Below, piece by piece: positions 1 through 64,000 of a stretch of DNA of 64,000 bases. The notes under the pieces were generated by a model, which was not told the origin of the DNA, made no database searches, and worked only from the letters and a program-made list of their open reading frames with translations. Both the position numbers and the translations under genes were made by a program. This stretch comes from a virus: positions 1 through 64,000 of the IMG/VR virus record IMGVR_UViG_3300037845_000036. The stretch is one strand, 5' to 3'. Positions within the stretch are counted from its first letter, which is position 1. Every line of letters starts with the position of its first letter.

Positions 1-394
1 AGCATCGGGCAACTACGGGGCCGCGACAGCATCGGGCAACTCCGGAGCCGCGACAGCATCGGGCTACTCCGGGGCCGCGACAGCATCGGGCTACTCCGGA
101 GCCGCGACAGCATCGGGCAACTACGGGGCCGCGACAGCATCGGGCTACTCCGGAGCCGCGACAGCATCGGGCGACTCCGGAGCCGCGACAGCATCGGGCT
201 ACTACGGGGCCGCGACAGCATCGGGCTACTCCGGTAAAGTACGTGGTGCCAAGGGCTGCGCGCTGTTCCTAGTGTACCGAGATGCAAAGCGCGTGATCAA
301 ACACGCATGGGCAGGTATCGCAGGCCAAGACGGCATTAAGCCCGAGACGTGGTATAGGCTTGACAAGAACGGTAAGCCGCAGGAGTGCTCTTAA
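1..394 (+). CDS. Phage protein with GAATASG(N/Y/D)(S/Y) repeats (DUF7666-like), 5'-partial
   Basis: Frame 2 is open from the window start: ASGNYGAATASGNSGAATASGYS...KVRGAKGCALFLVYRD...AGIAGQDGIKPETWYRLDKNGKPQECS, TAA at 392-394. Not in the ORF track because there is no start codon. Confidence 0.85.
   Translation, partial: ASGNYGAATASGNSGAATASGYSGAATASGYSGAATASGNYGAATASGYSGAATASGDSGAATASGYYGAATASGYSGKVRGAKGCALFLVYRDAKRVIKHAWAGIAGQDGIKPETWYRLDKNGKPQECS
2..235 (+). repeat. 27-bp coding tandem repeat, ~9 copies
   Basis: Unit gcatcgggc(a/t/g)act(a/c)cgg(g/a)gccgcgaca starts at 2, 29, 56 ... 218. Confidence 0.97.
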
Positions 395-407
395 GTACTG
401 TTAATGG
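388..407. repeat. TTAA-N6-TTAA junction site
   Basis: CTC TTAA GTACTG TTAA TGG; contains the stop codon of the upstream gene. Confidence 0.85.
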
Positions 408-507
408 TGGGAAGGGCCTCGGAGCCGCTACCGGCGAACGGCTCGCTGTGTTTGCACTTGGCCCTTGGCAACGTCCCGGAATGCCCCACCACTCGCAAAA
501 AAAAGAT

Positions 508-536
508 TTGACATGTGCGATCTATGTTGATAGAGT
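508..536 (+). promoter_or_regulatory. Sigma70-type promoter
   Basis: TTGACA(508-513)-17 nt-TAGAGT(531-536), A-tract upstream, RBS AGGGAG before ATG 567. Confidence 0.7.
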
Positions 537-566
537 GACCCAGCGTCAGAAAGGGAGTTCAGCTAA

Positions 567-842
567 ATGAATCGCAAAAATCCACTCAACGAAATCAATC
601 GCCCCGAATTTCGCGATGGGTATCGGATGGGATATAGCAACACCCGGTCATCGCAATGCGGTGTTGCAAACCTCATCCCAAAACCTCGTCGCGCCGACAA
701 TCCGCTGTTCTATCGGGGATTCGTTGCCGGTCGTGCGGACGCAGAAGCCGGCGTCACCGATACGATGTATCGGCGATTTGGGCGCGATAAGATTAACGCA
801 GCGGATTGGGAAGATCATGCGCTTTTGCCGACTTGCTCATAA
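567..842 (+). CDS. Hypothetical protein
   Basis: 91-aa ORF with RBS and promoter. Confidence 0.7.
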   Translation: MNRKNPLNEINRPEFRDGYRMGYSNTRSSQCGVANLIPKPRRADNPLFYRGFVAGRADAEAGVTDTMYRRFGRDKINAADWEDHALLPTCS

Positions 843-930
843 AAGTTTGACAACAGCACAGGCGAGCCGCTAGACGCGACTCGCTCATGGTGTTGCCAAA
901 TCGGTACGCCATCAAAACGGGAGAAACACC

Positions 931-1902
931 ATGACCACAAAACACGAGGCCGTTATCGGCAGGTTTGACGCGCTGCGCGTAGACCCGCGCAAGCTGCGGG
1001 TGAAAGATGGCTACAACGTCCGCGACTTGGACGCGGCAGCCAATCGGGTAAGCCTCGATGTTCTGAAAGAGTCGATCCGCGAAAAGGGCGGCGTTATGAC
1101 GCCGCTGCGGGTGCGGGCGGTTGCCGGTGAGACCTATATCGTTGAGGGCCATCGGCGGCACAAAGTCGTTATGGAATTGATCGGCGAGGGAATGGAAATC
1201 GAATCCGTCCCGGCGATTATGGAAGAGCGCTATATCGATGATGCCGAGCGCACGCTGGGCCTTATCCTATCAAATAGCGGCGAGCCGCTATCGGAACCGG
1301 AAAAGGCCGAGGTCGTGCGCAGATTATTCAATATGGGATGGTCGCGCGAGAAGGTGCAAGCGCGCCTCGGCTACAAGACGCCGCAGACAATCGCCAATTT
1401 CGAGCTATGGCTGTCGGCGCCGGCTGAGATCAAGGAAGCGGTGCGCGCGGGCGAAGTCGCCTACTCGACAGCCGTTGAGATCACGCGGAAGTCGGATGGC
1501 GACGAAACCAAGGCAACCGAGACCTTGCAGCAAGCCCGAAAGACCGCGAAGGAAAGCGGTAGGAAGCGCGTAACGGGACGGAGCCTACCAAACGAACCCA
1601 AGCGCGGGAAGCGCTCTGCGGCGGCTGTAGAGACTGCCACGGCGGCAAAGCTGGCGCGCCAGGATGCCGACAAGGGCGCGGCTCCGTCCTATCAGGTCGA
1701 GAAAGCGCTAGCGCTGCTGTCTGAGGCCATGACGGCTAACTACACGCCCGAGGTTGCCGCAAAATCCTATGTGGCTCTGTCGGCCTCGCGGGTAGCCCGC
1801 ATCGCCGAATGGCTCATGGAGTTGGAGGATCATCTGCGGCACAAGGAAGACGACGCGTTCAAACCAACTTCCGGGGGCCTTCCCGCGTCGGCAACGACGT
1901 GA
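931..1902 (+). CDS. ParB/Srx-like N-terminal domain protein with HTH
   Basis: GYNVR...LKESIREKG.VMTPL.V...IVEGHRR ParB box II-like motif, then a helical HTH-like region. Confidence 0.8.
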   Translation: MTTKHEAVIGRFDALRVDPRKLRVKDGYNVRDLDAAANRVSLDVLKESIREKGGVMTPLRVRAVAGETYIVEGHRRHKVVMELIGEGMEIESVPAIMEERYIDDAERTLGLILSNSGEPLSEPEKAEVVRRLFNMGWSREKVQARLGYKTPQTIANFELWLSAPAEIKEAVRAGEVAYSTAVEITRKSDGDETKATETLQQARKTAKESGRKRVTGRSLPNEPKRGKRSAAAVETATAAKLARQDADKGAAPSYQVEKALALLSEAMTANYTPEVAAKSYVALSASRVARIAEWLMELEDHLRHKEDDAFKPTSGGLPASATT

Positions 1903-1998
1903 ACGCATAGCGTTCGGTCCTTGATAGGAGCGCTTTGCCGGTTTCGTGCTAACGGAAGAGAAGCAAACCGGCACCTTTTCTCAGAAAGGGAAAATCAA

Positions 1999-2382
1999 AT
2001 GGCACACCCGCGAACATGTACGATCGAGGTTTACCCGACAGTCAAATTCCGCGTAGCGGGACTGACCGATCTGGAAAGCGAACAGGTGCATTTGCAAATC
2101 ACTTTCCGCTACGTGCCGGGGCGCCCTGCCTACACGCCGCGCGGTGAGTATGCGCCGATCGATCCGCCGGACCCGCCAGAGTGTGATTTCCTATCGGCCA
2201 AGCTACTCGACGGCAACGGGTTGGACCCCGATCAGGGAACCATTGAAGGATGGGCGATGTCGTATCTTGACAGCGACGAAGGCTATTTCGTCGCCTGTCA
2301 GGCCGGCGAGGATGAACCGGATGGGCCAGATCCCGATGAATGGTTAGAACGCAAACGGGATGAACGTCAAGAACGGTTTTGA
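1999..2382 (+). CDS. Hypothetical acidic phage protein
   Basis: RBS and ATG at 1999 (MAHPRTC...), PIDPPDPPE motif. Confidence 0.7.
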   Translation: MAHPRTCTIEVYPTVKFRVAGLTDLESEQVHLQITFRYVPGRPAYTPRGEYAPIDPPDPPECDFLSAKLLDGNGLDPDQGTIEGWAMSYLDSDEGYFVACQAGEDEPDGPDPDEWLERKRDERQERF

Positions 2383-2402
2383 CCTTTAAGGTACAATAAC
2401 GG
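2383..2402. repeat. Junction site, 1 mismatch
   Basis: CCT TTAA GGTACA ATAA CGG fills the gap between stop 2382 and ATG 2405. Confidence 0.75.
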
Positions 2403-2404
2403 CA

Positions 2405-2617
2405 ATGACCTGTAAGAAGTGTCGTTTCCTAGATGTGGCCCCCGATGCTCTTGGCCGGCGTAAACCGCGCCGCGATAAGATGTACCGCTGCACCGCTCCG
2501 GTAGAGGAACCGTCGCTACCACAATCGGTTACGAAGGCTTACGGGTATAAGTGGCCTCCGAGCCGCAAGTTTATGGGACCGGACGACGGAGATGGTTGCC
2601 CGTCCTTTAACAGTTAG
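2405..2617 (+). CDS. Small Cys-rich hypothetical protein
   Basis: MTCKKC...C...GCP pattern typical of phage zinc-binding ORFs. Confidence 0.7.
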   Translation: MTCKKCRFLDVAPDALGRRKPRRDKMYRCTAPVEEPSLPQSVTKAYGYKWPPSRKFMGPDDGDGCPSFNS

Positions 2618-2906
2618 CAAAATTCGGCTGGGGTCTCCAGGAGGTGAGCGGCGGCGTCACCAAATAGCCAGTCCTGCGTATCGGCCCAGCGTGACATTTA
2701 CCCGATAAGGATTGGCATCCGCCGCGTTATCTAGGCCACTTCGGGACTATTCGGTTCGGGTTGCGGAACCACTCGCGGCAAGAGGATGTCTAGTTGCCGA
2801 CGTTCCATAACCGTTAATTGCTCGCCCCGAGCGGATTTCTGGGACAGTTCGTCGGTACGTTGGACATCCGCAAGCGTCCGGTGATCAAAGAACGGGAACG
2901 AACGCC

Positions 2907-3353
2907 TCATGGTATATCCTTCCGTTTCCGTCGCCCGATTGGCGCGCTCGCGGGCCAATCTCCGGGATTACTGAAACCACGCACGATCCGTTCGGTACTT
3001 GGTTTGCTAAAGCGCAGCGGAGCATTCCACGATAGTAATATCTCGTGGACCTGTTCTAACGAACGGGCAATCCCTGTGTGATGCCCGAATGAGCCTGCCA
3101 TATCGCCGAATATCTCTTGGTCGGATGTGAGAACTCCTCGCAAAGATTTCATCTCGATCCATCCGACAAACCGATCGGGGGCGAGAAATAAAAAGTCCCA
3201 AATCCCGCGCTTGACACCCATCCCGTGCAGGATCTTGCCCCGCAGTTCGCCGCCGCCGCCGTGTCCGATGGCGCTGAAGTACCAAGGTGGGCACAATCCC
3301 CAACGCAGCCAATCGGCAACCGTTCGCTGCAGTATTTGTTCGGGATGCCGCAT
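2907..3353 (-). CDS. VRR-NUC domain nuclease
   Basis: E..LQ..V..WL...GVKRGIWD...WIEMKS..G.LT.DQ..F. Confidence 0.85.
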   Translation of the reverse strand: MRHPEQILQRTVADWLRWGLCPPWYFSAIGHGGGGELRGKILHGMGVKRGIWDFLFLAPDRFVGWIEMKSLRGVLTSDQEIFGDMAGSFGHHTGIARSLEQVHEILLSWNAPLRFSKPSTERIVRGFSNPGDWPASAPIGRRKRKDIP

Positions 3354-3878
3354 TTAAGCGATATTCCGATATGTTACACCGCGCCGGATTTGTTGTATGC
3401 ACCGTTTGGTAACTCGATATTTTTTGCCGAGGGCATAATTAGATATTGAACAAGAGCGAATGCACCGTATTTCCTCCGCTGAAAATTTTCTAAGATGTGG
3501 TCGTGCCACATAGCCAGTTGGAAGTCTACCCAAAGCCAATCCAGCGAGATTAAGTCGGCCTTTTTGTTTGGCGTCTTGGCTATTCTCTTTTGGAGTTCCA
3601 ACAGATAAATGTTCTGGATTAACGCATTGGGGATTATCACATTTGTGCAGCGCGTACATGCCATGAGGAACTTCAATGTTCTTCAATAATAACAGAGATA
3701 CGTGCGTAGCTAGTCTAAGTATAGAACGACTTTCTCGTATCTGTCCGTATCCTCTTCTGTCGCAACTCCCAGTCCATAGCCAACAAGTACCCGGAGCGCC
3801 TTTCAAAACATGTTTCCAAAACCGTTGAGAGAGTGGGCGCCAAGTGGGTGTGTTAACTCCATCCAAATCTATTGCCAT
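3354..3878 (-). CDS. HNH homing endonuclease
   Basis: CWLWTG...GYGQI...[27 protein letters not shown] plus C-terminal HTH. Confidence 0.92.
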
Positions 3879-3880
3879 AT

Positions 3881-4225
3881 TTATTTGCCTTTCCCGAACC
3901 GCTCGCGCATCTCGCGGTACGCAATACTAGCGCTTTTAGTCTTCCAAAAGGTCGCGAACTTTGGGGCCTGTAGCTCCGTCATCATGAACTGCAGTTGATC
4001 GGACCAGGCGGGACAAAGTGCTGCGTTAGTGAAACGTATCAAAGCACGGCGCCGAGGCCCGAGCCACTGTAAGAGATATGCCGAGCCATTTGGGCCGCGC
4101 GTTACACATGGTTCAAATCGACTTTCCAAATAAATGTTACGGAGGACGGCATCACGTTGCGGAGGTGCAAAGCCGTGGAGTGTAAGCCAGCCAGATACGA
4201 CTAGACATAGTGCGACGCATGGCAT
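3881..4225 (-). CDS. Small phage tail-type lysozyme-like protein with hydrophobic N-terminus
   Basis: [14 protein letters not shown]...[13 protein letters not shown]...[10 protein letters not shown]. Confidence 0.65.
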
Positions 4226-4255
4226 CCCTCATCCCATTCTAATTGTTGTAGGGGT

Positions 4256-4690
4256 TTAGTCTGGGTTGACGCAACCCGGATGCGGGCGGCAAATCGGCTG
4301 CCCACCCTTGTCAATGTCACTCTGCCGCTCGCCAGCGTAGAGCGCAGTAAGCACATCGTGACAGTATTGGGAGGATTCGACGCAGACCTTTAGCGAGCCG
4401 CCGTCCTTAGTGGGTACAACCAATTCCCAATCGTTATCGCCGGTTCCAGCCGCCGCCGTGGCTAATACTACAAACAGAGCGAGCGCGGGCGCTAGAAACT
4501 TTTTACCTAGCGCGGCCATGCGCCGCGACGGTGTACGCATTTGGAATTTTGGTGGCTTCGAAGAACGTGACGATCGCAAGCAAATGATTTCATTACAAAC
4601 GAAAGTATTTGGCCCTACTAGCCTTCCCTGTCCAACAGCAAGATTGCGCCCACAAGAACCACAAACGCACGGTTCTTGGTTCGCGTTCAT
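4256..4690 (-). CDS. Hypothetical protein (true start uncertain; internal signal/TM segment)
   Basis: ORF abuts the recombinase stop; hydrophobic stretch followed by a Cys-containing domain. Confidence 0.55.
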   Translation of the reverse strand: MNANQEPCVCGSCGRNLAVGQGRLVGPNTFVCNEIICLRSSRSSKPPKFQMRTPSRRMAALGKKFLAPALALFVVLATAAAGTGDNDWELVVPTKDGGSLKVCVESSQYCHDVLTALYAGERQSDIDKGGQPICRPHPGCVNPD

Positions 4691-5559
4691 AGTCCCAATG
4701 TTCTAAGCGCCGGATTTTCTACCGCGCGTTGTGCTTCCACGTATCCGAGAGCTATCGAGACGGTTTTATGTCGGCTAAGAAGCATCACCTCTTCAATTTT
4801 GGCACCGTTGCGAAACATCGTCGTTATGCCGCCTCGGCGGAAACTGTGCGCCCCGATTTTAGTCGGATTGAATCCAATATGAGCCGCCCAGCGTTTGGCG
4901 ATTGTAGCAACCCTCCGCGCAGGCATGCGCGCATCGCCAGAGCGGAAGATCGGCCCGGCGGTGATGTCAGCATGCGACAGCCAGCGCTCTAAAGCCGCGA
5001 TAGGGCAATAGATTGTCGGGCTGCGCAGAATTGGGACCAACTCGCCCTTGCCGCTCTTATCAGTCTTGGAGCGCCGAACGTTAATTGTCATGCTGGCGTC
5101 GTCAATAACCAGGTCATCGCGGTTGAGCGCAACAATTTCGCTGCGGCGCATCATTGATGCGATGGCGAACAGGATTACGGCGCGATCTTGAAGGTTTTCG
5201 GGCGGAATTGCGTCAATGATCTTTTTAACGTCATCGACCATGAGTGCCGCCTTGGGAGTCTTTGCGGTGCCTTTCTGCCGGCGGATCTCCGCCCAAGTGT
5301 CCCGAATGACTGTTTCGTTGACGCGCAACGGCTTGCCTTTGATCTTGTGAACCGCTACCAGCATGGCTATGCGACCCTGCAGGCTTGAAGTAGATACCGT
5401 TGCCGAGCGGTCGGTGAGATAAGCGGCTACACTCGCGGGTTTAGCGGGGAACTGTTGTGCGGAATTGGTGACACACCAATTACACCAATCGCGCCAAAAG
5501 CTTTCGTAAGCCTGTCGAGTTGCGGGCGACCAGCGCCCTCTATCGAATAATTGCTCCAT
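4687..5559 (-). CDS. Tyrosine recombinase, Cre-like
   Basis: SAM-like N-domain (SPATRQAY...W..WC); catalytic motifs RRSEI, SKTD, HSFRRG, LSRH, GY all present. Confidence 0.93.
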   Translation of the reverse strand: MEQLFDRGRWSPATRQAYESFWRDWCNWCVTNSAQQFPAKPASVAAYLTDRSATVSTSSLQGRIAMLVAVHKIKGKPLRVNETVIRDTWAEIRRQKGTAKTPKAALMVDDVKKIIDAIPPENLQDRAVILFAIASMMRRSEIVALNRDDLVIDDASMTINVRRSKTDKSGKGELVPILRSPTIYCPIAALERWLSHADITAGPIFRSGDARMPARRVATIAKRWAAHIGFNPTKIGAHSFRRGGITTMFRNGAKIEEVMLLSRHKTVSIALGYVEAQRAVENPALRTLGL

Positions 5560-5565
5560 AACCCA

Positions 5566-5595
5566 AGGATATCAAAAGCGATATCGTGGCGTCAA
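5566..5595 (-). promoter_or_regulatory. Putative near-leaderless promoter of the recombinase, containing GATATC-N6-GATATC
   Basis: Minus strand TTGACG(5595-5590)-18 nt-TATCCT(5571-5566), 6 nt before ATG; GATATC at 5568-5573 and 5580-5585. Confidence 0.55.
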
Positions 5596-5599
5596 GATA

Positions 5600-6400
5600 T
5601 TAATAGGATTTAATGGCCGCAATCCGTTCGCCGATCCACCGCATGACGGGAACCGCCATGCTGTTGCCAAGCGCTCGGCAGCGTGGTCCATCGGCGGCGG
5701 GTTTGCCACGGTACCTAATCAGTGTGTAATCGTCAGGAAACCCTTGTAGGCGCTCGCACTCACGCGGCGTAAGGCGTCTAACCGCCGTGTTGGCCATAAT
5801 GGCAGTAGTGGTACTTGCCTCGCTTTGGCCCGGCGCCCGTGCCCGCAGTGGTGTATGGCAATTTGTTTCTTTGGCCCCGATAGTCGCCATCGCCCCAGTA
5901 ATGTCATAGGCAATAAGGTTGCCGCATTCACTCCCGGCTGGACCGCCGCTGTACTTTTCCCATTTGCTGACAACACAAGGGAGTTGTCTTTTATCCGGCA
6001 TGCGTTGATTTGCGCTACTCGCTGTCCAAGCGGGAAAGATTATATTTTCGGTTGTGTCTGCGTCGTTGCGGTATCCGCTACCTCCTGTAGAGCCTCCCGC
6101 AATTGGGCGGGCAACTCTTTCTCCCGCGTTTTGGCGCGGCGGAGAATCCCCGCGCAGGCTCTCGCGCTGACGCGGATGATTTGCCCCAATGAACCGGGTG
6201 ATACGGTGCGCATCTAAGTAGTTTTGACAATTGTGGCACTGACAGGGCTGACCCACGGCCCACGTATCGGTACCGCATAAATTTTTAGTAACCAGACAGC
6301 GCCGTTTCGCATCGGTAATTCGTTTGACCATTTTCACGTAGCGGCCAATGTTCCGCCGATACCTCTCCACTAGAGCGGGTCCATCATAATCTTCTTTCAT
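5600..6400 (-). CDS. Chimeric ORF ending in the C-terminal part of a C5-cytosine methyltransferase
   Basis: VRRLTPRECERLQGFPDDYT...ALGNSMAVPVMRWIG (motifs IX/X); no FxGxG or ENV motif upstream. Confidence 0.75.
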   Translation of the reverse strand: MKEDYDGPALVERYRRNIGRYVKMVKRITDAKRRCLVTKNLCGTDTWAVGQPCQCHNCQNYLDAHRITRFIGANHPRQRESLRGDSPPRQNAGERVARPIAGGSTGGSGYRNDADTTENIIFPAWTASSANQRMPDKRQLPCVVSKWEKYSGGPAGSECGNLIAYDITGAMATIGAKETNCHTPLRARAPGQSEASTTTAIMANTAVRRLTPRECERLQGFPDDYTLIRYRGKPAADGPRCRALGNSMAVPVMRWIGERIAAIKSY

Positions 6401-6423
6401 TTTTGTTTTCCCCTATTTTTCCT

Positions 6424-6654
6424 TTAAGTGCAATTAACGGAATCAAAAAAGAAGGCGTCTGGACCACAAAATTGACGAGGCGCATCCCGCATTATTGTTG
6501 GTTCAAGACATTCTCGGTTTCGTTCACAGAGCATCAATGAAAATCTGGTCTCACCCGTTATGTAGTCGGGGAAAGATACTTTAGCACTTGGATGAGTGCA
6601 CATATGCATGTTGTGCCACTCATTATGATGTTTGCAATCCTTACAAGCCCTCAT
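6424..6654 (-). CDS. Cys-rich hypothetical protein
   Basis: CKDCKH...CTHP...CERNR...CGPDA; bounded by junction sites. Confidence 0.8.
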   Translation of the reverse strand: MRACKDCKHHNEWHNMHMCTHPSAKVSFPDYITGETRFSLMLCERNRECLEPTIMRDAPRQFCGPDAFFFDSVNCT

Positions 6655-6682
6655 TTTCTAATTTCTCCGTCGTTAAGGGCGC

Positions 6683-6883
6683 TTAACGGTTATTGTTATA
6701 CCCATCGCCACTTTCAAATTCTCTTACTGCTTGTTCAAAGGCTTCGCCCATGCGAGTGAAGTCATTATGCGCAAAAGCCTCGGCGGCAATTTCACGCATT
6801 CGCCGGACCACCCACATTCCCTTGGGCGTAATCCGCATCGCCTGATCGTCGTCGTCATCCCGCGCCAATTCGTCGTCGCTCAT
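6683..6883 (-). CDS. Hypothetical protein
   Basis: RBS AGGGGG; bounded by junction sites. Confidence 0.75.
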   Translation of the reverse strand: MSDDELARDDDDDQAMRITPKGMWVVRRMREIAAEAFAHNDFTRMGEAFEQAVREFESGDGYNNNR

Positions 6884-6908
6884 AATTCCCCCTGTCCCTT
6901 AAAAGCGA

Positions 6909-7196
6909 TTAACGGTGTTGCGCGGCTTCTTGTTTGGCATTCATCGGTCGCGCGGGTGGGATACGCTTGTGAGCCGACTTAACCGGCGTGACGGTCAATA
7001 AATCGGGCGGTTTCCCACGCGCCGATAAATTGTTGTAGCAATGCACGGCGGTATGATCGGTCGTGCCATAGCGTTTGATGTGGCGCAGCAATGGCGCAAC
7101 CTTGTTGATTCCGCGCTGGCCTCGATTCTTATACGCCTCGCACCACTTCTTATTGCGACCGATTTTGCGACCTTTTTGAGATTTAGCGGCGGGCAT
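6909..7196 (-). CDS. Basic hypothetical protein
   Basis: RBS AAGGAGAG within/after the site; RKIGRNKKWC. Confidence 0.8.
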   Translation of the reverse strand: MPAAKSQKGRKIGRNKKWCEAYKNRGQRGINKVAPLLRHIKRYGTTDHTAVHCYNNLSARGKPPDLLTVTPVKSAHKRIPPARPMNAKQEAAQHR

Positions 7197-7208
7197 AAAG
7201 TCTCTCCT

Positions 7209-7559
7209 TTAACAAGCGTTAACGGTTGCCGCCGCTTTCAAGAACCATTCTTCGATTTCGTCGAAAGATTCCCGAGAGTTGTTATGCGCCGGAACCGCAA
7301 AAAAATGGACACTAGCCGCGTCTGCTAGACGGGCAACCGCTGCCCGCGCTTTATTCATGTCATAGTCTAAGGGGATAGATGCGACGAATTTCCCACCGAG
7401 TGCCTTGACGAGCGCTCCATTTGCGCAAACTCGTCCCTCTCCGTCGATGAGCCTCCCCCGGCACCAGCCATCACGACGCAGGATATCAAGTGCGTCCAAA
7501 ATAATTTTGGTTGTTTCGTCCAACCCCGTTCCGTCGAGTGGCATGGTCTTCCTCTCCAT
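7209..7559 (-). CDS. DUF6197-like protein (paralog of 22699-23052)
   Basis: ILDALDILRRDGWCRG...GRVCANGAL...HNN; true start probably MPLDGT (7544). Confidence 0.8.
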   Translation of the reverse strand: MERKTMPLDGTGLDETTKIILDALDILRRDGWCRGRLIDGEGRVCANGALVKALGGKFVASIPLDYDMNKARAAVARLADAASVHFFAVPAHNNSRESFDEIEEWFLKAAATVNAC

Positions 7560-7768
7560 TAAGAAACATTAACGGCGCGAAGCGTTTCACCCCATCCACC
7601 GCGATCAGCCGCCAACCCAAGCTCTATTAGATATCGAATAGCCGCCGCTCGGGTAGGGGTTGCGGGTTGGCGTAGTCGCCACTCGTCCACGCGAGCTAGG
7701 CGCTCAGCCGAAATCCGCATATCGAAACGCTCGTCTTGCATGGACGGACTATGCCGTACTTTTTTCAT
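7559..7768 (-). CDS. Ribbon-helix-helix (Arc/CopG-like) regulator
   Basis: RFDMRISAE.LARVDEWR..Q...PTRAAAIRYLIELGL. Confidence 0.85.
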   Translation of the reverse strand: MKKVRHSPSMQDERFDMRISAERLARVDEWRLRQPATPTRAAAIRYLIELGLAADRGGWGETLRAVNVS

Positions 7769-7839
7769 TGACGCAAGCGATAAAATATTGCTAGGTTATT
7801 TTTCGTGCCCCCCCCCGTGGGGAGAGAGGGAGAGCGAAA

Positions 7840-8856
7840 ATGTCTACGTGTGAAACCATTTTGATGACGCCGAAGCAGGCAAAGGTGCTCCGTCAAACAG
7901 CAAACTTCGAGTTGCAGCGGCCGTTGTCCGAAAACAATATCATCCGTCTACAAGCGGAAATGGAGGCGGATCGCTTCGTATCGGGAACTCCAATCTATTT
8001 TGCCGTTCTTCCCGACCAGACGCTACTCGCACTCAATGGGAATCATACGCTAGAAGCGTTGGGACGCATTCAGCGTGGGATTGAACTGACGATGATTTAT
8101 CAGAATGTCAAATCTCTAGCGGAGGCAGCGGCAATCTATTCGCGATTCGATCTGCAAAGGATGCGTTCGCAGCGGGATTCTCTGCGAGCACACGGTCAAG
8201 AAGCGATGTTGGCAGATTCCCCAACATGGACCGCTGCATTCGCTGCAGCCGTTGGTCTGATAATGAATAAATTCACAGATACCAGTGAGGGAGGATCGAA
8301 AGATCGCAAATTTGATCTAGTTGAAGTGCAGGTTCGTCGCAGTCGTGATATTCGGTTGCGCCTCATGCAAGATGCCCTTGGCGCTGCAAATCTTTATGCC
8401 GCCGCCATTGGTTCCAATCTACGCGGCAGGCATCTGTTTAAGCGGGCCGCAGTGATGGGCGTGGGTATTGAGATTATGCGTTACCAACCGTCAGCCGGAA
8501 CCGAGTTTTTTTCTACTGCTGCTGCTGACGACGGACTCAAAGCTGGCGATCCGCAGCGCGCCCTATTGCATTATCTAAGGGACCACCATTCAGCGGGCGC
8601 GTCGATGCGTAAACTTCTATCTCGCTCCGTATCTCTAGCGTGGAATGCATTTTTTGAGGGGCGGCGCCTAGGGTTCGTTCGGGCCGGAGACGGAGGGGAA
8701 TTCCGTTTGGCAGGCACCCCATGGAAAGAGGGGTTCGACCCAATTACAGAATATCTGCCGGACCTTCGCTCCGCAGAAAAAAAAGCGAAACCGACGCTAC
8801 GCAAAATTAAAACTGGCCTTGACTCCGATGGGAATGCCGTAGCCATTCATGCCTAA
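7840..8856 (+). CDS. ParB-like (DGQHR-related) domain protein
   Basis: NFELQRPLS...M...F..GTPIYF...LNGNHTL.AL...FD..R.RS..D. Confidence 0.65.
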   Translation: MSTCETILMTPKQAKVLRQTANFELQRPLSENNIIRLQAEMEADRFVSGTPIYFAVLPDQTLLALNGNHTLEALGRIQRGIELTMIYQNVKSLAEAAAIYSRFDLQRMRSQRDSLRAHGQEAMLADSPTWTAAFAAAVGLIMNKFTDTSEGGSKDRKFDLVEVQVRRSRDIRLRLMQDALGAANLYAAAIGSNLRGRHLFKRAAVMGVGIEIMRYQPSAGTEFFSTAAADDGLKAGDPQRALLHYLRDHHSAGASMRKLLSRSVSLAWNAFFEGRRLGFVRAGDGGEFRLAGTPWKEGFDPITEYLPDLRSAEKKAKPTLRKIKTGLDSDGNAVAIHA

Positions 8857-9436
8857 CTGGCCGTTTGGAGACCTGCGGCGTGGGTATTACGGTGCGGTGT
8901 ACTGCGATCCTCCATGGAGATTCAGGGTATGGGGACGGCGTTCGTCCCGAGATCCAGAACGGCACTATGGTACGCATGAAACAGACGTAATTGCGGAGCT
9001 ACCTGTTTCTGAATTGGCTGCACCCGATTGCGCACTGTTCATGTGGGTATCATGGCCAATGTTGGAGGACGCGCTTAACCTAATTGGCCGATGGGGATTT
9101 GAGTACAAAACATGTGCTTTCGCGTGGATGAAGGCTAGCAACAAGCAACTCGAATTGTTCCGCGAAGATGTTGATGCCCAGGTGGGGCTTGGATATTGGA
9201 CTAGAGCTAACAGTGAAGTTTGTTTGCTTGCGACGCGCGGCGCCCCCAAACGTCTTAACGCTGATGTGAGACAAGGCATTGTTGAGCCGCGAAGAGAACA
9301 TAGCAGGAAACCAACAGTCGTTTATGAAAGGATCGAAAGATTAGTTGCTGGACCATATGTAGAGCTTTTCGCGCGCTCAAGAAGGGCCGGATGGTCATCA
9401 TGGGGGAACGAATTAGATAAATTCGTAGCTACTTAG
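8849..9436 (+). CDS. MT-A70 family adenine methyltransferase
   Basis: DPPW, LFMW, WGFEYKT..F.W.K, GYWTRANSE.CLL, REHSRKP, ELFAR. Confidence 0.95.
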   Translation: MPNWPFGDLRRGYYGAVYCDPPWRFRVWGRRSSRDPERHYGTHETDVIAELPVSELAAPDCALFMWVSWPMLEDALNLIGRWGFEYKTCAFAWMKASNKQLELFREDVDAQVGLGYWTRANSEVCLLATRGAPKRLNADVRQGIVEPRREHSRKPTVVYERIERLVAGPYVELFARSRRAGWSSWGNELDKFVAT

Positions 9437-10001
9437 AATTGGCTGTAATATGTGGACAAACACCACCATTGTATGCGCGTCCGCAGTTACAATTAAAACA
9501 TAACAACCTATATCCTTCTTTGGGCCATCCTCTCGCTTTTAGGTTAAAAACGATATTGCCGCTGCCGCCGGCCATCGCGCGGTGCGCTCGCCCATCGCCA
9601 TTAATGTGATCAAGTGTAAGAAATCGTGGATTTGTTTCTCCACAACATTCACACGCCCCTCCGAAAATAGCGATCATCTCAAGTCTTGCGCGTTCCCTGG
9701 CTGCGCGTCTGCGCGATAGTTCTTCTGCGTGGTTGCGGTAATATCGTTCCCTACGTTTTTCAAGATCTTTTTCAATGTACTCTGGTGTTTGTTTGTCTCG
9801 CCACCTCTTTTGTCGCGCAGCAAATATTTCGGGATGCGCTTTCCTTTTTGCTTCCCGACGAGCTTGCTGCACTTCTTTGCGCAATTGATACGCCCGCTGT
9901 AGACGTAATTTTTCCTTGGCTTTCTCTTCTTCTGTTAAAGGGCGCCTACCGGTTTTACGCGCCCTACCGGATGGTAGTTTTTCTTTCATGATTGCCATCA
10001 T
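9429..10001 (-). CDS. HNH endonuclease with basic helical N-terminus
   Basis: FGGACECCGE...LTLDHINGDG...LLCFNCN. Confidence 0.9.
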   Translation of the reverse strand: MMAIMKEKLPSGRARKTGRRPLTEEEKAKEKLRLQRAYQLRKEVQQARREAKRKAHPEIFAARQKRWRDKQTPEYIEKDLEKRRERYYRNHAEELSRRRAARERARLEMIAIFGGACECCGETNPRFLTLDHINGDGRAHRAMAGGSGNIVFNLKARGWPKEGYRLLCFNCNCGRAYNGGVCPHITANSK

Positions 10002-10011
10002 ACACTAGACC

Positions 10012-10275
10012 GTGTATGTTCACAATATGAGCATGGGAACAAGGGAAGAGACCAAAGGCAGCGACGAATGGGATATGTCCAGTCGTCGGGCGCGCCGCGT
10101 TTGCGGGAGCAAGGCAGGCCGTTGGTCAATAGTGAAGGCTAAATTTTGGCGGCGAGTGCGCAAGTCTTGGCGGCTTCGCGCTATTAATGATCTTCGGAAT
10201 TATCCCTTTCGCGTAGGTAGCGCTATGGGTAGTATGTCGCCCGACAGGCCGGCGCAAAAACAGGATGCGTCCTGA
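10012..10275 (+). CDS. Small basic protein whose native stop was displaced by the IS
   Basis: Removing the IS restores ...RAINDL-TAA; the current C-terminus reads into the IS end. Confidence 0.65.
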   Translation: MYVHNMSMGTREETKGSDEWDMSSRRARRVCGSKAGRWSIVKAKFWRRVRKSWRLRAINDLRNYPFRVGSAMGSMSPDRPAQKQDAS

Positions 10276-10362
10276 TGGCGCACCCTCGCATCAGGAAGGG
10301 TACGGGTGGAGCTAACTCGCTAGAACCGTTATCGCCGTCCTATGAGCTTTCCGAGATTGAAA

Positions 10363-11064
10363 TCACGCCCGAGATGATCGGGGTTGGCGTTGACGAGATG
10401 CTTGCTTGGCCTGAGACAGTAGCTTTGCGAGAGGACTGTGTAGCAAATATTTATCGGGCAATGGTGGAGGCCAAAGTTCGGGCCTATCCCACCGCGCGGC
10501 CCGCCGATGCCAATCGCCGAGGCGCATTGTCACGGAAATGATATAATTAGCTTCTTCCTTCAAAAGCTCTAAAGAAATACCGTGAAGCGGAATTTCTACG
10601 ACTTTACCTTGTCCCGCTCTATAACGATCTTTGGAATAACTACCATCCATCGCAGAAAGACCCGTCCAAGCTCCGTGTAACAGGTTGTTTCGATCTGCAT
10701 TTGCTTGCTGCAAACCACTGTAAATTGCCTCAGCGGATTTGCGCAACTGGTCATACGCAACAATTCTCGCATTTTGCGCGGAAGTGAGTTGATGCCCTCT
10801 CGGAAAAATCTCGAACGGTTGCGATGCCAGAATATAGAACAGTTCAATTCTTTGATTAGCATTCTGCATGAGCCATTCGAGAGCCGCCCCCTCGCGGTGC
10901 GACATCCGCATCATTTGTCTAAGGGTTGCCGTAAGCTGACGCTCTAGATCGGCGAACGCGACCGCAATGGCCCCGAGCGGGCGATAGAGCTTTCTGAAAA
11001 TAGGCGGCGGCTCGACATCTTTCCATTTAAGAGCGGGGATCTGTTCGTTCTTAATCCACGCCAT
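10363..11064 (-). CDS. IS passenger: helical protein with RxxxxH motif (HEPN-like)
   Basis: LGAIAVAFADLE...ANADRNNLLHGAW. Confidence 0.6.
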   Translation of the reverse strand: MAWIKNEQIPALKWKDVEPPPIFRKLYRPLGAIAVAFADLERQLTATLRQMMRMSHREGAALEWLMQNANQRIELFYILASQPFEIFPRGHQLTSAQNARIVAYDQLRKSAEAIYSGLQQANADRNNLLHGAWTGLSAMDGSYSKDRYRAGQGKVVEIPLHGISLELLKEEANYIISVTMRLGDWHRRAARWDRPELWPPPLPDKYLLHSPLAKLLSQAKQASRQRQPRSSRA

Positions 11065-11078
11065 GCTATCCTCCCCTT

Positions 11079-11252
11079 ATGAACGAGCAGGATAGCCGCA
11101 AGAGCAAAGACGGCAACGAGCAATACAGCGACGAGGAAGCGGAGCGCCGAGCTACGGACGCGCTGCGCCGCACGTTGACGACGCCATACAAGCCGCAGAA
11201 AGACATGGTCGGTAAGACGGGTCGGCCGTCACGCCGCAAATCGCCAGCGTGA
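11079..11252 (+). CDS. IS passenger: 57-aa charged protein
   Basis: MNEQDSRKSKDGNEQYSDEEAERRATDALRRTLTTPYKPQKDM...; stop overlaps the GTG of the next gene. Below the ORF-track cutoff. Confidence 0.65.
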   Translation: MNEQDSRKSKDGNEQYSDEEAERRATDALRRTLTTPYKPQKDMVGKTGRPSRRKSPA

Positions 11253-11635
11253 AGCCCAAACCGAAGAAGGATAAGGGCGATTCTGAGTGGAGAACCGGAT
11301 TCTCTATCGTGGCCATTTGCTGGTGCTGCCTCGGCGCGGCTGAAGCCGCCGACAAATCTCCCGCGTTTATTTCCGGTGCAGAATTGCAACGGCTATGTGA
11401 TCACGGGCAAGATAGCGACACCATATCATGTTTACGGTATATAGCGGGTGTTATAGATAGCGCTAATGCTATTGCTTCGCCTCGGATACTCTGCCTCCCG
11501 GATCTTAACATGAGGCAAATCCACGCAATAATAGTTCAGGACATGCGATCTCACCCTCAAACTCTAGGGTATTCCGCCGCTAGTGTGATCCTAGGCGTGC
11601 TCGCAACGACCTTCCCCTGCGCACCTACACAGTAG
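11249..11635 (+). CDS. IS passenger: Rap1a/Tai-like T6SS amidase-immunity protein
   Basis: Signal-like segment, then SGAELQRLC...CLRYIAGVID...CLP...HP...AASVI...L...FPC. Confidence 0.8.
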   Translation: MKPKPKKDKGDSEWRTGFSIVAICWCCLGAAEAADKSPAFISGAELQRLCDHGQDSDTISCLRYIAGVIDSANAIASPRILCLPDLNMRQIHAIIVQDMRSHPQTLGYSAASVILGVLATTFPCAPTQ

Positions 11636-12159
11636 AAAGTTGTCAAAGGGGAATATCGCTATTGAAAAGCTGTCTAGACAATAGATGGCTACCGTTTTAG
11701 AATGGGAGAGGTGTATATTAATCAGGCGAGCTAACTGTGCCTAATACCTTCGCATCCATCCCCCTTTGTACAGAAGACGAACTCGAACGCCATCAAGCTG
11801 TTTTTGAGGTAACTTATATTGACGGAAAGCCAATCACCAGCATGAGGCGAGGACGCTTATGGAAAAAGAATATCAAGAACAGCCCTATCAAGGATAGGGC
11901 AGTTGAAAATGTTATCTTGAAGTAAAGGAATGGAACCGTCCTTTACCTTCTCGCATATTCCAGCGATATTAGGCAACTCGCTCGTAGCCCATCGCGGCGG
12001 ATTTAAGCTACTGACGCTTACATGGATTTCAGCGGCACATGCTGGGCATATCACCTTCTTCATGGAGTCGCTCCCTTTAGTCGCGTAGCGATTCACGATT
12101 TGTCTAAGCATTCGATGAACCGCCGCAGCCGCGCAATCTCGCGCCGCAGTCGGTTGCGT

Positions 12160-13083
12160 TCAACGAGGCTGTCGATACGTCAACCTCTTGCCGATGCCGC
12201 CCTTCACGATAGCGGCGGCACGCTCCGTATCGTTCAAATCGCGACGGTTCCAACGAAATGAAAATTCGTCGCAATAACGGTCAAGGTGCTCCTTGCTAAT
12301 ATGGTGAAACGAGCCAACAACCCCACGTTTCAGCAAAGCAAAGTAGCTTTCAACGGTGTTTGTGTTAACATCGTCTCTCGCATATTCGGAAGCCGAGTGC
12401 AGCACGACTTCGTGACCACCCTCAAACTCCTTGCCGATGCCGATATACGAGCGCCATTCATCGGTCACGATGCGCGACTTCCGATCCACGTTCTCGCGGA
12501 TAGCGCCTTTCAGCGTCGCGGCGTCCACATGCTCGATCTTGCGGCTGCGCACGCGGCCCGAACGCTCGACCAGCGCGACGACTGGCGTTTTCTTCGTGCC
12601 GCGCCCGCTCTTGCCCTTCGTGTTAGTGCCCGGCCGGGGTTTGCCGCCGATATAGGTTTCGTCAACCTCAACCGTCTTGCCCGACCCGCCAAGCGCCGGC
12701 TCCGGCGCACCCTCGCGCATCGCTTCCCTGATGCGGTGCCACAAAAACCAAGCGGTTTTGTAGGTAACGCCGATCGTCCGATGCAGTTGATGCGCCGACA
12801 TGCCTTTCTTGCTGCCAGCCATTAGCCGATAGGCCAGAACCCACTTGTTAAGCGGCAAATGGCTGCTTTCCATGACCGAGCCTGTCGTCACGGTGAACGA
12901 GCCTTGGCAGCTATTGCAGTGAATGAGACCCGGCCGGTGCGATGCGCCGTTGAGCCGATAGACCCGCGCGGTTTCGCCGCAGTGCGGGCAATACGGTTTC
13001 CCGTCCGGCCAGCGGAGCGACTCAAGGTGCTCCCTAGCCTTTGTTTCGTCAGTGAAAATCGGGTCTGTGAGGTTGATCGCCAT
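12160..13083 (-). CDS. IS1595-family DDE transposase
   Basis: RWPDG..CPHCG Zn ribbon, VEVDETYIGG, TDEW..Y, V.HS..EY, NTVESYF...Y.DEF.FR.N.R. Confidence 0.97.
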   Translation of the reverse strand: MAINLTDPIFTDETKAREHLESLRWPDGKPYCPHCGETARVYRLNGASHRPGLIHCNSCQGSFTVTTGSVMESSHLPLNKWVLAYRLMAGSKKGMSAHQLHRTIGVTYKTAWFLWHRIREAMREGAPEPALGGSGKTVEVDETYIGGKPRPGTNTKGKSGRGTKKTPVVALVERSGRVRSRKIEHVDAATLKGAIRENVDRKSRIVTDEWRSYIGIGKEFEGGHEVVLHSASEYARDDVNTNTVESYFALLKRGVVGSFHHISKEHLDRYCDEFSFRWNRRDLNDTERAAAIVKGGIGKRLTYRQPR

Positions 13084-13178
13084 GGCCTGAGCCTCTAAAA
13101 TCTGGCGATATCCTACCCCTTGTGGCTACCTATGTCAAAGGGATAATTCCGATGATCTTTAACGGCATAGTGGGGCGG

Positions 13179-13339
13179 TTGACAACCGCATGAGTACCAA
13201 GTAGAAGCCTCTAATCCGCAGCGGCAATTGCGGTAGAGCGCGACACGGAGTTTTCTGAACTTCCTCGCTCCGGTGTCGTAATCCACGACCCCTGTTCCAT
13301 AGCGCTCCGGGCTTTGCCGGCCGGAGCGAGGGAGACTTT
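13179..13339 (+). promoter_or_regulatory. Promoter and highly structured 5' leader
   Basis: TTGACA(13179)-17 nt-TAGAAG; hairpins at 13209-13238, 13241-13278 and 13303-13328; RBS AGGGAG at 13329. Confidence 0.6.
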
Positions 13340-14965
13340 GTGATGCCCGATTCCGCAACGGCTTTTAGCCGGAAAATCTCAGAAGTTATCAATCCGGCCG
13401 TTCAGCGGCGCGCGCAAGCGCAGCCAACTGCCGTTGCCTCAATTGAGGCTAACCCAGTCTATCAAATCATGATGTCGGCTGAGACAACACCCGAGCAGAA
13501 ACGTGATGCCGTCGCGGCATTCCTGACCTGTGCTGAAACCAAACAGGAAAACCGCGCGAGAGTCGAAGCCTATCAGGAATTTGAAGAGTTTATGCAGGCC
13601 GAGCGCGAGCGTATGGCCAAAGCGATTATTCAATTAACCGATACCACGACCTTCAGCGAGTTACAGGCTGTTTATCGGGATCTTAACAATGCGCTGACCG
13701 ATTTTGACGAGAAAATGAAACCGCTAACCGATATTGTTGACGCACTCTATGTGCTGCGGACCAACGACAAAACGGTTGATGCATTTCGAGAGATTAAGGA
13801 CGACCGCCAGCGACAGGCCGAAATCGAGAAACAGAAGACGGAAAAGGCAGAACAATTCAGTGCGTTGCGCACTACTGTTGATCGTGTTACTGGGGATATC
13901 GCGGTTCTCGCCGAGCGCAAGGCATTCTTCGGCTGGGGAAACACCACGCAAGCTGCGCGGCAGGAAATTGCGCGGAAGGAAATCGAACTTCAAGGTGCCC
14001 AAGATCGCATCGCAGGGATTCAGCACGAACTTGCTGATCTAGAACAGCGCGGCCCTGGGTCAAGTAGCCTAGGCGAGTTTGCGGCACAGAAAGATAAATT
14101 ACGCGAATTGCTCGACATTTCCAGTGACGAACACAAGAAACGGCAGGATGATCTTGTCGCCTCGGCACTCAATTTCGTTACTACCGCCAAAGAACGAATA
14201 GGCGCAGTGCGCCAACACCTTGGCCAAATGAGCGGCCAAATTGATAATCTCTACGATGCCAACGCGCGGATGTCGGGAGTCTATGCTGTTCTGACTGATG
14301 GCATCAAGAATGCCGGCGAGGCCAATCAACAAATTCGTGCGACGCTCGCGCCCCCAACGGGAGATGAACCATTAATCGCAAAGATGGCCCGCGAAGATAA
14401 GAACCTTGCGGTGGAGGAACACATTGCGGCGCTAGGCGCGGCTGGTGGCCATACCACCGAAGCTTATGCCGATCTTACCTCCCAAACGATCCGCATCAAA
14501 ACCATGCGCGATTCAACTCAGAGCCAGATCGACAAGGCGCGTGATATGGGGACGCAAGGCGTTGCTGGCGTGGCCGATCGGCTTAGTGTGGTGCTACAGG
14601 CGGTCTCTTCGGCAGCGCTCGGAGAATCCTCAGCGATGGCTAGGGACACGCTCTCGCGGATGGTTGATAGCACCAACAAAATCGCCCAAAAGGAAACGGT
14701 ACGTGTAGCGATGGGCATTGACGAAGCCAACGCAGACGTGTTGAAGGCGATTGATGATCTCGGCGCTTATGGTGAAGTCGTCCGAACCTCTACGGATATC
14801 ACCCGGAAGGGGCTTACCGAGATGCGTGGCAACCTAGCCAAGATCAAGGAACTTGCGGAAAGTGTGCGCGGCGACGTGCATGAAGCCATCGCCACTAGCG
14901 CCGATGTCCAAGCTGGCGATGTTCAGCCATCGATCGCACCGCCTCGCAGTGCGTTTGGGGTTTGA
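13340..14965 (+). CDS. Large coiled-coil protein of unknown function
   Basis: 541 aa, almost entirely helical A/E/Q/K/R composition; stop overlaps the next gene. Confidence 0.85.
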   Translation: MMPDSATAFSRKISEVINPAVQRRAQAQPTAVASIEANPVYQIMMSAETTPEQKRDAVAAFLTCAETKQENRARVEAYQEFEEFMQAERERMAKAIIQLTDTTTFSELQAVYRDLNNALTDFDEKMKPLTDIVDALYVLRTNDKTVDAFREIKDDRQRQAEIEKQKTEKAEQFSALRTTVDRVTGDIAVLAERKAFFGWGNTTQAARQEIARKEIELQGAQDRIAGIQHELADLEQRGPGSSSLGEFAAQKDKLRELLDISSDEHKKRQDDLVASALNFVTTAKERIGAVRQHLGQMSGQIDNLYDANARMSGVYAVLTDGIKNAGEANQQIRATLAPPTGDEPLIAKMAREDKNLAVEEHIAALGAAGGHTTEAYADLTSQTIRIKTMRDSTQSQIDKARDMGTQGVAGVADRLSVVLQAVSSAALGESSAMARDTLSRMVDSTNKIAQKETVRVAMGIDEANADVLKAIDDLGAYGEVVRTSTDITRKGLTEMRGNLAKIKELAESVRGDVHEAIATSADVQAGDVQPSIAPPRSAFGV

Positions 14966-16980
14966 ATATGAATCACCTAATCCGAGGATCAGAATACCTT
15001 GATAGCCACGAAGGCTTTGAGTTAGTTGGACGAAACGCTGAACTTCAGCGCTTAGTCTCGGTTCTAATGCGGAATCGGGCTAGCTCAGTCATTCTCGTCG
15101 GACCCGGCGGCGTTGGTTGTACTGCTCTCTGTCTTGGCGTTCAAGCGGCCAAGATACGCCCTGATGCTCCGTTCGATCTTGTTAGCAAGCGACTGTTTTG
15201 GCTCGATACGAATAGTCTCTTTTCGTCCGGTGATAACGGCGCAACCAATAACTCCTTTCGCCGAATCGTTCAGAGGATTGAGCGTTCGCGCGAAGGCGTC
15301 CTAGTAATAGAAGATGCTCGCGACTTTATCGAAGGGTGCCGAAACAACAACGCGAGCCATTTCATCAATGGTCTGATTCTCGCAGTGCAAAACGGACGTA
15401 TGCAACTGATTTTCGAAACGAAAGATGAGGATCTTGATCTTGTGGTGCGATGTCATTCCGACGTGAATGAATTATTTACAATCCTTCCAATTGAGGAACC
15501 AACTGGCGATGCACTGCTTAAGATCGTGACGTCTGCTGCTCGTAGGCTGACTCATCATCATGGAATACGCATCGAAGATGACGCCATAACAACAGCGATT
15601 GAATTGACTAACAAATATCAGTCGCGGGACAGTGGCCTCTCTCGTGCCCAGCCGGAACGTAGTGTAACGTTGCTCGATCGCACGCTCGCTACCTACCGCC
15701 TAGACGTTCACCAACATCCGCCAGGTATCCCAAACTGGGGTGAGCAGCAACAACGTCTGCGCGCGCTACACGACGAGCAACGCGCTGGCGAGATGACGAT
15801 ATCTTCGCTAGAAGAACAGATAGATCACGTCAAGTCCGCTCAGCCAGACAACACACGTATGGCTGTACTAGGACAATTTGAGCCACCCGAGATCACAGAC
15901 CTGCGCAGCAAAATACGGCTTATTCAGGGCGAGGTAGACGCAAAGCATCACCAGTTCGCTGAAATCACTGCTTACATAAACAGTTCTCTGAGTGTGGCTC
16001 GCGCTCTCGTTCTTTGTGAATTTGCCGATATTTCGGGCATCCCAGCGACCAAATTGAATCAAGACGATCGGGAGAAGTTGCGTGGGATGGAAGCCGCTAT
16101 GTCACGGCGTGTCTTTGGTCAGGAAGACGCTATTCGACGCCTGGCCAACGGCGTAAGGATTGCCCGAGTGGGCCGGCGCAATAATGCTAGACCAACGTCC
16201 TACTTGTTTCTCGGGCCTTCCGGGGTTGGCAAGACCGAAATGGCGAAGGTACTCGCGGGAATTTTGCTCGACGATGAAAGCGCTTTGAGCCGCTTTGATA
16301 TGTCCGAGTACATGGAAAAGCACGCTGTCGCTAAGATGATCGGGGCGCCCCCTGGTTATGAGGGATTCGATGCTGGCGGAATCTTGACTAATCTAATGCG
16401 CCGGAATGGCAACCGCGTGCTGCTATTTGATGAAATCGAAAAAGCGCACCCGGACATATTCAATATCATGCTGCAGGTGCTAGAGGACGGCCGCCTGACC
16501 GACAATATCGGACGCACGGTTTCGTTTTCCGATGCAGTTATCATTATGACTACCAATATCGGGCAGCCGCACTTTCTCGATGAAACGCTTTCAGTTGAAG
16601 AAGCTGAAGCCCGCGCAACAGACGATCTTAACGCGACCTATCGTTCTGAATTTCTTAACCGTTTTGCTGGACGACAAAATATTGTTTGCTTCAAACGTCT
16701 TGGCATCGACTCCATGGAAAAGATTGTACGGCGAGAAATCGCTGGCATCAATACGGTCTATAGTGAGAAAGGAGTTGCAGTTCAACTTGACGACGCATCA
16801 ATAACGACTTTTTGTGAAGATCAATATGATCCGCGTATTGGGGCGCGTGGGTTGCCGGGTTTTATCGCTGCGAATCTAGAACCCATTATTGTCAATGCAA
16901 TCCTTGCGAACGAAACGATCCATGATACCGCGCGTGTTACTTATGACCGTGATCGCCATCATTTCCGTGTGGAGTTTTAG
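14962..16980 (+). CDS. ClpB/ClpA-like double AAA+ ATPase lacking the N-domain
   Basis: LVGRNAEL; degenerate NBD1 GPGGVGCT; M-domain-like coil; VFGQEDAI; GPSGVGKTE; DMSEYMEKH; GAPPGYEG; LLFDEIEKAHPD; GARGL. Confidence 0.93.
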   Translation: MNMNHLIRGSEYLDSHEGFELVGRNAELQRLVSVLMRNRASSVILVGPGGVGCTALCLGVQAAKIRPDAPFDLVSKRLFWLDTNSLFSSGDNGATNNSFRRIVQRIERSREGVLVIEDARDFIEGCRNNNASHFINGLILAVQNGRMQLIFETKDEDLDLVVRCHSDVNELFTILPIEEPTGDALLKIVTSAARRLTHHHGIRIEDDAITTAIELTNKYQSRDSGLSRAQPERSVTLLDRTLATYRLDVHQHPPGIPNWGEQQQRLRALHDEQRAGEMTISSLEEQIDHVKSAQPDNTRMAVLGQFEPPEITDLRSKIRLIQGEVDAKHHQFAEITAYINSSLSVARALVLCEFADISGIPATKLNQDDREKLRGMEAAMSRRVFGQEDAIRRLANGVRIARVGRRNNARPTSYLFLGPSGVGKTEMAKVLAGILLDDESALSRFDMSEYMEKHAVAKMIGAPPGYEGFDAGGILTNLMRRNGNRVLLFDEIEKAHPDIFNIMLQVLEDGRLTDNIGRTVSFSDAVIIMTTNIGQPHFLDETLSVEEAEARATDDLNATYRSEFLNRFAGRQNIVCFKRLGIDSMEKIVRREIAGINTVYSEKGVAVQLDDASITTFCEDQYDPRIGARGLPGFIAANLEPIIVNAILANETIHDTARVTYDRDRHHFRVEF

Positions 16981-16983
16981 CCC

Positions 16984-17712
16984 ATGGCGAATCTCGCGGA
17001 CGAGATTGCTCAATTTCAAGCGCGCATGGCTGCGGAGAAAGCGCAGCGTCAGAAAGATGCGCGCTACTCTCGCACCGGGCGCATGCGTGCTGATGTTTCT
17101 AGCGGGGGTACTTTCTTAGCGCAGCTATTCGTAGCGGCTGGATGGCTTTGGCAAAGAGTTGTCTCTCCGCTTCTCCACCTATTTTGGAGATGGGGTGTTT
17201 TTCACGTTAAGCAGTACCGGCGGCTCTGGTCATTAGTCGTTTACCGTCGCACGACCGATGGCGAGTTACTGTTTTCAAAGACCCGCGCTGGCCTTTTCGC
17301 TGGTGGCAGCATTCTATTTTTCTGGTTCATTGCGATTCCCCTCATTGATGGCGTGTGGGATGCTGGCATCTACTTGTTGACCGCAGAGCGGAATGAGCAT
17401 GTCTATTTGTTAGGTTCACAGGAGATTGACTCATGGACCGGAGCACATGTTATTGAGGGGTGTTCAAAGCTTCCGTGTTCGGATCGTGATGCCATCTATT
17501 TTCGCACGGCTGGCGGGTTATTCAATAATCTCTGGAGCTTGATGCACGGTCGGGGGCTTTTCTATCCCGAATATGTCGGTGCAGCGGTACCATATGCCAC
17601 AAGCAAATGCATTGTTACGTCCTATGGAGTTCGTATCCGGCTGCCATTTCGCATCGTCAACACCTATTCATACCTTTTGGCCGTCACATGCTCCCCGCTC
17701 AGCAAAGATTGA
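16984..17712 (+). CDS. Membrane protein with Cys-containing C-terminal domain
   Basis: Hydrophobic segments; four Cys in the C-domain; in an operon with the ATPase. Confidence 0.8.
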   Translation: MANLADEIAQFQARMAAEKAQRQKDARYSRTGRMRADVSSGGTFLAQLFVAAGWLWQRVVSPLLHLFWRWGVFHVKQYRRLWSLVVYRRTTDGELLFSKTRAGLFAGGSILFFWFIAIPLIDGVWDAGIYLLTAERNEHVYLLGSQEIDSWTGAHVIEGCSKLPCSDRDAIYFRTAGGLFNNLWSLMHGRGLFYPEYVGAAVPYATSKCIVTSYGVRIRLPFRIVNTYSYLLAVTCSPLSKD

Positions 17713-17996
17713 CTCGTGCTCAGCGGGCCGCCGATACTGTAACCGAGTTCTGCGGTTCCTGGACCTTTATCGCGGTCGGGTCAGTACTTACGACCGGATG
17801 GATTGCGTTGAACTCAATTCTTGTGCTGTTCGGAGAATTCGATCCGTACCCTTATATCTTATTCAATCTTGTGCTGACAGTTGTAAGCACATTTCAGGGA
17901 CCGCTGATTATGATGTCGCAGAACCGCCAATTAGAGCGCGACCGCGAAGCTGTGGCGGGATTGCACGCAAAGCTTGATGCGCTTCTTGGCCGTTAA
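17688..17996 (+). CDS. DUF1003 membrane protein
   Basis: RAAD.V..F.GSW.FI...FDPYPYILFNL.L...Q.PLIMMSQNRQ..RDR. Confidence 0.92.
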   Translation: MLPAQQRLTRAQRAADTVTEFCGSWTFIAVGSVLTTGWIALNSILVLFGEFDPYPYILFNLVLTVVSTFQGPLIMMSQNRQLERDREAVAGLHAKLDALLGR

Positions 17997-18002
17997 TACG
18001 TG

Positions 18003-18398
18003 TTAACGGGCATGGTCGGGACAGTGAATGTGTCCGCAGACGACACAGGCCGGGACATCTTCGATTCCCTCTAGTTTTGCCAAATTAAGTACGCGTTTGT
18101 GCTCGCGCGCTGCCCTAATCTCAAACAGCAGTAATGCAGTGCGGAGGTGATTTATGATTGCCTCTGTCTCGGCACATGGGATTTGGTTATTCAGATAACG
18201 CGAGCGAGAAATCAGCGCCCGCAACACCTCTTGGCAATTTGTACCTTCATAACCTTCCCCAACATTACCCGGATACCGATCACCCACGCGTTTTATAAAT
18301 CGTAGATGAACTTGTGACTCAGATTTATGAGCGGGATTCGGTGACAAACACCGAAGCGCGAAGGAGTGGCCTGGGTCAAAGCAAATCATTTTGACCAT
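18003..18398 (-). CDS. Acb2/Tad1-like helical hairpin protein (candidate)
   Basis: LRFIKR...GTNCQEVLRALISR..YLN...PC.E...I..L..ALL....R. Confidence 0.55.
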   Translation of the reverse strand: MVKMICFDPGHSFALRCLSPNPAHKSESQVHLRFIKRVGDRYPGNVGEGYEGTNCQEVLRALISRSRYLNNQIPCAETEAIINHLRTALLLFEIRAAREHKRVLNLAKLEGIEDVPACVVCGHIHCPDHAR

Positions 18399-18572
18399 TA
18401 AGTTACGTTAAAGGTCATCATACCCATCCCGGTAGATGGCAGGGCGTGCTAGTCGTCCCATCGTAGTTCACGTCGTCGCACCCGACCTGAACGCACCCTG
18501 AGATCGCGGCGGCGAGCACAAATAAGGCGAGCAAGGCAGCGATGACGCTGAGCTTTCGGTGGTCTGCGTCGC

Positions 18573-18806
18573 TCATTGATATACTTCGTCGAGCACGGGC
18601 GTTGTGGCCGAAGCTGGGAAACCAATCATCGGTGAACCAACGCCAGTGTACTCTTCCTCGCGCCAGACTTGGAGACGGGAAAGGTATCGATCGCCGATCA
18701 TTTCCGAACGAACAATTCCCACGCAGTCCCAAGTCGGACAAATCATCTTGAACCGCTCGGCAGTGGTGCCGTTGAAGGTCAGAATCAATATGAAAGCCGC
18801 CTTCAT
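18573..18806 (-). CDS. Hypothetical protein
   Basis: ATG overlaps the upstream stop. Confidence 0.6.
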   Translation of the reverse strand: MKAAFILILTFNGTTAERFKMICPTWDCVGIVRSEMIGDRYLSRLQVWREEEYTGVGSPMIGFPASATTPVLDEVYQ

Positions 18807-19005
18807 GGTTTTTCCTTCGCTACGCCTAAATCAGTTATGGTGTCATTCCAACAAAAATATCCAGGCGGGTTGTTGGCCGCAGCGAGCCTCGCTTCGCATG
18901 CTGCCGCAGAGGTATCAGGGCCACTCGGCGGGTCCGGGAGCATCGCTGGTGGCACGCACCCCATACAGTAGATGTGCCAAACCGAAAATAGGACCGCTCC
19001 TATGT

Positions 19006-19227
19006 TCACTGACGAGGTGTCCCATCTGGGTTGCGTATGATTGCGATGTTCGCCCACATCGCGCAGTCGCGGAATTGCCGCAATACATAGGTTTTGTCTG
19101 GCCCATCAGGTAGTAACTCTCCGAGCTTAAGCGCGGCATCAGCAAAGATCGTGCGAGTGGCACTCATTGTTGATAGTTGTGCCTCGGTTGGTTTTAGGTA
19201 CTCAAAAGTAGTCGGATGGAGCGCCAT
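19006..19227 (-). CDS. Acb2/Tad1-like helical hairpin protein (candidate)
   Basis: FEYLKPTEAQ...R..F...A..L..LLPDGPDK...R....CAMWANIAIIRN. Confidence 0.65.
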   Translation of the reverse strand: MALHPTTFEYLKPTEAQLSTMSATRTIFADAALKLGELLPDGPDKTYVLRQFRDCAMWANIAIIRNPDGTPRQ

Positions 19228-19242
19228 GAGTGTTTGTTTCCT

Positions 19243-19401
19243 TTAATTACAGTTAAAGACAAGATATGAAACTGCAAAGCCAACACCAGACCAAAGGATG
19301 ACGATTGCAATTTGCTTTGCTACTTCGCCGGGAGGGTACATGGCACCGCTATACAGCGCCGCCCCGCCTATGAGTAATAATGATAGCGGGATTGTATTCA
19401 T
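19243..19401 (-). CDS. 52-aa two-TM membrane peptide
   Basis: MNTIPLSLLLIGGAALYSGAMYPPGEVAKQIAIVILWSGVGFAVSYLVFNCN fills the space between two sites. Not in the ORF track. Confidence 0.75.
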   Translation of the reverse strand: MNTIPLSLLLIGGAALYSGAMYPPGEVAKQIAIVILWSGVGFAVSYLVFNCN

Positions 19402-19422
19402 GGCCGTTAAGGTTTATTAAAG

Positions 19423-19599
19423 TCAGTGGGTTTGCGGCTGTTCATACGCCTCACGTCCGTCTGCGCTGTGATGAACCTAAAGGTTCTCATCTTCGTCATC
19501 TTGCGTCGGGTCACACCAGCAGTTCGCATCAGTGATATGATCCCGCTCATCATCCAACGGCACGATATGCTTTTCATATATGCACGCCCAGCCGCCCAA
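19423..19599 (-). pseudogene. Small His/Cys protein with internal TAG
   Basis: HIVPLDDERDH...CWCDPT...NL*VHHSADGREAYE; TAG at 19479-19477. Confidence 0.6.
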
Positions 19600-19836
19600 C
19601 TAACGCGCCCTAAGATTGAACGATGTTTTGCTGGCGCGCCACAAAAGATCCGGCGGCAGCCCGTTCACCAAGTTGGATTGGATATGCCATACATACCCTT
19701 TTGGGATGTGATGCCCACGATAGGCCGTCACCGAGACTGTCTGGCTGCCGTGCGAAGACCAATAATCCGCGATGCGGGATACAAGCCGTCTGCATCCCAT
19801 TTCGCTAAAACTATCGACGCGCGGTTTGGTCATCAC
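19600..19836 (-). CDS. Hypothetical phage protein
   Basis: IADYW..HG...V...IQSNLVNGLP motif; RBS present. Confidence 0.75.
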   Translation of the reverse strand: MMTKPRVDSFSEMGCRRLVSRIADYWSSHGSQTVSVTAYRGHHIPKGYVWHIQSNLVNGLPPDLLWRASKTSFNLRAR

Positions 19837-19838
19837 TC

Positions 19839-20123
19839 CTATATCTCATTCGATCCGCCACTTATGGTTATGAAACCATCACGGCGATTGGCTTCGCCCA
19901 CAACGTAATACGAATTCCCGCCGTAAGAAATATGTTTCCCTAATTCAGGGAACTCCGATGCATTCTCGGTGTGCCCAGTAATCTCTTGATTATAATCCGT
20001 GAATGCCACTTCCGCGCCACTCTCTGGATGAAAGATAATCCATAGGCGATCACGAAAATTCATGACCCCCGGTATGTTACCTTTGTACTTCGCTATCAAC
20101 GTATTCGCTTCGTCTTGGGTCAA
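19839..20123 (-). CDS. Hypothetical protein
   Basis: RBS AAGGAAG supplied by the junction site. Confidence 0.7.
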   Translation of the reverse strand: MTQDEANTLIAKYKGNIPGVMNFRDRLWIIFHPESGAEVAFTDYNQEITGHTENASEFPELGKHISYGGNSYYVVGEANRRDGFITISGGSNEI

Positions 20124-20136
20124 GGCGGCGCTTCCT

Positions 20137-20595
20137 TTAAGGAGATTTAACGGCTACTTTTGCGGCAAGCCAATCACGGAAGGCTCGGCGCGCGAGGGTG
20201 GCGCAGCCGCCGGTCTCAGCTACATGTTCCAAGGCCGGCGGGGATGCGCCAAGTCGTATGCCAGCAACATCGGAAGACAACTCGCCAGTAGATCCTTCCA
20301 GCAAAGCCGTCACCAAACGTGCCCTAGTGGTGGGACACAAAAGGTCTCTAACGATACGTTTGGCGAGCGAATTAGTCAACGTAACAGCTTTGTTCGGACG
20401 CCGTTTATACCAATCGACGCCATCAAGGATTGATGGATGCTCCTTAATGAATCCGCGAATTTGCCCTTCTACGATCGGCTGAATGACTTTCTCAAGCGGG
20501 TCCATTCCCGGCGCGGGTAAGTCTCGCTTCGGCGCCAATTCTCGCAGCGCAGAGATTTGTTCTGGCGTCAGCAGTGAGGCGAGTGGGGTTGCCAT
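20137..20595 (-). CDS. Hypothetical protein
   Basis: 152 aa, ending in a site (AVKSP*). Confidence 0.7.
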   Translation of the reverse strand: MATPLASLLTPEQISALRELAPKRDLPAPGMDPLEKVIQPIVEGQIRGFIKEHPSILDGVDWYKRRPNKAVTLTNSLAKRIVRDLLCPTTRARLVTALLEGSTGELSSDVAGIRLGASPPALEHVAETGGCATLARRAFRDWLAAKVAVKSP

Positions 20596-20811
20596 TATTG
20601 AGACTTATAGGCTCGCATTAGCACTTTCGCGGCGTGCCATGCGAGCATACCGTAGTAGCCTGTTCATGCTGTCGTTTGGACCGGGACGCACATACCGCGC
20701 CCGATAACTCTCTGCGGTGTGCCGTGTGGCGCGGGGAGGCTCTAGCGGTTCCCCTGTAATGTATTTTGGGCGTGATCCTCGGTGCATATTCCGTTGCCAG
20801 CGCATTTGCTT

Positions 20812-21024
20812 TTAACCTTCTTTAAAGTCATCGTCGCCGTAGAGCCATTTGATTCTGAGATGCGCGGCTATAGCGGTGGCTAGGGCGCATTCGGCTGGAG
20901 TTTCGCATCCGATAGTCGGCCGCTGCGAGTGTTGGATGTTGGAACGAATGTCGGGATCAGCCTTTTGTTTTTCTCCCCACCACGCGAGCGCGGCCTTCCA
21001 AAGTGGGTCATCAAAACCGATCAT
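20812..21024 (-). CDS. Hypothetical protein
   Basis: Site-bounded ORF. Confidence 0.7.
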   Translation of the reverse strand: MIGFDDPLWKAALAWWGEKQKADPDIRSNIQHSQRPTIGCETPAECALATAIAAHLRIKWLYGDDDFKEG

Positions 21025-21029
21025 TGCCG

Positions 21030-21380
21030 TTATTCTTCCTTAAAAGTATGACGGCCAGTACCGTCAGGTTGGATATTCCACTCCCGCCGTCGATTAATGA
21101 CCATCTTCCGGTCTATTTCTTCGTGTAGATCCACACCATTTAGCATCGCCCAGCAATATAGGAGGATGACGATATCGGCCGCCTCAACTGCAGCTAAGCG
21201 ATCATCGGGCGCATCAAAAAATTCGCGAATTTCCTCTCTTAGATGCCCCGTTACGCCAGCCGAAGTGGCGGTGGGGAAGTGATCGCGCTGCCAACTATTA
21301 ATAGTGGCTTGAGTTTCGCGAGGGGGCATTCGGATCGGACCGTGTGAGAAGTCCCATTCGTCGCATTTGTCCATAACCAT
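21030..21380 (-). CDS. MazG-like dNTP pyrophosphohydrolase (DUF550-type)
   Basis: W....FP.......HLREEIRE...EAADIVILL...KM.IN.RR.W. Confidence 0.8.
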   Translation of the reverse strand: MVMDKCDEWDFSHGPIRMPPRETQATINSWQRDHFPTATSAGVTGHLREEIREFFDAPDDRLAAVEAADIVILLYCWAMLNGVDLHEEIDRKMVINRRREWNIQPDGTGRHTFKEE

Positions 21381-21571
21381 TAATCCCTGTTAACGGCGGG
21401 GTCGCGAACACGACTCAATAGATGCTCGCGATATGCGTTTAATGCGTCAAGCACGGGCGGTTCAAGAGCGATGGCTTTGCTATTCGATATACCGTCGCTC
21501 GTCCAGATCCAAATGTGGTATCCGTCTTGTGCCGCATAGACCCCATCGCCGAGATAAGTTTCATCTTTCAT
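21380..21571 (-). CDS. Hypothetical phage protein
   Basis: MKDETYLGDGVYA..DGY.IW...IALEP.V..AL. Confidence 0.75.
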   Translation of the reverse strand: MKDETYLGDGVYAAQDGYHIWIWTSDGISNSKAIALEPPVLDALNAYREHLLSRVRDPAVNRD

Positions 21572-21732
21572 TTTCTCTTCCCTCGAAGAACGCCGCACGT
21601 GCCGCCCGATATTCTGCATGCGTGGGGAATGGCGGGCCACTTTTCAGTGGCCTCACCCGCCAAAAATACTTGTCTTTCTTCTCGCTCTCACAAGGCTCTG
21701 CTACCCACTCGCGACCGCCGTGCCCGAAGCGC

Positions 21733-22074
21733 TCAATGCTGACTGTCAACGTGCTTCTCGTCCCAGTCAAACAGGTCGAATTGCACCGCGCGACCGATCC
21801 GCTCTAACGCCTCCAGTTCTTCCTTGGCGCTAGCAAGCTGATCCCTTAGCCGCCATTTGGCGATGCGCTTCATAGCGCGGATATCCTTCGGGCCGAACTC
21901 GGCTTCGGTCGCATCAGCGACAACCTGTTTCAGATCATCGGCCGCGACTTGCTGTTGCCGCATGCACTCTTCCATGCGCGTAACGAAATCCTTGGTCGCC
22001 GTTGACCGATTGAGGTCAAACATCTTGTTGAAGTCGCGCTTCGGCTCGGTGTTGCCGGGTTCTGCGTCGGACAT
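21733..22074 (-). CDS. GapR/DUF2312-like DNA-binding protein
   Basis: FV.R.E.......ADDLKQV.ADA....F..K.......K.R..D. Confidence 0.6.
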   Translation of the reverse strand: MSDAEPGNTEPKRDFNKMFDLNRSTATKDFVTRMEECMRQQQVAADDLKQVVADATEAEFGPKDIRAMKRIAKWRLRDQLASAKEELEALERIGRAVQFDLFDWDEKHVDSQH

Positions 22075-22256
22075 ATCTAATATTCCTCTGAACAGTTGAA
22101 GTGGGTGATTCCGTCTCTTGAAACGCAGGAAATGACCCGGCTCACGCCGAGAGAGAGCGAAAAATCGCGCAGAGACGGTATTTCTGTACCCCTGATGTCA
22201 CCCCGCACTTGGTGGAGAAGTTTTCCGCTCCCTAACTGTTAATGGGCGTTAACGGT

Positions 22257-22682
22257 TTACGGCGCAGCCCACTTCCCCGTATCCTCATGAACGATCCGAC
22301 CAGCGCGAGCGAGTTTGCTCAATAGGCCAGTCACCGTTCCCCTCGCGGGCGAGCCGATGGCTTTCCGTATCTCGGGACCAGACATGGGACGTTGACTGTT
22401 GGTCAATGTCGCCATGATCCGATCGCTAACCGATATGCCATTAGAGTGCGCCGCCGGTCCCTTCTTTCTGAATAGGGGCGCGCGAAGCGGATGGGCTGTA
22501 GGCGCCGTTTCTGGCGCGGGCGCCGGCTTATCCGTTATAGCGAACGCGGCAATTGCCCACTGCAGCGTGTCATACTCCAACCGCAGCGGAGCCAATTGTT
22601 TGTCGATTTCGTTCTGTAATTCGTCAATGCGCGCTTCAAGCTTCGCAACGCGATCGGCGACAGGCTGTGGAATACTACTCAT
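22257..22682 (-). CDS. Coiled-coil plus winged-helix protein
   Basis: N-terminal coil; RPMSGPEIRKAIG...LLSKL..AGRI. Confidence 0.75.
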   Translation of the reverse strand: MSSIPQPVADRVAKLEARIDELQNEIDKQLAPLRLEYDTLQWAIAAFAITDKPAPAPETAPTAHPLRAPLFRKKGPAAHSNGISVSDRIMATLTNSQRPMSGPEIRKAIGSPARGTVTGLLSKLARAGRIVHEDTGKWAAP

Positions 22683-22698
22683 GTGCTCTCTCCTTCCT

Positions 22699-23052
22699 TT
22701 AAGGGCTGTTAACGGCAGCCATAGATGCTGCCCTCAGAAACCAATCTTCGATTTCGGTAAATGTCATGCGTGAATTATTGAAATCCGGGACGCCCTGACT
22801 ACGCTTGCCGATGGGGCAGTCACAAGCTTCCGCCAACCGATCACGCGCCAATATAAATTTATCAACGGGCCATCCATCGGGGCGAATCCTTGGATCGGTT
22901 CCCGTAACTGCTTTAACCAACGCGCCATTGGCGCACACCCGTCCCTCGCCGTCTGATAATTTGCCGCGACACCAACCTTCACGGCGCAGAATGTCGAGAG
23001 CATCCAAAATGATTTGAGTTGTTTCGTCTAAATTCGTTCCGTCGAGAGGCAT
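22699..23052 (-). CDS. DUF6197-like protein (paralog of 7209-7559)
   Basis: MPLDGTNLDETTQIILDALDILRREGWCRG..., near-identical N-half to the paralog. Confidence 0.85.
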   Translation of the reverse strand: MPLDGTNLDETTQIILDALDILRREGWCRGKLSDGEGRVCANGALVKAVTGTDPRIRPDGWPVDKFILARDRLAEACDCPIGKRSQGVPDFNNSRMTFTEIEDWFLRAASMAAVNSP

Positions 23053-23074
23053 TAGCTTTCTCCTTTAAGTCCGA

Positions 23075-23641
23075 TTAACGGGTTAATTCTTGTAGCGCGT
23101 TCTGTCGCGCCTCGTTCAGTTCAGTCATTGCCGCTGTGCTACCGCCAGTATCGGGATGTGCAACTCGCGCGCGCTCGCGGAAGACACGTTCAATTGTATC
23201 TTTGTCAATCACCCTATCCGTGATGCCCAAAACCTCTCGCCACGACTTAGGCGCAGGTAATGCCTTGAACCCCGCGAAAGAAGCACGAACCAATGCGAGA
23301 GTACCGTGCCGCAACTCTACACGACGCGCTTCAATGATATGATGAATGGCTTGTAAGTTGCCGGCGACGTTATCATAACGATCAACAGGAATACAAACCT
23401 GTAGCTGTTCCCAGGTGAAATAAACGGCCACGCCAGGATCGAGTGGACGTTCCGATCCGAGCGTCACATTTGACGACATGACAACATTCGTAACAACTTT
23501 GCCGCTATCTTGACCAAACAATCGAAGTGAAGTCTGCACGTTCTTGAGTGCGCCAGGCAGCGTCGTCTTGAATCGCCCCGGTTCATGACGAGATGCACGA
23601 GGGAACCCAGCAGGCCAAGTAAGAGGATACGCGGTTGTCAT
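23075..23641 (-). CDS. Phage protein with C-terminal J-domain
   Basis: AYPLTWP...DPGVAVYF...W.EVLG...AHPDTGGS..AM.ELN.A. Confidence 0.9.
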   Translation of the reverse strand: MTTAYPLTWPAGFPRASRHEPGRFKTTLPGALKNVQTSLRLFGQDSGKVVTNVVMSSNVTLGSERPLDPGVAVYFTWEQLQVCIPVDRYDNVAGNLQAIHHIIEARRVELRHGTLALVRASFAGFKALPAPKSWREVLGITDRVIDKDTIERVFRERARVAHPDTGGSTAAMTELNEARQNALQELTR

Positions 23642-23644
23642 CTT

Positions 23645-23965
23645 TTAATTTCTATTAACGTCTAGCGCTTCAAGCGCATCCGCCACTGCAGCCGGGCTGC
23701 GATTTGATAGAGGCTCACGAAGTCCAAAAAACGGAGAGTTCTGAATATTAGCTAATGGCAAACCAAATTGTTTTGCCAACTCTCTCTTGAGCCTGTTTGA
23801 TGCTCCTCCGGTTCGCGACCCTTTGACGATGCCCAATTGTGCAGCCACCTCAATCGCGCACGTGCGGCATGAACCGTAATACCACCAATCTGGCGGGTTT
23901 TCTCGCAATTCCCGTATAAGCAGTTCACGATTCAACTTCTGTTCGTTCGCGATATCAAACGGCAT
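23645..23965 (-). CDS. Hypothetical protein (related to 30018-30344)
   Basis: MPFD...LIRELR...CA...PAAVADALEALD. Confidence 0.75.
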   Translation of the reverse strand: MPFDIANEQKLNRELLIRELRENPPDWWYYGSCRTCAIEVAAQLGIVKGSRTGGASNRLKRELAKQFGLPLANIQNSPFFGLREPLSNRSPAAVADALEALDVNRN

Positions 23966-23978
23966 AGGGGGTTCTCCT

Positions 23979-24185
23979 TTAAGAAGCCTTAACGGTTAGC
24001 GGCACGGAGGAATCCATTCCCCAATCGCGCCGATGTGCATCAGCGACGGTTTTGAGGTCGTCGATGCAGTCAAAACAGATATACGTTGGCATGCCACCAG
24101 CATGGACGCCAATCATTCCGACCGTCTCTAGATGTGGGTGCGAGCAACGGATGCACGTGGGGACGCGCGGCGGCCCTTTGCTCAT
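23979..24185 (-). CDS. ClpX-type C4 zinc-finger-like small protein
   Basis: CIRC...MI...G...YICFDCID. Confidence 0.6.
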   Translation of the reverse strand: MSKGPPRVPTCIRCSHPHLETVGMIGVHAGGMPTYICFDCIDDLKTVADAHRRDWGMDSSVPLTVKAS

Positions 24186-24388
24186 TCTGCCGCACTCTCA
24201 TGTTTTGCGTTGGCTTTCCGTTCAGCTTTCATATGGCCAATGACTATCTCAACGATTTGAGGAACCGGGAGGCGCCCCCGTGCCCAGCGCGAAACTGTCT
24301 CACGCTGCCGCCCGACGATCGTGGCGAAGTCTCCATGAGTCATTTCAAGCTCTACCAGGGCGACCCGGAACTCTAGCGCTGTCATCAT
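24182..24388 (-). CDS. XRE-type HTH regulator
   Basis: EFR.AL..L.MT..DFA..VG....TVSRWARG..PVP. Confidence 0.85.
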   Translation of the reverse strand: MMTALEFRVALVELEMTHGDFATIVGRQRETVSRWARGRLPVPQIVEIVIGHMKAERKANAKHESAAE

Positions 24389-24394
24389 TGCGCG

Positions 24395-24484
24395 AGGCTA
24401 CACCGTCAGAAACCCTCATGTCAAAACATTTTTCGCACTAAATTGACTTTCCGCTTGACCTCAGCGACGGCGCGGCTTTATGGT
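24395..24484. promoter_or_regulatory. Divergent promoter pair
   Basis: Minus TTGACA(24424-24419)-18 nt-TAGCCT(24400-24395); plus TTGACC(24455)-18 nt-TATGGT(24479); gene orientation flips here. Confidence 0.6.
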
Positions 24485-24571
24485 TTGCCTGCCACCCGCG
24501 CTCCCGGCACCCCAACGCCGGTTAGCCCGCCCCTTAAGGCTACGACGCGCGGGTGGTCACGGAGAGGTAAG

Positions 24572-24916
24572 ATGGCTTTTGCGGACGATTTTAGAACGCA
24601 TCTTACGGCGACGATGCAGGTGCAGAGTGCGGCTTGCCAGGCGGGCGATTATCACGGCGAGAGCAACCGTCTTCTGCGCCGAATGATCGCGGAAGTTCGG
24701 GAAGCGTTGAACGAGATGGACGATCTCGCCGATAGCGACCTACAGCCTACCGTCGTGATGATGCGGCGCTTGATCCGTGAAAGCATCGCTAGAGCGCGCG
24801 AAGGATTGAAGCCGATGGACGAGGCCGCGCGACTTGAAATTGATGAGTATCGCCGCGAGAAAGAGCGGCTGCAGGGGAAGCCAGAGAGGGGTGCCGATGA
24901 CGAGCATGATTCTTGA
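24572..24916 (+). CDS. Hypothetical protein
   Basis: RBS GGAGAGG before ATG 24572. Confidence 0.7.
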   Translation: MAFADDFRTHLTATMQVQSAACQAGDYHGESNRLLRRMIAEVREALNEMDDLADSDLQPTVVMMRRLIRESIARAREGLKPMDEAARLEIDEYRREKERLQGKPERGADDEHDS

Positions 24917-25448
24917 TCGCTCGCGCGCCGAAGCGCAGCGCGATCTCCTGCTGCAATTCGTGCGGAGCCTACCGCCCGACAGCATGTGGCACGAGGCGGC
25001 GTCGCGCGTCCTGATGCGGGTTGGGGAGATCGGGGAGCGGGAGCCTACTCCGGATGCAAGAAAAATTGCTTGGAAAGCCCTTGGTTACACCTGGGAAATT
25101 GGAGGCGAAAACGTCGATCGTATCGCGCGGGCGATTTACAACGCGCCCAACGGACTAGATGGCGATCAGATCGCGGACATGCTCTACACAGACGACCGAA
25201 TGCCAGACACCCGCGAGGAGGCTCTGATAGCGACGTTCGATGTCTGTCGGCAAGCCGCCCGCGCTGCTATCGCTGCAATGCCCCGCGCCGAGGCGCTCGC
25301 TGTCGCCGTGGCGGCGCTGGAAGAAATTAGAGAAGGTCGCGTTGCGGTATCTCTCGATTTTGTACAGGAGTTCGCGCGGCTAACCCTCGCCGCGATCGAG
25401 GCTGCCGCGCCGCCGTCCAAGCTAAGCCCCAAGGGAGAACCGTCATGA
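24897..25448 (+). CDS. Hypothetical Ala-rich phage protein
   Basis: VDRIARAI...ARAAIAAM motif. Confidence 0.7.
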   Translation: MTSMILDRSRAEAQRDLLLQFVRSLPPDSMWHEAASRVLMRVGEIGEREPTPDARKIAWKALGYTWEIGGENVDRIARAIYNAPNGLDGDQIADMLYTDDRMPDTREEALIATFDVCRQAARAAIAAMPRAEALAVAVAALEEIREGRVAVSLDFVQEFARLTLAAIEAAAPPSKLSPKGEPS

Positions 25449-25699
25449 CATGGCAAGTGCCCGGCGCGCAGGGGAACTTCGTCCACTGGCCGCAAGAGCT
25501 TGATGATCACGAGGCTGAGATCGACTCGTGGGAGTCGGTGACGGTTGATTATATTCCACCGCCGCCGCCCGCGCCCTGGTGGCGCGCGCCGCTGTTATGG
25601 GGGTTGGCGATGGTGGGTCGCATCAATCGCGAGGCAGTGTGGGGCATGAGCGCCGGCGTCATATTGATTATTACGCTGTTCGCGCTGTTCTGCCTTTAA
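25445..25699 (+). CDS. Small membrane protein
   Basis: C-terminal TM segment; stop lies in a site. Confidence 0.7.
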   Translation: MTWQVPGAQGNFVHWPQELDDHEAEIDSWESVTVDYIPPPPPAPWWRAPLLWGLAMVGRINREAVWGMSAGVILIITLFALFCL

Positions 25700-25712
25700 T
25701 GGAGCTTAAAGG

Positions 25713-26165
25713 ATGATCCAACTCGATCCCAATAGTCTCGTGACCAAATACTTTCTGTGGCAATGCGATCACAACGTCTTCGTCACCAACGCAGATCCGG
25801 TGGATAATAAATATGTTCGTCGGAAGGGTGCATATTACTTAGAACACGGCACGACACTATGCCATATTTTTTGGGCCACACTATGGATGCCATTGGTGGC
25901 TGCCGCCATTATCGGATTTCTTCTCGTAATGCTGGCTGCGCTTCATGTTTCCGCATATGAGGCGTTTAGTGCAAAATTTGGAATTGCCGCTTTCTTCGCG
26001 CCCGAGTTTTTCGTGCTTGGATTTGTTATCGCCGCTGCTCTTTTGACCCTGATCTTGATGGGTGCTGGGAAGCTCCCGTTTTGGAAATTGGTTTGGTTGT
26101 ACCTAAAGGGGATCAAAAATCGGATTTGCCCCTTGGTTCAATTCGACGCCGTTAAGGGGCATTAA
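25713..26165 (+). CDS. Membrane protein
   Basis: TLCHIFW, two TM segments, RICPLV; site-bounded. Confidence 0.8.
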   Translation: MIQLDPNSLVTKYFLWQCDHNVFVTNADPVDNKYVRRKGAYYLEHGTTLCHIFWATLWMPLVAAAIIGFLLVMLAALHVSAYEAFSAKFGIAAFFAPEFFVLGFVIAAALLTLILMGAGKLPFWKLVWLYLKGIKNRICPLVQFDAVKGH

Positions 26166-26169
26166 CGCT

Positions 26170-26499
26170 ATGTCAAGGCACTCGAACAATGATCGAGACA
26201 ATAAAATAATAGAATTTTATCGGACGCATAATTTGCGACAGACTGGCGCTGAATTTGGGATTAGCCACTGGCGGGTAAGCCAAATTCTTCAGGCACATAA
26301 GACTGCTCGGCGTGAAAAGCGAGAATGGTTGGAACCGCTTGATTGCCATCCCGACCCGTGCATTGAAGGTGCGGCAAAAGCTATGCATCTAGCGGATGTT
26401 CCGCCCGCTACTAGGGCGTGGAACCGACTTTATAGGAAGCGCCGTGACCGTTATCGTGCGATGGCTAGCGCGGCTCTTGCGAGCGTTAAGAGGAGTTAA
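26170..26499 (+). CDS. HTH-containing protein
   Basis: RD..I......LRQTGAEFGIS..RVSQIL. Confidence 0.75.
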   Translation: MSRHSNNDRDNKIIEFYRTHNLRQTGAEFGISHWRVSQILQAHKTARREKREWLEPLDCHPDPCIEGAAKAMHLADVPPATRAWNRLYRKRRDRYRAMASAALASVKRS

Positions 26500-26619
26500 A
26501 GGTGAGCGCTGAGACCACGGAATGGCCGGGTCGGATACGACTCTCGATGAATAGTCCTCGCCATAGTGAGGTACGATGGCGTCGGTTGTGCGGCCGTGTT
26601 TCTCAGCGCTCTCCTTTAA
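26496..26619. ncRNA. Candidate structured non-coding unit between two sites
   Basis: Terminal inverted repeat ttaaaggtgagcgctgaga / tctcagcgctctcctttaa plus internal hairpins; no credible ORF. Confidence 0.45.
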
Positions 26620-26640
26620 ATCAATTAAAGGCGCACAATC

Positions 26641-26778
26641 ATGGCAACACTTGAAGTTCCCTACGCCGTTCGTTGGGGACATCCGCGTACTCGAACGCTG
26701 AGGAGGCATCCGAAGCGGCAAGCGCGCCGTGAGCGTGCTTATAAACGCGGCGCTCCGCGACCGAAAGCCAAGAGTTAG
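26641..26778 (+). CDS. 45-aa arginine-rich peptide
   Basis: MATLEVPYAVRWGHPRTRTLRRHPKRQARRERAYKRGAPRPKAKS. Confidence 0.5.
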   Translation: MATLEVPYAVRWGHPRTRTLRRHPKRQARRERAYKRGAPRPKAKS

Positions 26779-26782
26779 GAGA

Positions 26783-27043
26783 ATGTCCATGTTGGTTGCC
26801 GAGGAAATCGAGGTTGGTGTGCGCGGGCGCAACATCACTGTGCGTGGCGTCCGCGTGCCCGATGCGAAAAACACTTATGAGCGAACAGAAGAAATTTCCT
26901 TGGATCTGACTTTGGCACGAGAGTTGTTTCGTCTGCTGAGTGCGGCAATCCCGTTAGCAGAAACATTCGGACCAATCAGATCTGATGGGGATGTAATTTC
27001 GGCGCTGCATGAAGTTGTCAATCCCGCCGTTAAAGTAGCTTAA
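26783..27043 (+). CDS. Hypothetical protein
   Basis: RBS AGGAG; ends in a site (AVKVA*). Confidence 0.7.
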   Translation: MSMLVAEEIEVGVRGRNITVRGVRVPDAKNTYERTEEISLDLTLARELFRLLSAAIPLAETFGPIRSDGDVISALHEVVNPAVKVA

Positions 27044-27049
27044 AGGCAA

Positions 27050-27577
27050 ATGTATCTTCTTCCATTCACTTGTGCGCATTGCGGCAAAGCCGCGACTCAA
27101 TCCGTGAGTGCGGTCAATCGCGCTCGGAAGATTGGCGCGCCGCTCTACTGCAATAAAACCTGTGCCGGGGCAGCGCGGCGCGCAAATAAGACAATGGCAC
27201 AAAAGGTCGAAGAGAAACGGATTTACGATGCCGCGCGACGCATTAGGGAAGCAGATAGATTGAGGGTCCAAAAAGCGGCATATCACCAGCGGACTTATGA
27301 CCCAGCCAAAGCGGCAGTTGTTCGGGCAGCGCGGATGCCCCGTCATATTGAATATTGTCGGCAACCCGCGTATCGCGCATGGAAGACCGAATACGATCTT
27401 CGACGCCGCGCGGCTGAGTTTGGTGAATTTTCGGAAGCGTACCTGCTTGCGTTAGAGGTTAATCGCGAAATCAAACAGAGGATGACCCGCTATGAAATCT
27501 ACCAAGAAAGAGGCAGGCTCAACGGTTCCACAAAACGGAAACGCGCAGCCGCAGCAGGTACCGTTGCTCTCGGCTGA
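27050..27577 (+). CDS. Basic protein with N-terminal CxxC...CxxxC zinc finger
   Basis: CAHCGK...YCNKTC followed by Arg-rich helices. Confidence 0.75.
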   Translation: MYLLPFTCAHCGKAATQSVSAVNRARKIGAPLYCNKTCAGAARRANKTMAQKVEEKRIYDAARRIREADRLRVQKAAYHQRTYDPAKAAVVRAARMPRHIEYCRQPAYRAWKTEYDLRRRAAEFGEFSEAYLLALEVNREIKQRMTRYEIYQERGRLNGSTKRKRAAAAGTVALG

Positions 27578-27794
27578 AAATTTGAAAACAGCGCTTTGGG
27601 AAACGCTTCACGGCATCAAGGATGGAAGCCTTCTGCCGGGTCAAGGTGACGCCATCGCCTCTCAGGCGAGAGAGATACTACGCACCGTCAAGATCCAACT
27701 ACAGATCGCTGGACAAACAAAGCGGCGGGTTCCGATGGATGTGGTGGACTTCGCCGAACAGGCGCTGTTGCCCGCGCCGCCGCCCGCAGAATAA
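27492..27794 (+). CDS. Hypothetical phage protein
   Basis: LK..LWETL...AIASQAREIL.TVK.QL. Confidence 0.75.
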   Translation: MKSTKKEAGSTVPQNGNAQPQQVPLLSAENLKTALWETLHGIKDGSLLPGQGDAIASQAREILRTVKIQLQIAGQTKRRVPMDVVDFAEQALLPAPPPAE

Positions 27795-27824
27795 GCCGTT
27801 AACACCACTTAAAGGAAGAGAAAA

Positions 27825-28568
27825 ATGCCCCTAGACAGCACAAAGTGGCAAGAACTTGCGGCTGAATTGGAATCGGTCGAACCGTTCGCTAGTCCCACTC
27901 TGACGCTGCCAAAGAGCGCGGCGGCAAACCCGTCCCCGTTTCCGCGCATTATGTTTTTGCCTCTTTTCGTGGCGTTCGGAGCGCTTGGGTTTATAGGCGG
28001 TCTCATCATTTTTGAGACACCCAGCCCGCCGTCGCCAAATGTCCTGGTCGGCATGCCGGATGCGGATGCGCCATCCATTTCTCCCTCGGTCCCCATTGGT
28101 TTAACCACGACAGCGAGCGGGGTACTGGTAAATACAGGGATTACAATCGGGAGCGGCACTACGGGTACGGTTATATATATGGCTTCTACGGGCGTACCAT
28201 ATGGCGGCATCATTACTGTCGATGGCACTACCATCACAAGTAATAGCGGTAATTTTATGGAACACGCAATACCACCGCACGGCACTGATTATGATGTTAT
28301 GAGTGACAGCTATTATGATATGGACGGGAACTCAGTCGCGGATGGTCACGCCAATGGTGCGCGTTATCACGTCATCAGTGAAGGGTATTACGGCGCTGGC
28401 GGTGCCCTCCTAGAGCGTCGAGTATCAATGCATATCGTCGATCCGCTCTATTGCTCGCCGGGGCACGATCGCCCGATGGTCGCGAGCGGTAATGACCCTG
28501 TGCCGGGGCCTGTGTACCAGCAAATGCAGGGCAACGCACAATTCGCGTCTGTCGAGCCTAGCTTTTAA
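27825..28568 (+). CDS. Single-TM protein
   Basis: TM segment followed by a Thr/Gly/Ser-rich domain; site-bounded. Confidence 0.75.
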   Translation: MPLDSTKWQELAAELESVEPFASPTLTLPKSAAANPSPFPRIMFLPLFVAFGALGFIGGLIIFETPSPPSPNVLVGMPDADAPSISPSVPIGLTTTASGVLVNTGITIGSGTTGTVIYMASTGVPYGGIITVDGTTITSNSGNFMEHAIPPHGTDYDVMSDSYYDMDGNSVADGHANGARYHVISEGYYGAGGALLERRVSMHIVDPLYCSPGHDRPMVASGNDPVPGPVYQQMQGNAQFASVEPSF

Positions 28569-29135
28569 CTTCTCTTAAAGTAAAGGTTTGATGCCAACGT
28601 TTGCCGCAGACGATTACGACGCCATTCGGGCACGGATGCATGAGTTGCGTGCAGCACCCATATCAAATATGGCGGCGCCCGCATCGGGACAGCGGTGCAG
28701 TCAGAACTATGATGGGAAAACGTGTGGGTTTGGCTGCGTTTTAGCACTCACGACTGGCATAATGTGCCGCAACTTCGGTAGCAAAATCTTGGCCCCCGAC
28801 TAATGGAAAAGCCGAAAGACCAACAACTCAAAAGTATCGATCATTCCGTCCGCGCATACGATAGCGCACGGCTGACGTGGCGACGCGAGCAGACTGAGTA
28901 CGGTTGGGGATTCTGGTATCTGATCCGTATAGATCCGCCGGCCGATGCCTAAGCCGAAACCGATAGAACAATTGTTCACTGAGTGCGGGATTTGTGGCGC
29001 TTCCGTTCATGTCAACGGTTTGTCCCAACATCTACGAGCGCACGGAGTGGCGAAGGACAGCGATGATGCAACCGTGGCGCACGCTCACCGTGTATGGAAG
29101 CGCATCATAGAGCATCAGAAGAAGGCAAAACTGAT

Positions 29136-29342
29136 ATGAGCGACGATCGCTACGACGTGTTAGGCGTGAATCTCCGCTCAAAGACGGTGCGGATCATATC
29201 GCGGGATCTGAGTGCGCCGAATGCCGATGCCCTTGTGAAGCTCGCAGTCATGCGCCGGGGCATCGAAGACGAGTTCTTTGTGGAATAGCCAGTTGGCCAG
29301 TACCGCGACGGCGACATATTCGGAACCGTTAATCAACCTTAA
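29136..29342 (+). pseudogene. Small protein with internal TAG
   Basis: MSDDRYDV...EFFVE*PVGQYRDGDIFGTVNQP*; the frame continues exactly to the TAA of the site. Confidence 0.6.
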
Positions 29343-29353
29343 AGGAGAGGGAA

Positions 29354-29764
29354 TTGTCACGCTCTGGTTACACCGATGACTTAGGCAGCGAATGGGCGCT
29401 GATTTGCTGGCGCGGGGCAGTTGCTAGCGCCATCCGAGGAAAGAGAGGCCAAGCCTTCCTACGGGAGATGCTAGACGCGCTCGATGCGCTAGAGGCAAAG
29501 CGTCTTATTGCAAACGATTTGGTTCGTGAGGGCGAACTGCTCAGCGATGGTGTCTGCGCTATTGGTGCGATCGGCATGGCCCGTGGAATCGAAATGTCTG
29601 AGATTGATCCCGAGGATCGAGACACAATCGCCGGCACCTTTGACGTAGCTCCCGCTCTAGCCGCAGAAATTATGTATGAGAACGACGAGGGTTCTTGGCA
29701 AGAAACGCCAGAGCAGCGGTTTGCGCGAATGCGGGCATGGGTTGACAAGCAGATACGCCGTTAA
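29354..29764 (+). CDS. Conserved phage hypothetical protein
   Basis: MSRSGY.DD...WRGAVASAIRGKRGQAFLRE...EI.YENDE...TPEQR..RMR.WV. Confidence 0.85.
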   Translation: MSRSGYTDDLGSEWALICWRGAVASAIRGKRGQAFLREMLDALDALEAKRLIANDLVREGELLSDGVCAIGAIGMARGIEMSEIDPEDRDTIAGTFDVAPALAAEIMYENDEGSWQETPEQRFARMRAWVDKQIRR

Positions 29765-29787
29765 CAACAATTAAAGGAACCATCCAA

Positions 29788-29991
29788 ATGGATATCCGGC
29801 ATATCGAAGAGCGTCACATGATCGAATATCGTGGGCAAAGTGTCTCTATTGGGGTGACTGATACTGGCGAGTGGGTTGCGGTACGCTCTGTGACCCCGGC
29901 ATTTTTGATGATGGGCGACACCCCAGAGGAAGCGGAAGAAAAGGCACGACATGCCCTCGACTTTTGGGCCGTTGAACGATTTCCCCGTTAA
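29788..29991 (+). CDS. Small HicB-N-like protein (tentative)
   Basis: W.A.....P.....GDTPEEA...A..AL; site-bounded. Confidence 0.55.
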   Translation: MDIRHIEERHMIEYRGQSVSIGVTDTGEWVAVRSVTPAFLMMGDTPEEAEEKARHALDFWAVERFPR

Positions 29992-30017
29992 GGACTATTA
30001 AAGGAAGGAGAAGGCTA

Positions 30018-30344
30018 ATGCCTTTTGATGGAACAGAGACTCCGGCGTTGCGGCGCGCTCGTTTGATTGAAGTGCTCCGTTCGCCGATGCCAAACACTTG
30101 GAAATGGGATTTCGGCGTGACGGAGGAAGAACATGAATGCGGCACCGCTGGGTGCGCGTTGGGCCTCGCCCGGCAGTTGTGGCCAGAGATGAATGATTTT
30201 CACGCGATAAGAGATCGCGAGGCCGCATTCTTTGGGATAACAAAAGACCAAGCCTTCAGTGTCTTTTTCGGTCCATATCGCGGATGTTTTGCAAGCGTAA
30301 CACCTGAGATGGTGGCCGATCGGCTTGAAGCAATTGACCGTTAA
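30018..30344 (+). CDS. Hypothetical protein (related to 23645-23965)
   Basis: MPFDGT...LIEVLR...CGTAGCALG...TPEMVADRLEAID. Confidence 0.8.
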   Translation: MPFDGTETPALRRARLIEVLRSPMPNTWKWDFGVTEEEHECGTAGCALGLARQLWPEMNDFHAIRDREAAFFGITKDQAFSVFFGPYRGCFASVTPEMVADRLEAIDR

Positions 30345-30359
30345 CTGGCCTTAACGTCA

Positions 30360-30569
30360 ATGACCGAGTGCTGCGAGTTGATGCGCCTAGAATTGGCCCG
30401 TGTTTGTGATATCCATGAATCCGATCCTTGGGGATGTGCAGACCGAGTTATCGTGAAACTGCGCAATAACGAATATGGGTTAATTATTCACGATGGCGGA
30501 AGTGCGTTCTACGGAATCAAATTCTGTCCGTTCTGCGGCACACGACTTGGAAACGAAGAACGGCAATGA
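30360..30569 (+). CDS. DUF6980-like Cys-rich protein
   Basis: CCE.M...CD.H...C.D...EYGLIIHDGGS...I.FCPFCG. Confidence 0.8.
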   Translation: MTECCELMRLELARVCDIHESDPWGCADRVIVKLRNNEYGLIIHDGGSAFYGIKFCPFCGTRLGNEERQ

Positions 30570-30863
30570 CCCAAAGCGACGACATCGATTTCTCACTATT
30601 CAGCTTTGGCGCTCTCAGAAAATCAGACCGCGAGAGGTGTGGTGTGTACTTGGTCATCAAATCACGATGGCGTCCAAGCCGTCATGGAAAGAAGTAGCCG
30701 TTGCGATAGAGCGGTGGGCCGCGCGCCAATACGATGGTTCCTGAAGTGGCGGGTAGGTTAATGATACGAGCGGCAGGATACTTGAATCTAACCAGCGCGC
30801 TATTGACTGTTGGTTTTGTACGTTTATGTGATCGGGTTTGTCTTCGGCATGTGGCGGGTGATA

Positions 30864-31049
30864 ATGCGCTGAGAGGAATGCCACGGTATTGGATATGTCC
30901 TTGAACCAAAGCGCGACTATCCATATGAGCAGATGAAGAAGGTCCGCCGCCCATGCCGCACCTGTGACGGATCGGGCGTTATGTCTTGCTGTGATGGTGC
31001 GGTGGGGGTGTCGGTTGACGTGACGAATCAAGAGGGCGGGAATGACTGA
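30864..31049 (+). pseudogene. DnaJ-type CxxCxGxG zinc-finger gene with TGA at the first Cys position
   Basis: MR*EECHGIG...PCRTCDGSGVMSCCDG. Confidence 0.65.
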
Positions 31050-31344
31050 CGCTGCTAAGATTGTTGACGATATCATCCGAGGATGGGCCGGTTTAACCGG
31101 GGCGGAGGATGAAATCGTGATGCAAGAAAGCATCGCCAGGGAGAAATTTACTCGTGCAATTGAAGAAGCAGAGGCGCGCGGGCGAGCGGTGGGGAAGGAG
31201 GTTATTGAGGCGGCTCAAGGGGTCGTAGCCGCCCACGCCGCGATGCAACAGCGTGGCGGTTCAGTTGTCCCTATAGAATTACATGAGGCCACCGCGGAAT
31301 TGCAAGAAACTCTTGATTCCTTCTCAACTCTTAACGTGAATTAA
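31042..31344 (+). CDS. Hypothetical protein
   Basis: Ends in site 31331, convergent with 31331-31555. Confidence 0.7.
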   Translation: MTDAAKIVDDIIRGWAGLTGAEDEIVMQESIAREKFTRAIEEAEARGRAVGKEVIEAAQGVVAAHAAMQQRGGSVVPIELHEATAELQETLDSFSTLNVN

Positions 31345-31579
31345 AGGCGATTACCGCAGACACGCCAATTACGATCAGCATAAGGAAAGCACCGAACACC
31401 ATCGAAAGCACATAATCGCTGCGAGATGGTGCCGGGGCTTCCCAATCTTCTCTGTTGCCATCGAACACGGTTATCGGCCCCAATCTCGGAAAACAATCCA
31501 TACAGTCAGCACAAACAGCGGCAGCAACGGCACAGTGTAGAACAACTGATACCACTTTGGCCGGTGCAATCTATTCAAT

Positions 31580-32014
31580 CTATCCGCCATTCCCGCTCAA
31601 TTGTCCTGTACTTGGTGGGGGCCAGTAATCTGGGGGATTAGGAGGCATCCAATTCGGCTCGTCCCCTTCAAGAAAGGCAGCGGCGGTGCGCATTCTGCGC
31701 GGGTCATCGCCAAATAATCCCATCCCGACATTACACGCACGACAGACTAAGCCTCGTACCCGACCGTCTGCATGATCGTGGTCCACATCGACCGCCGCTC
31801 GCACACGACATAACGCACACAAACCATTCTGCGCTTCGAAAAGCGCCCGATATTGATCGTGATCAATACCATAGCGATGGCGCAATCGAGTTGCGCGGAA
31901 AGCTTTGGGATCGCGTGCGCGACGCGCTCGCTCCGCTGCGTTAACTTTCTCTCGGTTCAGCCGGTTGTATCGCCGTTTTTGCGCCTTCCGCGCAACCTCA
32001 TCCTTGTAGGGCAT
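31580..32014 (-). CDS. Endonuclease VII-family HNH nuclease
   Basis: YGI...Y..L...QNG.CALC...VDHDH..G.VRGL.C..CN.G.G.F.DD. Confidence 0.92.
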   Translation of the reverse strand: MPYKDEVARKAQKRRYNRLNREKVNAAERARRARDPKAFRATRLRHRYGIDHDQYRALFEAQNGLCALCRVRAAVDVDHDHADGRVRGLVCRACNVGMGLFGDDPRRMRTAAAFLEGDEPNWMPPNPPDYWPPPSTGQLSGNGG

Positions 32015-32015
32015 C

Positions 32016-32273
32016 TTAGCCCCCGCCCCCACCTAGCTGTCCTGTACTCGGTGGATTAAAATGCCACCAAAAATGAACTGCAAGGCCGCCGGCAAGAACA
32101 CCGCAAATCCAGATGATCGGCGGCCAAGCCTCGGAGATATGCCATGTCCACATCGACAGAGTGAGGCCGTTATGGGTCAATGCGATTGTCTCGAATACTG
32201 CAAACGAAATGATCCACGAGGCCAGTATCACTGGCCAGATGTAGACGAGATGAGCAACGATCCAAGCCATCAT
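32016..32273 (-). CDS. Small multi-TM protein (holin-like)
   Basis: Trp-rich TM segments, located in the lysis region. Confidence 0.65.
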   Translation of the reverse strand: MMAWIVAHLVYIWPVILASWIISFAVFETIALTHNGLTLSMWTWHISEAWPPIIWICGVLAGGLAVHFWWHFNPPSTGQLGGGGG

Positions 32274-32311
32274 GCTCCGTTCCTTTATGACCATTAATGG
32301 CTGCGATAGCC

Positions 32312-32812
32312 TTACATCCCCACCGGAGCCGCCGCCAACGCTAGCACGCTCGGCAATGCCGTGATAATGCCAGAGGTGGAATTGATGGCTTGATTGGTTT
32401 GATGCACCTTGGCGATGCAAGCCGTTTCTAAAGTTTCGGTAGCCCAATTAAATTGGGGGGAACCGGGCTGGTAGAGAGTTGCGATCTCTGCGGCAGTGAA
32501 AGTGCCAACCTGTTTCCCCGCTGTTACTGCCTCAACTTGCTGGATCGCGGCCGCGACTGAAAGCGCTCCCGTGCCAGTAGTGGGATCGGTTGGATTTGTC
32601 GGCATGGTACCGGCGCATGCAGCGCCAGCCGTATCGGGCGGTGTAGCGGCTAGGGCGACCGCATGCTGTTGCTGAAGGTCTGTGATCAGCGTGTTGCCAA
32701 GCTGGGTCAAAACTATATTGATCTTGGCTGAGTCCGCCGCGCTAATGAGACCGCCAACGCATCCCGCAAGCAAAAGACCGATCGCCGAAGTCGCGATAAT
32801 AGTTTTGCGCAT
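32312..32812 (-). CDS. Lipoprotein
   Basis: Lipobox LLLAG-C. Confidence 0.8.
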   Translation of the reverse strand: MRKTIIATSAIGLLLAGCVGGLISAADSAKINIVLTQLGNTLITDLQQQHAVALAATPPDTAGAACAGTMPTNPTDPTTGTGALSVAAAIQQVEAVTAGKQVGTFTAAEIATLYQPGSPQFNWATETLETACIAKVHQTNQAINSTSGIITALPSVLALAAAPVGM

Positions 32813-33307
32813 TAGTCAGTCCCTCCATGTATTTTGGATGATAAGATCTTGATGGCATGCTGCCCAAGCGTCATCGATTTTGTCTCGCCCGTCTGGTCCT
32901 TGTATGAGACTTCGCCGGTCACATCATCAGCCATAACCAACTCGCCTACATTGGCATTCATGAAATTGTCCAATCTCACTGCGTTATAGAATTTCGCCAC
33001 ATCGCCATCTACACGCATCAGTGTAAACTCCGCATCACTTCACTCAGTATCCAGAATATAACGGTTGCTCCGCCCATAGCCAAATATTGTGTTCTTTCCA
33101 AACGCGCAAAGCGATTGATATTTTCTGAGTGGCGCCCTTCGCTAATCGTCTCATGCTGATCTAATTTTCGATCTAGCCCATCATTCACCTTTTCCTGAAC
33201 GCGAACATGATCCTCAAGCCTGCGCCCGAGTTCAGCGGTGCTGATGTCATCGTGCCGGCGACCGCGATCCTCACCACCTTCTCTTCTCCACCACCCCATT
33301 GTGGCCC

Positions 33308-33991
33308 CTACGGAGTAAACTTTGGCGCACGGTGCCGAGCGCTGTATCGAGTCGCCCGATATGAAAGAGGACCGCCTAAGTACATCGCCGTCACCTGAGT
33401 CCATGCGCCGCCTTCGTACAGGCTTTGATAGCCACCGGGTAACAACGTCGGACAGGGACCAGCAAGCTTCTTCTGATAATCCCATGGACCGGGGCCGACA
33501 GAGAAATACGCCGGCAGTACAAAATCAGATATCTTGATCCCGTTCACGTCGATCGCCAGCGCATCGTCTTCAACTGGGTCTGCCAACTCAGCTAACGCTA
33601 CGCGACCGTCTCCCAGAGTGACAGTCTTGTTGATCGTTGGATTTCCGCGAAGCTCGAATGATTCGTGGCTAACATCGACGGTCCACGAAATCCCGTAACG
33701 TATACAGTCTCCAACGAAACACCGACCGAAAATCACTCCAGACTGATCGTCATGAAACCCGCCGACAGATGGATCGGCGCTACTGTTGTTAAGAAAAATT
33801 GGCCACCGTGGGTCGCCTGCCGCCGGCATTTGCCCGAATGGCATAAACGAATAGGTGCAGGGATCAAATCCCCACGCTGGGCGCAATAGCGCATCGTCAG
33901 CGACTTGGAGTGCTGCCACAACGGTTGCGGCCTCCGCGTCGCGGAGCACCTTGCTTGCGTTGACGATTACGATAGCCGTCATCACCTTCAT
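33308..33991 (-). CDS. Putative zincin-like protein
   Basis: GFHD...SHESFE...ELADPVE...SDFVLP.YF. Confidence 0.6.
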   Translation of the reverse strand: MKVMTAIVIVNASKVLRDAEAATVVAALQVADDALLRPAWGFDPCTYSFMPFGQMPAAGDPRWPIFLNNSSADPSVGGFHDDQSGVIFGRCFVGDCIRYGISWTVDVSHESFELRGNPTINKTVTLGDGRVALAELADPVEDDALAIDVNGIKISDFVLPAYFSVGPGPWDYQKKLAGPCPTLLPGGYQSLYEGGAWTQVTAMYLGGPLSYRATRYSARHRAPKFTP

Positions 33992-34143
33992 CCACGAAAC
34001 AAGAGAACTATCAAAACTATCAGGAGGATGAGGCCAATCCCGCCGCCGCCATAGCCATAGTGCGCTGGGAAATAACCGCCATATGCCCCTCCAAACCCGC
34101 CACAGACGAGGAGCAGAACAACGATTAAGAGAAGTAAACCCAT
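33988..34143 (-). CDS. DUF3309-like small membrane protein
   Basis: MGLLLLIVVLLLVCGG...YGYGGGGIGLILLIVLIVLLFRG. Not in the ORF track. Confidence 0.8.
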   Translation of the reverse strand: MGLLLLIVVLLLVCGGFGGAYGGYFPAHYGYGGGGIGLILLIVLIVLLFRG

Positions 34144-34154
34144 GATATCACCCG

Positions 34155-34324
34155 CTACAAATGAATGGGAAACACTACGAGACCAATGATCATTGTCAGG
34201 ATGACTAGCAGGATATCGCCTCCCGCATTAACCCACACGGCCCCGTAAATGGATAATTGCGACGGACACCGAAGAAGGCCCAGATAATCCAGCAAACCCA
34301 ATAGACGACGGAGATCGGTGTCAT
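34155..34324 (-). pseudogene. Two-TM peptide gene with an apparent 1-bp deletion
   Basis: MTPISVVYWVCWIIWAFFGVRRNYPF continues as YGAVWVNAGGDILLVILTMIIGLVVFPIHL only after a frame change near 34248. Confidence 0.55.
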
Positions 34325-34337
34325 CACGTCTCTCCTT

Positions 34338-34790
34338 TTACGCTGCCGGGGTCACGACAACAGTAGGCGGAAGGGGCGGTGGTACAACAGGTACAGCGGG
34401 CGAAGGGGTAGGCGCAGTAACCTCCACCTTGTGCGCGCCAGGGGGTAATGGCAAAACGCCCGTGGTTTGTTTCTCGTCTGTTGGTGCCGGCACAGTGATG
34501 ATGTTCGGTCCAGAGGCAACTGGCTGAGGCGACGGGACATTCCAAGCTGCGGGTGCCGTAAAGCCGAGTTTACCGGACGCACCTGGGAATAACCAATGCG
34601 CAAGACCCGTGAGGATCGCGCCCATTAGCAGGATTAGCGCCTGTTGATATTGTGGATCAGAAAAGATCTGTACGCCAAATGCCTTATTTAAGGCAAGACT
34701 AATCATCGTAGCGAGGCCGCCAAGCACTTCCGGTGAAGTGAATATGCTTGTCGTGAATGCGACTTGGGCTGGCTTATCAGGCGGGTTCAT
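34338..34790 (-). CDS. Holin-like 2-TM protein with Pro-rich tail
   Basis: Two TM segments; overlaps the lysozyme stop. Confidence 0.65.
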   Translation of the reverse strand: MNPPDKPAQVAFTTSIFTSPEVLGGLATMISLALNKAFGVQIFSDPQYQQALILLMGAILTGLAHWLFPGASGKLGFTAPAAWNVPSPQPVASGPNIITVPAPTDEKQTTGVLPLPPGAHKVEVTAPTPSPAVPVVPPPLPPTVVVTPAA

Positions 34791-35245
34791 GCCATAGCCT
34801 CTAGTAATAGATATAGATCCATCTCTTGTTCCCGACGTTTTGTCAATCCAGCAAGCGCGACAAGTACCCCATCGACATGAGATTTATTCCAAAATAGAAA
34901 TGCATCGGCGGCGCCTTGATATTTACCCGCTCTGTGAAGCCGTAACACAGTAGATCCCCGGAATGCGCCAATGCCAATATTGAAAGTTAGGCTCACCATA
35001 GCAGAAAATTGATTGTCTGTCGTAGATACGTCGCTGGTTACACCATTGACGCCCTCACACGCCGATGAAACATCTGCAGCTAGCAAGGCATCAGCCTGCT
35101 CTTCGGTAATCGTTGTCCCCATCGTGGCAGGAGTGTGGCCCCAACCAATAGTGGGGATCCCTGCCGGATCAAGGTAAGCGTTTAGCTGGAGACTCTCGCC
35201 AGTTTTGATGATAGCGAGACCGGCAGCATTTATTTGTCGCATCAT
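34787..35245 (-). CDS. Endolysin, GH24 lysozyme
   Basis: E-x8-D-x5-T triad (ESLQLNAYLDPAGIPTIGWGHT), NQF.A.VSL.FNIG, GL..RR..E. Confidence 0.95.
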   Translation of the reverse strand: MMRQINAAGLAIIKTGESLQLNAYLDPAGIPTIGWGHTPATMGTTITEEQADALLAADVSSACEGVNGVTSDVSTTDNQFSAMVSLTFNIGIGAFRGSTVLRLHRAGKYQGAADAFLFWNKSHVDGVLVALAGLTKRREQEMDLYLLLEAMA

Positions 35246-35293
35246 CGCGTAAAGCATCGCCGGGGTGCCGAAGCACCCCAGCAAGCCTTCCGA

Positions 35294-35653
35294 TTACGGG
35301 CCAGGCGCGGTAGGCGCAGGCTGTTGCCCGGTAACGGCGTCCGTGCCAACGATGTCATCGATCACGACAACCGCATAGTTGACGGTGATTACGAGTTCGG
35401 TATCGCCGGCACTGTCGGTCACGGGGATCACCATGCCCATCGTGTTGGCGCTAGGCTGCGTCAGCGCGTTGATCGTGAGCAAATTGGCGTTGATGGCAAC
35501 ATTGATCGCCGGACTCGGCGAAGTCGCCGTAAACGTATCGGTGGGCGGAACGGGTACCTGAGTGCTCGTCCCATCCACAACGAGACCGAGGGTCACGGTA
35601 TGAACGTCGGTCGCCAAGAGATTGATGGTAAGGGTCTGCGGTGTGCCTGCCAT
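35294..35653 (-). CDS. Thr-rich beta-sandwich-like protein
   Basis: RBS GAAAGGAAG before MAGTPQ. Confidence 0.7.
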   Translation of the reverse strand: MAGTPQTLTINLLATDVHTVTLGLVVDGTSTQVPVPPTDTFTATSPSPAINVAINANLLTINALTQPSANTMGMVIPVTDSAGDTELVITVNYAVVVIDDIVGTDAVTGQQPAPTAPGP

Positions 35654-35915
35654 GGTGGTCTTCCTTTCAGGGGGGTGGTGGTTGCGTTGTAATAACATCG
35701 CTGACAGCTACGATTTGGAATTTCTGTCTCTCAACGTCCTTGATAATCCGGTCAACCCGCAGAAATAATTTATATAGCATCCAACCAATTTCAATTTCTG
35801 CGTCGGTCGCGTTCTCCCAAGGGTCCGCGATGCCGTGCTCATCGTAAGCTTGGACAGGCGGGTTCATTCTCAATGCATAACACGTTTCTTGTGTTCACGC
35901 TACCTCGGCTTATAC

Positions 35916-36473
35916 CTAGGGTAATTCCGTCCTCCGCGACAATTCTTTCGCCTGCGCGGCATCGCCGATTTCCGCCTCAACGATTTTCATTTGCGCTAGC
36001 CTATCTGCAAGGATTGCCTCAAGTTCGATTATGTGTTTTTCGGTGATGGCTACCGCATCTAACTGCGCTGCTGTCGGTTCATGCCCCATCGCCTTAGCCA
36101 TTTCGATAATGGTATTCAGCCCAACAAGGGTTATCTTGGTTTGGTCTAATTCCCCTTGGCGAGCAGCGGTCATATCGCTATTAACCAATGTATGAATCTG
36201 CTTCAACTGAGAAGCCGTATCTGCGGCATTGGTGCGCGCGACCGCCGCCACTTCATCCGTCTTGGCAATCGTAAGCTGCTGTGAACTATGCAATAATTTA
36301 GCCGCTATCGCAGCCTGTTCTGCCACGGCGTCCGCCTTGGCGGCGATGGCATCCTGCCTAGCAAAGTCTTCTACTCTTTCAGCGCGGCGTGTACGCCCCT
36401 GTAGCATAGTCAACAAAACTGGCGACGCAAAAGCAAGTCCCCCAACGATCAGCACCGCGATACCCTGATCCAT
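35916..36473 (-). CDS. N-terminal TM coiled-coil protein (lysis region)
   Basis: TM segment followed by an Ala-rich coil; IHTLVNS motif. Confidence 0.75.
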   Translation of the reverse strand: MDQGIAVLIVGGLAFASPVLLTMLQGRTRRAERVEDFARQDAIAAKADAVAEQAAIAAKLLHSSQQLTIAKTDEVAAVARTNAADTASQLKQIHTLVNSDMTAARQGELDQTKITLVGLNTIIEMAKAMGHEPTAAQLDAVAITEKHIIELEAILADRLAQMKIVEAEIGDAAQAKELSRRTELP

Positions 36474-36882
36474 GCACTAAACCTTGACCATGCAATTCAG
36501 CACTATCGCTAACCCTATCGCTAAGAGGATAGCAGTCACAACTTCACTTCGCGTCACAATCCTGTTCCATCCGCGTGACGACATTGAGTTGCGGACGAAG
36601 CGCCCGCGCTGGTCACGATCGGCATCAGTTTTCATGATTGACAGATTTGTAGAGCATCGCCTATATTCCCTGCCACCTACGGGACGTTGGCTGTGGTGGC
36701 CATCGAAGCGGGTCTAACCAGCCCGGTAGTTCTCGCGAAACCGGATGCATACGGTCTAGCATCAGAGAATCGTCCCCATATTCGGCACTACGGGTGAGCG
36801 GACGCCTAGCGACCAATCGCCCATTCCGGGGGCAGCCAACAACCGTTGGAGCGGTGGGCTGCCTTCCGTGTTTTTGCGCATG

Positions 36883-36902
36883 CCTTTAATCATGCTTAAC
36901 GG
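36883..36902. repeat. Isolated junction site
   Basis: CCT TTAA TCATGC TTAA CGG between the virion and lysis blocks. Confidence 0.85.
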
Positions 36903-37032
36903 TTGTGCCGTCATCCCGCAATATCCAGCACGACGCCCCATGCGAGCGCCAGCAGCGCGAGCACGAAGACGGCATCCGAGCGGATAATGCGGAAGGCGAG
37001 ATCAGCGGTTGCCCGTATTGTCATTTCTCTCC

Positions 37033-37779
37033 TCATTGCGGCACATAACTCGCGATGATCGGTTGAGCGATCGGCACCAGCAGCGATTGCCCAAGCGCTG
37101 TAGGATGGATCAGATCGGTGTTGTAATACAGCGTGTTCGTCAGGTTTGCCGGGTTTCCCATAATCGGCTGCGAAGCGAAGTCGATCACCCCGTCAATCCC
37201 GTTCGCAATCTGCCAAGCCGCGTTTGTCAGCGTCGCATTGTAGGCGAGCCGGTTCGGCTCCGTCATTGTGCCGTCGCCGCGTGGCAGCAGCGTCGTCAGA
37301 AGGATCTTGTCAAACCCGGCCGTTCGGCGCAGTTGCGCGTTTGCGGCCACAGCAGCGGCGTAGAGCGCAGGCGTCGCGTAGCTGTCGATCGCGCCATCGT
37401 TTGAGCCGATTGCGCAGATATATTCATAGACACGACGCTGCCCGCCGGGGAAACTCTTGACCGCCGCAATCGGGTCAACCCACGTCAGCGCAATGCTCGT
37501 GACGGGGTTGCTGCCCGCAGCAAGCCGCGTTCCGCTGATCGCCATGTTGCGCATAAGGATGTTACCACTCTGATAGGTGGCAAATCCCTGCATCGTCGGT
37601 TGGCCGCAGTCGCCTACCCCGACGACATTCAATAGTTGGAAAGGCCAATCGTTATTAGAAGAATAACATCCCGTAATGCTGTCGCCTGTGATGGCGAGGA
37701 CGATAAGTCCGGCGGCGTGGGCAGCGACGGTCCCGAGCAGGCAGCAACTCAGAACTACCGCGCCGAGTAACCGCTTCAT
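37033..37779 (-). CDS. SGNH/GDSL hydrolase with signal peptide
   Basis: GDSIT, AISG, GSND, DLIHP. Confidence 0.9.
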   Translation of the reverse strand: MKRLLGAVVLSCCLLGTVAAHAAGLIVLAITGDSITGCYSSNNDWPFQLLNVVGVGDCGQPTMQGFATYQSGNILMRNMAISGTRLAAGSNPVTSIALTWVDPIAAVKSFPGGQRRVYEYICAIGSNDGAIDSYATPALYAAAVAANAQLRRTAGFDKILLTTLLPRGDGTMTEPNRLAYNATLTNAAWQIANGIDGVIDFASQPIMGNPANLTNTLYYNTDLIHPTALGQSLLVPIAQPIIASYVPQ

Positions 37780-38600
37780 CAGACGGCACCAAAGGCGTGG
37801 AGCAGCGTGTGGTTGCGATTATAAATTGCCGTAATCTGCGTGCCCGTCAGGGCGCCGCCAGCAAAATACAATGCTGGGAGGAAGTTTCCCGGATCAGACA
37901 CGATGTCGGTGTTTGGCACGGCAGACGACTCAACAGTGTACGCGGTGATTAATGTCCCATTGTGATAGAGCGAATAGCCGCTTGACGACGTGCGACTAAT
38001 GACCCAAAAGCCCGAGCTATCGCCCGCATTTGCGGAACTCTGCTCCGGGGATGCGTTGTTCAGGAGCGTCGGCGTCGTGTCGTTGGAATACTGCGGCCAG
38101 ATTTCTACAAGGGTATCGGTGGAGTCCTTGATGAGCGGGGTATTGAACTGTGCCGTCGTCAGATTCCATGAACCAATCGAGGCTGAGTTCTTCGTATAGT
38201 TGCCGCCCGCTGTCGTCGGGTTGAAGGCACTGTCCATGCTTGGCAGATTAGGACTCGCCCCCGTCCAGCCTTGATATGCCGTGAACGCTGGTACACCGCC
38301 GGCCTCAACTTCTTGTGGGTAGAAATTGCCCGAGATCAGATTGACGGCAGATGTGCCCTCGTCAGGCGCGGCACGAACAACAAGCACGTCGAGCGACGGC
38401 CAAACACCATCCGCAACCAACCCATCAATATATGCCGCGTAGAGTGCTTGGTTGGCTGGTGACGGCAGGGTGATGAGCCGGTTGAAGAACTGCGCGACTT
38501 GCGCTGATGGCGCTCCGCCTCCACTCCGTAGCAGTATGGCGCGAGCCGGCGTCGCTGCTAAAAGCCCCAATCCAGCAATTACGGCTCGGCGGTGGATCAA
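37779..38600 (-). CDS. LamG/ConA-like tail-associated protein with twin-arginine leader
   Basis: HRRAVIAGLGLLAATPARA leader; I.GLV.DGVW..LD. Confidence 0.7.
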   Translation of the reverse strand: MIHRRAVIAGLGLLAATPARAILLRSGGGAPSAQVAQFFNRLITLPSPANQALYAAYIDGLVADGVWPSLDVLVVRAAPDEGTSAVNLISGNFYPQEVEAGGVPAFTAYQGWTGASPNLPSMDSAFNPTTAGGNYTKNSASIGSWNLTTAQFNTPLIKDSTDTLVEIWPQYSNDTTPTLLNNASPEQSSANAGDSSGFWVISRTSSSGYSLYHNGTLITAYTVESSAVPNTDIVSDPGNFLPALYFAGGALTGTQITAIYNRNHTLLHAFGAV

Positions 38601-40396
38601 TGCACTCGCGCCTTCAATTCCTCAATCTCGACTTGCTGCTGCTGAACAGCGTGCCAGAGAACAGGAACCAACCCCATGTAGTCGAGCCGAACCGGGTTGC
38701 CTGCTGTATCGTCTCGCACGAGCGATCCCAACGCCGACACCTTCGCAACGTCCTCCGCCAAGAACCCAAACTGCTCCCGCTCTCCCCGGTCGCCGTGCTC
38801 GCTGTCGTAGCGGAAGTTCTTTGCTGGGATTGCCATGACCTCGGAAAGTCCGGCACTCACATCAGCGATACCGCGCTTAAAATGCATCGATGATGTCGTC
38901 AAACAGATCCCGCCAGTCCCCGTGCCGTAGTAGAATTGTCCGGTGCTGGTCACATCACACACCGTTGCATCGCTCTGTCCGGTATCGGCCGCAAGAGTCG
39001 CCACGAGCGATCCGGCAAGCGTCACGAGGTTGCTGCTAATGTTCCAGGTTAGAACCGGCGTGAATGATGCGCTTCCGGCACCTCCGCTAGTATTGTATCC
39101 CAACGCCGATGTCGAGTTACCCGTTGCCCCAATGCCCATATAATATGTACCTGTCCCACCTATTTGAATTGCCATGCTATTGTTGGAAGTAGCTATGGAT
39201 AATCCCTTGGTCCCGCTGCTTATTGATAAATTACCTCCAACACTAGCATTACCGCCAAAATTAACAGTCGGCGTAAAATACCACGAATTACTTTGTGTCT
39301 TGTTATAGTCCAGCTTGTCCGCGCCGCCCACGGCAACCTCAATCTCACCAGAGGCGGGAAGAAATATTCCCGTCGTCGCATCGGTCGAGAAGCTATACGT
39401 CGGCGCCCCAACCGTCCCACTCGGCGCCGCAAGCTGCGTCGGCAGCGCCGGTGCCCCATCCGATCGCGTGAAATTTGAAGATGAGCCGGGCACTGCCGTC
39501 CATCCAATCGTTGCAGTCGGATTGGCTCCGCTTGCGCCCGCGCTGTTCGTCCCGAAGAAATCGAGATGCACGCCATCCGCGTTGGCAACGAAGGTGCCCT
39601 GTGCGCCGGGGACAAGCGGCGAGGAAACGCCCGTAAGGGTCAGGCCAGTGTTGTTGGCCAACGTCCAGTTAGCGGCGCCGTTGTTCGCCACCGCGAGCGA
39701 CATTCCGGGAGCGAAGATCGTCGAAGACGCGGCCGGGAGGGTGAGGGTGTTGCTCGATCCGGTGAGGACGAGCGCGCCAGCCATGTCGGTGGCGGCGACT
39801 TGGTAGCTGGATGACTTTGTGTTGTCAGTAAGAATGTTATTAACTGAAGCCGACCCCGCTGACCCGCCAACAAGAAAGCTATTCCCAAACGTTTCTGTCG
39901 TTGTATTCGTAACGCTATGCGTTCCGTCAGTCACAGTGAGGGGACTACTACCCCCACCGCTACCCCCGCCAGGCCCAGCACCCAACATGGCACCAGACCC
40001 GACAGAGATAGTAAGCGTTGTCGTACTAGAGGCGGTGATCGCGGCGATGTATGTGGCGGCATTGACGGCCAACAAAAAGCAGGTAGGAGATGCAGCGGTT
40101 CCCCCCGGTATTGCAAAGTTCGCGGTTGTCGCCGTTACTGTACTTCCACCGAATGCTACATATGCAGCATTTGCACCAGTATTGCACACCCACGCTGATG
40201 GGGGTGCCTGATTAACAACTCCTACCCATCCCAATGAGACATTACTTGACGTGTTGGAGACTGACAGGGACGCGCTACTAACCTGTGTCCAACCGGCTGG
40301 GTAAGTCGTTACATTTTGATTAGGAGCGGCGCGCGGCGATGCTGATCCCCAGAACAAGGCTAGGGATACAGCCAAAAAAACGAACAGCCGAGACAT
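38597..40396 (-). CDS. Tail fibre with C-terminal S74 intramolecular chaperone
   Basis: G/S/T-rich body; TSS..FK..I...F.Y...GFLAEDV...DY..LVP.L..AVQQ. Confidence 0.85.
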   Translation of the reverse strand: MSRLFVFLAVSLALFWGSASPRAAPNQNVTTYPAGWTQVSSASLSVSNTSSNVSLGWVGVVNQAPPSAWVCNTGANAAYVAFGGSTVTATTANFAIPGGTAASPTCFLLAVNAATYIAAITASSTTTLTISVGSGAMLGAGPGGGSGGGSSPLTVTDGTHSVTNTTTETFGNSFLVGGSAGSASVNNILTDNTKSSSYQVAATDMAGALVLTGSSNTLTLPAASSTIFAPGMSLAVANNGAANWTLANNTGLTLTGVSSPLVPGAQGTFVANADGVHLDFFGTNSAGASGANPTATIGWTAVPGSSSNFTRSDGAPALPTQLAAPSGTVGAPTYSFSTDATTGIFLPASGEIEVAVGGADKLDYNKTQSNSWYFTPTVNFGGNASVGGNLSISSGTKGLSIATSNNSMAIQIGGTGTYYMGIGATGNSTSALGYNTSGGAGSASFTPVLTWNISSNLVTLAGSLVATLAADTGQSDATVCDVTSTGQFYYGTGTGGICLTTSSMHFKRGIADVSAGLSEVMAIPAKNFRYDSEHGDRGEREQFGFLAEDVAKVSALGSLVRDDTAGNPVRLDYMGLVPVLWHAVQQQQVEIEELKARVH

Positions 40397-40487
40397 TCTT
40401 CCCTCGCGCCCGTTCGTCGCTGTCCGTTGCGGCGATCTCGGGTGTCAATCCCTGACGAGGGACTGGTATTCTATAACAAATTCACAT

Positions 40488-43400
40488 CTAAGCGGCAACT
40501 TGCTGCGGTATAATTATCTGTGTCGTTGTCGCCGGGTCCGACGCGCTAGGCGTGCCCGCAATATCTTTGGCGGAAGACGCTTCGATTGCTGAAGATGCTG
40601 CGTTGGCCTCCGCTTCCTGGGCATTTTGTTCCCTCTTCCGAAGAGAGTCTGCCAGATCGGCTAGATGCTTGCCTTGCGCCTCCACGTCAAGGTTGCGCCA
40701 CGAATCCACTGAACCACTAGTAGCGCGCTTGACGCTTCCGCCGCGAGCATATCCTTGCGGGTGCGCGGGCTGCAAATCATTAGCGCGTGAGGCATCCAAG
40801 ACACTCTGCATGATACGTTGTTTCATCCGATTCATAAACGTATTACGCGCGGCTGCACTCATCGGACCATAGGTCTGATGCATCTCTAGGGCGAATTGTG
40901 GGTCTAGCAGCATACGATCGAGAATGTGATTGGCCGCTGTTTGTTGTGCGCTCTTAGCGGCTCCAAGTGCCGTTTTAGTGGCGAGACCTGCGAAAGCACC
41001 AAGCGGACCGCCGGCCGCCCAACCAAGCAGATGGCTCCCGACGTGTTCCCCGACCAGTCCCATTAACAGACCAGTTATACCGCTACGCGCGGCGCCCGGC
41101 GGGGCATGAGAAAATAATTCGCGCGTATCAGAACCGGCTCCCATTTTCGCTCTTTCAGCCAAGGTAGAGCGCTCCAAATCAGCCGACAGTGCGTCCCATT
41201 GCTGTTGTGATCCTGAGAAAACCGTAGTTAAAACGTCCTTATTCTGCTCAATGAAATTTGGCAGCTTTGTAGGCATCAGTGTCGGATGTTCACCGCCCGC
41301 CATTGCCGTACCCGTGAAATTACTCAGCAAATGATCAATGACGGCTTTTTGCACACCCTCCGTGGCGGCTTGATTGCCTGAGACAACATCCATTAGCGTC
41401 TTGGCTTTTTGCGCGCGATCAGTACCGCTAAACAATCGCGCAACCGCTCGTTCAGGATCATCCTGCAGAAAGGCTCCCGCTACCGACTTTGTAAACGCAT
41501 TCCTCTCGTTCAGATGGCGGCTGATCGCATCATCCAATGTTTGTTTTGCCGTTACCGCATTGGTATAGCGATCCGTCACGCCAAGTTCCGACAGCGCGCC
41601 TTGGTGCTGTTGTATCCATGCAGACGCGGCTTTCGGGTCAACTTCGCCATTTTTGATGACGCCTGCACGGTTGCCAAAATCAAGCGCGGCGTAATCGCGA
41701 GCGGCTTCTATCGCTTCTGGTCGGCTGCCCGTTAATTGTAAATAACGGCGCATTGATTCCCCGCCCTGTGGGCCAGCCTTCCAAAACTGAGGCAAAATCC
41801 CCGATTCGCCCCACCCTGGCTTTAGCGGATATGTCTTCTCATGATCAGCGAGCGCCTGTTGAATGCCGTCAAGCTGTTCCTGCGCCGCCTTTGCAGTTTG
41901 GAACTTTTCTAATAACTCGGGCCGCGAAGATAACGCGCCCTCAAGCGGCTTGTACCATTTCTGATATTGATTGAGATCGAGTGTCCCGTCAGAACGCATC
42001 GCGCTCTTGCGCAGCGAGAATGATAGGGCATCGTCGAGTGCGGCTTGTGATTCGGGCGGGGCTACGGCGAGGAATTTATCAACTGCTTTCTTACCACCAT
42101 TAGCCACTAACCACGGCACCTGTTCGTCAGATAGTTTGTAACTGTCGTATGCACCTCCCTTTTGTAGCATCTTGCCAACGGCGTGAAGTTGACCTGCTGT
42201 CTCGCCGCTATAGCCGCGCTTCATCTCCGCATATTCGTTATTCCACTGAGCGAACTTGGCGCGCGCTTCGGGTGTAAGCGGTGTCAGGGCAGGAGTCTGC
42301 GGAACTCCCTGATCGAGCGGAGAACTCCCAGATCCCCCTCCCGTGCCGCTCCCGCTGATACCACCTTCAGGTAATGCTCCCTCTCGTAAGGCGACATTGC
42401 CTTGGTTCGCTGCTTCAAGTATTCCACGCCCTGTCTCATCTCGGCTTGCGGCGCGAAGGGCGGCTGGATTGCTACCGTAGACACGGGCAGCATCTTGCGC
42501 AAAATTCGGCCCTACGCCAAGCGTATTCCGTTCAATGTTGCCAAACCGCTCATTAATCCCCGGCATCCCAGGGTTGATCGCGCCCACATCTTCAAGTCGT
42601 TGGGTGTCCGAAATCGCGTCATTCGTCGCTTGGTCGATACCGCCCTTGAGTCTGATCAGCCGCACAGCCTCTTGCGGGGTATGGTCAGAAACGTTCTTTA
42701 GCCGCGCATTGATGTCGGCGCGGAGGCGGAATGCATCGTCAATCGGGATAACGTTGCCCCAATTATCAACCCGATCGTACAGTTTATTTTCCATCGCGCC
42801 GAACATATCGGGCGAAAAATCCTGCGTGAGTTGCTGGCGCGCCTGTTTGATGGCGTCAGGGCGCATACCCATTGTTCCATTGGGATCAATACTCTGCCTC
42901 AGTTGATCCAACCGCGCGCGCTCGGCGAGATATCCTTCCTGAGTTGGATCGCGCATTACACTGCCATACTTGGCAAATGCGATGTCCTGTGGCGTTGTCG
43001 CCGCTTCCTCGCCGCCTATTTGATTTGTCGCTTCAGAAAGCTTCTGCTGTGCAGCCGTTTCGGCTGATGCTAACGCTTGGCCTGCTGGCGCACGTTCTGC
43101 CTCAATTGCCGTCCGCGCTGTTTGCCCTTGTTCTTCGGGCGTCATCGTTGGCGTAATAGGCGCGCGGGCCATGGCGGCGTTTTGCTGTTCCGCATCAATC
43201 GTTTTCTGATGGGCTAAGTCAATATTTTCTAAGACCTTTCGTACCTCATCTTGCGCGTTAACGGGTGATGCATTGGCGGGTGCCATACCTTCCATCTTCT
43301 GAACGCGTGCCGCATTATTTGATATGTTCTGCTCACGCAGCGCGTTGCCCAATTCTGAATCGTTCGGGCTAAGCCGTGAACGGGCGCGCTGTAGGGCCAA

Positions 43401-44390
43401 CAACCCCGGATCGTTCGCCACTTCCGCTGTGGTCGGCTTTGAGCCTGGGATAAGCTCTGCCTGATCAGCCGCTAGCCGTTGCTGCAATACATCCATTGAC
43501 GCTTCGGGCGTGGATGCCGCACCCATTGCAGCGTTATATCCCGCTTGTTCTGTGGCGGTCTTACGTGCACTGGGTGTGAGCGCGGGAGTGACGGCACGCG
43601 CGCCCTCAATACCAAGCGCGGGGCCTAACGCCCCAGCCATCTCGCCAAGAGGCCGTGCAACTTCTGACGCAATTTTTGAATTGGGCCACTCTTTGTTCGC
43701 CGCTTCTTGCGCAATTTCCCCCGTTCCGCCGCTGACTGCCCCCAATGCGGCACTCCCGATAGGGTTGCCGGGCGAAATACTTGATAGCGCTTCCCCTACT
43801 CGCGGCAGGCCGCCAGCAGTCGCTAGTTTCCCCGCAACCCCCGGCCCCGCAAAAGCTGTTGCGGCGCTGACTGCTTGCTGCAGCACCTTGCCACCCCACG
43901 TCGTCGGTTGCGTATTTTCAGTTGTTGGCAATCCTGATTCCGTTGCTTTTTTATTCCACCACTCTGACCCGAGTGGCATATTTTGGATGAACGGTGAACT
44001 CTCAATTTCTTGCTTCCTTGCGATCATCCGCTTGTACGCTTCATCATCAATACCAAACATCGCCGCTATCGTGTCGAGCGGATGGGCAACATCGCTAGCC
44101 AATTCTCTACCAGAACCGCTAACGGCATTGATTGCCCCCTGTGCCACATCAGCGGGGATTCCTAATGCTCTTGCGCCGCCTGTAACTAGTCCAGATTCGG
44201 CGGATGAAGTCAGGGACGGCTCCTCTTTTGTTTTTGGTGGAGGCGGAATGGCACCTTTTAACCCAGACGTTATGTCGGAAGAAAATGCATCTAGCGGGCT
44301 ACCAGAGGTTAGCGCAGTTGATGACGAAGGTGGCGCGGCCGTATTAACAGCCGTCGCTAGATCTGCTGTGAACGGGTCAACGTCAGCCAT
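40488..44390 (-). CDS. Large internal virion/ejection protein
   Basis: 1300 aa, Ala/Gln-rich, in the position expected in a podovirus module. Confidence 0.7.
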   Translation of the reverse strand: MADVDPFTADLATAVNTAAPPSSSTALTSGSPLDAFSSDITSGLKGAIPPPPKTKEEPSLTSSAESGLVTGGARALGIPADVAQGAINAVSGSGRELASDVAHPLDTIAAMFGIDDEAYKRMIARKQEIESSPFIQNMPLGSEWWNKKATESGLPTTENTQPTTWGGKVLQQAVSAATAFAGPGVAGKLATAGGLPRVGEALSSISPGNPIGSAALGAVSGGTGEIAQEAANKEWPNSKIASEVARPLGEMAGALGPALGIEGARAVTPALTPSARKTATEQAGYNAAMGAASTPEASMDVLQQRLAADQAELIPGSKPTTAEVANDPGLLALQRARSRLSPNDSELGNALREQNISNNAARVQKMEGMAPANASPVNAQDEVRKVLENIDLAHQKTIDAEQQNAAMARAPITPTMTPEEQGQTARTAIEAERAPAGQALASAETAAQQKLSEATNQIGGEEAATTPQDIAFAKYGSVMRDPTQEGYLAERARLDQLRQSIDPNGTMGMRPDAIKQARQQLTQDFSPDMFGAMENKLYDRVDNWGNVIPIDDAFRLRADINARLKNVSDHTPQEAVRLIRLKGGIDQATNDAISDTQRLEDVGAINPGMPGINERFGNIERNTLGVGPNFAQDAARVYGSNPAALRAASRDETGRGILEAANQGNVALREGALPEGGISGSGTGGGSGSSPLDQGVPQTPALTPLTPEARAKFAQWNNEYAEMKRGYSGETAGQLHAVGKMLQKGGAYDSYKLSDEQVPWLVANGGKKAVDKFLAVAPPESQAALDDALSFSLRKSAMRSDGTLDLNQYQKWYKPLEGALSSRPELLEKFQTAKAAQEQLDGIQQALADHEKTYPLKPGWGESGILPQFWKAGPQGGESMRRYLQLTGSRPEAIEAARDYAALDFGNRAGVIKNGEVDPKAASAWIQQHQGALSELGVTDRYTNAVTAKQTLDDAISRHLNERNAFTKSVAGAFLQDDPERAVARLFSGTDRAQKAKTLMDVVSGNQAATEGVQKAVIDHLLSNFTGTAMAGGEHPTLMPTKLPNFIEQNKDVLTTVFSGSQQQWDALSADLERSTLAERAKMGAGSDTRELFSHAPPGAARSGITGLLMGLVGEHVGSHLLGWAAGGPLGAFAGLATKTALGAAKSAQQTAANHILDRMLLDPQFALEMHQTYGPMSAAARNTFMNRMKQRIMQSVLDASRANDLQPAHPQGYARGGSVKRATSGSVDSWRNLDVEAQGKHLADLADSLRKREQNAQEAEANAASSAIEASSAKDIAGTPSASDPATTTQIIIPQQVAA

Positions 44391-47300
44391 TACTGATATA
44401 ACCCATTTGCTTTAGCATATTCATTTTCTCGGGCTAGCCGTTGCAAAACCGCTTGTCCGTCACCCGTTTGTTGCCATTGAGAGAAAAGCGAACGCCGTTC
44501 TGTCGGGTCCATACGGCGTAGGACGAACGTATACGGTGTCACCGGAGCCGTTGCCTGCCAATTGCTTTCAAATCCCTCTACATGGCCTACACCGCCATGC
44601 CCTTCTTCCCATTGCTGTTGCGCCCGCGCTTTGGCGATTTTGTAATCATTAAGCCCCTCGTATTCACCAACAACTTGTTGTAGACCTTTAGGAGACATTT
44701 CTGGGCTAGGAAGTGTAGAACTAATGAACTGCATCTCTTGGAAAGCCGCCCGTGAAGATACCTCCTTAGTTGCCTGACGAGTAAGATTCCCAGCATTTTT
44801 GACAAAATCTTCAAAACTAGCCACCTGTCCATCATATGAAGGATCAATTAGGCGCAAGTACCTACTTGCCTCTTGAGCCACGCCCGCAAACGGGCCTTGT
44901 ACAAATTTCGGCGCGTCGGTTGCTAGGCGCTGCAACGTCGCCTGTTGACTCTGCGCGGACTGCGCTTCGGCAAGAACCGCCTGTCGATCTTTTTGCTCAG
45001 TTTGGGCGCGGGCGACTAGCGCCTCTCTAGCACCAGGGCCAATTTCGGCCAGCATCGGGGCAGTGGGGGATGCGGCGCTGACATTGGTTGCGGCGGGTGC
45101 GGGAGTTGGAGCAGCCGAAGGCAGTTTCTGTGCTTGAGGTTGAATCTGAGGTTGTGGGGGCGTCCCACTATTCCCCGGCAATGGTGGGGCCATATAGGTA
45201 CGGTATTTGTTCCCTTCTGCGTCGGTAGTTTCAGTCAAAGTCGGAACAGATGCGATGGCTTTGCCGCCTTGGAATATAACGCTGCCGGGACGAGTTGGCG
45301 TATACGTGTATTCTGATCGTGCCTTTTGTTCCGCTCCGGCTATTTCCCCAGCGACCTGCGGGTACATTTTTAGCAAACCAGACCTAGCCTCAATCAGTCT
45401 TGCGACGGTTGCCTGATTTTCCGTCAATTTAGTCGGCTCCCATACCATAGCGCGCCGCACTTGGGCGATTTGCGCATCTATGGATTGGATTTGATTGTCC
45501 ACTATTTCTTTAGTCGAACCAGGAGCACTATTCCCATATGTTGGTGGCAGCGGCAATCCAGTTAACGATGATGTTGCCGTCGCGCCCGCCGACGCTGTTG
45601 CTGCCCCATTTCCCTGACCAGTGGCGGCAACTGGCATTGGATTTGTATCTGTTCCCTTTACCGCTCCCGCAACAGGCGCACCCCCCGCCGCCGGTACCGC
45701 CGAACCTCCCGCCGCGTCAATTGCCGCTTGCATCTGGTGTGGTAACAACGCTGTATTTAGACGCGCAATATCGGCCTGCGCTTGCTTTAATTGACCTTCA
45801 GGTATCTGCGCCTGCTGTTGTTCAACGGTTTTCAACCCCGTCTGCAAGCCTTCACCTACTGCCACGCCCATGTGCGGCGAGCGGGACGCCAGCATGCCCG
45901 CGCCAGTCGCGATCAGCGGCATCCATGGCGAGTTATAGAAATTGGAAGTCTTGTTGTTATCGCCAGACTGGATTTTCGCTAAGATATTTTTGATCGATTC
46001 CGAGAGATCACCCGTACCTGCATTGGTAGTACCCTGAGCCGCTGGCGGTGATGGCAATCCGGTAGTCTGAACGCCCGTTGGGTGCCCCAATCCGCCGCCG
46101 CCGCCACCTGGCCCAACCGCAACCCCACGCTCAAAATACTTATCCCATAATGTTTGTGCCGATGCCCGATCGGGCGCATTCAGAATTTCCTTCCAATGTG
46201 TCGTGGCAATCGGATCGCCGCCCGTCACTTCCTTCAATGCAAATTGGTTTTGAATATTAGGATCTGTCCATGATCCACTTTGTCCCGCCGCAAACGCTTG
46301 AAGGCCAGAGAGCCGCGTATCGTGATGCTGATAGAGACCGCCGCTTGGGGAGCCTTTATCGTCAGGGTTCCACGCGTTAGGATCATAATGGCTTTCTCGG
46401 TAAACGCTATCGGCGATCCCTTCAGCCACATGCTGCGGGGCACCGCTGTTGACCCAGAAATTGACAACATCATCCCGCGATATCGCGGGCGGTTTTCCGC
46501 TCACGAGAGGCTTCACGGCTGATGGCGGAGGCGCGCCTAAGCCACCCGAGACCATGCCGCCGCCGACAGGCGAGGTAGTCGCCGGAACGCCAGCGCCCGG
46601 TGGTGCCACTAATCCCGATCCAAACACCTGATCGCTAGGCACAACAGGAAGGTGTGTGCCAGCGTTAGGATCAGCAGCATTCGCCTTCATGGCATCAACA
46701 GGCGTTATCGGTAAACCAGCACCGGCCGTGTTAGGCGTGACTCCGCCGGTAGGCTCAGTCGAATACGGCATGCCTTTTGAATTTATTTTCACTCCCGGAG
46801 GAAGTGCCGAAGTTTGCGGTAGCGATTGCGGAACCGCAACATCTGTTCCGTTATTGGTTATGGCAACAACGGGGGTTATCGGCAAATCCCCAGGGTCCAA
46901 CCCTCCGCTCGGTTGATTTGTTTTCCGCACAATCTCGGGCGGGCCAACATTGTTCGGATCATCAACGCCAGGGCTGCCGCCATCATCAAATCGCTCCAAT
47001 CCCATCCGCCCGCCACGCGCCGCCGTAGCGGTGGGAGTAGCTTGCCCCTGTGCGCCCGTCCCCACAGTCGGATTCATCTTCCGTATCTGCAACGCGCGCT
47101 GTATCGCAACACCTTGCGGCGTTGTCGCGGGATAGCGTAGCGCCAATTCTTGCAATTGTTCGGCTGGGAGTTGGGAGTATTGCGCGACAAGGTTCTGTTG
47201 TAGCGGCGCTCCCGCTCCCGACGCCATCGCACCAGCCTGCGCGACAGCAACACCACCGCCCGCATCATACGGTCTTAACCCCGACGAAGATGGTGCCACC

Positions 47301-49879
47301 GCACCGCCAAGCGATGATCCGCCACCTACAGTCCCGGAATTGCTAGAGCTACTGCCGCCATTGAACAACTTCCCCAACCCCTGTGCGCCGCTCAGCACAG
47401 AAAGCCCCTGAGTAAGTGGGTTTTGCTGTTGCGGCATCGAAGGTGTACTGGGCGCACTCAATGTCCGCGATGGCGCGCTGGTTGTCGGGATATATCCTTT
47501 AGAGAGATCTGGAATCGACAGCGTGACGGACGGCATCGAAGCCGATGTACCATTTTGCACCGCTCCGCCACCATCGTATTTGACGCGCCCACCCGCAGCC
47601 GCAAAGATCTTCGCGGCTAGCAAGCCAGCCTGAAGCAGACCGCCCAACGCGCCGCTGCCGCCCGATTGCGTTTGCGTCTGCGTCGTCACAGGCTGCATAA
47701 AGTTTTGATGTAACCCGCCGCCTAAAGATCCGGGTTGCGGAGGTGTGCCTAACCCGCTTGCTCCGGGAACAACCGAAACAGACAAATCAGGCGGCGGCGG
47801 GACTAATCCACCGCCTGCGTACCGATTCTTTGCGTTTGGTGCCGACCCATTTGGAGAATCCCCTAGAATTCTACCGCCAGCTTTAGCCGTATCTCCCATC
47901 CACGGGGTAACATCACTGCCCCCTCCGTAATCCCCGCCCTCACTCCCACCAAACAAACCCGACAGATACCCACTAGACCCAAACGCACCCGTCGCACCAA
48001 GAATACCAGCACCCGCTAATCCACCGCCTAGCAGTTCCGAGCCAAGATTTGGCCCTGGATACGTGGTTGATCCCGTACCGCCCGATGCGCCGCCCAACCC
48101 TTCAGCAATATTTGATAACCACCCCGTTGTCTGGAACGGATAGGCTTGCTGTTGGATAAACTGCTCATACGGGACATTCAATTCATTCTGCAACTGCGCC
48201 TGCTGAACGCTACCCGCATTCAACAGCGAACTCGCACCTGTTAATCCCGTGTTTAGCGCTTCATTACCAAGATTTGCTATGCCGTAACCCGCACCTTCAC
48301 CAAGCCACCCCGTCGCTTCCTGGGCACCAACACCCGCTTGCTGCTGAGTGTTGAACTCGCCCAACTCGCCCTGACCGATACCCATGCCAAGTTGCCCAGC
48401 GCCCAGCAAGCCAGACTCAGTAAGCTGCCCCGTCCCCAACTCCAACTGTCCGGCATTAGTGAGACCGGATTCTGTAAGCTGGCCGGCACCCAATCCTAAT
48501 TGACCCGTCCCCAACCCGAGTTGGCCCGCGCCCAATCCCAACTGCCCCGCACCAAGCATTCCTGATTCGGTGAGTTGCCCGGCACCTAATCCAAGCTGGC
48601 CAACACCGAGTCCCAATTGTCCCGCGCCAAGCCCCAACTGGCCGGCGCTCGCTTCCAATTGGCCAGCATTGGTCAGGCCAGACTCGGCGAGTTGACCCGC
48701 TCCCAACCCCAATTGGCCACTCGCAGCTAACCCGGCCTCCGTCAACTGGCCAGCGCCCAACTGCATCTGCTGTTCGGCGTTTAACTCTTGCTGTGCCTGC
48801 GAGAACCCCTGTTGTTGGATACCGGCGATGACAGGGGCCTCCGCCGTCTGTTGCTGCCCTGCCGTGAGAGCCTGCGCCACCGCTTCCCGATCACCACCAA
48901 AAGCACCTGCCGCAGCGGCGTTGCCTTGGATCTGCGCCTGTTGAATGGCGTTCTGTTGATTGAATTGTTGTTCTGTTGTCGCCGTTACATCTTGCTGATA
49001 CGGATTAAAATATGTCGGCAACGCACTGTAATCGGTTGCCTTAGCCGTGTACGGCGATATTGCTCCCGGAATGCTCGCCCCAGTCGCGGCAGCTTGGGTT
49101 GCGTAAGGGTTGACGGTTCCCGGCAACTGGCCCGCGATTCCCGAAATCGAATTAGCCGCTCCTTCCGCACTCGCCTCACCCGTCGCTGCCGCCCCAGCAC
49201 CCCCAGAACCAGTCGCAAAATTTGTATAATAATTAAGCGCCGAAGGAACCTGCCCCGCCAAATTTTCGGCCGTAGTAGCCCCAGTTGATGCCGTCCCTGC
49301 ACCACTCGGTCCCATAGCCAGTCCGGTATAGGGACTAAGCGCACCCGGCATGCTTCCAGCCAAACCAAGCGTCGTTGGCGACGAACCATATCCATATCCC
49401 GCAGGAGGAACGGCGGTATCGCCCTGACCAGAAATTATGGCATTAGGCGCGGGTGTTTGCGGTGTCTGCGGCGCATATGCATTATTGACACCTGTAATCC
49501 CACTCAACTCTGATGGAAGCATTCCGGCGAGGCTACCCGCATTGGTGTACTGCCCAAGCCCCATTCCCGGCAAATTATACGCCCCCGGAAATTCCATCGG
49601 CGTAATCGGATTCGATGCACTCTCCATCAAATTATTCGCAGCGCCGATGTACGGGTTCGAGACTCCTTGGAGTCCCGCAACCTCGCTTAGCGCTTGGTTC
49701 TGATACGGCTGTAACGGCGCTACAATATTCGGGGCGCCCGCGCCGCCAGTCGGATATTGATTAAGCGGAACACCCGCGACATTCTGCGCCTGTGCTAGAA
49801 CATTACTATAGGCGTCAAGAAATTGTTGCGGCGGTTGACTAGAGCTAGTCACCGTATTACTTCCACTCGACCCGCACAT
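44390..49879 (-). CDS. DNA-ejection protein with GLGAGQL repeats and a lysozyme-like domain
   Basis: YFNPYQQ.V...AAAGAFGG.R motif; RESHYDPNAWN...GLYQH muralytic-like segment. Confidence 0.8.
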   Translation of the reverse strand: MCGSSGSNTVTSSSQPPQQFLDAYSNVLAQAQNVAGVPLNQYPTGGAGAPNIVAPLQPYQNQALSEVAGLQGVSNPYIGAANNLMESASNPITPMEFPGAYNLPGMGLGQYTNAGSLAGMLPSELSGITGVNNAYAPQTPQTPAPNAIISGQGDTAVPPAGYGYGSSPTTLGLAGSMPGALSPYTGLAMGPSGAGTASTGATTAENLAGQVPSALNYYTNFATGSGGAGAAATGEASAEGAANSISGIAGQLPGTVNPYATQAAATGASIPGAISPYTAKATDYSALPTYFNPYQQDVTATTEQQFNQQNAIQQAQIQGNAAAAGAFGGDREAVAQALTAGQQQTAEAPVIAGIQQQGFSQAQQELNAEQQMQLGAGQLTEAGLAASGQLGLGAGQLAESGLTNAGQLEASAGQLGLGAGQLGLGVGQLGLGAGQLTESGMLGAGQLGLGAGQLGLGTGQLGLGAGQLTESGLTNAGQLELGTGQLTESGLLGAGQLGMGIGQGELGEFNTQQQAGVGAQEATGWLGEGAGYGIANLGNEALNTGLTGASSLLNAGSVQQAQLQNELNVPYEQFIQQQAYPFQTTGWLSNIAEGLGGASGGTGSTTYPGPNLGSELLGGGLAGAGILGATGAFGSSGYLSGLFGGSEGGDYGGGSDVTPWMGDTAKAGGRILGDSPNGSAPNAKNRYAGGGLVPPPPDLSVSVVPGASGLGTPPQPGSLGGGLHQNFMQPVTTQTQTQSGGSGALGGLLQAGLLAAKIFAAAGGRVKYDGGGAVQNGTSASMPSVTLSIPDLSKGYIPTTSAPSRTLSAPSTPSMPQQQNPLTQGLSVLSGAQGLGKLFNGGSSSSNSGTVGGGSSLGGAVAPSSSGLRPYDAGGGVAVAQAGAMASGAGAPLQQNLVAQYSQLPAEQLQELALRYPATTPQGVAIQRALQIRKMNPTVGTGAQGQATPTATAARGGRMGLERFDDGGSPGVDDPNNVGPPEIVRKTNQPSGGLDPGDLPITPVVAITNNGTDVAVPQSLPQTSALPPGVKINSKGMPYSTEPTGGVTPNTAGAGLPITPVDAMKANAADPNAGTHLPVVPSDQVFGSGLVAPPGAGVPATTSPVGGGMVSGGLGAPPPSAVKPLVSGKPPAISRDDVVNFWVNSGAPQHVAEGIADSVYRESHYDPNAWNPDDKGSPSGGLYQHHDTRLSGLQAFAAGQSGSWTDPNIQNQFALKEVTGGDPIATTHWKEILNAPDRASAQTLWDKYFERGVAVGPGGGGGGLGHPTGVQTTGLPSPPAAQGTTNAGTGDLSESIKNILAKIQSGDNNKTSNFYNSPWMPLIATGAGMLASRSPHMGVAVGEGLQTGLKTVEQQQAQIPEGQLKQAQADIARLNTALLPHQMQAAIDAAGGSAVPAAGGAPVAGAVKGTDTNPMPVAATGQGNGAATASAGATATSSLTGLPLPPTYGNSAPGSTKEIVDNQIQSIDAQIAQVRRAMVWEPTKLTENQATVARLIEARSGLLKMYPQVAGEIAGAEQKARSEYTYTPTRPGSVIFQGGKAIASVPTLTETTDAEGNKYRTYMAPPLPGNSGTPPQPQIQPQAQKLPSAAPTPAPAATNVSAASPTAPMLAEIGPGAREALVARAQTEQKDRQAVLAEAQSAQSQQATLQRLATDAPKFVQGPFAGVAQEASRYLRLIDPSYDGQVASFEDFVKNAGNLTRQATKEVSSRAAFQEMQFISSTLPSPEMSPKGLQQVVGEYEGLNDYKIAKARAQQQWEEGHGGVGHVEGFESNWQATAPVTPYTFVLRRMDPTERRSLFSQWQQTGDGQAVLQRLARENEYAKANGLYQ

Positions 49880-50040
49880 TACTTGTGCGCCCCAGTGTTT
49901 ATTTTGGTTAATATTATCGAATACTGCTCAGACATTACTTCGCGCTCCGGGGCGGTACCCGGAAGAACAACCCGCTGTTCAAGCCGTGGTAGAGTAAATA
50001 GACCCAGCGCGTGAGGGTCGAACGATTACATTAGCACAAA

Positions 50041-50517
50041 TCAGCGAATCAAGAAAATAGCACCGATCTGTTCTCCACGCCGCGCCCACCAGCGGCGCTT
50101 GGCCTCAAATCGCTTCCGCGATGTTACCGATGTAAAAAATGGGACTTCATGACCGGATTCCAAGGCGAACAATGCCTTGATGTACTGCACCCACGCCATC
50201 AGATCATCGGAGTAGCCTGTACCCTTGCGATATTCCAGTCGGACAAACAGCCAAAGCTCGTGCCAATAGAACTGTTTGGAATACCAAAATTTATTCATCA
50301 CAAGACCGACGCTGGCGGCTATCACGCCATTGGGCGCATCGATCACGCCATGCATGCCGCCGTTTTTCTGCGTTCCCAATCGAATATGGGCGCGTACCTC
50401 ATCTTCGTCATGCGCAAAACCTAACGAATTATCGCGCTCCAATCCCAACAAAAGATCGTAAAGCGCATCTTCATCAGCCTCGCCAGCAATGCGGACGTTG
50501 GCCGGCCTCTCGATCAT
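50041..50517 (-). CDS. GNAT-fold protein
   Basis: VR.A...D...ELWLFVR.EYRKG. Confidence 0.7.
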   Translation of the reverse strand: MIERPANVRIAGEADEDALYDLLLGLERDNSLGFAHDEDEVRAHIRLGTQKNGGMHGVIDAPNGVIAASVGLVMNKFWYSKQFYWHELWLFVRLEYRKGTGYSDDLMAWVQYIKALFALESGHEVPFFTSVTSRKRFEAKRRWWARRGEQIGAIFLIR

Positions 50518-51020
50518 GAAACTGCGGGCAGATGACGGAAAATAGCCCCTGCTGTCTTGAAATGGCGACTTACCAGCCTCGCCTTTGGCGCATCAATCTG
50601 TGGCGTCCATTCCTCTAGTAAAATTGGACGGCCGATCTCATCGGCAAATTGGCGGGCCGCGATCAAAAGACTACGTGCATGTCCTGTTAACCGCGCTTCC
50701 GGCAGCACGACGTTCCATACCGAGCGCAGATAGTGTGAACGCGACAGCATCGGGCGCTCTATCTTGATACCAAGACTCGCCTCAATACCGCTGTCTCCCC
50801 GAATGATTAGCGCAATCCCGCCGACACGGTGCGTGAAATCCTTCACCAGCGCGGCGATCAAATCCTCTTCAGCCCGCCCCTCATCTACCTCGTCCTTTAC
50901 CTCAAACAGAAACCGCAGCAGGTCGTCATAATCATTAATCGCCGCGAACCCCACGGGTGACAACGGGCGCGGTGGCTTGGTGGCGGGGCCTTTTCTGAGA
51001 AACCCGTGTTTACTACTCAT
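50514..51020 (-). CDS. GNAT-fold protein
   Basis: A...D.D.L...VLPEAR..GHARSLL..A..FA. Confidence 0.65.
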   Translation of the reverse strand: MSSKHGFLRKGPATKPPRPLSPVGFAAINDYDDLLRFLFEVKDEVDEGRAEEDLIAALVKDFTHRVGGIALIIRGDSGIEASLGIKIERPMLSRSHYLRSVWNVVLPEARLTGHARSLLIAARQFADEIGRPILLEEWTPQIDAPKARLVSRHFKTAGAIFRHLPAVS

Positions 51021-51832
51021 GTGTGACCCACCGATGAATTGGCAGAACCCACTGGGCCGCGTAGGCTCTTCAAATGCTTAATGACTCTGCCCCGCTGTTC
51101 TTTTACAAACCTGTCCAAAATCTCATGGCCCAGCTTCATCATTTTTTCGTGTGTAGTGGGATACGCGGCTACATCTTTGGGCGAAGAATAGTGTTGTCCG
51201 ATACGCAGAATATCTTCGGGCGGCACTATGATTTCGCCGTCAGCGCTCTGTATCGGCACTTCCTCTTTCTCCGCTACGCCACCAGCCGCCAAGGCCGGAG
51301 AAATAGGTGCGGCCTTTGTCCCTTCCATCATTCCCTGCATCAGTTCTGGGTCATGCGGCGGTGCGGGTGGTCCCCTATGCCCCGATGAATGGGGAGGCGA
51401 TATGCCATATGGCATGGTATTCAAAATCATGTCCCATGTCTTAGCGCCAGCTAGCGAGTTGCCATCACCTAACCCAGCCACAACATCGGCCGGCAAAACA
51501 TACGATCCAGAACCGACTGCGACATTGTTCTTATCGGTCCTTCCCCCTCCAAAACCAGCCGTAAACCCATAGGGGCTGATATCGCGTGCCTCGGCCCGCT
51601 CAAAAAACGGCACAGCAGGCACCGAACCACCGATATCACGCGCGATACGAATGGCACTGTTAATTCGACGATCGCCCATACCACCGTTAGCGTGAGGCAC
51701 ACGACGTTGTTCGGAATAGGCAATTGCCAATGCTTGTTTAATTGGTTTCTTGGCGGCAAGTTCCGTTTTTAGATTAGCCTTGAACGCCTCAAGAGAGTGA
51801 GAATGAGTCAGAGGCATTACACGATATCCCAC
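51017..51832 (-). CDS. Internal virion-associated protein
   Basis: KQALAIAYS, GGRTD...GSYVLPADVVAGLGDGNS.AG, ADGE..V.PE. Confidence 0.75.
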   Translation of the reverse strand: MGYRVMPLTHSHSLEAFKANLKTELAAKKPIKQALAIAYSEQRRVPHANGGMGDRRINSAIRIARDIGGSVPAVPFFERAEARDISPYGFTAGFGGGRTDKNNVAVGSGSYVLPADVVAGLGDGNSLAGAKTWDMILNTMPYGISPPHSSGHRGPPAPPHDPELMQGMMEGTKAAPISPALAAGGVAEKEEVPIQSADGEIIVPPEDILRIGQHYSSPKDVAAYPTTHEKMMKLGHEILDRFVKEQRGRVIKHLKSLRGPVGSANSSVGHT

Positions 51833-52494
51833 TCATCATCACTAACAAATATCTTAGACCCATTTACAAATTCTATGACACGTCCAGATAAACGGAATTC
51901 ACACGGAATTGTCCGTGTTACAGAACCTTCGGTATAGTACGCATCTTTATTGGGATCGCCACTTCCTTCCCTTTTCTTGAAAAGCGGCACTCCGATAGAA
52001 TCAATAAATACGGGGTTATCCATTTAGCGCCTCCCGCAACACGTCTGCATATTCCCGACTAATCACGCAGCGCTTTTGCACAACCATCGCGGCTGCCATT
52101 TCGGCCTCGGCATCAGCCTTTATCGCTGCATCACTCGCGATAGCTGAGCGCAAGTTCTCAACGGAACCATGGCGAATAATAAGATCGAGGCGCGGACCCG
52201 CCATCAACTCGTCCCCTTCGCCTCAACTGAAAGCCTGTCATCAATCGGAATCGCCGAACCAAACAGCGGGTGCTTAGCACACCAGTCCTTTTCGCCCACG
52301 GGTGCCCAGATCGATTGAATACGCACTGTCTGTCCCGTTATTGGGGCCGGCGGCGTTTGTACTAGGAAAGGGGTTGGTGGTCGCCCATGACAATACCCCA
52401 ATTTCGGGGTTTCCATGACGCAACAAGGGCAAGAAAAACACGAGATTCCGATCTCAGACATACAGACACTCCGAAGTGTGTACCAAGTTCTATA

Positions 52495-53253
52495 TCACGC
52501 GATAGCCCCAATCACAATCCTAGCCCACCCCGTTAGCGATTGAGTGAATGACGTAACAGCAGAAATATTGAACGCATAGACATTCCCGACAAGACTTGAC
52601 CCCGGAGGCCATGCCAACAGTTGCGTTACCACGCTCCCATTGATAGCGACAGCACTGCTACTGTAGGCTGTTGGCGACGCCGTGACCACGGCATCGGTCC
52701 CACTCAATATCGCTAAGAAGATCTCCGCCGAAATGATATTCTCTCCCGGTGCCAGTCCCGGCGCAAAATCAAAGCCGTAATTTAGTGATTCCCCCTGATT
52801 TGCAACTGGCAAATCCTGTCCAACATAGCCGCCTTCTAAAATTGGCAGCGTGTAAAACAATGGCGATGCGGGCAGCACAACGCTTTGTGCTCCGCTTGGT
52901 ACTACTCCACCCGTGTACGCGGTAACACCAAATCCAGGCGCGATACCAAACCGCGCCCATGGCATCATTAGCTGAGCGGCGCTTGTCGTTACTGAAAACG
53001 ACAACGCATAATCGTTGCCAATCAGGAAATTCGCGGGGTCATTAAACGATGTCAGTTGCGATACGACGGTACCTGAAAATTGCGGGGTTACAGAGAGATG
53101 AGAACCAGGGAAATTATCAGTTCCAGAAAGCGTCCGCAGCCGAGACGTTACGGCTTGAATGGTTTCGCTCACTCCCAATAACTGCGCCAGATCAAAACCT
53201 AATATCCGTGCGGCTTGATCTTGGAATGGCGGGAAATCGCGACCAACGTACAT
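52495..53253 (-). CDS. Tandem-domain tail adaptor-like protein
   Basis: YVG.D.P...GFD.A..L...E.I...W occurs twice. Confidence 0.7.
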   Translation of the reverse strand: MYVGRDFPPFQDQAARILGFDLAQLLGVSETIQAVTSRLRTLSGTDNFPGSHLSVTPQFSGTVVSQLTSFNDPANFLIGNDYALSFSVTTSAAQLMMPWARFGIAPGFGVTAYTGGVVPSGAQSVVLPASPLFYTLPILEGGYVGQDLPVANQGESLNYGFDFAPGLAPGENIISAEIFLAILSGTDAVVTASPTAYSSSAVAINGSVVTQLLAWPPGSSLVGNVYAFNISAVTSFTQSLTGWARIVIGAIA

Positions 53254-53497
53254 CAGGGCGTCGTATCATTGACAATAAGACCAGCGGCCGCTAGTGCGGC
53301 TAGCAAGCTAGTCAGCGCTGCTCCGCCCGTTCGCGACCCCGTAACCACCTGTGGTGTTGGCGATAATAGAGTCGCTATGTTATTCACAGACACAATCAAC
53401 CGCTGAATGTCGGTATCGATCTGCTGTAGTGGATTAATCCCGAGCGCCGTATTATTTGTGGACGCGAGGCTAACCCCAGTCACGTTATCCGACATTC

Positions 53498-55465
53498 TCA
53501 GCCGCCTTTGCCATCTGCCTGTGCTACATATTCAATACGACCAAGCCGCCATTGGCTCCCAAGATCGGTACTCTGAAACTCGAATTGCAAACCGCGCCCT
53601 CGCCCCCGACACGGGATTGAACGCGTGCGCGCATTTATCGGATATGGCCCTTTGATACGCGGTGCTTCTTGCGGGTTCCGATAGACATAGACCGACATCA
53701 GAACAGTTCCCGGTCCCGGCACTGGCCCGTTGCTGAATTTTACGTCAGGTCTGATCTGACTAAAAAACGCAAACTCATCACCCTCGGCTATAGCCACGAT
53801 CCCCGATAATAGGTTCGCCTTTAGCGGTACGGTATCCGCATCGTTCCCCGTTTCCTCCTGATACACCACACCAAGCGGAGTAGACCCCATCGGAGGACCA
53901 AATACATTCTGATCGATGGCCGCTGAGCGAATGCCGGGATCGCCCGATTGAAGAACGGTGTAGTCCCAAAGACCAGTATCAAGTTGCAATTTCGCCTTAG
54001 TAACCGCCCCACCCATCTGAGGGACATACCACACTACCTCGTTAAAATAGGCATTAGAAACGCAGTTCGTGTTTTGGATATTCGATGAGTCAACGTTTCT
54101 GAACACCTGATCCCAAATAGAGCATGGCAATATAGTCGGGACACCCCCAGCAGAGAAAACATAGAACTGTTCTTTGCTCATCCAAACGACGGTGCTCCCA
54201 ATGACGGCAAAAGCATGCGGCCCGATCAACCCACAATTCACAGCAATTGGCTGAAACCCCCAAATGTACGGGAGACCTTCATATTGCATGATGTAAAGGC
54301 AAATATCAGTCCAAATTACGCACCCACTGGCAACAGCGGCCCCTCCGACAATTTTATTGCCAAGCTGCAATCTAAAACTGCCCGCTTGGTTTGTCACCGT
54401 TGGCGTGAAATCCGTATAATCGCCGGCATCCGACCATCGTAAAAGTAGCGGATCAAAAAGTCCCGTCGCTGAGTTTACGGAGCCACCAACGATCAGGATT
54501 TGCTGCTGAGATGCCACAAAACCGATGTTATTTGCTAAAGGCGCGGTGGGAACTGCTGCTGCAGGCGTATTTACGCCAGTACTCGGCTGCCAAATATAAA
54601 TCGGATATCCGGCGGGGATAATGACGAGAAATTCACCCCAATTGTCTAATGATATGGATTGCGCCTCAAGACTGCTTTGCGCGCCCCCGCTAGTAGGGTC
54701 CATAAAGATGATGTTTATATTCCCACTGTTCTGAAATACGTTTTGCGTTGATATTGCTGCCGCACCCGCATTTATTGTATATACGTTACTGCTGACAACG
54801 CTCTCTACGGCGTAATTATCCTCTAGCCGCAATCCTCCCACCGTTATGGGATCAGTTATTTGTACCGTCTGCCCCGTGAAAAATCCGTGGTTGGGCAGCG
54901 TGATCGTTACTATTTCGCTCCCAACTTGAGTCGCAAACTGCTGTACCGCACCGCCGCCCGTTACCGATATAGACGCCTTCTGCGCCGTCGTTATGCTGTA
55001 ATTACCAAAACTCGTGGCGACAACAGAATATGAGCCATAAAGTACAATCCCGCCGACTGAAACTGGCTCGCGGATACGGAGCCATTGTCCCACGCTTGGC
55101 GTGTTGATGGGATCATTGATAACAACAATCGCGCTTCCCGCAACCGTATTCAGATTGACTGAAACCAGCGCTGAGATGGTTAGGGGCGTGATGTCATAAA
55201 CGTTATCTGAACTAAATAGCGATATCTTATGGCGCCCACCGATCGCGAGATAACAAATTTGTGATAGAGCCGCCCACGCCCGCAGCGCCGTCACACGTAT
55301 CCCCGACCCAGCAACAGCCTGCGTAAAATAACGAAAACCACCCGCCTTCTGCATCAACCCCTGGAAACAACGCATATTACCCGATTGCGTCCAGCCGCCA
55401 GAATTCAGCGCGGGCGTCTGTTCAGCATTTATACCTGGGGTTAGGGTGATTGGGACTGTGGGCAT
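53498..55465 (-). CDS. Tail nozzle/stabilisation protein
   Basis: DNWGE.L, DPLL.RWSD..D...TNQAG..RL, WTD...Y.MQY, FNEV.W, WRLG. Confidence 0.85.
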   Translation of the reverse strand: MPTVPITLTPGINAEQTPALNSGGWTQSGNMRCFQGLMQKAGGFRYFTQAVAGSGIRVTALRAWAALSQICYLAIGGRHKISLFSSDNVYDITPLTISALVSVNLNTVAGSAIVVINDPINTPSVGQWLRIREPVSVGGIVLYGSYSVVATSFGNYSITTAQKASISVTGGGAVQQFATQVGSEIVTITLPNHGFFTGQTVQITDPITVGGLRLEDNYAVESVVSSNVYTINAGAAAISTQNVFQNSGNINIIFMDPTSGGAQSSLEAQSISLDNWGEFLVIIPAGYPIYIWQPSTGVNTPAAAVPTAPLANNIGFVASQQQILIVGGSVNSATGLFDPLLLRWSDAGDYTDFTPTVTNQAGSFRLQLGNKIVGGAAVASGCVIWTDICLYIMQYEGLPYIWGFQPIAVNCGLIGPHAFAVIGSTVVWMSKEQFYVFSAGGVPTILPCSIWDQVFRNVDSSNIQNTNCVSNAYFNEVVWYVPQMGGAVTKAKLQLDTGLWDYTVLQSGDPGIRSAAIDQNVFGPPMGSTPLGVVYQEETGNDADTVPLKANLLSGIVAIAEGDEFAFFSQIRPDVKFSNGPVPGPGTVLMSVYVYRNPQEAPRIKGPYPINARTRSIPCRGRGRGLQFEFQSTDLGSQWRLGRIEYVAQADGKGG

Positions 55466-55470
55466 TACAA

Positions 55471-56181
55471 CTACGATTGGGGCGGCGTAACAATTGGATT
55501 TGGTAGGCGGCTACCCCACCCCGCGCTCGCTACACGTTTCCGCGCTTCTTCAGTAAGGCTCGGGACCATCAACCGTGCATACTCCGCCTCCCATCCCAGC
55601 GCCGTTGCGGGGTCGTTCCCCTGAGTTGACCAATTCTTCTGCCACGCGCCACCCAGCCAACACATCTCGGCCGCGATAAACAGATCCGGTAATTGATTGG
55701 ATATAAATGTCCCCGTCGTGTTTTGCGGACCCAGCGTCGCGGGGCGCTGCGTGCCAAAGCACGACATCCCGTACCCTTGATCTGGCGCGGGCGCCACCAA
55801 TACGGTTGCCTGATCAAGCGGTGCCCAATACGCGGGTACACTCGGCTGCGACGGGGCAGTTTCACTTGGGAATAGATTATCAAGCGTCTCACGGCTCGCG
55901 GGCAGTAGCGGTGTCCCGAATACTCCGCTCACAATCGGTCGCAGCACTTCTAAGACAATGAATGTCCCCACGTCAGTCGGCAATATAAAGGTGCGGCTAT
56001 TTTGGGTTAATTTGCCCGTATCATCCGTTACGCGAGTTGACAGCAGATCGAGATCGCGCAAGATACGATCTTCTGCAGCCAAAATTGCGGACGGCAGAAT
56101 ATCATTGAAGTCTGGGTCTTGCTCATACGCCGAATCTCCACACAATTGGGCCAGGGCTTTTAGGTTCTCGGCGTAATTCAC
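55471..56181 (-). CDS. Head-tail adaptor/tail tubular protein A-like
   Basis: I..AE.RI.RDL...P.Y...AP.PD..Y...T.IS...PDL. Confidence 0.8.
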   Translation of the reverse strand: MNYAENLKALAQLCGDSAYEQDPDFNDILPSAILAAEDRILRDLDLLSTRVTDDTGKLTQNSRTFILPTDVGTFIVLEVLRPIVSGVFGTPLLPASRETLDNLFPSETAPSQPSVPAYWAPLDQATVLVAPAPDQGYGMSCFGTQRPATLGPQNTTGTFISNQLPDLFIAAEMCWLGGAWQKNWSTQGNDPATALGWEAEYARLMVPSLTEEARKRVASAGWGSRLPNPIVTPPQS

Positions 56182-56193
56182 TGATGACCCCCA

Positions 56194-58341
56194 CTACCCG
56201 CTAGAGCGTGTGATGACGCCACTATTGCTCCAGAGCGCGCCGCCAATATGAGGGTCGGAAGACGGCATAGACGGGATGATAATGAAATTGGACGCCCCCA
56301 CCGTAATGTAGTACCCATATACTCCCGTACTAATCAGTGCGAAATTCGTATAATCCGTCGAGTCATATTCAATTTTTGAATTAGTGCCACTGGTGTTCCC
56401 CAGATATATCCCAGCCGTCGATATGTTAGTAGAAGCGGGGATCGCTAAACCATATTGCCAATTTCCACTTACCTGGAATCCATACTGACTCGCAGTTGGG
56501 CTGCCCGTACTATTCGCGGTAAACCCATTGGCACTTCCGCCCCCCGGCGCGAACATATTTACGCCGGATGAAAGATCGGCGGTGAAAAATGGTAATCCCC
56601 CATTTGAACCATCAAACCAACGGTACTGACCGCCATTAGTGCTGCCTAGCCAATCCGTCCACGCACCGCCACTGGGAGCGCCATTGTTCGTACCATAATT
56701 TATCTTAGTTCCGACAAAACCGCTCGCCGACCCCGGCATCACGATACCTTGAGTCGTAACCACAGCAGACCCGGCGTCAAGCAGGCTTAGGTATTGAGTC
56801 GGACCAGCCGCTCCAAATGCGGCAGTCGCAACATCGCCACCAATATTACCCGCAAGGAAACTATACGCTAGATGTCCACTGCTGGCAGCGGCATAACTAT
56901 TATCGACGATGCCCTCAACCCCGAAAAGCGTAAGCGCCTGCGCGAGACTGCCATTCGCTGCGCTCGGATTGTGTGCTGAGAAAACGTTCCCTCCGTTCCC
57001 CGCACCGTATTGGTATGCATCTGCCGTCAACCCAGAAATAATAGGAACTGGACCTTGTGTTAATACAGTGCCAATCGTAGCGCCCAATCCATATGCATAA
57101 AGACCAACGATGTTCTTAGAGGTATTCTGCCACACTCCATCATTCGGCCCGAACGTCGCGAACCGACCACCATAGTTTGTATGCGGATAGGCATATATTT
57201 TGGTATCGCTATCACTGCTTTGCACATAGAGTGTATCTTGGAATGAATTTACCGTGTCACCTATTGTGCCAGACAACGGTAACTCAATCGCGTAAGCAGC
57301 ATTCTGTGTATACGTCGGGAAGAACAATGAGTTATTTGACGGTGCGCCATTGTATATCCCAGAAAGCACCGCCCCAAAAACTGGGTTGCTCAGAGTCCCC
57401 GTGCTGAGCAATGGATAGCCAGAAGCGGCAGGAGCGGCATTCGCTATGCCACCTGTGCCGTTCCCCAACAACACAGAGAATTGGGGTAAAATCGCGTCAC
57501 CCGTGCCGCCATTCGGTACAGGAAGTATACCAGTTACACCAGAGGCAAGAACCAATTGACCAAACGCCGGATCGCTAGTGGCCCCCTGCGAAAGCAGGGG
57601 ATACCCAGCCGTTCCGGGAACTGCGAAATTAACAGGTGATGTACCCTCACCCAACAACGCAGCGTGAGCGGTAAGTGATGTGCGCCCCGTCCCGCCTTGC
57701 CCCACAATCAGCGCCGCCGAGGTATAATAAAACACTTGCCAATTGCCCGAACCAAGCGCTGTGGCGAGCGCCATATCCCCTGCGCTAGTCGTGATCGTTG
57801 AACCCCCTGGCAAAATCAGCGACGTTGAATTGTAAACAAGTTGGGTTGCCCCTGTGAAAGAGAGAAATTTAACAATCCCCGGCGGGGCGCTTGTGCCAAA
57901 CGAATAAACTGGACCAGCGCCAGTAATTGTTATCAATGCTTGCGGTGCAGATCCTAAATCAGTCGTATCCTGCGCCAATAGCGATGTAGGCAATCCACCG
58001 CCAACATTGGTCATCCATATGTTATTGAGGCTGTCGAGATACGCGATGGGCAACCACAGGCTTTGTCGATTGTCCCAAATATTCAATATGTACGTGGTGG
58101 CATTCTGCGGCGTATTCAGCCACAGCGTCCCGAGCGAGGGGTTGGCAGGCGCGGTCGGCCCCGCATTCATCGATTGCAACGCATTAATGTCGCTCGCAGC
58201 GTCACCAAAGTTCTGGCGGATCGGTGCCGCGTTGTATGGGACGCCCTGGACTGGCTGCGTCGTGTTAATTGAAGACGCGGCGTGCGCCGAAGCGCACACC
58301 GCCATCACAAATATTAACGCGAACGCAGTAGCCAGTTTCAT
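56194..58341 (-). CDS. Tail fibre-like protein with signal peptide
   Basis: Signal MKLATAFALIFVMAVCASAHA; V.NGGTG repeats; C-terminal PSSDP...GALW. Confidence 0.8.
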   Translation of the reverse strand: MKLATAFALIFVMAVCASAHAASSINTTQPVQGVPYNAAPIRQNFGDAASDINALQSMNAGPTAPANPSLGTLWLNTPQNATTYILNIWDNRQSLWLPIAYLDSLNNIWMTNVGGGLPTSLLAQDTTDLGSAPQALITITGAGPVYSFGTSAPPGIVKFLSFTGATQLVYNSTSLILPGGSTITTSAGDMALATALGSGNWQVFYYTSAALIVGQGGTGRTSLTAHAALLGEGTSPVNFAVPGTAGYPLLSQGATSDPAFGQLVLASGVTGILPVPNGGTGDAILPQFSVLLGNGTGGIANAAPAASGYPLLSTGTLSNPVFGAVLSGIYNGAPSNNSLFFPTYTQNAAYAIELPLSGTIGDTVNSFQDTLYVQSSDSDTKIYAYPHTNYGGRFATFGPNDGVWQNTSKNIVGLYAYGLGATIGTVLTQGPVPIISGLTADAYQYGAGNGGNVFSAHNPSAANGSLAQALTLFGVEGIVDNSYAAASSGHLAYSFLAGNIGGDVATAAFGAAGPTQYLSLLDAGSAVVTTQGIVMPGSASGFVGTKINYGTNNGAPSGGAWTDWLGSTNGGQYRWFDGSNGGLPFFTADLSSGVNMFAPGGGSANGFTANSTGSPTASQYGFQVSGNWQYGLAIPASTNISTAGIYLGNTSGTNSKIEYDSTDYTNFALISTGVYGYYITVGASNFIIIPSMPSSDPHIGGALWSNSGVITRSSG

Positions 58342-60083
58342 TTCTTAGGTACCGCGCACCCTGGCGCGTCACCGCACCATCCTTTCCAGTATTTGGCTGT
58401 TTCCTCAGCTTGCGCACGTGCCGAATTGGCGCTCAACATATAAGCGCGCAACCTCTCCATGACGTGCTCTTGCTCATTCATGTACGCCTGCCACTCAGCG
58501 CCAAGTTGCGCTTGAGGATCGGGGGCTTGCGGCGCCAATCCCTGCGCCATCACCAACGCGGGAACCGCAACCAATATCGGCAACAAAATCGAAAGCTTCA
58601 TCCGCATCATTTAGTTCCTTTAGTTGCAAGAGGTAACAATGCCATTCACGATGACAAGATTCGTAAAACCTATATGAAAAGTGCATGAAGCGCCAGTCGC
58701 CAACGCTAGCGTTCCACTAGCGGCGGGAAACGCAATGCTGTAATTCGTAGCGCTGGCATTCAGGGTGGAAATTGCTGTATATCCCATCGAAGATCCGAAA
58801 AGATCAATAGGCATCGTTGCCGAAATAACACCGTTGAACGTCGCGGCACCATCTACCGTCAACGGCACATTCAAGATATGCACTAACCCTGTACCAAGCG
58901 CGGTGATATTAAGATTTTGATTCGTATCGCAAGTGCTTTGCGGTTGAATTGAAGCGGGGATCGATGTGGCACGCGCAAGAAACAGAATATAATTGCACGC
59001 GGTACCGATAGAGTTGAAATTTGCGACCTGATTACCGAGATAATCGTAAACTGCAAGCGCATTGCCGTTTGAGCCAGTCAGACGGCCGTTCACCAAATCA
59101 AAATTCAAGCCGCCATTGCTCAAAAATACCTGTGTGCGTCCAGCTTCGTCGAGAATTTCGTCTATATATCCATTTTTCCACGCCTGCCCTACTCCCCCGA
59201 GATTCCAGATGTCCCCAATCGCGGGAGTAAATGCCGGAAGTGACCCATTTATGGCTACTATCTGAGGCGTCCCGTTAACATATACCGACCAATCGCAATC
59301 ACCGTTCTCTGCGCCCGCAGTAGTCGTCGCCAAACCGCAATTCTGCACGACTCCATTGATCTCTGTGGACGCAGCATTGGGCGATGTCCACGTAATCGTT
59401 CCCGCCGCACCGTTCATCACTGTATAATTCGTGGCGCTACCGTCAAAAAATGTGCCGGTCATCGCCAGCGTATTCGACCCGAGTGATGCGCCCCCCAGAG
59501 CCAACGTCGTAAAGGCCGGATTAGGACTAGGACCGACAAAGCCAACCTGCCAGCGACCGCCTCCGAGAGAAAGGGCGATAGTCGAGCTATTAGCCCGCGG
59601 TATGTAATTCGCCGAACCCGGCAACTGCATATACGTTGCGTTGTAAACAAGCGTGGGCGAACCAAGGAAAATCAAAAATTTCATCACGCCAGCGGGCGTA
59701 GACGCACCAAATGACGCAATCGATTGCGAGCCAGTTATCTGCACCGCTGCTTGAGGAACAGACCCCAAATCCGTTGTCGCCGCACTCAATAAACTCGGAA
59801 GTGTCCCGCCCCCTACAGGTGGCTCCCAAATTCCCGTCGATGAATTGATGGACGCGATTGGTACCCAGGAATTTGATGCGGGTATCCATATGCTAAGTGC
59901 ATAAGTGACTCCGCTTGTATTGAGCCATAGCGTTCCGAGCGATGGATTGGCAGGCGCGGTCGGTCCCGCATTCATTGACTGGAGCGCATTGATGTCGTTC
60001 GCAGCGTCACCAAAGTTCTGACGGATCGGCGAAGCGTTGTACGGAACGCCTTGGACTGGCTGCGTTACGTCAATCGATGATGC
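58112..60083. repeat. ~167-bp diverged direct repeat (58112-58278 and 59917-60083)
   Basis: Encodes the shared N-domain TQPVQGVPYNA.PIRQNFGDAA.DINALQSMNAGPTAPANPSLGTLWLNT. Confidence 0.9.
58338..58610 (-). CDS. Small secreted helical protein
   Basis: Signal peptide plus coil. Confidence 0.75.
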   Translation of the reverse strand: MMRMKLSILLPILVAVPALVMAQGLAPQAPDPQAQLGAEWQAYMNEQEHVMERLRAYMLSANSARAQAEETAKYWKGWCGDAPGCAVPKK

Positions 60084-60146
60084 GGCATAGGCGGGCACTA
60101 CCCCGATGGTAATTAGCGCGGTAATAATGCAACGGGTAAGGAACAC
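58620..60146 (-). CDS. Tail fibre-like protein with signal peptide
   Basis: Shares ~200-aa N-region with 56194-58341; C-terminal NGIVTS. Confidence 0.8.
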   Translation of the reverse strand: MFLTRCIITALITIGVVPAYAASSIDVTQPVQGVPYNASPIRQNFGDAANDINALQSMNAGPTAPANPSLGTLWLNTSGVTYALSIWIPASNSWVPIASINSSTGIWEPPVGGGTLPSLLSAATTDLGSVPQAAVQITGSQSIASFGASTPAGVMKFLIFLGSPTLVYNATYMQLPGSANYIPRANSSTIALSLGGGRWQVGFVGPSPNPAFTTLALGGASLGSNTLAMTGTFFDGSATNYTVMNGAAGTITWTSPNAASTEINGVVQNCGLATTTAGAENGDCDWSVYVNGTPQIVAINGSLPAFTPAIGDIWNLGGVGQAWKNGYIDEILDEAGRTQVFLSNGGLNFDLVNGRLTGSNGNALAVYDYLGNQVANFNSIGTACNYILFLARATSIPASIQPQSTCDTNQNLNITALGTGLVHILNVPLTVDGAATFNGVISATMPIDLFGSSMGYTAISTLNASATNYSIAFPAASGTLALATGASCTFHIGFTNLVIVNGIVTSCN

Positions 60147-60157
60147 CTCTTACATCC

Positions 60158-61558
60158 CTAACAGGTATGAGTTGGGCTAGGCGGTGTGCCTACCTGCGAC
60201 GGCATGAAGCCTGGCGGCCCCCAAAATCCGGGAGTACCCCAAGTCGCTGGCTGAACAGGGAACGAAACTGGCGACGCATAAACTGGGCTGTTACTCGGCA
60301 ATGTGTATTCCCAACCGCAGGTAAAATTTGGATTACTGGTTTGCGGATTGCTGTCGCTGCCTGCGCTCCCCGAAGTCGAGAGCGTACCCGATGTACCATA
60401 GTTATAATAATTATTCGGGCCAATCGTACTTGTACCGCAAGGCCCAGTATTGCAGGGATAGCCGCCTCCTGAACCACTATTGAGTTTTGCCAATATAAGC
60501 GAAGCTGTAAACGAGTTCCCGCTTGGCGTACCACTTTCATTTTGAATAGTCAGGATTTGCCCACTCGCACCCGTCGAGAGATCGCAGATATTCCCGGTCG
60601 AAACGTTATTGCTGCCGCCGTGATAGAAGACGCATGGATATGCGCTACCGCCACCCACACGCTCAACATTGCTCAGAATCGTGAAATTGCTGCTTAGATC
60701 GTCAATGTAGATGGCGTTCGCCCCGCCACCCGCCGATCCATCTTGCACGTAATTATATTCAATAATTTCGCCACTCTGCGTCTGTGCGCTGTTGTTCTCC
60801 ATATAGATGCCGCCACAGTCAGAGAATGCAGTCGCGTAGTTGTAGACATAATTGTAAGCAATCAGGAGATTGTTCGCCCCACCAGAGGTTTGCGGAAATG
60901 TCGCAATTCCCATACAGACTGTCGTATCAACACGATTATGAATGATCTGGCCGTTGGCCGCGTTCTGAGTAACAATCCCAGCGCTGCCCTGCACGCCAGT
61001 ATCAGTGATATTTGTAACCCAGACATTCTTGATTAATGGCGCACTGCCTGTTGTTTCGATCCCGTAGGCCCGATAATTCTCAAATACCAAACCGTTAACC
61101 GTTAGGTTATTGGCGGCAGAATAGATTCCACAACCCACCCCACTACTACCACTCGCTCCGCCATTTATGAACGCCGACAGATACCCATCGGGGGGGTAAT
61201 AAGACCATATTTCGCCATTATCTGCCGTCGTCAGATCAAGAATCGAAGACAGACTTCCATCACAATCCGTGCCAGTCCCGCTAGGCGCATAGGTACCTGC
61301 GCGGACATAGCAAGTTTTGATCGTGCTCGCGCGCATCGCTGTTTGACATTTTCCAAGGGTTTGGAACGGTGCGGCAAGTGTGCCAATATTGCTGTCACTG
61401 CCTAACGGAGACACAACAAAGCCGGGAGGCAACGGCGCAGGACGCGTGCGTGAATACAGCGACGATTTAGCGCGCGCCCCAACATCGATCGTGGCACCAG
61501 CAAAAACGGGTGCCGCAATGCCAAAGACAAAAAATAGACAGGCAACGATACGTTTCAT
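60158..61558 (-). CDS. Right-handed beta-helix protein (depolymerase/tailspike-like) with signal peptide
   Basis: VSP.GSDSN.GT.AAPF.TL, VRAGTY, repeated I..N strands, D.GGIY, IY.DD. Confidence 0.85.
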   Translation of the reverse strand: MKRIVACLFFVFGIAAPVFAGATIDVGARAKSSLYSRTRPAPLPPGFVVSPLGSDSNIGTLAAPFQTLGKCQTAMRASTIKTCYVRAGTYAPSGTGTDCDGSLSSILDLTTADNGEIWSYYPPDGYLSAFINGGASGSSGVGCGIYSAANNLTVNGLVFENYRAYGIETTGSAPLIKNVWVTNITDTGVQGSAGIVTQNAANGQIIHNRVDTTVCMGIATFPQTSGGANNLLIAYNYVYNYATAFSDCGGIYMENNSAQTQSGEIIEYNYVQDGSAGGGANAIYIDDLSSNFTILSNVERVGGGSAYPCVFYHGGSNNVSTGNICDLSTGASGQILTIQNESGTPSGNSFTASLILAKLNSGSGGGYPCNTGPCGTSTIGPNNYYNYGTSGTLSTSGSAGSDSNPQTSNPNFTCGWEYTLPSNSPVYASPVSFPVQPATWGTPGFWGPPGFMPSQVGTPPSPTHTC

Positions 61559-61561
61559 CGG

Positions 61562-62059
61562 TCAATAATCTGCGCAAGAGATCACGGCATTTACAACGGT
61601 TGACGACGTTAGGTTGGTCGCAAAGGTCATCTGCACTGTGTCGCCACTGATCAGCCGCAGAAATGGATTGCCATCACTATTGAGCGGCAACCCAACCCAG
61701 ATTGTCGGCGCGAACAAATTCATTGGCGGGACACCATTGGCAAAGCCCGCGCTTGCCACGGTCGTAACTGCTGTTCCACCATATTTGACAGTGCTATTCA
61801 CGATCTGCACTGTAATGAGATGCGTCGCGCTCCCGTCATTGGTTGTCAGCCACAAAGCGCTACAATCGGAGCCATTTGACCCCGCCGCATAGAGAGTCTT
61901 ATACGTGCCCGCGCTATCGGTACCCTGAAGAAATTGGACAACGCCCCGATTAGGCGTCTGCGGCGTAACCGGACTGTTTGGTGTGACCGCAGCGCTCGCC
62001 GGTAATGCCAGTAGCGACAAAAACGCAAGACATAACAAGAAACGACGGAACATTATCAA
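61562..62059 (-). CDS. Virion-module protein with signal peptide
   Basis: Signal ending PASA; L.SGD...ADY C-terminus. Confidence 0.75.
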
Positions 62060-64000
62060 ATCCCTCCATAAACAGCGTGCGTGATCGTTGCTGTTGCAGC
62101 CTGTATCGCCTTAACTGCCAATGTATTAATTGTTGTAAAGGTTGCCGCACCCGGCACCGCCCCGCCAATAGTGCCTGGCGATGCAAAGGTAGCTCCGTTC
62201 AAGCTCGATGCATTTAGGTTCGCAACGTTTGTTGTACTGCTTACCGTAAATGGCGCTGTCCCCGTCGAAACAGTAGAGGTAAACGTTACGCAATTCAGGC
62301 TTGTTGTATTAGTTGGCAACACGCACGCTGGCGTACCACCAGAATTCAATAAGGTAAGATCGTTTACGCTGCCCTTGCCTATAAGAGTGAGACCGCCCGT
62401 TGTAGATGTTAAGTAAATATCACCTTCGCCATTCGCAGCTAAGGTCGGGGCGCTCGCCTCGCCACCAATCCCGAGCGTGCCTGCCCCTTGCGTCGGCAAG
62501 GTCGTTCCCGTAACCGCCTCATAACCTGTTACGGTAACGCTAGTCGAAGCCGTCAACCCGGAAATCGTTGGGTTTGTCCCGCCTACAGGTGAACCCGATC
62601 CCGTAGCGTTTCCCCCCAGCAACGTAGCAACGCCTGTACCCAACCCACTCACGCCAGTAGAAATCGGCAGACCTGTCGCATTAGTTAACGTGCCAGATGC
62701 CGGCGTACCCAACGCAGGAGTCGTCAAGGTCAAATTCGTTGCCGCAAGCCCGCTCGGCAGCGTAGTTGAAATAGAAGGCACTCCAGAAGCCGATGTCACC
62801 AGCACACCGCTGTTCGCGGTAGCCAAATTCCCCAAGACACCCGCATTATCGTAAAGTAATCCTTTTGTCGTTCCGCTTGAAATCGTAGTTGTGCCAACGG
62901 CGATGCTTGATGCAGCGGCACCAACTGCCGTGATAACGCCGCCAGATGCGGTAATCGTCACGTTATCGACTTCAACCACACCGAACGCACTCGCAGATCC
63001 TTTTGCGACCGTAATCGCACCAGCGGTGTCCGTAATGATCGTCCCATCAGGCTTCACACAACCAATCTGTGATGAGGTTGCCGTCGTGCAAGCGATAGTC
63101 CCAGCGGTTATTGTAAGCGTTGAACCGTCGCCCTGCAGGATGCCCTCGGCCACACTCGTGCCAACGGGCAGCCCGACGTAATTCCCGGCTGTAACCGACC
63201 CTGAAACATTCAGAGATGTGCCCGTTGCCGCGCCTAGAACTGGCGTAACAAATGTCGGCGTTGTAGTGCCCGCTGGCCCACCTGACCCAGACGCAGTACC
63301 GCTCAATAATGTCGCGACCCCCGTGCCGAGACCGCTAACACCCGTTGAAATCGGCAACCCCGTAACATTGGTCATTGTTCCCGACGCGGGGGTACCCAAA
63401 ACGGGTGCGGTCATCGTCGGTGCCGTAAGGGTCTTATTTGTTAATGTCTGAGTAGCCGCCAGCGTAACGACCGTCCCCGTAGTGCTAGGGAACGTCATTG
63501 TTGTTCCATCGGTCCCAGCCAATGTCAATGAATTGCTGAATGTTAGCGTTTTCCCGGCACTGCCCGTTAATGTATAGGTTCCTGTCGTAAATGCATTTCC
63601 GTTTATGCTTGTCGCTGTTGCCACTCCTAAAGATGGCGAAGTCAGCACCATATTACTCGCAGAAAGACCACTTGGAAGCGCAGTAGAAAACGATGGAACA
63701 CCACTTCCGTTGGCGCTTAAAACACCATTATTCGTAGTAACGATATTGCCTAATGTCCCCGCATTGTCATAAAGAATCGCGTTACTAGTTCCACTAGTAA
63801 CCGTCGTCGAACCAACCGCGATGCTCGTGAGTGCCGACCCTACGGCGGTAATCACACCCCCCGAAGCCGTAATGGTGGTCCCGTCCACCTCCACAACCCC
63901 AAACGTACTAGACGAGCCTACTGGCAATCCGACATAGGTTGACCCCGTAAGCGTCGTAAATGTGCCCGCAGCCGCGACCGTTTGCCCAATCGCTGGCGGA
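62056..64000 (-). CDS. Thr/Gly-rich tail fibre with internal duplications, 5'-partial
   Basis: Frame is open to the window end; [20 protein letters not shown]...LYDNAG.LGN block and [30 protein letters not shown] block each occur twice. Confidence 0.85.

Follow-up and report, generated by a model that had tools for sequence, protein, structure and literature searches.

The window analysed here is a 64,000-nt stretch (positions 1 to 64,000) of the genome of a soil phage, whose virus record (IMGVR_UViG_3300037845_000036) is 97,058 bp long and, by its look, probably circular. Short dyads of the form TTAA-N6-TTAA punctuate its early/accessory region, to which the intact copies are confined. The first-pass annotation had listed 31 of them in the window and put the chance expectation below one copy. 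All 31 positions proved to be exact matches, and dinucleotide-preserving shuffles yielded a mean of 0.63 copies and a maximum of 3. A pattern scan of the whole record retrieved 34 intact dyads, against 3 matches to a reversed-pattern control; the three copies beyond the window list (88269, 95991 and 96384) adjoin the window start if the genome is circular. When distances between TTAA pairs were tabulated, 34 cases fell at a start-to-start distance of 10, while each of the other tabulated distances (8–27) accounted for 0–2, with no copies at distance 11 (N7 spacing). The dyads are thus confirmed as real, and their set is extended to about 40: 34 intact, one split by an insertion sequence (IS) and 4–5 degenerate copies. 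The variants noted earlier at 2386 (TTAA-N6-ATAA, flanks CCT/CGG, 2383..2402, no strand assigned) and 21030 (TTAT-N6-TTAA at a gene junction, 21027..21046, minus strand) each deviate by one mismatch and have good flanks, and that at 26616 is an N5 copy (CCT TTAA N5 TTAA AGG, 26613..26631, plus strand). Additional one-mismatch copies occur at 96246 and, within a virion gene, at 41732. The latter is only degenerate, and the virion block is free of intact copies, as had been noticed for 37–64 kb; in the whole record, the stretch without them runs from 37 to 88 kb. Every spacer was said to differ, which holds for the whole record (34 distinct spacers out of 34).

The sites lie at gene junctions and divide the accessory region into units of one or few genes, in agreement with the initial description: an upstream ORF stops in a site TAA in 27 out of 34 cases, and the following ORF begins no more than 25 nt downstream in about 26 out of 34. 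On the minus strand, the site at 5597..5616 separates a C5-methylase gene from a recombinase gene; a 266-aa ORF ends at its second TAA, 40 nt ahead of the recombinase start. The pattern scan places others at 6421..6440 (flanks CCG..AGG), 6670..6689 (CCG..CGA) and 6896..6915 (CCG..GGG). Further minus-strand sites are found at 18395..18414 (CCT..TGG), 19240..19259 (TCT..AGG), 19404..19423 (ACT..CGG, the sole copy with reversed arm polarity), 20134..20153 (CCG..AGG), 20809..20828 (ACT..AAG, weak flanks), 21377..21396 (CCG..TGG), 22236..22255 (CCG..CAG), 23642..23661 (ACG..AAG), 23976..23995 (CCG..AGG) and, at the border of the virion block, 36883..36902 (CCG..AGG). The plus strand carries a site at 388..407 (CTC TTAA N6 TTAA TGG, pattern scan) and others at 25693..25712 (CCT..AGG), 26149..26168 (CCG..CGC), 26483..26502 (GCG..AGG, with a spacer, GAGGAG, that resembles a ribosome-binding site), 27027..27046 and 27796..27815 (both CCG..AGG), 28562..28581 (CTT..AGT, weak flanks), 29985..30004 (CCG..AGG), 30338..30357 (CCG..CGT) and 31328..31347, where the rightward early operon ends at a second convergent junction. 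The first convergent junction, at 17990..18009 (CCG..CGG, no strand assigned), is formed by ORFs of 129 and 131 aa on opposite strands, both of which stop inside the site. The remaining six intact sites of the window bound paralogous genes and are described below.

The consensus, R-CCG-TTAA-N6-TTAA-AGG-AG, is polar with transcription (16 sites versus 1, P 0.0003). The arms had been described as inverted; the dyad is indeed present, but it is not simply inverted, since the site is polar with gene direction. The upstream gene usually terminates at a site TAA, and the downstream arm, which with its flank reads AAAGGAG, is the ribosome-binding site of the next gene. Dyad symmetry reaches the CC/GG at −3,−2/+15,+16, while the spacer is unconstrained, as would be expected if a protein dimer reads the site. 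The fully symmetric copy at 17993 lies at a convergent junction with no gene downstream to serve; therefore, the dyad is more than a by-product of the ribosome-binding site. Conservation extends over just 7–8 bp per arm, compared with 11–13 bp in dif and lox, and positions −1/+14 are complementary in just 13 out of 34 copies. Predicted hairpins were no more stable than those of random 26-mers (mean −3.3 versus −3.4 kcal/mol), and no promoter-like elements overlapped the sites. The sites qualify neither as stable hairpins nor as promoters or terminators, and the phage does not use the element in its own late operons.

One copy is interrupted by an IS1595-family element with passenger genes (10195..13151, no strand assigned), which has 38-nt terminal inverted repeats and a transposase (12160-13083) matching PF12762 and PF12760. 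The left half of the site (10181..10194) consists of CTA TTAA and the target duplication ATGATCTT, and the right half (13152..13165) of ATGATCTT TAA CGG, neither assigned to a strand. Deleting 10195-13151 together with one 8-bp target duplication rebuilds a perfect TTAA-N6-TTAA, as the claim of an IS-split copy implied, with spacer TGATCT and flanks CTA/CGG. The insertion is symmetric within the site spacer.

The candidate enzyme for these sites is a Cre/Xer-like tyrosine recombinase of 290 aa (4687..5559, minus strand; PF00589), whose gene adjoins one of the dyads. Its best NCBIfam matches were XerA, XerC and XerD, all under the cut-off, and a comparison with the PDB retrieved Cre (E 4e-12). 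The catalytic R-K-HxxR-H-Y set, as we read the motifs, is invariant across 23 homologues. Homologues 30–37% identical have no such dyads nearby, and more distant ones are located on large alphaproteobacterial plasmids, a location that suggests ordinary multimer resolution at a single site. The recombinase operon also contains a gene resembling endonucleases and Holliday-junction resolvases (2907..3353, minus strand; phrog_5702, phrog_93). A small helix-turn-helix regulator (24182..24388, minus strand) heads the leftward early operon, and the phage encodes a ParB-like protein and a RecE-like exonuclease.

Two complete, very divergent phages, G002 and G003, present the same dyad architecture in their early regions, with 13 and 21 dyads, respectively, against one control match each. 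The 6-bp spacing is strict in both, and GGAG and ATG stand in the same relation to the sites. One of the two has dyads of the TTAA type, like the source phage; the G002 variant is ATAA-N6-TTAT, which corresponds to the inner core of dif in E. coli, B. subtilis and Frankia. Recombinase, primase-helicase and ejection protein are the families common to all three phages, the recombinase, with intact catalytic residues in each, being the best conserved (50–56% identity). The resolvase-like protein is 42% identical to its G002 counterpart, which is also encoded downstream of the recombinase. No homologues of the helix-turn-helix and ParB-like proteins of the source phage were found in G002 or G003. 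Pattern scans of IMG/VR that were blind to the recombinase yielded two multi-site contigs, G003 and G002, and no others. The association between recombinase and sites rests on three genomes, two of them initially found via the recombinase, whose exonuclease, nucleotidyltransferase and primase point to some common ancestry. Synteny breakpoints could not be mapped at the DNA level, as the relatives at hand are too distant. Small genes are shared among the three phages in mosaic fashion, and several of those in common lack flanking sites in one phage or the other. An alphaproteobacterial host is probable, because an alphaproteobacterial MAG has a transposase 93% identical to that of the IS and G002 encodes a GapR-like domain protein. 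In this MAG, the sole alphaproteobacterial genome linked to the host, dyads are almost absent (2 in 3.9 Mb).

Sites act as unit boundaries around the DUF6197 genes, three in the source phage and one in G003: each of the four has a site on either side, and their neighbours are unrelated. Copy a lies on the minus strand between an upstream site at 7556..7575 (CCG..TGG) and a downstream site at 7206..7225 (CCG..AGG). The boundaries of copies b and c are all CCG..AGG, upstream at 23062..23081 and downstream at 22696..22715 (minus strand) for b, and at 29326..29345 and 29758..29777 (plus strand) for c. Copies a and b are homologous at the DNA level from the upstream site as far as the downstream one. 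A second pair of paralogues, on opposite strands, is likewise site-bounded.

Spacers within a genome are also less alike than expected. We counted 3 similar spacer pairs (Hamming distance ≤1, either strand), whereas permuted labels gave 8.6 (P 0.010) and shuffled columns 9.2 (P 0.013), and the mean nearest-neighbour distance likewise indicated over-dispersion (P 0.007); the test was conceived after the data had been seen, and its P values are modest. No partner sites with an identical spacer were found inside one genome. Between genomes, there was a single identical spacer (G002 44613 and G003 951; 0.13 expected), and the genes adjoining it are non-homologous.

Since the same layout accompanies the same recombinase in two very different phages, the copies may serve as ready-made joints at which genes are swapped. 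We tentatively favour reading them as recombinase-recognised module joints with heterospecific spacers, an explanation that falls somewhat short of being probable. The earlier proposal that they are recombination sites of mobile cassettes gains from an intact recombinase adjoining a site, from its recurrence with this architecture in two divergent phages and from DUF6197 units in four contexts. No recombination product was seen: no recombinant, deletion or circle junctions at sites appeared in two metagenome runs with identical sequence, represented by contigs only. The assignment of the sites to a Xer/dif-type layout agrees with the 6-bp spacer and the dif inner core of G002, but less so with the short conserved arms. 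Moreover, with every spacer unique, sites of one genome would be barred from recombining in ordinary pairs, and the proposal thus does not lead to a simple excise-and-insert cassette model. We infer that the recombinase binds and cuts the sites and that exchange takes place between genomes.

Under this joint model, the sites would be recognised as double-stranded DNA by the phage's own recombinase, with two monomers on the inverted arms CCN-WTAA/TTAW-NGG and a 6-bp crossover region between them, as in dif or lox. With its own spacer, each joint would not recombine productively with others in the same genome, thereby avoiding deletions and inversions. Its partner would be only a joint with the same spacer on a co-infecting relative, or else a rare mismatched event, which would leave a Holliday junction to be finished by a resolvase or by replication. 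In the long term, whole gene units could be exchanged, duplicated and relocated with reading frames unbroken. The arms would double as expression signals, with TAA stops for the incoming gene and AAAGGAG as the ribosome-binding site for the next, and therefore any unit between two joints would be expressed. In the literature searched, we found no account of heterospecific sites that occur naturally as a genome-wide set.

A dimeric phage regulator could instead bind the junction dyads to shut off early operons or block read-through. The dyads have the classic operator layout of a helix-turn-helix dimer, in which two 4-bp half-sites are spaced by one helical turn around a free centre (434 operators are ACAA-N6-TTGT), and dispersed operators have precedents in the L5 stoperators, the P1 C1 operators and the conserved inverted repeats of phiC31. 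About 35 intergenic copies, restricted to early operons and polar with transcription, are stoperator-like, and the helix-turn-helix regulator heading the leftward operon, or the ParB-like protein, might be the binder. However, neither has a counterpart in the other two phages, which leaves no candidate regulator common to the three, and the sites do not overlap promoter-like elements. An operator array would not be expected to deplete similar spacers within a genome, and it leaves the site-bounded paralogue units unexplained; we regard it as unlikely.

The polarity of the sites would also suit a translational element, in which, on the mRNA, the stop arm pairs weakly with the ribosome-binding-site arm, or a phage RNA-binding protein attaches to the two UUAA boxes, so that translation of early genes is coupled or later repressed; the targets of T4 RegA and RegB are the model. 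The stops inside 27 out of 34 sites, followed by a start codon 3–25 nt on, point in this direction, as do the complementarity of AAAGGAG to the alphaproteobacterial 16S tail and the GGAG/ATG relation kept in G002 and G003. Nevertheless, the hairpins and the −1/+14 pairing are no better than described above, and coupling needs neither a strict 6-nt loop nor a TAA that is invariant where it is unused as a stop. Copies at convergent junctions have no downstream gene, the element is unused in the late operons and in the candidate host-lineage genome, and the fraction of ORFs stopping in a site is, by our estimate, close to the random-frame expectation. These points make such an element improbable.

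Passive homology joints, that is, expression linkers shuffled only via microhomology by a RecE/Cas4-like exonuclease pathway with no dedicated site-specific enzyme, are no less improbable. They would account for the site-bounded paralogues and the mosaic small genes, the phage encodes a RecE-like exonuclease, and PeSL-mediated modular shuffling and mini-circles in T4-type phages offer a precedent (PMC2839356). Yet the identity between copies, 7 + 7 bp broken by a unique spacer, is very short for homologous exchange, no PeSL-like promoter or terminator function is present, and dyad symmetry, fixed N6 and spacer over-dispersion are left unexplained. Docking of a host DNA-binding protein, for instance CtrA, would suit the probable alphaproteobacterial host. 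The box of this cell-cycle regulator, TTAA-N7-TTAA, has the same half-site, N6 spacing is on record for it in Caulobacter ctrA P2 and podJ P1 (PMC4287350, PMC11264516), and such boxes are dense in alphaproteobacterial lytic-deferment phages (PMC9437464). Docking is nonetheless very improbable given zero N7 copies, ATAA/TTAT in G002, conserved CC/GG flanks foreign to the CtrA box, dyads that sit where genes end and not in promoter gaps or terminal repeats, and just two dyads in the MAG with the near-identical IS.

Among known systems, the pdif modules of Acinetobacter plasmids, recombined by XerC/XerD, resemble the phage units in that Xer-type sites, built of two inverted arms around a 6-bp centre, flank genes or small gene sets, a given module recurs in varied contexts and the inner arm is ATAA/TTAT, as in G002 (PMC6449649). 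Nonetheless, pdif sites are 28 bp long with 11-bp arms and depend on host XerCD, whereas the phage sites have 7–8 bp per arm and a phage-encoded Cre-like candidate enzyme, number 13–40 per genome, occupy nearly every array junction and double as stop and ribosome-binding site. Integrons likewise line up small accessory genes, mostly one at a time and in the same orientation, with recombination-site-like palindromes between them and a tyrosine recombinase nearby. Their attC sites, however, measure 55–140 bp, against 20 bp here, carry conserved R/L boxes and recombine as folded single strands; IntI has an extra domain, in contrast to the 290-aa Cre/Xer-like protein, and no attI/Pc platform is evident in the phage. 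By sequence, Cre is the best structural relative of the recombinase, and loxP likewise has palindromic arms and a short asymmetric spacer, but the single loxP of P1 combines 13-bp arms with an 8-bp spacer; having unique spacers, the phage sites would be mutually incompatible, as in cassette exchange with engineered heterospecific lox sites. The stoperators of mycobacteriophage L5 are similar in being some 30 short intergenic sites oriented with transcription, but they are asymmetric 13-bp sites of a known repressor, while the phage site is a dyad for which no common regulator was found in the three phages. PeSL cassettes of T4-type phages are repeated elements among small non-essential genes of hyperplastic regions and are credited with modular shuffling, but they combine a sigma-70 promoter with a terminator hairpin and recombine by homology, whereas the phage sites have no promoter, terminator or stable hairpin and a fixed dyad geometry (PMC2839356).

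A further likeness was observed in SPbeta, which contains 34 TAAAA-N6-TTTTA dyads against a control of 2. These junction palindromes of SPbeta-like Bacillus phages were not found in the literature searched. They share the TAA..TTA dyad and a strict 6-bp spacer that is unique to each copy, but differ in their arms and in not being fused to a ribosome-binding site, and belong to an unrelated phage lineage and host phylum. SPbeta encodes one tyrosine recombinase in addition to its serine integrase, although the recombinases of the two systems are not close relatives, and its spacers show a non-significant trend towards dispersion (P 0.07).

The window contains 31 copies of TTAA-N6-TTAA, each at a position listed in the first-pass annotation, and that annotation's estimate of less than one copy by chance agrees with dinucleotide-preserving shuffles (mean 0.63, maximum 3). 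Across the whole 97,058-bp record (IMGVR_UViG_3300037845_000036), we retrieved 34 copies compared with 3 for a reversed-pattern control. When pairs of TTAA were tabulated by start-to-start distance (8-27), 34 fell at 10, none at 11 and 0-2 at every other distance. The 6-bp spacer was found in 34/34 copies, and the arms were symmetric out to position 7. Such symmetry about a centre of constant length (6 bp) suggests that a protein dimer binds the duplex DNA. TTAA was under-represented outside the dyads, with 235 occurrences in the genome (68 of them in sites) versus ~259 expected from base composition. At both ends, the record carries the same tandem repeat array (period ~54 bp; window 1-234 and genome 96868-97058), and it is therefore probably a complete genome, circular or permuted, in which the three copies beyond the window (at 88269, 95991 and 96384) would adjoin the window start. 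The array itself may be an iteron-type origin.

Among the proposed variants, those at 2386 and 21030 are indeed one-mismatch copies with good flanks, while 26616 is an N5 copy. Two further one-mismatch copies with good flanks were located at 96246 and, inside a virion gene, at 41732. The suggestion that the virion block is free of sites thus stands for intact copies, which are absent between 37 and 88 kb, where the virion genes and a terminase with an intein are encoded, but not for the degenerate copy at 41732. The intein, in the terminase large subunit gene (genome 83289-86183, minus strand), carries a LAGLIDADG homing endonuclease domain. Two adjacent virion genes (56194-58341 and 58620-60146) encode a common N-terminal segment of 185 residues with 60% identity, which suggests the duplication of a tail-fibre or spike anchor.

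Read along transcription, the consensus is R-CCG-TTAA-N6-TTAA-AGG-A, and conservation of the arms stops at positions -4 and +16. The arms had been described as inverted, which is true out to position 7, but the site is also polar with transcription. The base next to TTAA is C in 25/34 upstream arms and A in 21/34 downstream arms, and the C-then-A arrangement is found in 16 sites, its reverse in 1 (P 0.0003). The reported placement at gene junctions was borne out: the upstream ORF stops in the first or second TAA of a site in 27/34 cases, and the next ORF starts 3-25 nt past the site in ~26/34. The downstream arm and its flank form AAAGGAG, which we take to be an extended ribosome-binding site for the alphaproteobacterial 16S tail. 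One additional junction site had been recognised as split by an insertion sequence, and excising this element together with one 8-bp target duplication gives back a perfect site. It is an IS1595-family element of ~2.96 kb (window 10195-13151) with 38-nt terminal inverted repeats, inserted exactly symmetrically in the spacer with an 8-bp duplication; its passenger ORFs include one for a Rap1a-like (type VI immunity) protein (11249-11635). The transposase has 93% identity to one from an alphaproteobacterial MAG, and G002, one of two related phages described below, contains a transposase fragment with 73% identity.

The phage is distantly related to P22-like podoviruses of Alphaproteobacteria, and no close relatives for synteny were found in the phage collection, IMG/VR or 401 alphaproteobacterial genomes. 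A 290-aa tyrosine recombinase (PF00589; window 4687-5559, minus strand) is encoded next to the site at 5600. Its best NCBIfam matches are XerA/XerC/XerD, all far below the cut-off, and the closest solved structure in the PDB is Cre (E 4e-12). A large protein database yielded 28 homologues with 44-62% identity. In an alignment of 23 sequences (22 homologues and the phage protein), the catalytic residues read from motifs (R, K, HxxR, H and Y) are invariant. Judged by its sequence, the protein is a tyrosine recombinase with an intact active site and a candidate enzyme for the sites. The early region also encodes a ParB-like protein, two DNA methyltransferases, a ClpB-like ATPase, a RecE/Cas4-like exonuclease, a 68-aa helix-turn-helix regulator and, near the recombinase gene, a resolvase-like endonuclease (2907-3353, minus strand). 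It includes a site-free plus-strand block (13340-17712) encoding a 541-aa protein of unknown family, the ClpB-like double AAA+ ATPase (14962-16980) and a 242-aa protein.

The recombinase alignment, used to scan metagenome and viral contigs, retrieved two complete phages, G002 (65,299 bp) and G003 (59,383 bp), whose recombinases are 56% and 50% identical, respectively, to that of the phage under study. G003 contains 21 dyads of the form CC[C/T]-TTAA-N6-TTAA-[A/G/C]GG and G002 contains 13 copies of CCN-[A/T]TAA-N6-TTA[T/A]-NGG, mostly ATAA-N6-TTAT with some hybrids and none of the TTAA-TTAA type; the control pattern occurred once in each genome. In both phages, copies occur only in the early region, where they lie at gene junctions and precede GGAG and a start codon. 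The three phages have only the recombinase, a primase-helicase and an ejection protein in common, of which the recombinase is the best conserved; their virion modules are otherwise unrelated, and DNA homology to the phage under study is limited to coding cores. Pattern scans of IMG/VR that were blind to the recombinase returned G003 and G002 as the only multi-site contigs, the remaining matches being single and equal to chance expectation. Recombinase homologues at 30-37% identity, many of them on large alphaproteobacterial plasmids, had no such dyads nearby, and beside the plasmid-borne genes TAA-N6-TTA dyads were no more frequent than chance. Two further G002 proteins fit an alphaproteobacterial host: one (5998-6765 of the piece examined) has a GapR-like DNA-binding domain and the other a sigma-70 region 4 domain.

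The spacers had been reported to be all different, and no spacer is repeated within any of the three genomes. Spacers that are similar (Hamming distance <=1, either strand) are also rarer within genomes than expected: 3 were observed, compared with 8.6 by genome-label permutation (P 0.010) and 9.2 by column shuffling (P 0.013). The mean nearest-neighbour distance gave P 0.007; the effect is modest, and this dispersion test was devised after the data had been seen. Such a depletion is the product expected of selection against recombination between the sites of one genome. G002 and G003 have a single spacer in common (0.13 expected), but the genes beside it are not homologous.

A comparable pattern was found in Bacillus phage SPbeta (NC_001884), which contains 34 TAAAA-N6-TTTTA dyads versus 2 for the control, all with unique centres. 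N6 alone is enriched, with 0-3 copies at the other spacings from N3 to N9, and one tyrosine-recombinase gene is present besides the serine integrase. Spacer over-dispersion is a trend only (P 0.07). No description of these dyads was found in the literature searched. The phenomenon may thus be wider than the lineage of the phage under study.

The conservation of the recombinase, the lack of a regulator of the phage under study common to all three phages, and the Xer layout of TAA/TTA around 6 bp lead us to favour, tentatively, recombinase-recognised joints with heterospecific spacers that also supply a stop codon and a ribosome-binding site. Weighing against it are the short arms, the lack of partner sites and of any observed product, and a genome sample that is small and partly biased. 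Contigs from two soil-metagenome runs were identical to the window, with no joints at sites, although contigs cannot show rare recombinants; no RNA runs containing the region were listed. Some genes do resemble cassettes. Each of the three DUF6197 paralogues in the phage, like the one in G003, has a site on either side and unrelated neighbours. Two of the three (a and b) have 59% protein identity (BLASTP), and their DNA similarity spans from the upstream to the downstream site. A second site-bounded paralogue pair lies in two divergent arrays (23645-23965, minus; 30018-30344, plus). Other small genes common to the phages are not always beside sites.

The sites share two inverted arms and a short centre (6-8 bp) with Xer/dif and Cre/lox. 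ATAA-N6-TTAT, the inner core of dif in Escherichia coli, Bacillus subtilis and Frankia (PMC3025954), is exact in G002, whereas the window has the one-base variant TTAA/TTAA. However, Xer/dif and Cre/lox sites have ~11-13 conserved bp per arm, which the arms here lack, and their partner sites have the same central region, whereas the spacers here are unique in each genome. pdif modules occur as the same site-bounded module in different contexts, matched here by the four DUF6197 units, but use 28-bp XerC/XerD sites for host Xer (PMC6449649); the arms here are shorter and unlike dif outside the 4-bp core. Integron attC sites span 55-140 bp with paired R/L boxes, unlike these 20-bp sites without extended pairing, and IntI (~320-340 aa) has an extra domain, while the 290-aa recombinase is nearer to XerA/XerC/XerD and Cre. 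Among described systems, pdif modules, integrons, Cre/lox and PeSLs come closest, and each has a defining feature that the sites lack; a literature search returned no description of such sites in phages.

Phage genomes are mosaics with exchange points at gene boundaries, and ever since the modular theory of phage evolution it has been debated whether dedicated 'linker' sequences direct that exchange. Because a 20-bp joint occurs together with a particular recombinase in three phages that otherwise look unrelated, the linker question is directly testable. A broader proposal, possible but on the doubtful side, is natural recombinase-mediated cassette exchange through dozens of 'addressed' joints that are incompatible with one another, one at each gene junction, with the SPbeta-type dyads as an independent instance. 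The Cre/Xer-like phage recombinase would act on these joints, and related phages infecting the same cell would exchange accessory genes in register and in frame, with each genome remaining stable. If true, this would be a new viral route for trading accessory genes (those for defence and counter-defence, for example) and would provide a ready-made set of orthogonal recombination sites.

An array of operators, unlikely in our view, would explain why the copies are many, intergenic and polar with transcription, as stoperators also are. The 68-aa helix-turn-helix protein could be cited in its favour, but this protein, like the ParB-like one, has no counterpart in G002 or G003, and over-dispersed spacers are not predicted. 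An element for translational coupling or repression, which we consider improbable, draws on the ribosome-binding site. The share of ORFs stopping in a site is, by our own estimate, close to the random-frame expectation, so the stop function looks incidental. Moreover, the site at 17993, at a convergent junction where ORFs of both strands terminate and no gene follows on either side, is fully symmetric (CCG..CGG), indicating that the dyad does not depend on the ribosome-binding site. Passive homology joints of the PeSL kind are equally improbable: PeSLs combine a sigma-70 promoter with a terminator stem-loop (PMC2839356), and the sites have neither. Sites for a host factor are very improbable, since the 3.9-Mb MAG with the 93% identical transposase contains no CCGTTAA-N6-TTAA and only 2 core dyads; the motif would be phage-specific if the host belongs to the lineage of that MAG.

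The CtrA box, TTAA-N7-TTAA(C) in promoter regions (PMC9437464), is not fitted in its canonical form, as no N7 copies occur; CtrA sites with N6 are known in Caulobacter (PMC4287350, PMC11264516), and the location of the sites at gene ends and the ATAA/TTAT variant in G002 also argue against it. A stable RNA or DNA hairpin, or an RNase III-type processing site, was rejected, the mean folding energy being -3.3 kcal/mol versus -3.4 for random genome 26-mers. There is no pairing beyond the 7-nt arms, positions -1/+14 pair in only 13/34 copies, and this model does not predict spacer over-dispersion either. Terminators were discarded because T-tracts are missing and the region shows no enrichment of terminator-like sites. 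Promoters were likewise discarded, given a start codon 3-25 nt past the site, a ribosome-binding site within it and no enrichment of promoter-like sites. A genome-wide search for lox-like sites with 13-bp arms found none near the recombinase, and its sole match was an inverted-repeat cluster at 90.5 kb. This cluster, (C)AGGGACAT..ATGTCCCT(G), lies at genome positions 90545-90680, just upstream of a D5-type primase-helicase gene, and could be an origin or an operator.

Follow-up and report, generated by a model that had tools for sequence, protein, structure and literature searches.

A Cre-like recombinase as candidate enzyme for the palindromic gene junctions of a soil phage

Introduction

Phage genomes are mosaics, and why their joints fall at gene boundaries has long been an open question, usually answered by illegitimate recombination, or recombination at short homologies, with subsequent selection. 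The 97-kb genome of a soil phage (G000) raises this question at one particular locus, where the gene of a tyrosine recombinase adjoins an array of small genes separated by copies of a palindrome. About 34 copies of this palindrome are present over roughly 45 kb of the genome. Is the recombinase the enzyme of these sites, or are the two unrelated? The window analysed here comprises 64,000 nucleotides (positions 1 to 64,000 of the IMG/VR record IMGVR_UViG_3300037845_000036), and all coordinates refer to it. The phage was compared with two complete metagenomic phages, G001 and G002, which are otherwise unrelated.

The recombinase gene and its product

The open reading frame at 4687..5559 on the minus strand encodes a protein of 290 aa related to the Pfam family Phage_integrase (PF00589, 3.5e-16) and to the PHROG integrase (9e-24). 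Its best sequence match in the PDB is Cre (4e-12), with an identity of about 22%. The original prediction that all catalytic motifs are intact is borne out (R-K-H-R-H-Y): the Cre residues R173, K201, H289, R292 and Y324 align with R, K, H, R and Y of the phage protein, His replaces Cre W315, and the residues concerned (R139, K165, H238, R241, H264 and Y273) are invariant in an alignment with 22 homologues. The N-terminus also aligns with those of the homologues, with the same start Met.

The AF2 model (pLDDT 87.3) retrieves Cre as the first Foldseek match (1.3e-13). Cre and Tre, an engineered variant of it, account for the best 30 matches, over approximately 300–320 columns with E of 1e-13; IntI (rank 34), XerA and XerH come after them. 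The model predicts a two-domain fold consisting of a helical core-binding domain and a catalytic domain, with no separate arm-binding domain. Judged by sequence and model, the gene product is an intact Cre-like tyrosine recombinase of the simple type, with a putative activity and a putative cognate site. It is the sole site-specific recombinase encoded in the phage genome.

No near relative of the phage was found among the GenBank phages by megablast and tblastn, the best match to the recombinase being 31%, and single-protein scans of viral contigs with the recombinase of the window and with its homologues P0011 and P0007 gave no matches. Nor was a close homologue found in 185,579 bacterial and archaeal species (one genome each; best match 33%), so this recombinase clade is not seen as a prophage integrase. 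The transposase P0060, 93%-identical, sits on a 92-kb contig.

The array adjoining the recombinase gene

Six TTAA-N6-TTAA sites, with their first T at 5600, 6424, 6673, 6899, 7209 and 7559, enclose five single open reading frames, as had been predicted; they are a subset of the copies found genome-wide. The genes and palindromes of this array are on the minus strand. The leftward operon begins with a 69-aa protein of ribbon-helix-helix appearance (7559..7768). It has no Pfam match, and its phmmer matches to small proteins of G001 and G002 are weak (E 0.002–0.008); the G001 protein matches the Pfam family RHH_1 (1.6e-5). The first palindrome (7556..7575, CCG TTAA TGTTTC TTAA TGG) precedes unit 5, a DUF6197 protein (7209..7559; PF19698, 1.7e-13) with a 59% identical paralogue, likewise bounded by sites, at 22699-23052. 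The next palindrome (7206..7225, CCG TTAA CGCTTG TTAA AGG) is followed by unit 4, a basic protein of 95 aa (6909..7196), and that at 6896..6915 (CCG TTAA TCGCTT TTAA GGG) by unit 3, of 66 aa (6683..6883). Unit 2, of 76 aa (6424..6654), lies between the palindromes at 6670..6689 (CCG TTAA GCGCCC TTAA CGA) and 6421..6440 (CCG TTAA TTGCAC TTAA AGG). Comparison of the open reading frames with Pfam assigned units 2, 3 and 4 to no family. Unit 1 (5600..6400) is a 266-aa protein corresponding to the C-terminal part of a C5 cytosine methyltransferase (PF00145, 1.1e-10). Its stop codon is contained in the last palindrome (5597..5616, CCA TTAA ATCCTA TTAA TAT), which abuts the recombinase promoter and is degenerate, with CCA...TAT in place of CCN...NGG.

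Since the units and the recombinase are all on the minus strand, the array is transcribed first and the recombinase after it. The recombinase gene is consequently downstream of the array and co-directional with it, and does not head it as originally proposed.

The recombinase promoter

A promoter scan identified a sigma-70-like promoter, TTGACG-18-TATCCT with a TG extension, at 5566..5595 on the minus strand (read from 5595 to 5566). The order on this strand is TTAA-TATC-TTGACG-N18-TATCCT. The predicted distance of 4 bp between the -35 hexamer and the TTAA of site 5600 can thus be read directly in the sequence. The recombinase ATG is located 6 nt past the -10 element and is not preceded by a Shine-Dalgarno sequence, from which the mRNA is probably leaderless. 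In all three phages, 0–1 bp separates a motif copy from a -35-like hexamer that precedes the recombinase gene.

The spacer and -10 region also contain the expected pair of GATATC words at 5569..5586, in the form GATATC(5569-5574)-AAAAGC-GATATC(5581-5586). Given that GATATC occurs 40 times genome-wide, a pair at N6 spacing is unusual, and it is a possible operator or core-type site. Upstream of the recombinase homologue L123, which is 33% identical, GATATCC occurs four times.

Form and placement of the palindrome

The consensus of the junction motif is CCN-WTAA-N6-TTAW-NGG, a palindrome of 20 bp with 14 specified, conserved bases. Its arms are two inverted 7-bp CCNWTAA sequences around a 6-bp centre. 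The window contains 31 copies (0.63 expected). TTAA pairs 10 nt apart (N6) number 34 genome-wide, against 0–2 at any other spacing and none at N7. To judge from the sequence, two inverted arms with this strict spacing correspond to the organization of a Xer/dif-like core, in which the arms flank a central region of 6–8 bp. The centres in G000 are all distinct (34 of 34), and no 6-bp centre is common to G000, G001 and G002 beyond chance.

The palindromes lie precisely on the boundaries between successive small genes. They overlap the upstream stop codon, and the downstream arm enters the AGGAG situated 0–23 nt before the next start; the sites are oriented with transcription in short intergenic spaces, and the arrays occupy several loci on both strands. 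Some copies, for example those at 20137 and 31331, mark the end of a terminal gene and are followed by no further start. In 17 of 27 sites, the coding strand has A at position N18. The half-sites vary independently, giving hybrid TTAA/TTAT sites, positions N3 and N18 do not covary, and the potential hairpins are weak (mean MFE -4.2 kcal/mol versus -3.1 kcal/mol for shuffles). Together, these three properties suggest that the site is bound as duplex DNA, by a symmetric dimer. On the same grounds of marginal stability and missing covariation, a function of the motif as a hairpin, either in RNA or in attC-like single-stranded DNA, was rejected. A promoter function was discarded as well: no conserved -35-like element is found upstream of the motif, and there is no space for a -10 element and a transcription start before the Shine-Dalgarno sequence and ATG.

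Co-occurrence of the recombinase and the palindrome

G001 and G002 carry 13 and 21 copies, respectively, of the same palindrome at gene junctions, G001 using the form ATAA-N6-TTAT. The only protein robustly common to these two phages and G000 (blastp, phmmer) is the recombinase, with 50–56% identity. As in G000, a single tyrosine recombinase is encoded in each of them; serine recombinases were found in none of the three. The relative G005, with six backbone genes syntenic with the recombinase neighbourhood (42–62% identity), has neither the recombinase nor any copy of the motif. Among 75 primase-related loci, the recombinase or the motif was present in G001 only. An IMG/VR-wide scan with a 16-base variant of the motif revealed N6 enrichment in G002 only; a first scan of IMG/VR with the 14-base motif gave only single chance matches among the matches listed. 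No motif accompanies the more distant recombinase homologues (36% identity or less).

The proposed association of the recombinase clade with the motif therefore holds in all three genomes in which both could be scored, with no discordant genome found; a motif-rich phage lacking the recombinase, which would have spoken against it, was searched for without success. This signal rests on three genomes, and linkage contributes to it because the recombinase gene is located inside the motif-bearing region. As the sole recombinase, from a clade that co-occurs with the motif, the protein keeps its predicted place as best candidate enzyme for gene exchange at the joints. Its candidacy is still unproven, and the alternative originally named, an integrase unrelated to the sites, stays a serious one.

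G001 and G002 also have in common a small gene, 80% identical; the similarity stops at the ends of the coding sequence and is thus uninformative on boundaries. The 'direct terminal repeats' of these two phages are 127 bp long, exact and free of the motif, and are read as assembly overlaps of circular contigs; for this reason, Cre-like cyclization by way of a terminally repeated site was rejected.

Comparison with known systems

The Cre/loxP system of phage P1 is the closest by sequence and fold, with the same catalytic residues except for His in place of Trp315. By this likeness, the phage protein may resemble Cre in being a single phage-encoded recombinase for a site with palindromic arms and an asymmetric centre. 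In addition to the low identity, the differences are in length (290 aa versus 343 for Cre) and in the sites: loxP is one 34-bp site (13+8+13), whereas the phage has about 34, each of 7+6+7, and their centres differ.

The pdif sites that bound the dif modules of Acinetobacter plasmids are 28 bp long, their XerC and XerD arms differ from each other, and the enzymes acting on them are XerC and XerD of the host (PMC6449649, PMC13141974). The resemblance lies in the many short core-type sites with a 6-bp centre that bound small gene modules in an accessory region, and in the form ATAA-N6-TTAT, which is similar to the dif inner core. In the phage, however, the arms are 7 bp long and alike, the candidate enzyme is the one Cre-like recombinase that it encodes itself, and stop codon and Shine-Dalgarno sequence are fused with the site. 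Moreover, pdif modules are shuffled among replicons, whereas movement of the phage modules is putative.

Repeated short elements between small accessory genes are also known as PeSL in T4-type phages, which combine a promoter and a terminator stem-loop and mark points of modular shuffling by homology recombination (Arbiol et al. 2010, PMC2839356), and as the start-associated sequences of cluster K mycobacteriophages, which include a ribosome-binding site (PMC3203893). In contrast to PeSL, the phage motif has no promoter or stable stem-loop and only its 14 specified bases are conserved.

Possible functions of the junction sites

Our preferred reading is that the recombinase is the cognate enzyme of Xer/pdif-like 'addressed' joints, which we propose tentatively and rate a little short of an even prospect. 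The palindromes would be minimal Xer/Cre-type core sites, each occupied by two monomers of the phage's single Cre-like recombinase; their two-fold symmetry is as expected for a homodimeric enzyme. As every copy has a private 6-bp centre, complete exchange would be expected only between copies with the same centre. No two sites of G000 would be compatible under the usual homology rule, all 34 centres being different, and a site would find its partner at the corresponding junction of a sister genome or of a related genome that infects the same cell. Gene modules would thereby be swapped in an ordered way at their boundaries, and multimers might be resolved as well, instead of a free integron-style shuffling within one genome. 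The TAA stops of the arms in two frames and the AGG(A) that starts the Shine-Dalgarno sequence on the downstream arm would keep recombinant junctions translatable, and occupancy of the copy just upstream of the recombinase -35 could feed back on its expression. The G001 form ATAA-N6-TTAT recurs in the inner core of the dif site of E. coli, GCATAA-TGTATA-TTATG (PMC3025954). Against the cognate reading, no rearrangement was observed, the conserved arms have only 7 bp, versus 11–13 bp for Xer and Cre, and the tight placement relative to stop codon and Shine-Dalgarno sequence fits a regulatory site too.

It is a serious possibility, though on the doubtful side, that the recombinase is instead an ordinary integrase or dimer resolvase with its own site, and that the palindromes are bound by another factor, a ribbon-helix-helix-like phage protein or a host factor, as operators or stoperator-like roadblocks silencing or timing the accessory arrays. 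In G002, a segment between the promoter and the recombinase gene has 20 nt identical to a tRNA-Asp T-arm (no call by ARAGORN or Rfam). It is a possible attP in the classic position next to int, which suggests an ordinary integrase; the core recognized by the G002 recombinase would then differ from the motif. The separate GATATC pair in the G000 promoter and the GATATCC words of L123 fit this explanation too. Yet no close homologue was found in the bacterial and archaeal species searched, and G005, with its related backbone, lacks both recombinase and motif. As for the other factor, the stoperators of cluster A mycobacteriophages (L5, Bxb1), which are asymmetric 13-mers, are recognized by an immunity repressor that binds as a monomer (PMC9283540). 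The phage sites are like them in that more than 20 copies of one short site are found genome-wide in short intergenic spaces, co-oriented with transcription. Every site centre is different, and G000, G001 and G002 each encode a small ribbon-helix-helix-like protein. However, the palindromes are two-fold symmetric 20-mers, no repressor or other regulator is detectably conserved among the three genomes, and the ribbon-helix-helix candidates, related at the weak E-values given above, differ in the DNA-facing strand residues (R,D,R,S / T,N,R,P / Q,A,R,T). A host factor is disfavoured by the background level of the motif in a sample of 301 genomes from the class to which G007, a genome labelled Alphaproteobacteria MAG, belongs; a host regulon was set aside on this basis, a weak one because the class may not be that of the host.

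The remaining explanations are much less probable. In integrons (IntI, attI, attC), the attC sites are imperfect palindromes of 57–141 bp that are recombined as folded single strands. A strict analogue, in which each unit is a mobile cassette freely excised and inserted between any two sites of the genome, is suggested by the promoterless single open reading frames bounded by recombination-type sites, by the tyrosine recombinase adjoining one array and by DUF6197 paralogues at distant loci in both orientations; integrons have been reported in phages (PMC9892861). Site-bounded paralogues are expected anyway, since nearly every junction in the motif regions has a site. The sites are 20 bp long with weak hairpins, no two centres match, the enzyme is closest in structure to Cre and not IntI, its gene is co-directional with the array and not divergent from it, there is no attI/Pc arrangement and several arrays occupy both strands. 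The integron-like layout originally proposed is therefore not supported, and such cassette mobility, of which no rearrangement gave a sign, is improbable. We also consider it improbable that the motif acts as RNA, in translational coupling, as an operator element or as an intercistronic processing site. Its overlap with the stop codon and AGGAG and the preference for A at N18 would agree with this; nevertheless, single-stranded RNA would have no evident need of a two-fold symmetry that extends to the CC/GG flanks, pairable positions do not covary in hairpins barely stabler than shuffles, and the copies at 20137 and 31331 have no next start. Very improbable is a host CtrA-like response regulator, possibly in an alphaproteobacterial host. 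CtrA boxes are usually located at promoter -35 positions, whereas the palindromes lie at stop/Shine-Dalgarno junctions. The TTAA half-site is shared, and the phage encodes an IS1595 transposase with about 60% identity to proteins whose names refer to Pseudolabrys and Stellaceae. Although occasional N6-spaced CtrA sites exist, the CtrA consensus is TTAA-N7-TTAA (PMC4287350, PMC11264516), a spacing never seen in the phage, and neither the CC/GG flanks nor the ATAA/TTAT form of G001 is CtrA-like.

To return to the cognate enzyme, nothing but the enzyme and the site is common to three phages that are otherwise unrelated, and this concrete pairing of one small enzyme with a 20-bp site is directly testable. 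The full proposal is that the genome has, built into it, dozens of 20-bp crossover sites for the Cre-like recombinase, with private 6-bp addresses, through which related phages could exchange accessory genes in register at junctions that keep their stop codon and ribosome-binding site; in this complete form it is possible but rather unlikely. If true, a self-encoded recombinase with dozens of junction sites would provide a directed, enzyme-driven mechanism for phage mosaicism and a phage counterpart of integrons and pdif modules, and if the private centres direct pairing, a multi-address recombination toolkit may become possible.

The recombinase and its promoter

A single contig of 97,058 bp, whose first 64 kb make up the window, represents the soil phage G000, which codes for a portal, a large terminase and a primase/helicase. 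The contig ends (window 1–130; genome 96900–97058) consist of 27-bp tandem repeats coding for a repetitive protein. Probably the genome is circular or circularly permuted, with the contig break falling within a single repetitive gene.

A tyrosine recombinase of 290 aa is encoded at 4687–5559 on the minus strand (Pfam Phage_integrase, 3.5e-16; PHROG integrase, 9e-24). Among solved structures, its top sequence match is Cre (4e-12). The catalytic motifs are intact, as originally predicted: R, K, H-x-x-R and Y align with Cre R173, K201, H289/R292 and Y324, a His occupies the position of Cre Trp315, and the catalytic residues are unvarying in the alignment of 22 homologues. The AlphaFold model (pLDDT 87.3) has Cre chains as its first structural matches (E 1.3e-13, ~22% identity, roughly 300–320 columns), followed by IntI, XerA, XerH and lambda Int. 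There is no second tyrosine recombinase and no serine recombinase in the G000 genome.

The region 5' of the recombinase ATG reads, on the minus strand, CCATTAAATCCTATTAA-TATC-TTGACG-CCACGATATCGCTTTTGA-TATCCT-TGGGTT-ATG, in which a consensus scan identifies the promoter TTGACG-18-TATCCT with a TG extension. Only 4 bp separate its −35 hexamer from the TTAA of site 5600, a degenerate copy of the palindrome described below, so that the promoter does abut the first site. GATATC-N6-GATATC is present in the spacer and −10 region. The message is probably leaderless, since the ATG comes 6 nt after the −10 and has no Shine–Dalgarno sequence; homologues share this initial Met, which speaks for the start. 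A 33%-identical homologue in locus L123 is preceded by GATACTGAATATC and four tandem GATATCC units (3942–3990), which echo the G000 pair.

Palindromes at gene junctions

The consensus of the six array sites and the other copies is a 20-bp palindrome, CCN-WTAA-N6-TTAW-NGG. The window contains 31 copies of TTAA-N6-TTAA (0.63 expected), the whole genome 34. TTAA pairs at any other spacing up to 30 nt number 0–2 (one for N5, none for N7). Information content is confined to the CC, TTAA, TTAA and GG, with almost none in the six central bases or the flanks, and the centres of the 34 sites are all distinct. No conserved element was found upstream of the sites.

Almost all copies fall within roughly 45 kb (contig 88–97 kb and 0–37 kb), a region of small, mostly unannotated genes; the structural block has no copy. 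At nearly every copy, the TAA of the upstream gene is part of the first or second TTAA, or the stop immediately precedes the motif, and the next start codon follows after 0–23 nt. Of the 27 copies that can be oriented, 21 have G as their third base on the coding strand and 17 have A as their eighteenth; in its downstream arm the motif thus reads TTAAAGG(A), starting a Shine–Dalgarno sequence.

The six-site array of the original prediction is real but does not stand alone: the genome has several such arrays, and both strands carry them. Nor does the recombinase head it: the five single-gene units and the recombinase are all on the minus strand, so the array comes first, and the transcription order is RHH-like gene, five units, site 5600, promoter, recombinase.

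The site-bounded accessory genes include an endonuclease VII (31580–32032, minus strand; 1.7e-21) and a MazG-like dATP/dGTP pyrophosphohydrolase (21030–21380, minus strand). The 266-aa unit beside the recombinase (5600–6400, minus strand) resembles C5 cytosine methyltransferases in their C-terminal motifs alone (residues 193–260), and its N-terminal part is unlike that family.

Distribution among related phages

There are about 28 metagenomic homologues of the recombinase (44–62% identity). A search of 185,579 bacterial and archaeal species, each represented by a single genome, gave no match above 33%, and GenBank phages gave none above 31%. It is also encoded by two complete genomes of IMG/VR, G001 (65,299 bp; recombinase 56% identical to that of G000) and G002 (59,383 bp; 50%). 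Their listed 127-bp ‘terminal repeats’ are exact overlaps; we read both as circular assemblies with assembler k-mer overlaps rather than true terminal repeats.

Both genomes carry the junction palindrome, with 21 copies in G002 (mostly TTAA) and 13 in G001 (mostly ATAA...TTAT, with some hybrids), and 0–1 copies at N5 and N7 spacings. Otherwise the three phages have almost no relationship: only about 8–10 proteins are common to each pair, and the recombinase is the sole protein robustly common to all (blastp, phmmer). The one other three-way candidate is a weak RHH-like similarity (E 0.002–0.008); its members have unlike residues on the DNA-facing strand, and that of G001 alone matches Pfam RHH_1. 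No 6-bp centres were found to be shared among the three phages beyond chance, as would be expected at such distances. Each phage has a motif copy 0–1 bp away from a −35-like hexamer that precedes the recombinase gene, the promoter being strong in G002 (TTGACA-18-TAGAAT) and weaker in G001 (TTGCGG-17-GACAAT).

The backbone relative G005 (63,850 bp, 83% complete) has syntenic recombinase-neighbour genes 42–62% identical to those of G000 and G001 (a zinc-ribbon protein, a 148-aa protein, an HNH endonuclease, a 345-aa protein, a 234-aa protein and a primase), with no recombinase of the G000 clade and zero WTAA-N6-TTAW. Among 75 loci with related primases, G001 alone has recombinase or motif, and more distant recombinase homologues come without the motif. 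An IMG/VR-wide scan with CCGTTAA-N6-TTAAAGGAG matched 25 contigs, with N6-specific enrichment in G002 only. The proposed co-occurrence of motif and recombinase clade was thus borne out in three genomes, in which the recombinase is located within the motif-bearing region; within the genomes searchable here, we found neither a motif-rich phage lacking the recombinase nor a clade member lacking the motif.

Directly downstream of the G000 recombinase are a zinc-ribbon/membrane 144-aa protein (4256–4690, minus strand) and a 148-aa protein (2907–3353, minus strand). Both are kept in G001, G005 and the short metagenomic contigs L121 and L122; the distal gene of L122 is, by eye, VRR-NUC nuclease-like. 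This module occurs both with and without the recombinase. An 86–94-aa protein absent from G000 (G001 50467–50727; G002 52422–52706) is 80% identical between G001 and G002, against about 50% for their other common proteins.

An IS1595-family transposase of G000 (12160–13083, minus strand; DDE_Tnp_IS1595, 1.1e-38, plus a zinc ribbon) is 93% identical to a protein of a 92,463-bp metagenomic contig, which hints at a close relative, and about 60% identical to Pseudolabrys- and Stellaceae-named proteins. The latter matches are the sole clue to the host and hint at an alphaproteobacterium.

Alternative explanations

The motif as a promoter of the next gene is excluded by geometry, as a −10 and start site do not fit before the Shine–Dalgarno sequence; −35-like conservation is also absent. 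A hairpin in RNA or single-stranded DNA finds no support: the sites have a mean MFE of −4.2 kcal/mol and shuffles one of −3.1, there is no covariation between positions 3 and 18, and the arm W positions vary independently in the relatives, giving hybrid TTAA...TTAT sites. The pattern is compatible with recognition of duplex DNA by a symmetric dimer, and an RNA-level signal seems very unlikely to us. CtrA-type sites are more improbable still, the CtrA consensus having N7 where here N6 has 34 copies and N7 none. We also give little credence to free integron-like shuffling: the sites are not attC-like, and the integron-like layout of the original prediction does not hold.

The chief competing explanation, to which we give only slightly less weight than to the one favoured below, is that the enzyme is an ordinary integrase or resolvase and that another factor binds the palindromes as operators or roadblocks, like L5-type stoperators (PMC9283540). 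In G002, the roughly 100 nt between promoter and recombinase gene contain GCGGGTTCGAGCCCCGTCGC, identical over 20 nt to the tRNA-Asp T-arm in 13 of 151 sampled genomes of the class of G007, a genome labelled Alphaproteobacteria MAG; published genomes suffice for this match, although one that is unpublished, G047, has it too. Next come an acceptor-like end and CCA, as is typical of an attP, and a core in the T-arm would not be the motif. This tRNA 3'-half-like segment (locus L164 15316–15348, genome 55316–55348), on which ARAGORN and Rfam made no call, may be an attP or a tRNA-like RNA. The separate GATATC pair in G000 and the GATATCC units in L123 also favour this explanation. Against it, no conserved regulator was found among motif-bearing genomes, no prophage of the recombinase clade was seen among the 185,579 species, one genome each, and 301 sampled genomes from the class of G007 carry the motif at no more than background frequency.

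A possible role in gene exchange

We tentatively favour, at somewhat less than even confidence, the palindromes being cognate sites of the phage's Cre-like recombinase, because their core-site form and like arms would suit a single homomeric enzyme; binding, cleavage and exchange there are all inferred. Inverted arms around a 6-bp centre are the form of a tyrosine-recombinase core site. Host XerC/XerD act on unlike arms. The inner core of dif from E. coli, GCATAA-TGTATA-TTATG (28-bp dif in PMC3025954), has the ATAA-N6-TTAT form of G001.

The closest parallels in logic are Acinetobacter plasmid pdif/dif modules, integrons, including ones reported in phages (PMC9892861), PeSL cassettes and stoperators. 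In contrast to these, the palindrome system described here sits in a phage, its arms are short and alike, its sites are fused to translation signals, and co-occurrence ties them to the phage's own Cre-like enzyme.

Exchange by Cre, Flp and lambda Int as a rule requires identical overlap regions. As the 34 centres differ, a copy would be expected to exchange only with its counterpart at the same junction of another genome. The genes between junctions would then be swapped in register, and the built-in stops and Shine–Dalgarno sequences would keep the recombinant junctions functional.

What the first reader, a model, noticed from the sequence alone, without database searches (positions are those of the whole stretch)
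5600..31344. The sites are built into translation signals and stamp protein C-termini
Seen: a stop in the distal TTAA gives ends like AVNAC, AVNVS, SVNCT, AVKSP, AVNRD, AVNSP, DVNRN, TVKAS, AVKGH, SVKRS, AVKVA, AIKSY, DFKEG and TFKEE. A stop in the proximal TTAA (CGT TAA) gives ...R* at 6683, 6909, 17996, 18003, 23075, 29764, 29991 and 30344. The downstream arm TTAAAGG often starts the next RBS. Sites mostly follow transcription polarity (CCG arm upstream, AGG arm downstream), flipping at 24.4 kb, and the convergent junction at 17990 is a symmetric CCG...CGG. Inference: any rearranged cassette keeps a stop and an RBS, and spacer exchange would vary the last residues.
Basis: partly seen in the sequence, partly recalled or inferred. 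Interest (0 to 1): 0.75.

Follow-up and report, generated by a model that had tools for sequence, protein, structure and literature searches.

The report
Gene-junction TTAA dyads in a phage
A temperate phage carries a 20-bp two-fold symmetric DNA motif (TTAA-6 bases-TTAA) at about three quarters of the junctions between its small early genes; it is most likely a protein-binding control site squeezed between tightly packed genes, which explains why it supplies stop codons, ribosome-binding sites and short protein tails, and nothing found here supports it being a gene-shuffling site.

Summary
TTAA-N6-TTAA occurs 31 times in the window and 34 times in the 97-kb virus record, against 0.65 expected. 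Other spacings give 0-2. Twenty-six sites supply the upstream gene's stop codon, and 28 of 39 early junctions carry a site against 1 of 45 late ones. Arm polarity follows transcription (13:0). The tails are site-encoded: homologues in motif-free phages keep the protein body but have different tails.

The cassette-exchange inference is not supported. All 53 spacers differ. The commonest arm pair (G/A) breaks a hairpin. The consensus is a dyad, RCCG-TTAA-N6-TTAA-(C>A)GG, whose downstream arm is overwritten by a Shine-Dalgarno sequence or a start codon.

I found a second, otherwise unrelated complete phage (G003, 59 kb) with 19 such sites in its early operon. The two share few proteins, mainly a Cre-like tyrosine recombinase (50% identity), DUF6197, and possibly a small ribbon-helix-helix-like repressor. 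In both, a site sits 3 bp upstream of the recombinase promoter.

Best reading, about 45%: operator-like sites for a small phage DNA-binding protein, analogous to mycobacteriophage stoperators and SAS/ESAS. Rivals are an mRNA-level operator, a host CtrA-like factor, and recombinase-driven cassette exchange. First-stage notes on this same genome had flagged the dyads; none concerned other DNA.

The parts
391..404 (+). site CTC-TTAA-N6-TTAA-TGG
   Evidence: ORF 2..394 stops in the proximal TAA
4687..5559 (-). Cre-like tyrosine recombinase (integrase)
   Evidence: Pfam Phage_integrase. Nearest PDB sequence is Cre, E 1e-16. 50% identical to the G003 recombinase
5600..5613 (-). site; stop of ORF 5600-6400 (AIKSY*); 3 bp upstream of the TTGAC -35 of the int promoter
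6424..6437 (-). site CCG..AGG; distal stop SVNCT*
6673..6686 (-). site CCG..CGA; proximal stop ...R*
6899..6912 (-). site CCG..GGG; proximal stop ...R*
7209..7222 (-). site CCG..AGG; distal stop TVNAC* of DUF6197 gene; SD AAGGAG
7559..7572 (-). site CCG..TGG; distal stop AVNVS*; an ATG overlaps the distal TAA (TTAATG); the DUF6197 gene may instead start 15 nt further on (MPLDG)
7559..7768 (-). 69-aa RHH-like small repressor, first gene of the left array; candidate site binder
   Evidence: phrog_4738 E 6.5e-5. Weak match to G003 49130-49345. Atlas RHH_1 lead. Beta-alpha-alpha-like model. Fold search inconclusive
10184..10187 (+). left half of a site split by IS1595 (right half 13159-13162)
13159..13162 (+). 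right half of the IS-split site (TTAA-CGG)
17993..18006 (.). fully palindromic site CCG..CGG at the convergent junction; both ORFs end ...R*
18398..18411 (-). site CCT..TGG; stop 6 nt upstream; TTAATG start
19243..19256 (-). site TCT..AGG; distal stop
19407..19420 (-). site ACT..CGG (near-reversed arms); distal stop
20137..20150 (-). site CCG..AGG; distal stop AVKSP*
20812..20825 (-). site ACT..AAG; distal stop DFKEG*; SD lies in the spacer
21030..21043 (-). degenerate site (TTAA-N6-ATAA in gene orientation); stop TFKEE*
21380..21393 (-). site CCG..TGG; distal stop AVNRD*; TTAATG start
22239..22252 (-). site CCG..CAG; stop 4 nt upstream; no start nearby
22699..22712 (-). site CCG..AGG; distal stop AVNSP* of the second DUF6197 gene
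23065..23078 (-). site CCG..AGG; proximal stop QELTR* of the J-domain protein
23645..23658 (-). site ACG..AAG; distal stop DVNRN*
23979..23992 (-). site CCG..AGG; distal stop TVKAS*
24182..24388 (-). 68-aa HTH regulator, first gene of the leftward array; no G003 counterpart
   Evidence: phrog_4779 E 4e-7; weak Crp-type HTH
24389..24571 (.). divergent promoter region between the two arrays; it holds no site
25696..25709 (+). site CCT..AGG; proximal stop; SD lies in the spacer
26152..26165 (+). site CCG..CGC; distal stop AVKGH*
26486..26499 (+). site GCG..AGG; distal stop SVKRS*
26616..26628 (+). variant site with a 5-bp spacer (CCT-TTAA-N5-TTAA-AGG)
27030..27043 (+). site CCG..AGG; distal stop AVKVA*
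27799..27812 (+). site CCG..AGG; stop 4 nt upstream
28565..28578 (+). site CTT..AGT; proximal stop
29329..29342 (+). site CCG..AGG with SD AAGGAG; no incoming ORF of 45 aa or more
29761..29774 (+). site CCG..AGG; proximal stop ...R*
29988..30001 (+). site CCG..AGG; proximal stop ...R*
30341..30354 (+). site CCG..CGT; proximal stop ...R*
31331..31344 (+). site CTC..AGG; distal stop; end of the rightward array
36886..36899 (-). isolated site CCG..AGG in a 560-nt gap of the late region

Best explanation
The TTAA-N6-TTAA elements are double-stranded DNA binding sites for a two-fold symmetric protein. The ideal site is RCCG-TTAA-N6-TTAA-CGG: two palindromic TTAA boxes one helical turn apart, with an uncontacted variable centre. 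Most likely the binder is a small phage-encoded repressor, bound as a dimer or a dimer of dimers. The candidate is the ribbon-helix-helix-like 69-aa product of 7559-7768.

The sites sit at the intercistronic junctions of the early/accessory operons. By analogy with stoperators, they probably let the bound protein block or modulate transcription through these operons and into the recombinase promoter.

The genes are packed tightly, and the dyad contains TAA in two frames on both strands. Upstream ORFs therefore run into the site and stop there, which gives the [AST]-V-[NK]-x-x* or ...R* tails. The downstream arm is rewritten as the next gene's SD (TTAAAGGAG) or start (TTAATGG). The 'stamping' is a by-product, not the function.

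Shown here: motif, dyad logo, junction placement, early-region restriction, by-product tails, absence of a hairpin signal, and presence in a second phage. Inferred: the DNA-level action, the identity of the binder, and the roadblock mode.
For: 1. Strict spacing. N6 outnumbers N7 34:0 in G000 and 19:1 in G003, against expectations of 0.65 and 0.01.
2. Dyad logo. C-2/C-1 mirror G+16/G+17. GG is kept even when the arm is TGG or CGG. In G003, C-2 and G+17 are invariant in all 19 sites.
3. The asymmetric position (G upstream, A downstream) tracks the distance to the next start codon. It reverts to C where no start follows or one follows too closely (17993, 19407, 26152, 30341).
4. The site-to-start distance falls into three classes (13, 16-20 and 25-37 nt). 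The site is therefore not a fixed part of the initiation signal.
5. A hairpin is disfavoured. Pair 0/15 is G/A in 16 of 33 sites, about half the sites fold at -0.4 kcal/mol or weaker, and a typical CCG...AGG site (spacer of site 22699) folds at 0.0. Rfam gives no match.
6. Sites mark 28 of 39 early junctions against 1 of 45 late ones. None lies inside a sense-strand gene of the early arrays, although one frame would permit it.
7. In both phages a site lies 3 bp upstream of the TTGAC -35 of the recombinase promoter.
8. The motif is phage-specific. There are only 2 TTAA-N6-TTAA and no CCGTTAA-N6-TTAA in the 3.9-Mb alphaproteobacterial MAG that carries a 93%-identical IS1595 transposase.
9. Both phages encode a small RHH-like protein at or near the head of an array.
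10. Precedents exist: stoperators (PMC9283540) and ESAS inverted repeats with a variable spacer and a better left arm (PMC3203893).
Against: - No binding was or could be tested.
- The RHH assignment is weak: 32% identity over 37 residues, no Pfam hit, and inconclusive fold searches.
- The divergent early promoter region 24389-24571 has no site, unlike L5, where the operator and the stoperators share one consensus.
- The GG of the downstream arm is also part of the SD, so part of the apparent symmetry could come from translation signals.
- In G003 most sites directly abut GGAG: by script, 12 of 19 have GGAG, GAGG or AGGA within 8 nt of the site end. An mRNA-level role would predict this too.
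- Only two genomes carry the motif, so co-variation between binder and site cannot be assessed.
Confidence: 0.45

Rival explanations
1. mRNA-level operator. A phage RNA-binding protein or endoribonuclease recognises UUAA-N6-UUAA next to the SD. It represses, processes or couples translation of early cistrons, in the manner of T4 RegA or RegB (recalled from general knowledge, not checked here).
For: Polarity with transcription is 13:0. The sites lie within 0-23 nt of the next start at most junctions. In G003, 12 of 19 directly abut GGAG. They are restricted to early operons. 26 of 34 and 17 of 19 sites contain the upstream stop.
Against: Two-fold symmetry of the cores and of the CC/GG flanks is not expected for a linear RNA motif. 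Sites with no downstream start exist (17993, 22239, 31331). The site before int lies upstream of a promoter, so it may not be in the int mRNA. Phasing to the start codon is variable. There is no stable structure and no Rfam family.
Confidence: 0.2
2. Host-factor sites. A host DNA-binding protein of an alphaproteobacterial host binds them, either CtrA (which binds TTAA-N7-TTAA) or another global regulator. Two unrelated phages of related hosts would have evolved the sites independently, to tie early expression to host state.
For: Hints of an alphaproteobacterial host. Unrelated alphaproteobacterial phages are known to accumulate CtrA boxes (PMC9437464). TTAA-N6-TTAA near-consensus sites are reported as CtrA sites at ctrA P2 and podJ P1 (PMC11264516, PMC4287350). 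G000 and G003 share no convincing regulator.
Against: Spacing is strictly N6: N7 counts are 0 and 1. The extra CC/GG flanks are not part of the CtrA box. Sites are spread one per junction rather than clustered in a gap or a terminal repeat as in PMC9437464. The candidate host-clade MAG has only 2 N6 and 5 N7 sites in 3.9 Mb.
Confidence: 0.12
3. Recombination sites. The dyads are minimal core sites (7-bp inverted arms, 6-bp centre) for the Cre-like tyrosine recombinase, or microhomology boundaries for the phage RecE-like system. Site-bounded genes would then behave as exchangeable cassettes that always keep a stop and an RBS.
For: The arm-spacer-arm geometry fits tyrosine-recombinase cores. The recombinase is by far the best conserved protein shared by the two otherwise unrelated motif phages (50% identity). 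It is Cre-like, with Cre its nearest solved relative over nearly its full length. A site precedes it in both phages. DUF6197 genes are site-bounded in both phages. PeSLs in T4-type phages are a precedent for junction repeats that mediate shuffling (PMC2839356).
Against: All 53 spacers differ, whereas Cre/Xer-type exchange needs matching centres. The conserved arms are only 7 bp. There is no hairpin or co-variation for an attC-like folded substrate. In G003 a tRNA-3'-end-like stretch between promoter and int gives the enzyme an ordinary attP. 22 more distant recombinase homologues in 19 alphaproteobacterial genomes have no arrays nearby. The HNH gene is site-associated in G003 but not in G000's late region. 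No rearranged relatives could be found.
Confidence: 0.08
4. A compositional or chance pattern with no function.
For: TTAA contains stop codons, so it tends to be found near gene ends.
Against: 34 observed against 0.65 expected. Other spacings give 0-2. The flanks are conserved. A second genome has 19 against 0.01 expected.
Confidence: 0.01

Closest known systems
Stoperators of Cluster A mycobacteriophages (L5 gp71-type repressor sites; PMC9283540)
   Same: More than 20 copies of a short site in short intergenic spaces or overlapping stops and starts. Polarity correlates with transcription. Specific to the phage. Proposed to act on transcription through operons.
   Different: Stoperators are asymmetric 13-mers bound by a monomer, occur in both genome arms, and share their consensus with the promoter operator. 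Here the site is a 4-6-4 dyad with symmetric flanks, is confined to early arrays, and is absent from the divergent early promoter region. Binding is untested.
Start-associated sequences and extended SAS of Cluster K mycobacteriophages (PMC3203893)
   Same: Repeats confined to the non-structural half, next to or containing the SD, with upstream stops sometimes inside them. ESAS are inverted repeats with a variable spacer, a better left arm, and no RNA-pairing co-variation. Absent from the host. Function unknown.
   Different: Different sequence. SAS has a fixed 3-7 bp distance to the start codon, whereas here there are three distance classes and the tie to the upstream stop is tighter. The arms are shorter (7 bp against 17 bp). 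The likely hosts are in another phylum.
PeSL promoter/stem-loop cassettes of T4-type phages (PMC2839356, PMC4122927)
   Same: Repeated junction elements between small non-essential early genes in plastic regions.
   Different: PeSLs are a sigma-70 promoter plus a terminator hairpin, and recombination and mini-circles have been demonstrated for them. Here there is no promoter or terminator signal above shuffles, no stable hairpin, and no evidence of exchange.
CtrA boxes in alphaproteobacterial phages (TTAA-N7-TTAA; PMC9437464)
   Same: TTAA half-sites; likely host class; intergenic; independent occurrence in unrelated phages.
   Different: The spacing is 6, not 7. There are extra CC/GG flanks. 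The sites are dispersed one per junction rather than clustered in a large gap or terminal repeat.
14-bp 4-6-4 operators of dimeric HTH proteins (434 repressor/Cro ACAA-N6-TTGT; CRP/FNR-type TTGAT-N4-ATCAA), recalled from general knowledge
   Same: Two 4-5-bp half-sites 10 bp apart with a variable centre.
   Different: Those occur in a few copies at promoters, not at dozens of gene junctions.
Integron attC sites
   Same: They lie just after cassette ORFs, with a tyrosine recombinase gene near the array.
   Different: attC sites are 57-141-bp imperfect palindromes recombined as folded single strands. Here the site is 20 bp, no fold is selected, the genes have their own SDs, and the recombinase scores below the integron-integrase cut-off.

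Membership tests
Stoperator system (Cluster A mycobacteriophages) | Asymmetric 13-bp site | tested here: not met
   The logo is a dyad: TTAA-N6-TTAA with mirrored CC/GG
Stoperator system (Cluster A mycobacteriophages) | Many copies in short intergenic spaces, oriented with transcription | tested here: met
   28 of 39 early junctions; polarity 13:0
Stoperator system (Cluster A mycobacteriophages) | The same site also serves as operator at the early lytic promoter | tested here: not met
   No site in 24389-24571 or 7769-7839
Stoperator system (Cluster A mycobacteriophages) | Bound by the immunity repressor, blocking elongation | not testable with these tools
   Needs EMSA, ChIP or reporter assays
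SAS/ESAS (Cluster K mycobacteriophages) | 13-bp GGGATAGGAGCCC-type repeat, 3-7 bp from the start codon | tested here: not met
   Different sequence. Start offsets are 13, 16-20 and 25-37 nt from the site start
SAS/ESAS (Cluster K mycobacteriophages) | Confined to non-structural genes; contains or abuts the SD; absent from the host | tested here: met
   The host is only a candidate clade
Integron (attC + IntI) | attC folds as an imperfect hairpin with paired R''/R' and L''/L' boxes | tested here: not met
   The G/A mismatch is dominant, and about half of the sites fold at -0.4 kcal/mol or weaker
Integron (attC + IntI) | Integron-type integrase | tested here: not met
   TIGR02249 scores 38 bits against a 265-bit cut-off for G003 and is not listed for G000. 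Cre is the nearest solved relative
Cre/lox-type simple site | Inverted arms of about 13 bp around a spacer that is identical between partner sites | tested here: not met
   Only 7 bp of each arm are conserved, and 53 of 53 spacers are distinct
Cre/lox-type simple site | The recombinase cleaves and exchanges at the site | not testable with these tools
   Needs in vivo or in vitro recombination assays. Read-level data were unavailable
CtrA box | TTAA-N7-TTAA spacing | tested here: not met
   N7 count is 0 in G000 and 1 in G003, against 34 and 19 for N6
PeSL (T4-type phages) | Sigma-70 early promoter plus a terminator stem-loop | tested here: not met
   In the two 20-kb regions covering the arrays, promoter-like matches are not enriched over shuffles and terminator-like matches at most weakly in one scan; the sites form no stable stem
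Ribbon-helix-helix repressor (candidate binder 7559-7768) | Beta-alpha-alpha fold with an N-terminal DNA-reading strand | tested here: inconclusive
   phrog_4738 'transcriptional repressor' E 6.5e-5. No Pfam hit. Atlas RHH_1 lead at 0.92. The model has an extended stretch plus two helices at pLDDT about 80. Fold and PDB searches were not discriminating

The most novel reading that the evidence does not exclude
The dyads are the working sites of the Cre-like recombinase that the two otherwise unrelated motif-bearing phages share. That would make a phage-borne, integron-like system in which single early genes are excised, captured and reordered as site-bounded cassettes, each arriving with a ready-made stop and RBS. 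The variable 6-bp centres would imply an unusual exchange that tolerates heterology: a single-strand exchange resolved by replication, as with Xer-dependent IMEX elements.
Probability: 0.08. Interest if true: 0.9.

Novelty: new variant of a known kind. Interest (0 to 1): 0.55.

Why it matters
Dense, phage-specific junction repeats are known mainly from actinobacteriophages (stoperators, SAS/ESAS). The function of SAS/ESAS was described as unknown in the 2011 paper read here.

This is an independent system in two unrelated phages, probably of Alphaproteobacteria. It has a very clean dyad and occupies about 72% of early junctions. That offers several things:
- A tractable case for asking how a phage controls, insulates or silences long arrays of small accessory genes, including anti-defence candidates.
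- A natural example of one DNA element overlapping a stop, a regulator site and an RBS.
- A compact portable junction sequence for synthetic operons.

It also shows that short site-encoded C-terminal tails can be tolerated on many proteins. If the minority recombination reading were right, this would be a new kind of gene-cassette system in phages.

Tried and rejected
I used my own ORF and junction tables, and my crude gene caller undercalls early genes.

**Searches for relatives**
- Two two-site patterns returned only G003 plus AT-rich chance hits.
- No close relatives turned up with the terminase (one hit at 36% identity, with no sites), the 247-aa array protein, DUF6197 in metagenomes, the recombinase alignment in IMG/VR and JGI metagenomes (only G003), or GenBank phages by DNA.
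- The word-based homologue search for DUF6197 found only the phage's own two paralogues.

**Hypotheses tested and set aside**
- RNA hairpin or cruciform: rejected on mismatches and energies.
- Rfam: nothing at gathering scores. The G003 tRNA-like stretch gives no Rfam or ARAGORN call. It matches only the 3' parts of tRNA genes.
- Sigma-70 promoter-like matches are not above shuffles in either region; terminator-like matches exceed shuffles only in the 4-24 kb scan (34 against 22.0, sd 4.0), and only two of the listed ones overlap a site.
- Host-regulon idea: the candidate host-clade MAG has almost no such sites and no related prophage.

**Candidate binder**
- RHH fold check: Foldseek and VIA-align gave only non-specific helical matches, and the PDB profile search gave CopG at E 0.6 only.

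**Other**
- Recombinase homologues in 401 alphaproteobacterial genomes: 22 loci, none with an array within 1.5 kb.

Full report
**What the window is.** The window is the first 64 kb of a 97,058-bp IMG/VR virus record (G000), estimated 92% complete. It is a temperate-type phage.
- It has a tyrosine recombinase at 4687-5559, a C5-methylase-like gene and an MT-A70 methylase.
- An IS1595 element lies at about 10.2-13.2 kb, and a ClpB-like ATPase module follows it.
- Tail and fibre genes start at about 37 kb. Portal, terminase, primase and a RecE-like gene lie beyond the window.
- Two long arrays of small, mostly unannotated genes diverge from about 24.4 kb: leftward to 18.0 kb and rightward to 31.3 kb. 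A third array runs leftward from 7768 through the recombinase.

**The observation.** TTAA-N6-TTAA occurs 31 times in the window and 34 times in the genome. Every other spacing from 0 to 15 gives 0-2, and a second-order Markov model expects 0.65.
- Degenerate copies lie at 2386, 21030, 26615 (5-bp spacer) and 41732. One site was split by the IS.
- I oriented 33 sites by local gene direction. The logo is R-C-C-G-TTAA-N6-TTAA-(A21/C6/T5)-G-G, with no information beyond it apart from an A-rich SD region.
TFKEE belongs to the degenerate site 21030.
- Seventeen sites give the upstream ORF its stop in the distal TAA and nine in the proximal TAA. Four have the stop 3-6 nt upstream.
- Polarity is 13 CCG-to-AGG against 0 reversed (p = 2.4e-4). 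The convergent junction 17993 is a perfect CCG...CGG palindrome.
- Sites occupy 28 of 39 early junctions and 1 of 45 late ones (p = 2.6e-12).
- The only open frames running through sites are antisense shadows, apart from a short sense-strand frame (ORF 36762..36941, 59 aa) over the isolated late-region site 36886. No site therefore lies inside a sense-strand gene of the early arrays, although one reading frame would allow it.

**Are the tails 'stamped'?** Yes.
- The two DUF6197 paralogues match Pfam to profile position 110 of 111. They then carry TVNAC and (MA)AVNSP.
- In an alignment with 17 homologues, the conserved body ends at WFxxAAA. Every tail after it differs in length and sequence.
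- The J-domain protein 23075-23641 has 47 relatives in IMG/VR loci. None of those loci holds a single TTAA-N6-TTAA. The 45 examined end within a few residues of the same point with variable tails and TGA/TAA stops, often TGATG. Ours ends CGT-TAA inside a site.

The stamping is also what geometry predicts. The dyad has TAA in two of three frames on both strands, so any ORF packed against it ends in it. Stops fall inside the site at 26 of 34 sites in G000 and 17 of 19 in G003, close to the two-thirds expected by frame alone.

**What explains the polarity.** The downstream arm depends on the next start codon.
- It is AGG (TTAAAGGAG) when the start lies 25-37 nt from the site start.
- It is TGG when the ATG overlaps the distal TAA (TTAATGG).
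- It is CGN when no start follows or one follows within a few bases (17993, 19407, 26152, 30341, 6673). In several of the close cases the SD sits in the spacer instead (20812 agaagg, 25696 tggagc).
- GG at +16/+17 is kept in all of these classes.

The simplest reading is an ideal palindrome, CCGTTAA-N6-TTAACGG, whose downstream arm is compromised by translation signals.

**Hairpin or duplex?** A hairpin is not selected. The 0/15 pair is G/A in 16 of 33 sites. About half of the sites fold at -0.4 kcal/mol or weaker, and a typical CCG...AGG site (spacer of site 22699) folds at 0.0. Rfam finds nothing in the window. Consensus promoter-like matches are not enriched over shuffles; terminator-like matches are modestly enriched in the 4-24 kb scan only.

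**A second phage.** A pattern scan with the SD included returned one GC-rich contig with several sites. This is G003, IMGVR_UViG_3300024232_000001: 59,383 bp, 59% GC, with a 127-bp terminal overlap, so it is complete.
- It has 19 TTAA-N6-TTAA, against at most 1 at any other spacing and 0.01 expected.
- All 19 lie in one rightward early operon that runs across the record ends.
- The logo there is C-Y-N-TTAA-N6-TTAA-N-G-G, usually followed by AGA, 5-8 nt and ATG. C-2 and G+17 are invariant.
- Thirteen upstream ORFs stop in the proximal TAA and four in the distal TAA.

G000 and G003 are otherwise unrelated. An all-against-all comparison finds only these shared proteins:
- the tyrosine recombinase (50% identity, E 4e-104);
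- DUF6197 (35%);
- a 68-aa protein;
- tail-fibre segments;
- an HNH endonuclease;
- weakly, a small repressor-like protein (G000 7559-7768 against G003 49130-49345; 32% over 37 residues).

In both phages a site lies 3 bp upstream of a TTGAC -35 element in front of the recombinase gene. Two further two-site pattern scans found no third member in IMG/VR.

**Weighing the recombinase.**

Points in favour:
- The enzyme is Cre-like: Cre is its nearest solved relative over nearly its full length.

Points against:
- All 53 spacers differ.
- Only 7 bp of each arm are conserved.
- No fold is selected.
- G003 has a tRNA-3'-end-like stretch (T-arm, acceptor, CCA) between the promoter and int. That is the usual signature of an attP for integration into a tRNA gene.
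- 22 more distant homologues in 19 of 401 alphaproteobacterial genomes have no arrays within 1.5 kb.
- The shared HNH gene is site-associated in G003's early operon but not in G000's late region. The sites therefore go with the region, not the gene.

I keep recombination at about 8%.

**Host and host factors.** Several hints point to Alphaproteobacteria.
- The IS1595 transposase is 93% identical to one in an alphaproteobacterial MAG.
- The ClpB-like protein is 51% identical to that of an Agrobacterium phage.
- The terminase is distantly similar to those of Caulobacter and Roseobacter phages.
- G003 shares short DNA similarity with phiCbK-like phages.

That raises CtrA, whose box is TTAA-N7-TTAA and which unrelated alphaproteobacterial phages are known to exploit (PMC9437464). 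Occasional N6 sites are reported for CtrA (PMC4287350, PMC11264516). Three things argue for a different binder: the strict N6 spacing (34:0 and 19:1), the CC/GG flanks, and the one-per-junction spread. The MAG has only two TTAA-N6-TTAA and five N7 sites in 3.9 Mb, and no related prophage.

**Candidate binder.** Two palindromic 4-bp boxes 10 bp apart suit either a dimeric HTH (434-like 4-6-4 geometry) or two ribbon-helix-helix dimers on one face of the helix. This is inference from general knowledge.
- The 69-aa product of 7559-7768 heads the left array. It hits a PHROG of transcriptional repressors, shows an RHH-like sequence pattern shared with the G003 protein, and gets an RHH_1 lead in the ESM Atlas.
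- Its model shows an extended segment plus two helices at pLDDT about 80.
- Pfam, PDB-profile and fold searches were not discriminating.
- The 68-aa HTH at 24182-24388 is a second candidate, but it has no G003 counterpart.

**Verdict.** The description 'built into translation signals, stamps C-termini' is right, but it describes a by-product.

The most likely function is an operator-like DNA site at early-gene junctions. The closest analogues are stoperators (PMC9283540) and the SAS/ESAS repeats (PMC3203893), and the element meets the definition of neither. It is a new variant of a known kind of phage genome feature, now seen in two unrelated phages. The binder and the mode of action are still open.

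Noticed in passing
window 10184-13162: An IS1595-family element with about 1.9 kb of passenger DNA is inserted inside a junction site (8-bp duplication ATGATCTT). Its transposase is 93% identical to one in an uncultured alphaproteobacterial MAG, which is the best lead to the host.
   Followed up: partly
L206:15214-15362 (G003 55214-55362): Between a strong TTGACA-17-TAGAAT promoter and the recombinase gene lies a tRNA-3'-end-like stretch (GGTTCGAGCCCC...CACCA). It is probably the attP core. It matches only the 3' parts of tRNA-His and tRNA-Asp genes in sampled Alphaproteobacteria.
   Followed up: partly
window 5560-5599: The recombinase promoter region holds a second dyad, GATATC-N6-GATATC, over the spacer and -10. 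The -10 lies only about 6 nt before the ATG, so the mRNA may be leaderless. G003 has CTAG-N7-CTAG in the equivalent spacer.
   Followed up: no
window 26496-26640: A gene-free unit of about 124 nt lies between site 26486 and the N5 variant site. It is closed by a 38-nt imperfect inverted repeat (76% complementary) that includes the site arms. It could be a small RNA, a terminator or a MITE-like insert.
   Followed up: no
window 7209-7559, 22699-23052, 29354-29764: There are two clear DUF6197 paralogues and one weak one (E 9e-4). Several other array genes start MP[LF]D like this family.
   Followed up: partly
window 19006-19227 and 21030-21380: A 73-aa protein passes the Pfam cut-off for the Acb2/Tad1 hairpin domain (28.5 bits against 27). 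The 116-aa protein is a MazG-like or dATP/dGTP pyrophosphohydrolase. Both are anti-defence candidates among the array cargo.
   Followed up: no
window 23075-23641: A 188-aa protein with a C-terminal J-domain-like HPD motif has 47 relatives (44-67% identity) in GC-rich viral contigs. Those contigs share almost nothing else with this phage, so this is a single-gene mosaic module.
   Followed up: partly
G002 (MAG reached through L175): TTAA pairs are strongly depleted in this 3.9-Mb genome. TTAA-N6-TTAA occurs 2x against 22x for the control AATT-N6-AATT, and N7 occurs 5x against 32x.
   Followed up: no
window 1-270: Seven or more tandem copies of a 27-nt unit sit at the very start of the record, inside an open frame that stops in site 391.
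   Followed up: no
window 21733-22074: A 113-aa protein gives a sub-threshold hit to the GapR DNA-binding domain (E 0.006). GapR is an alphaproteobacterial nucleoid protein that binds AT-rich DNA. There is no counterpart in G003.
   Followed up: no
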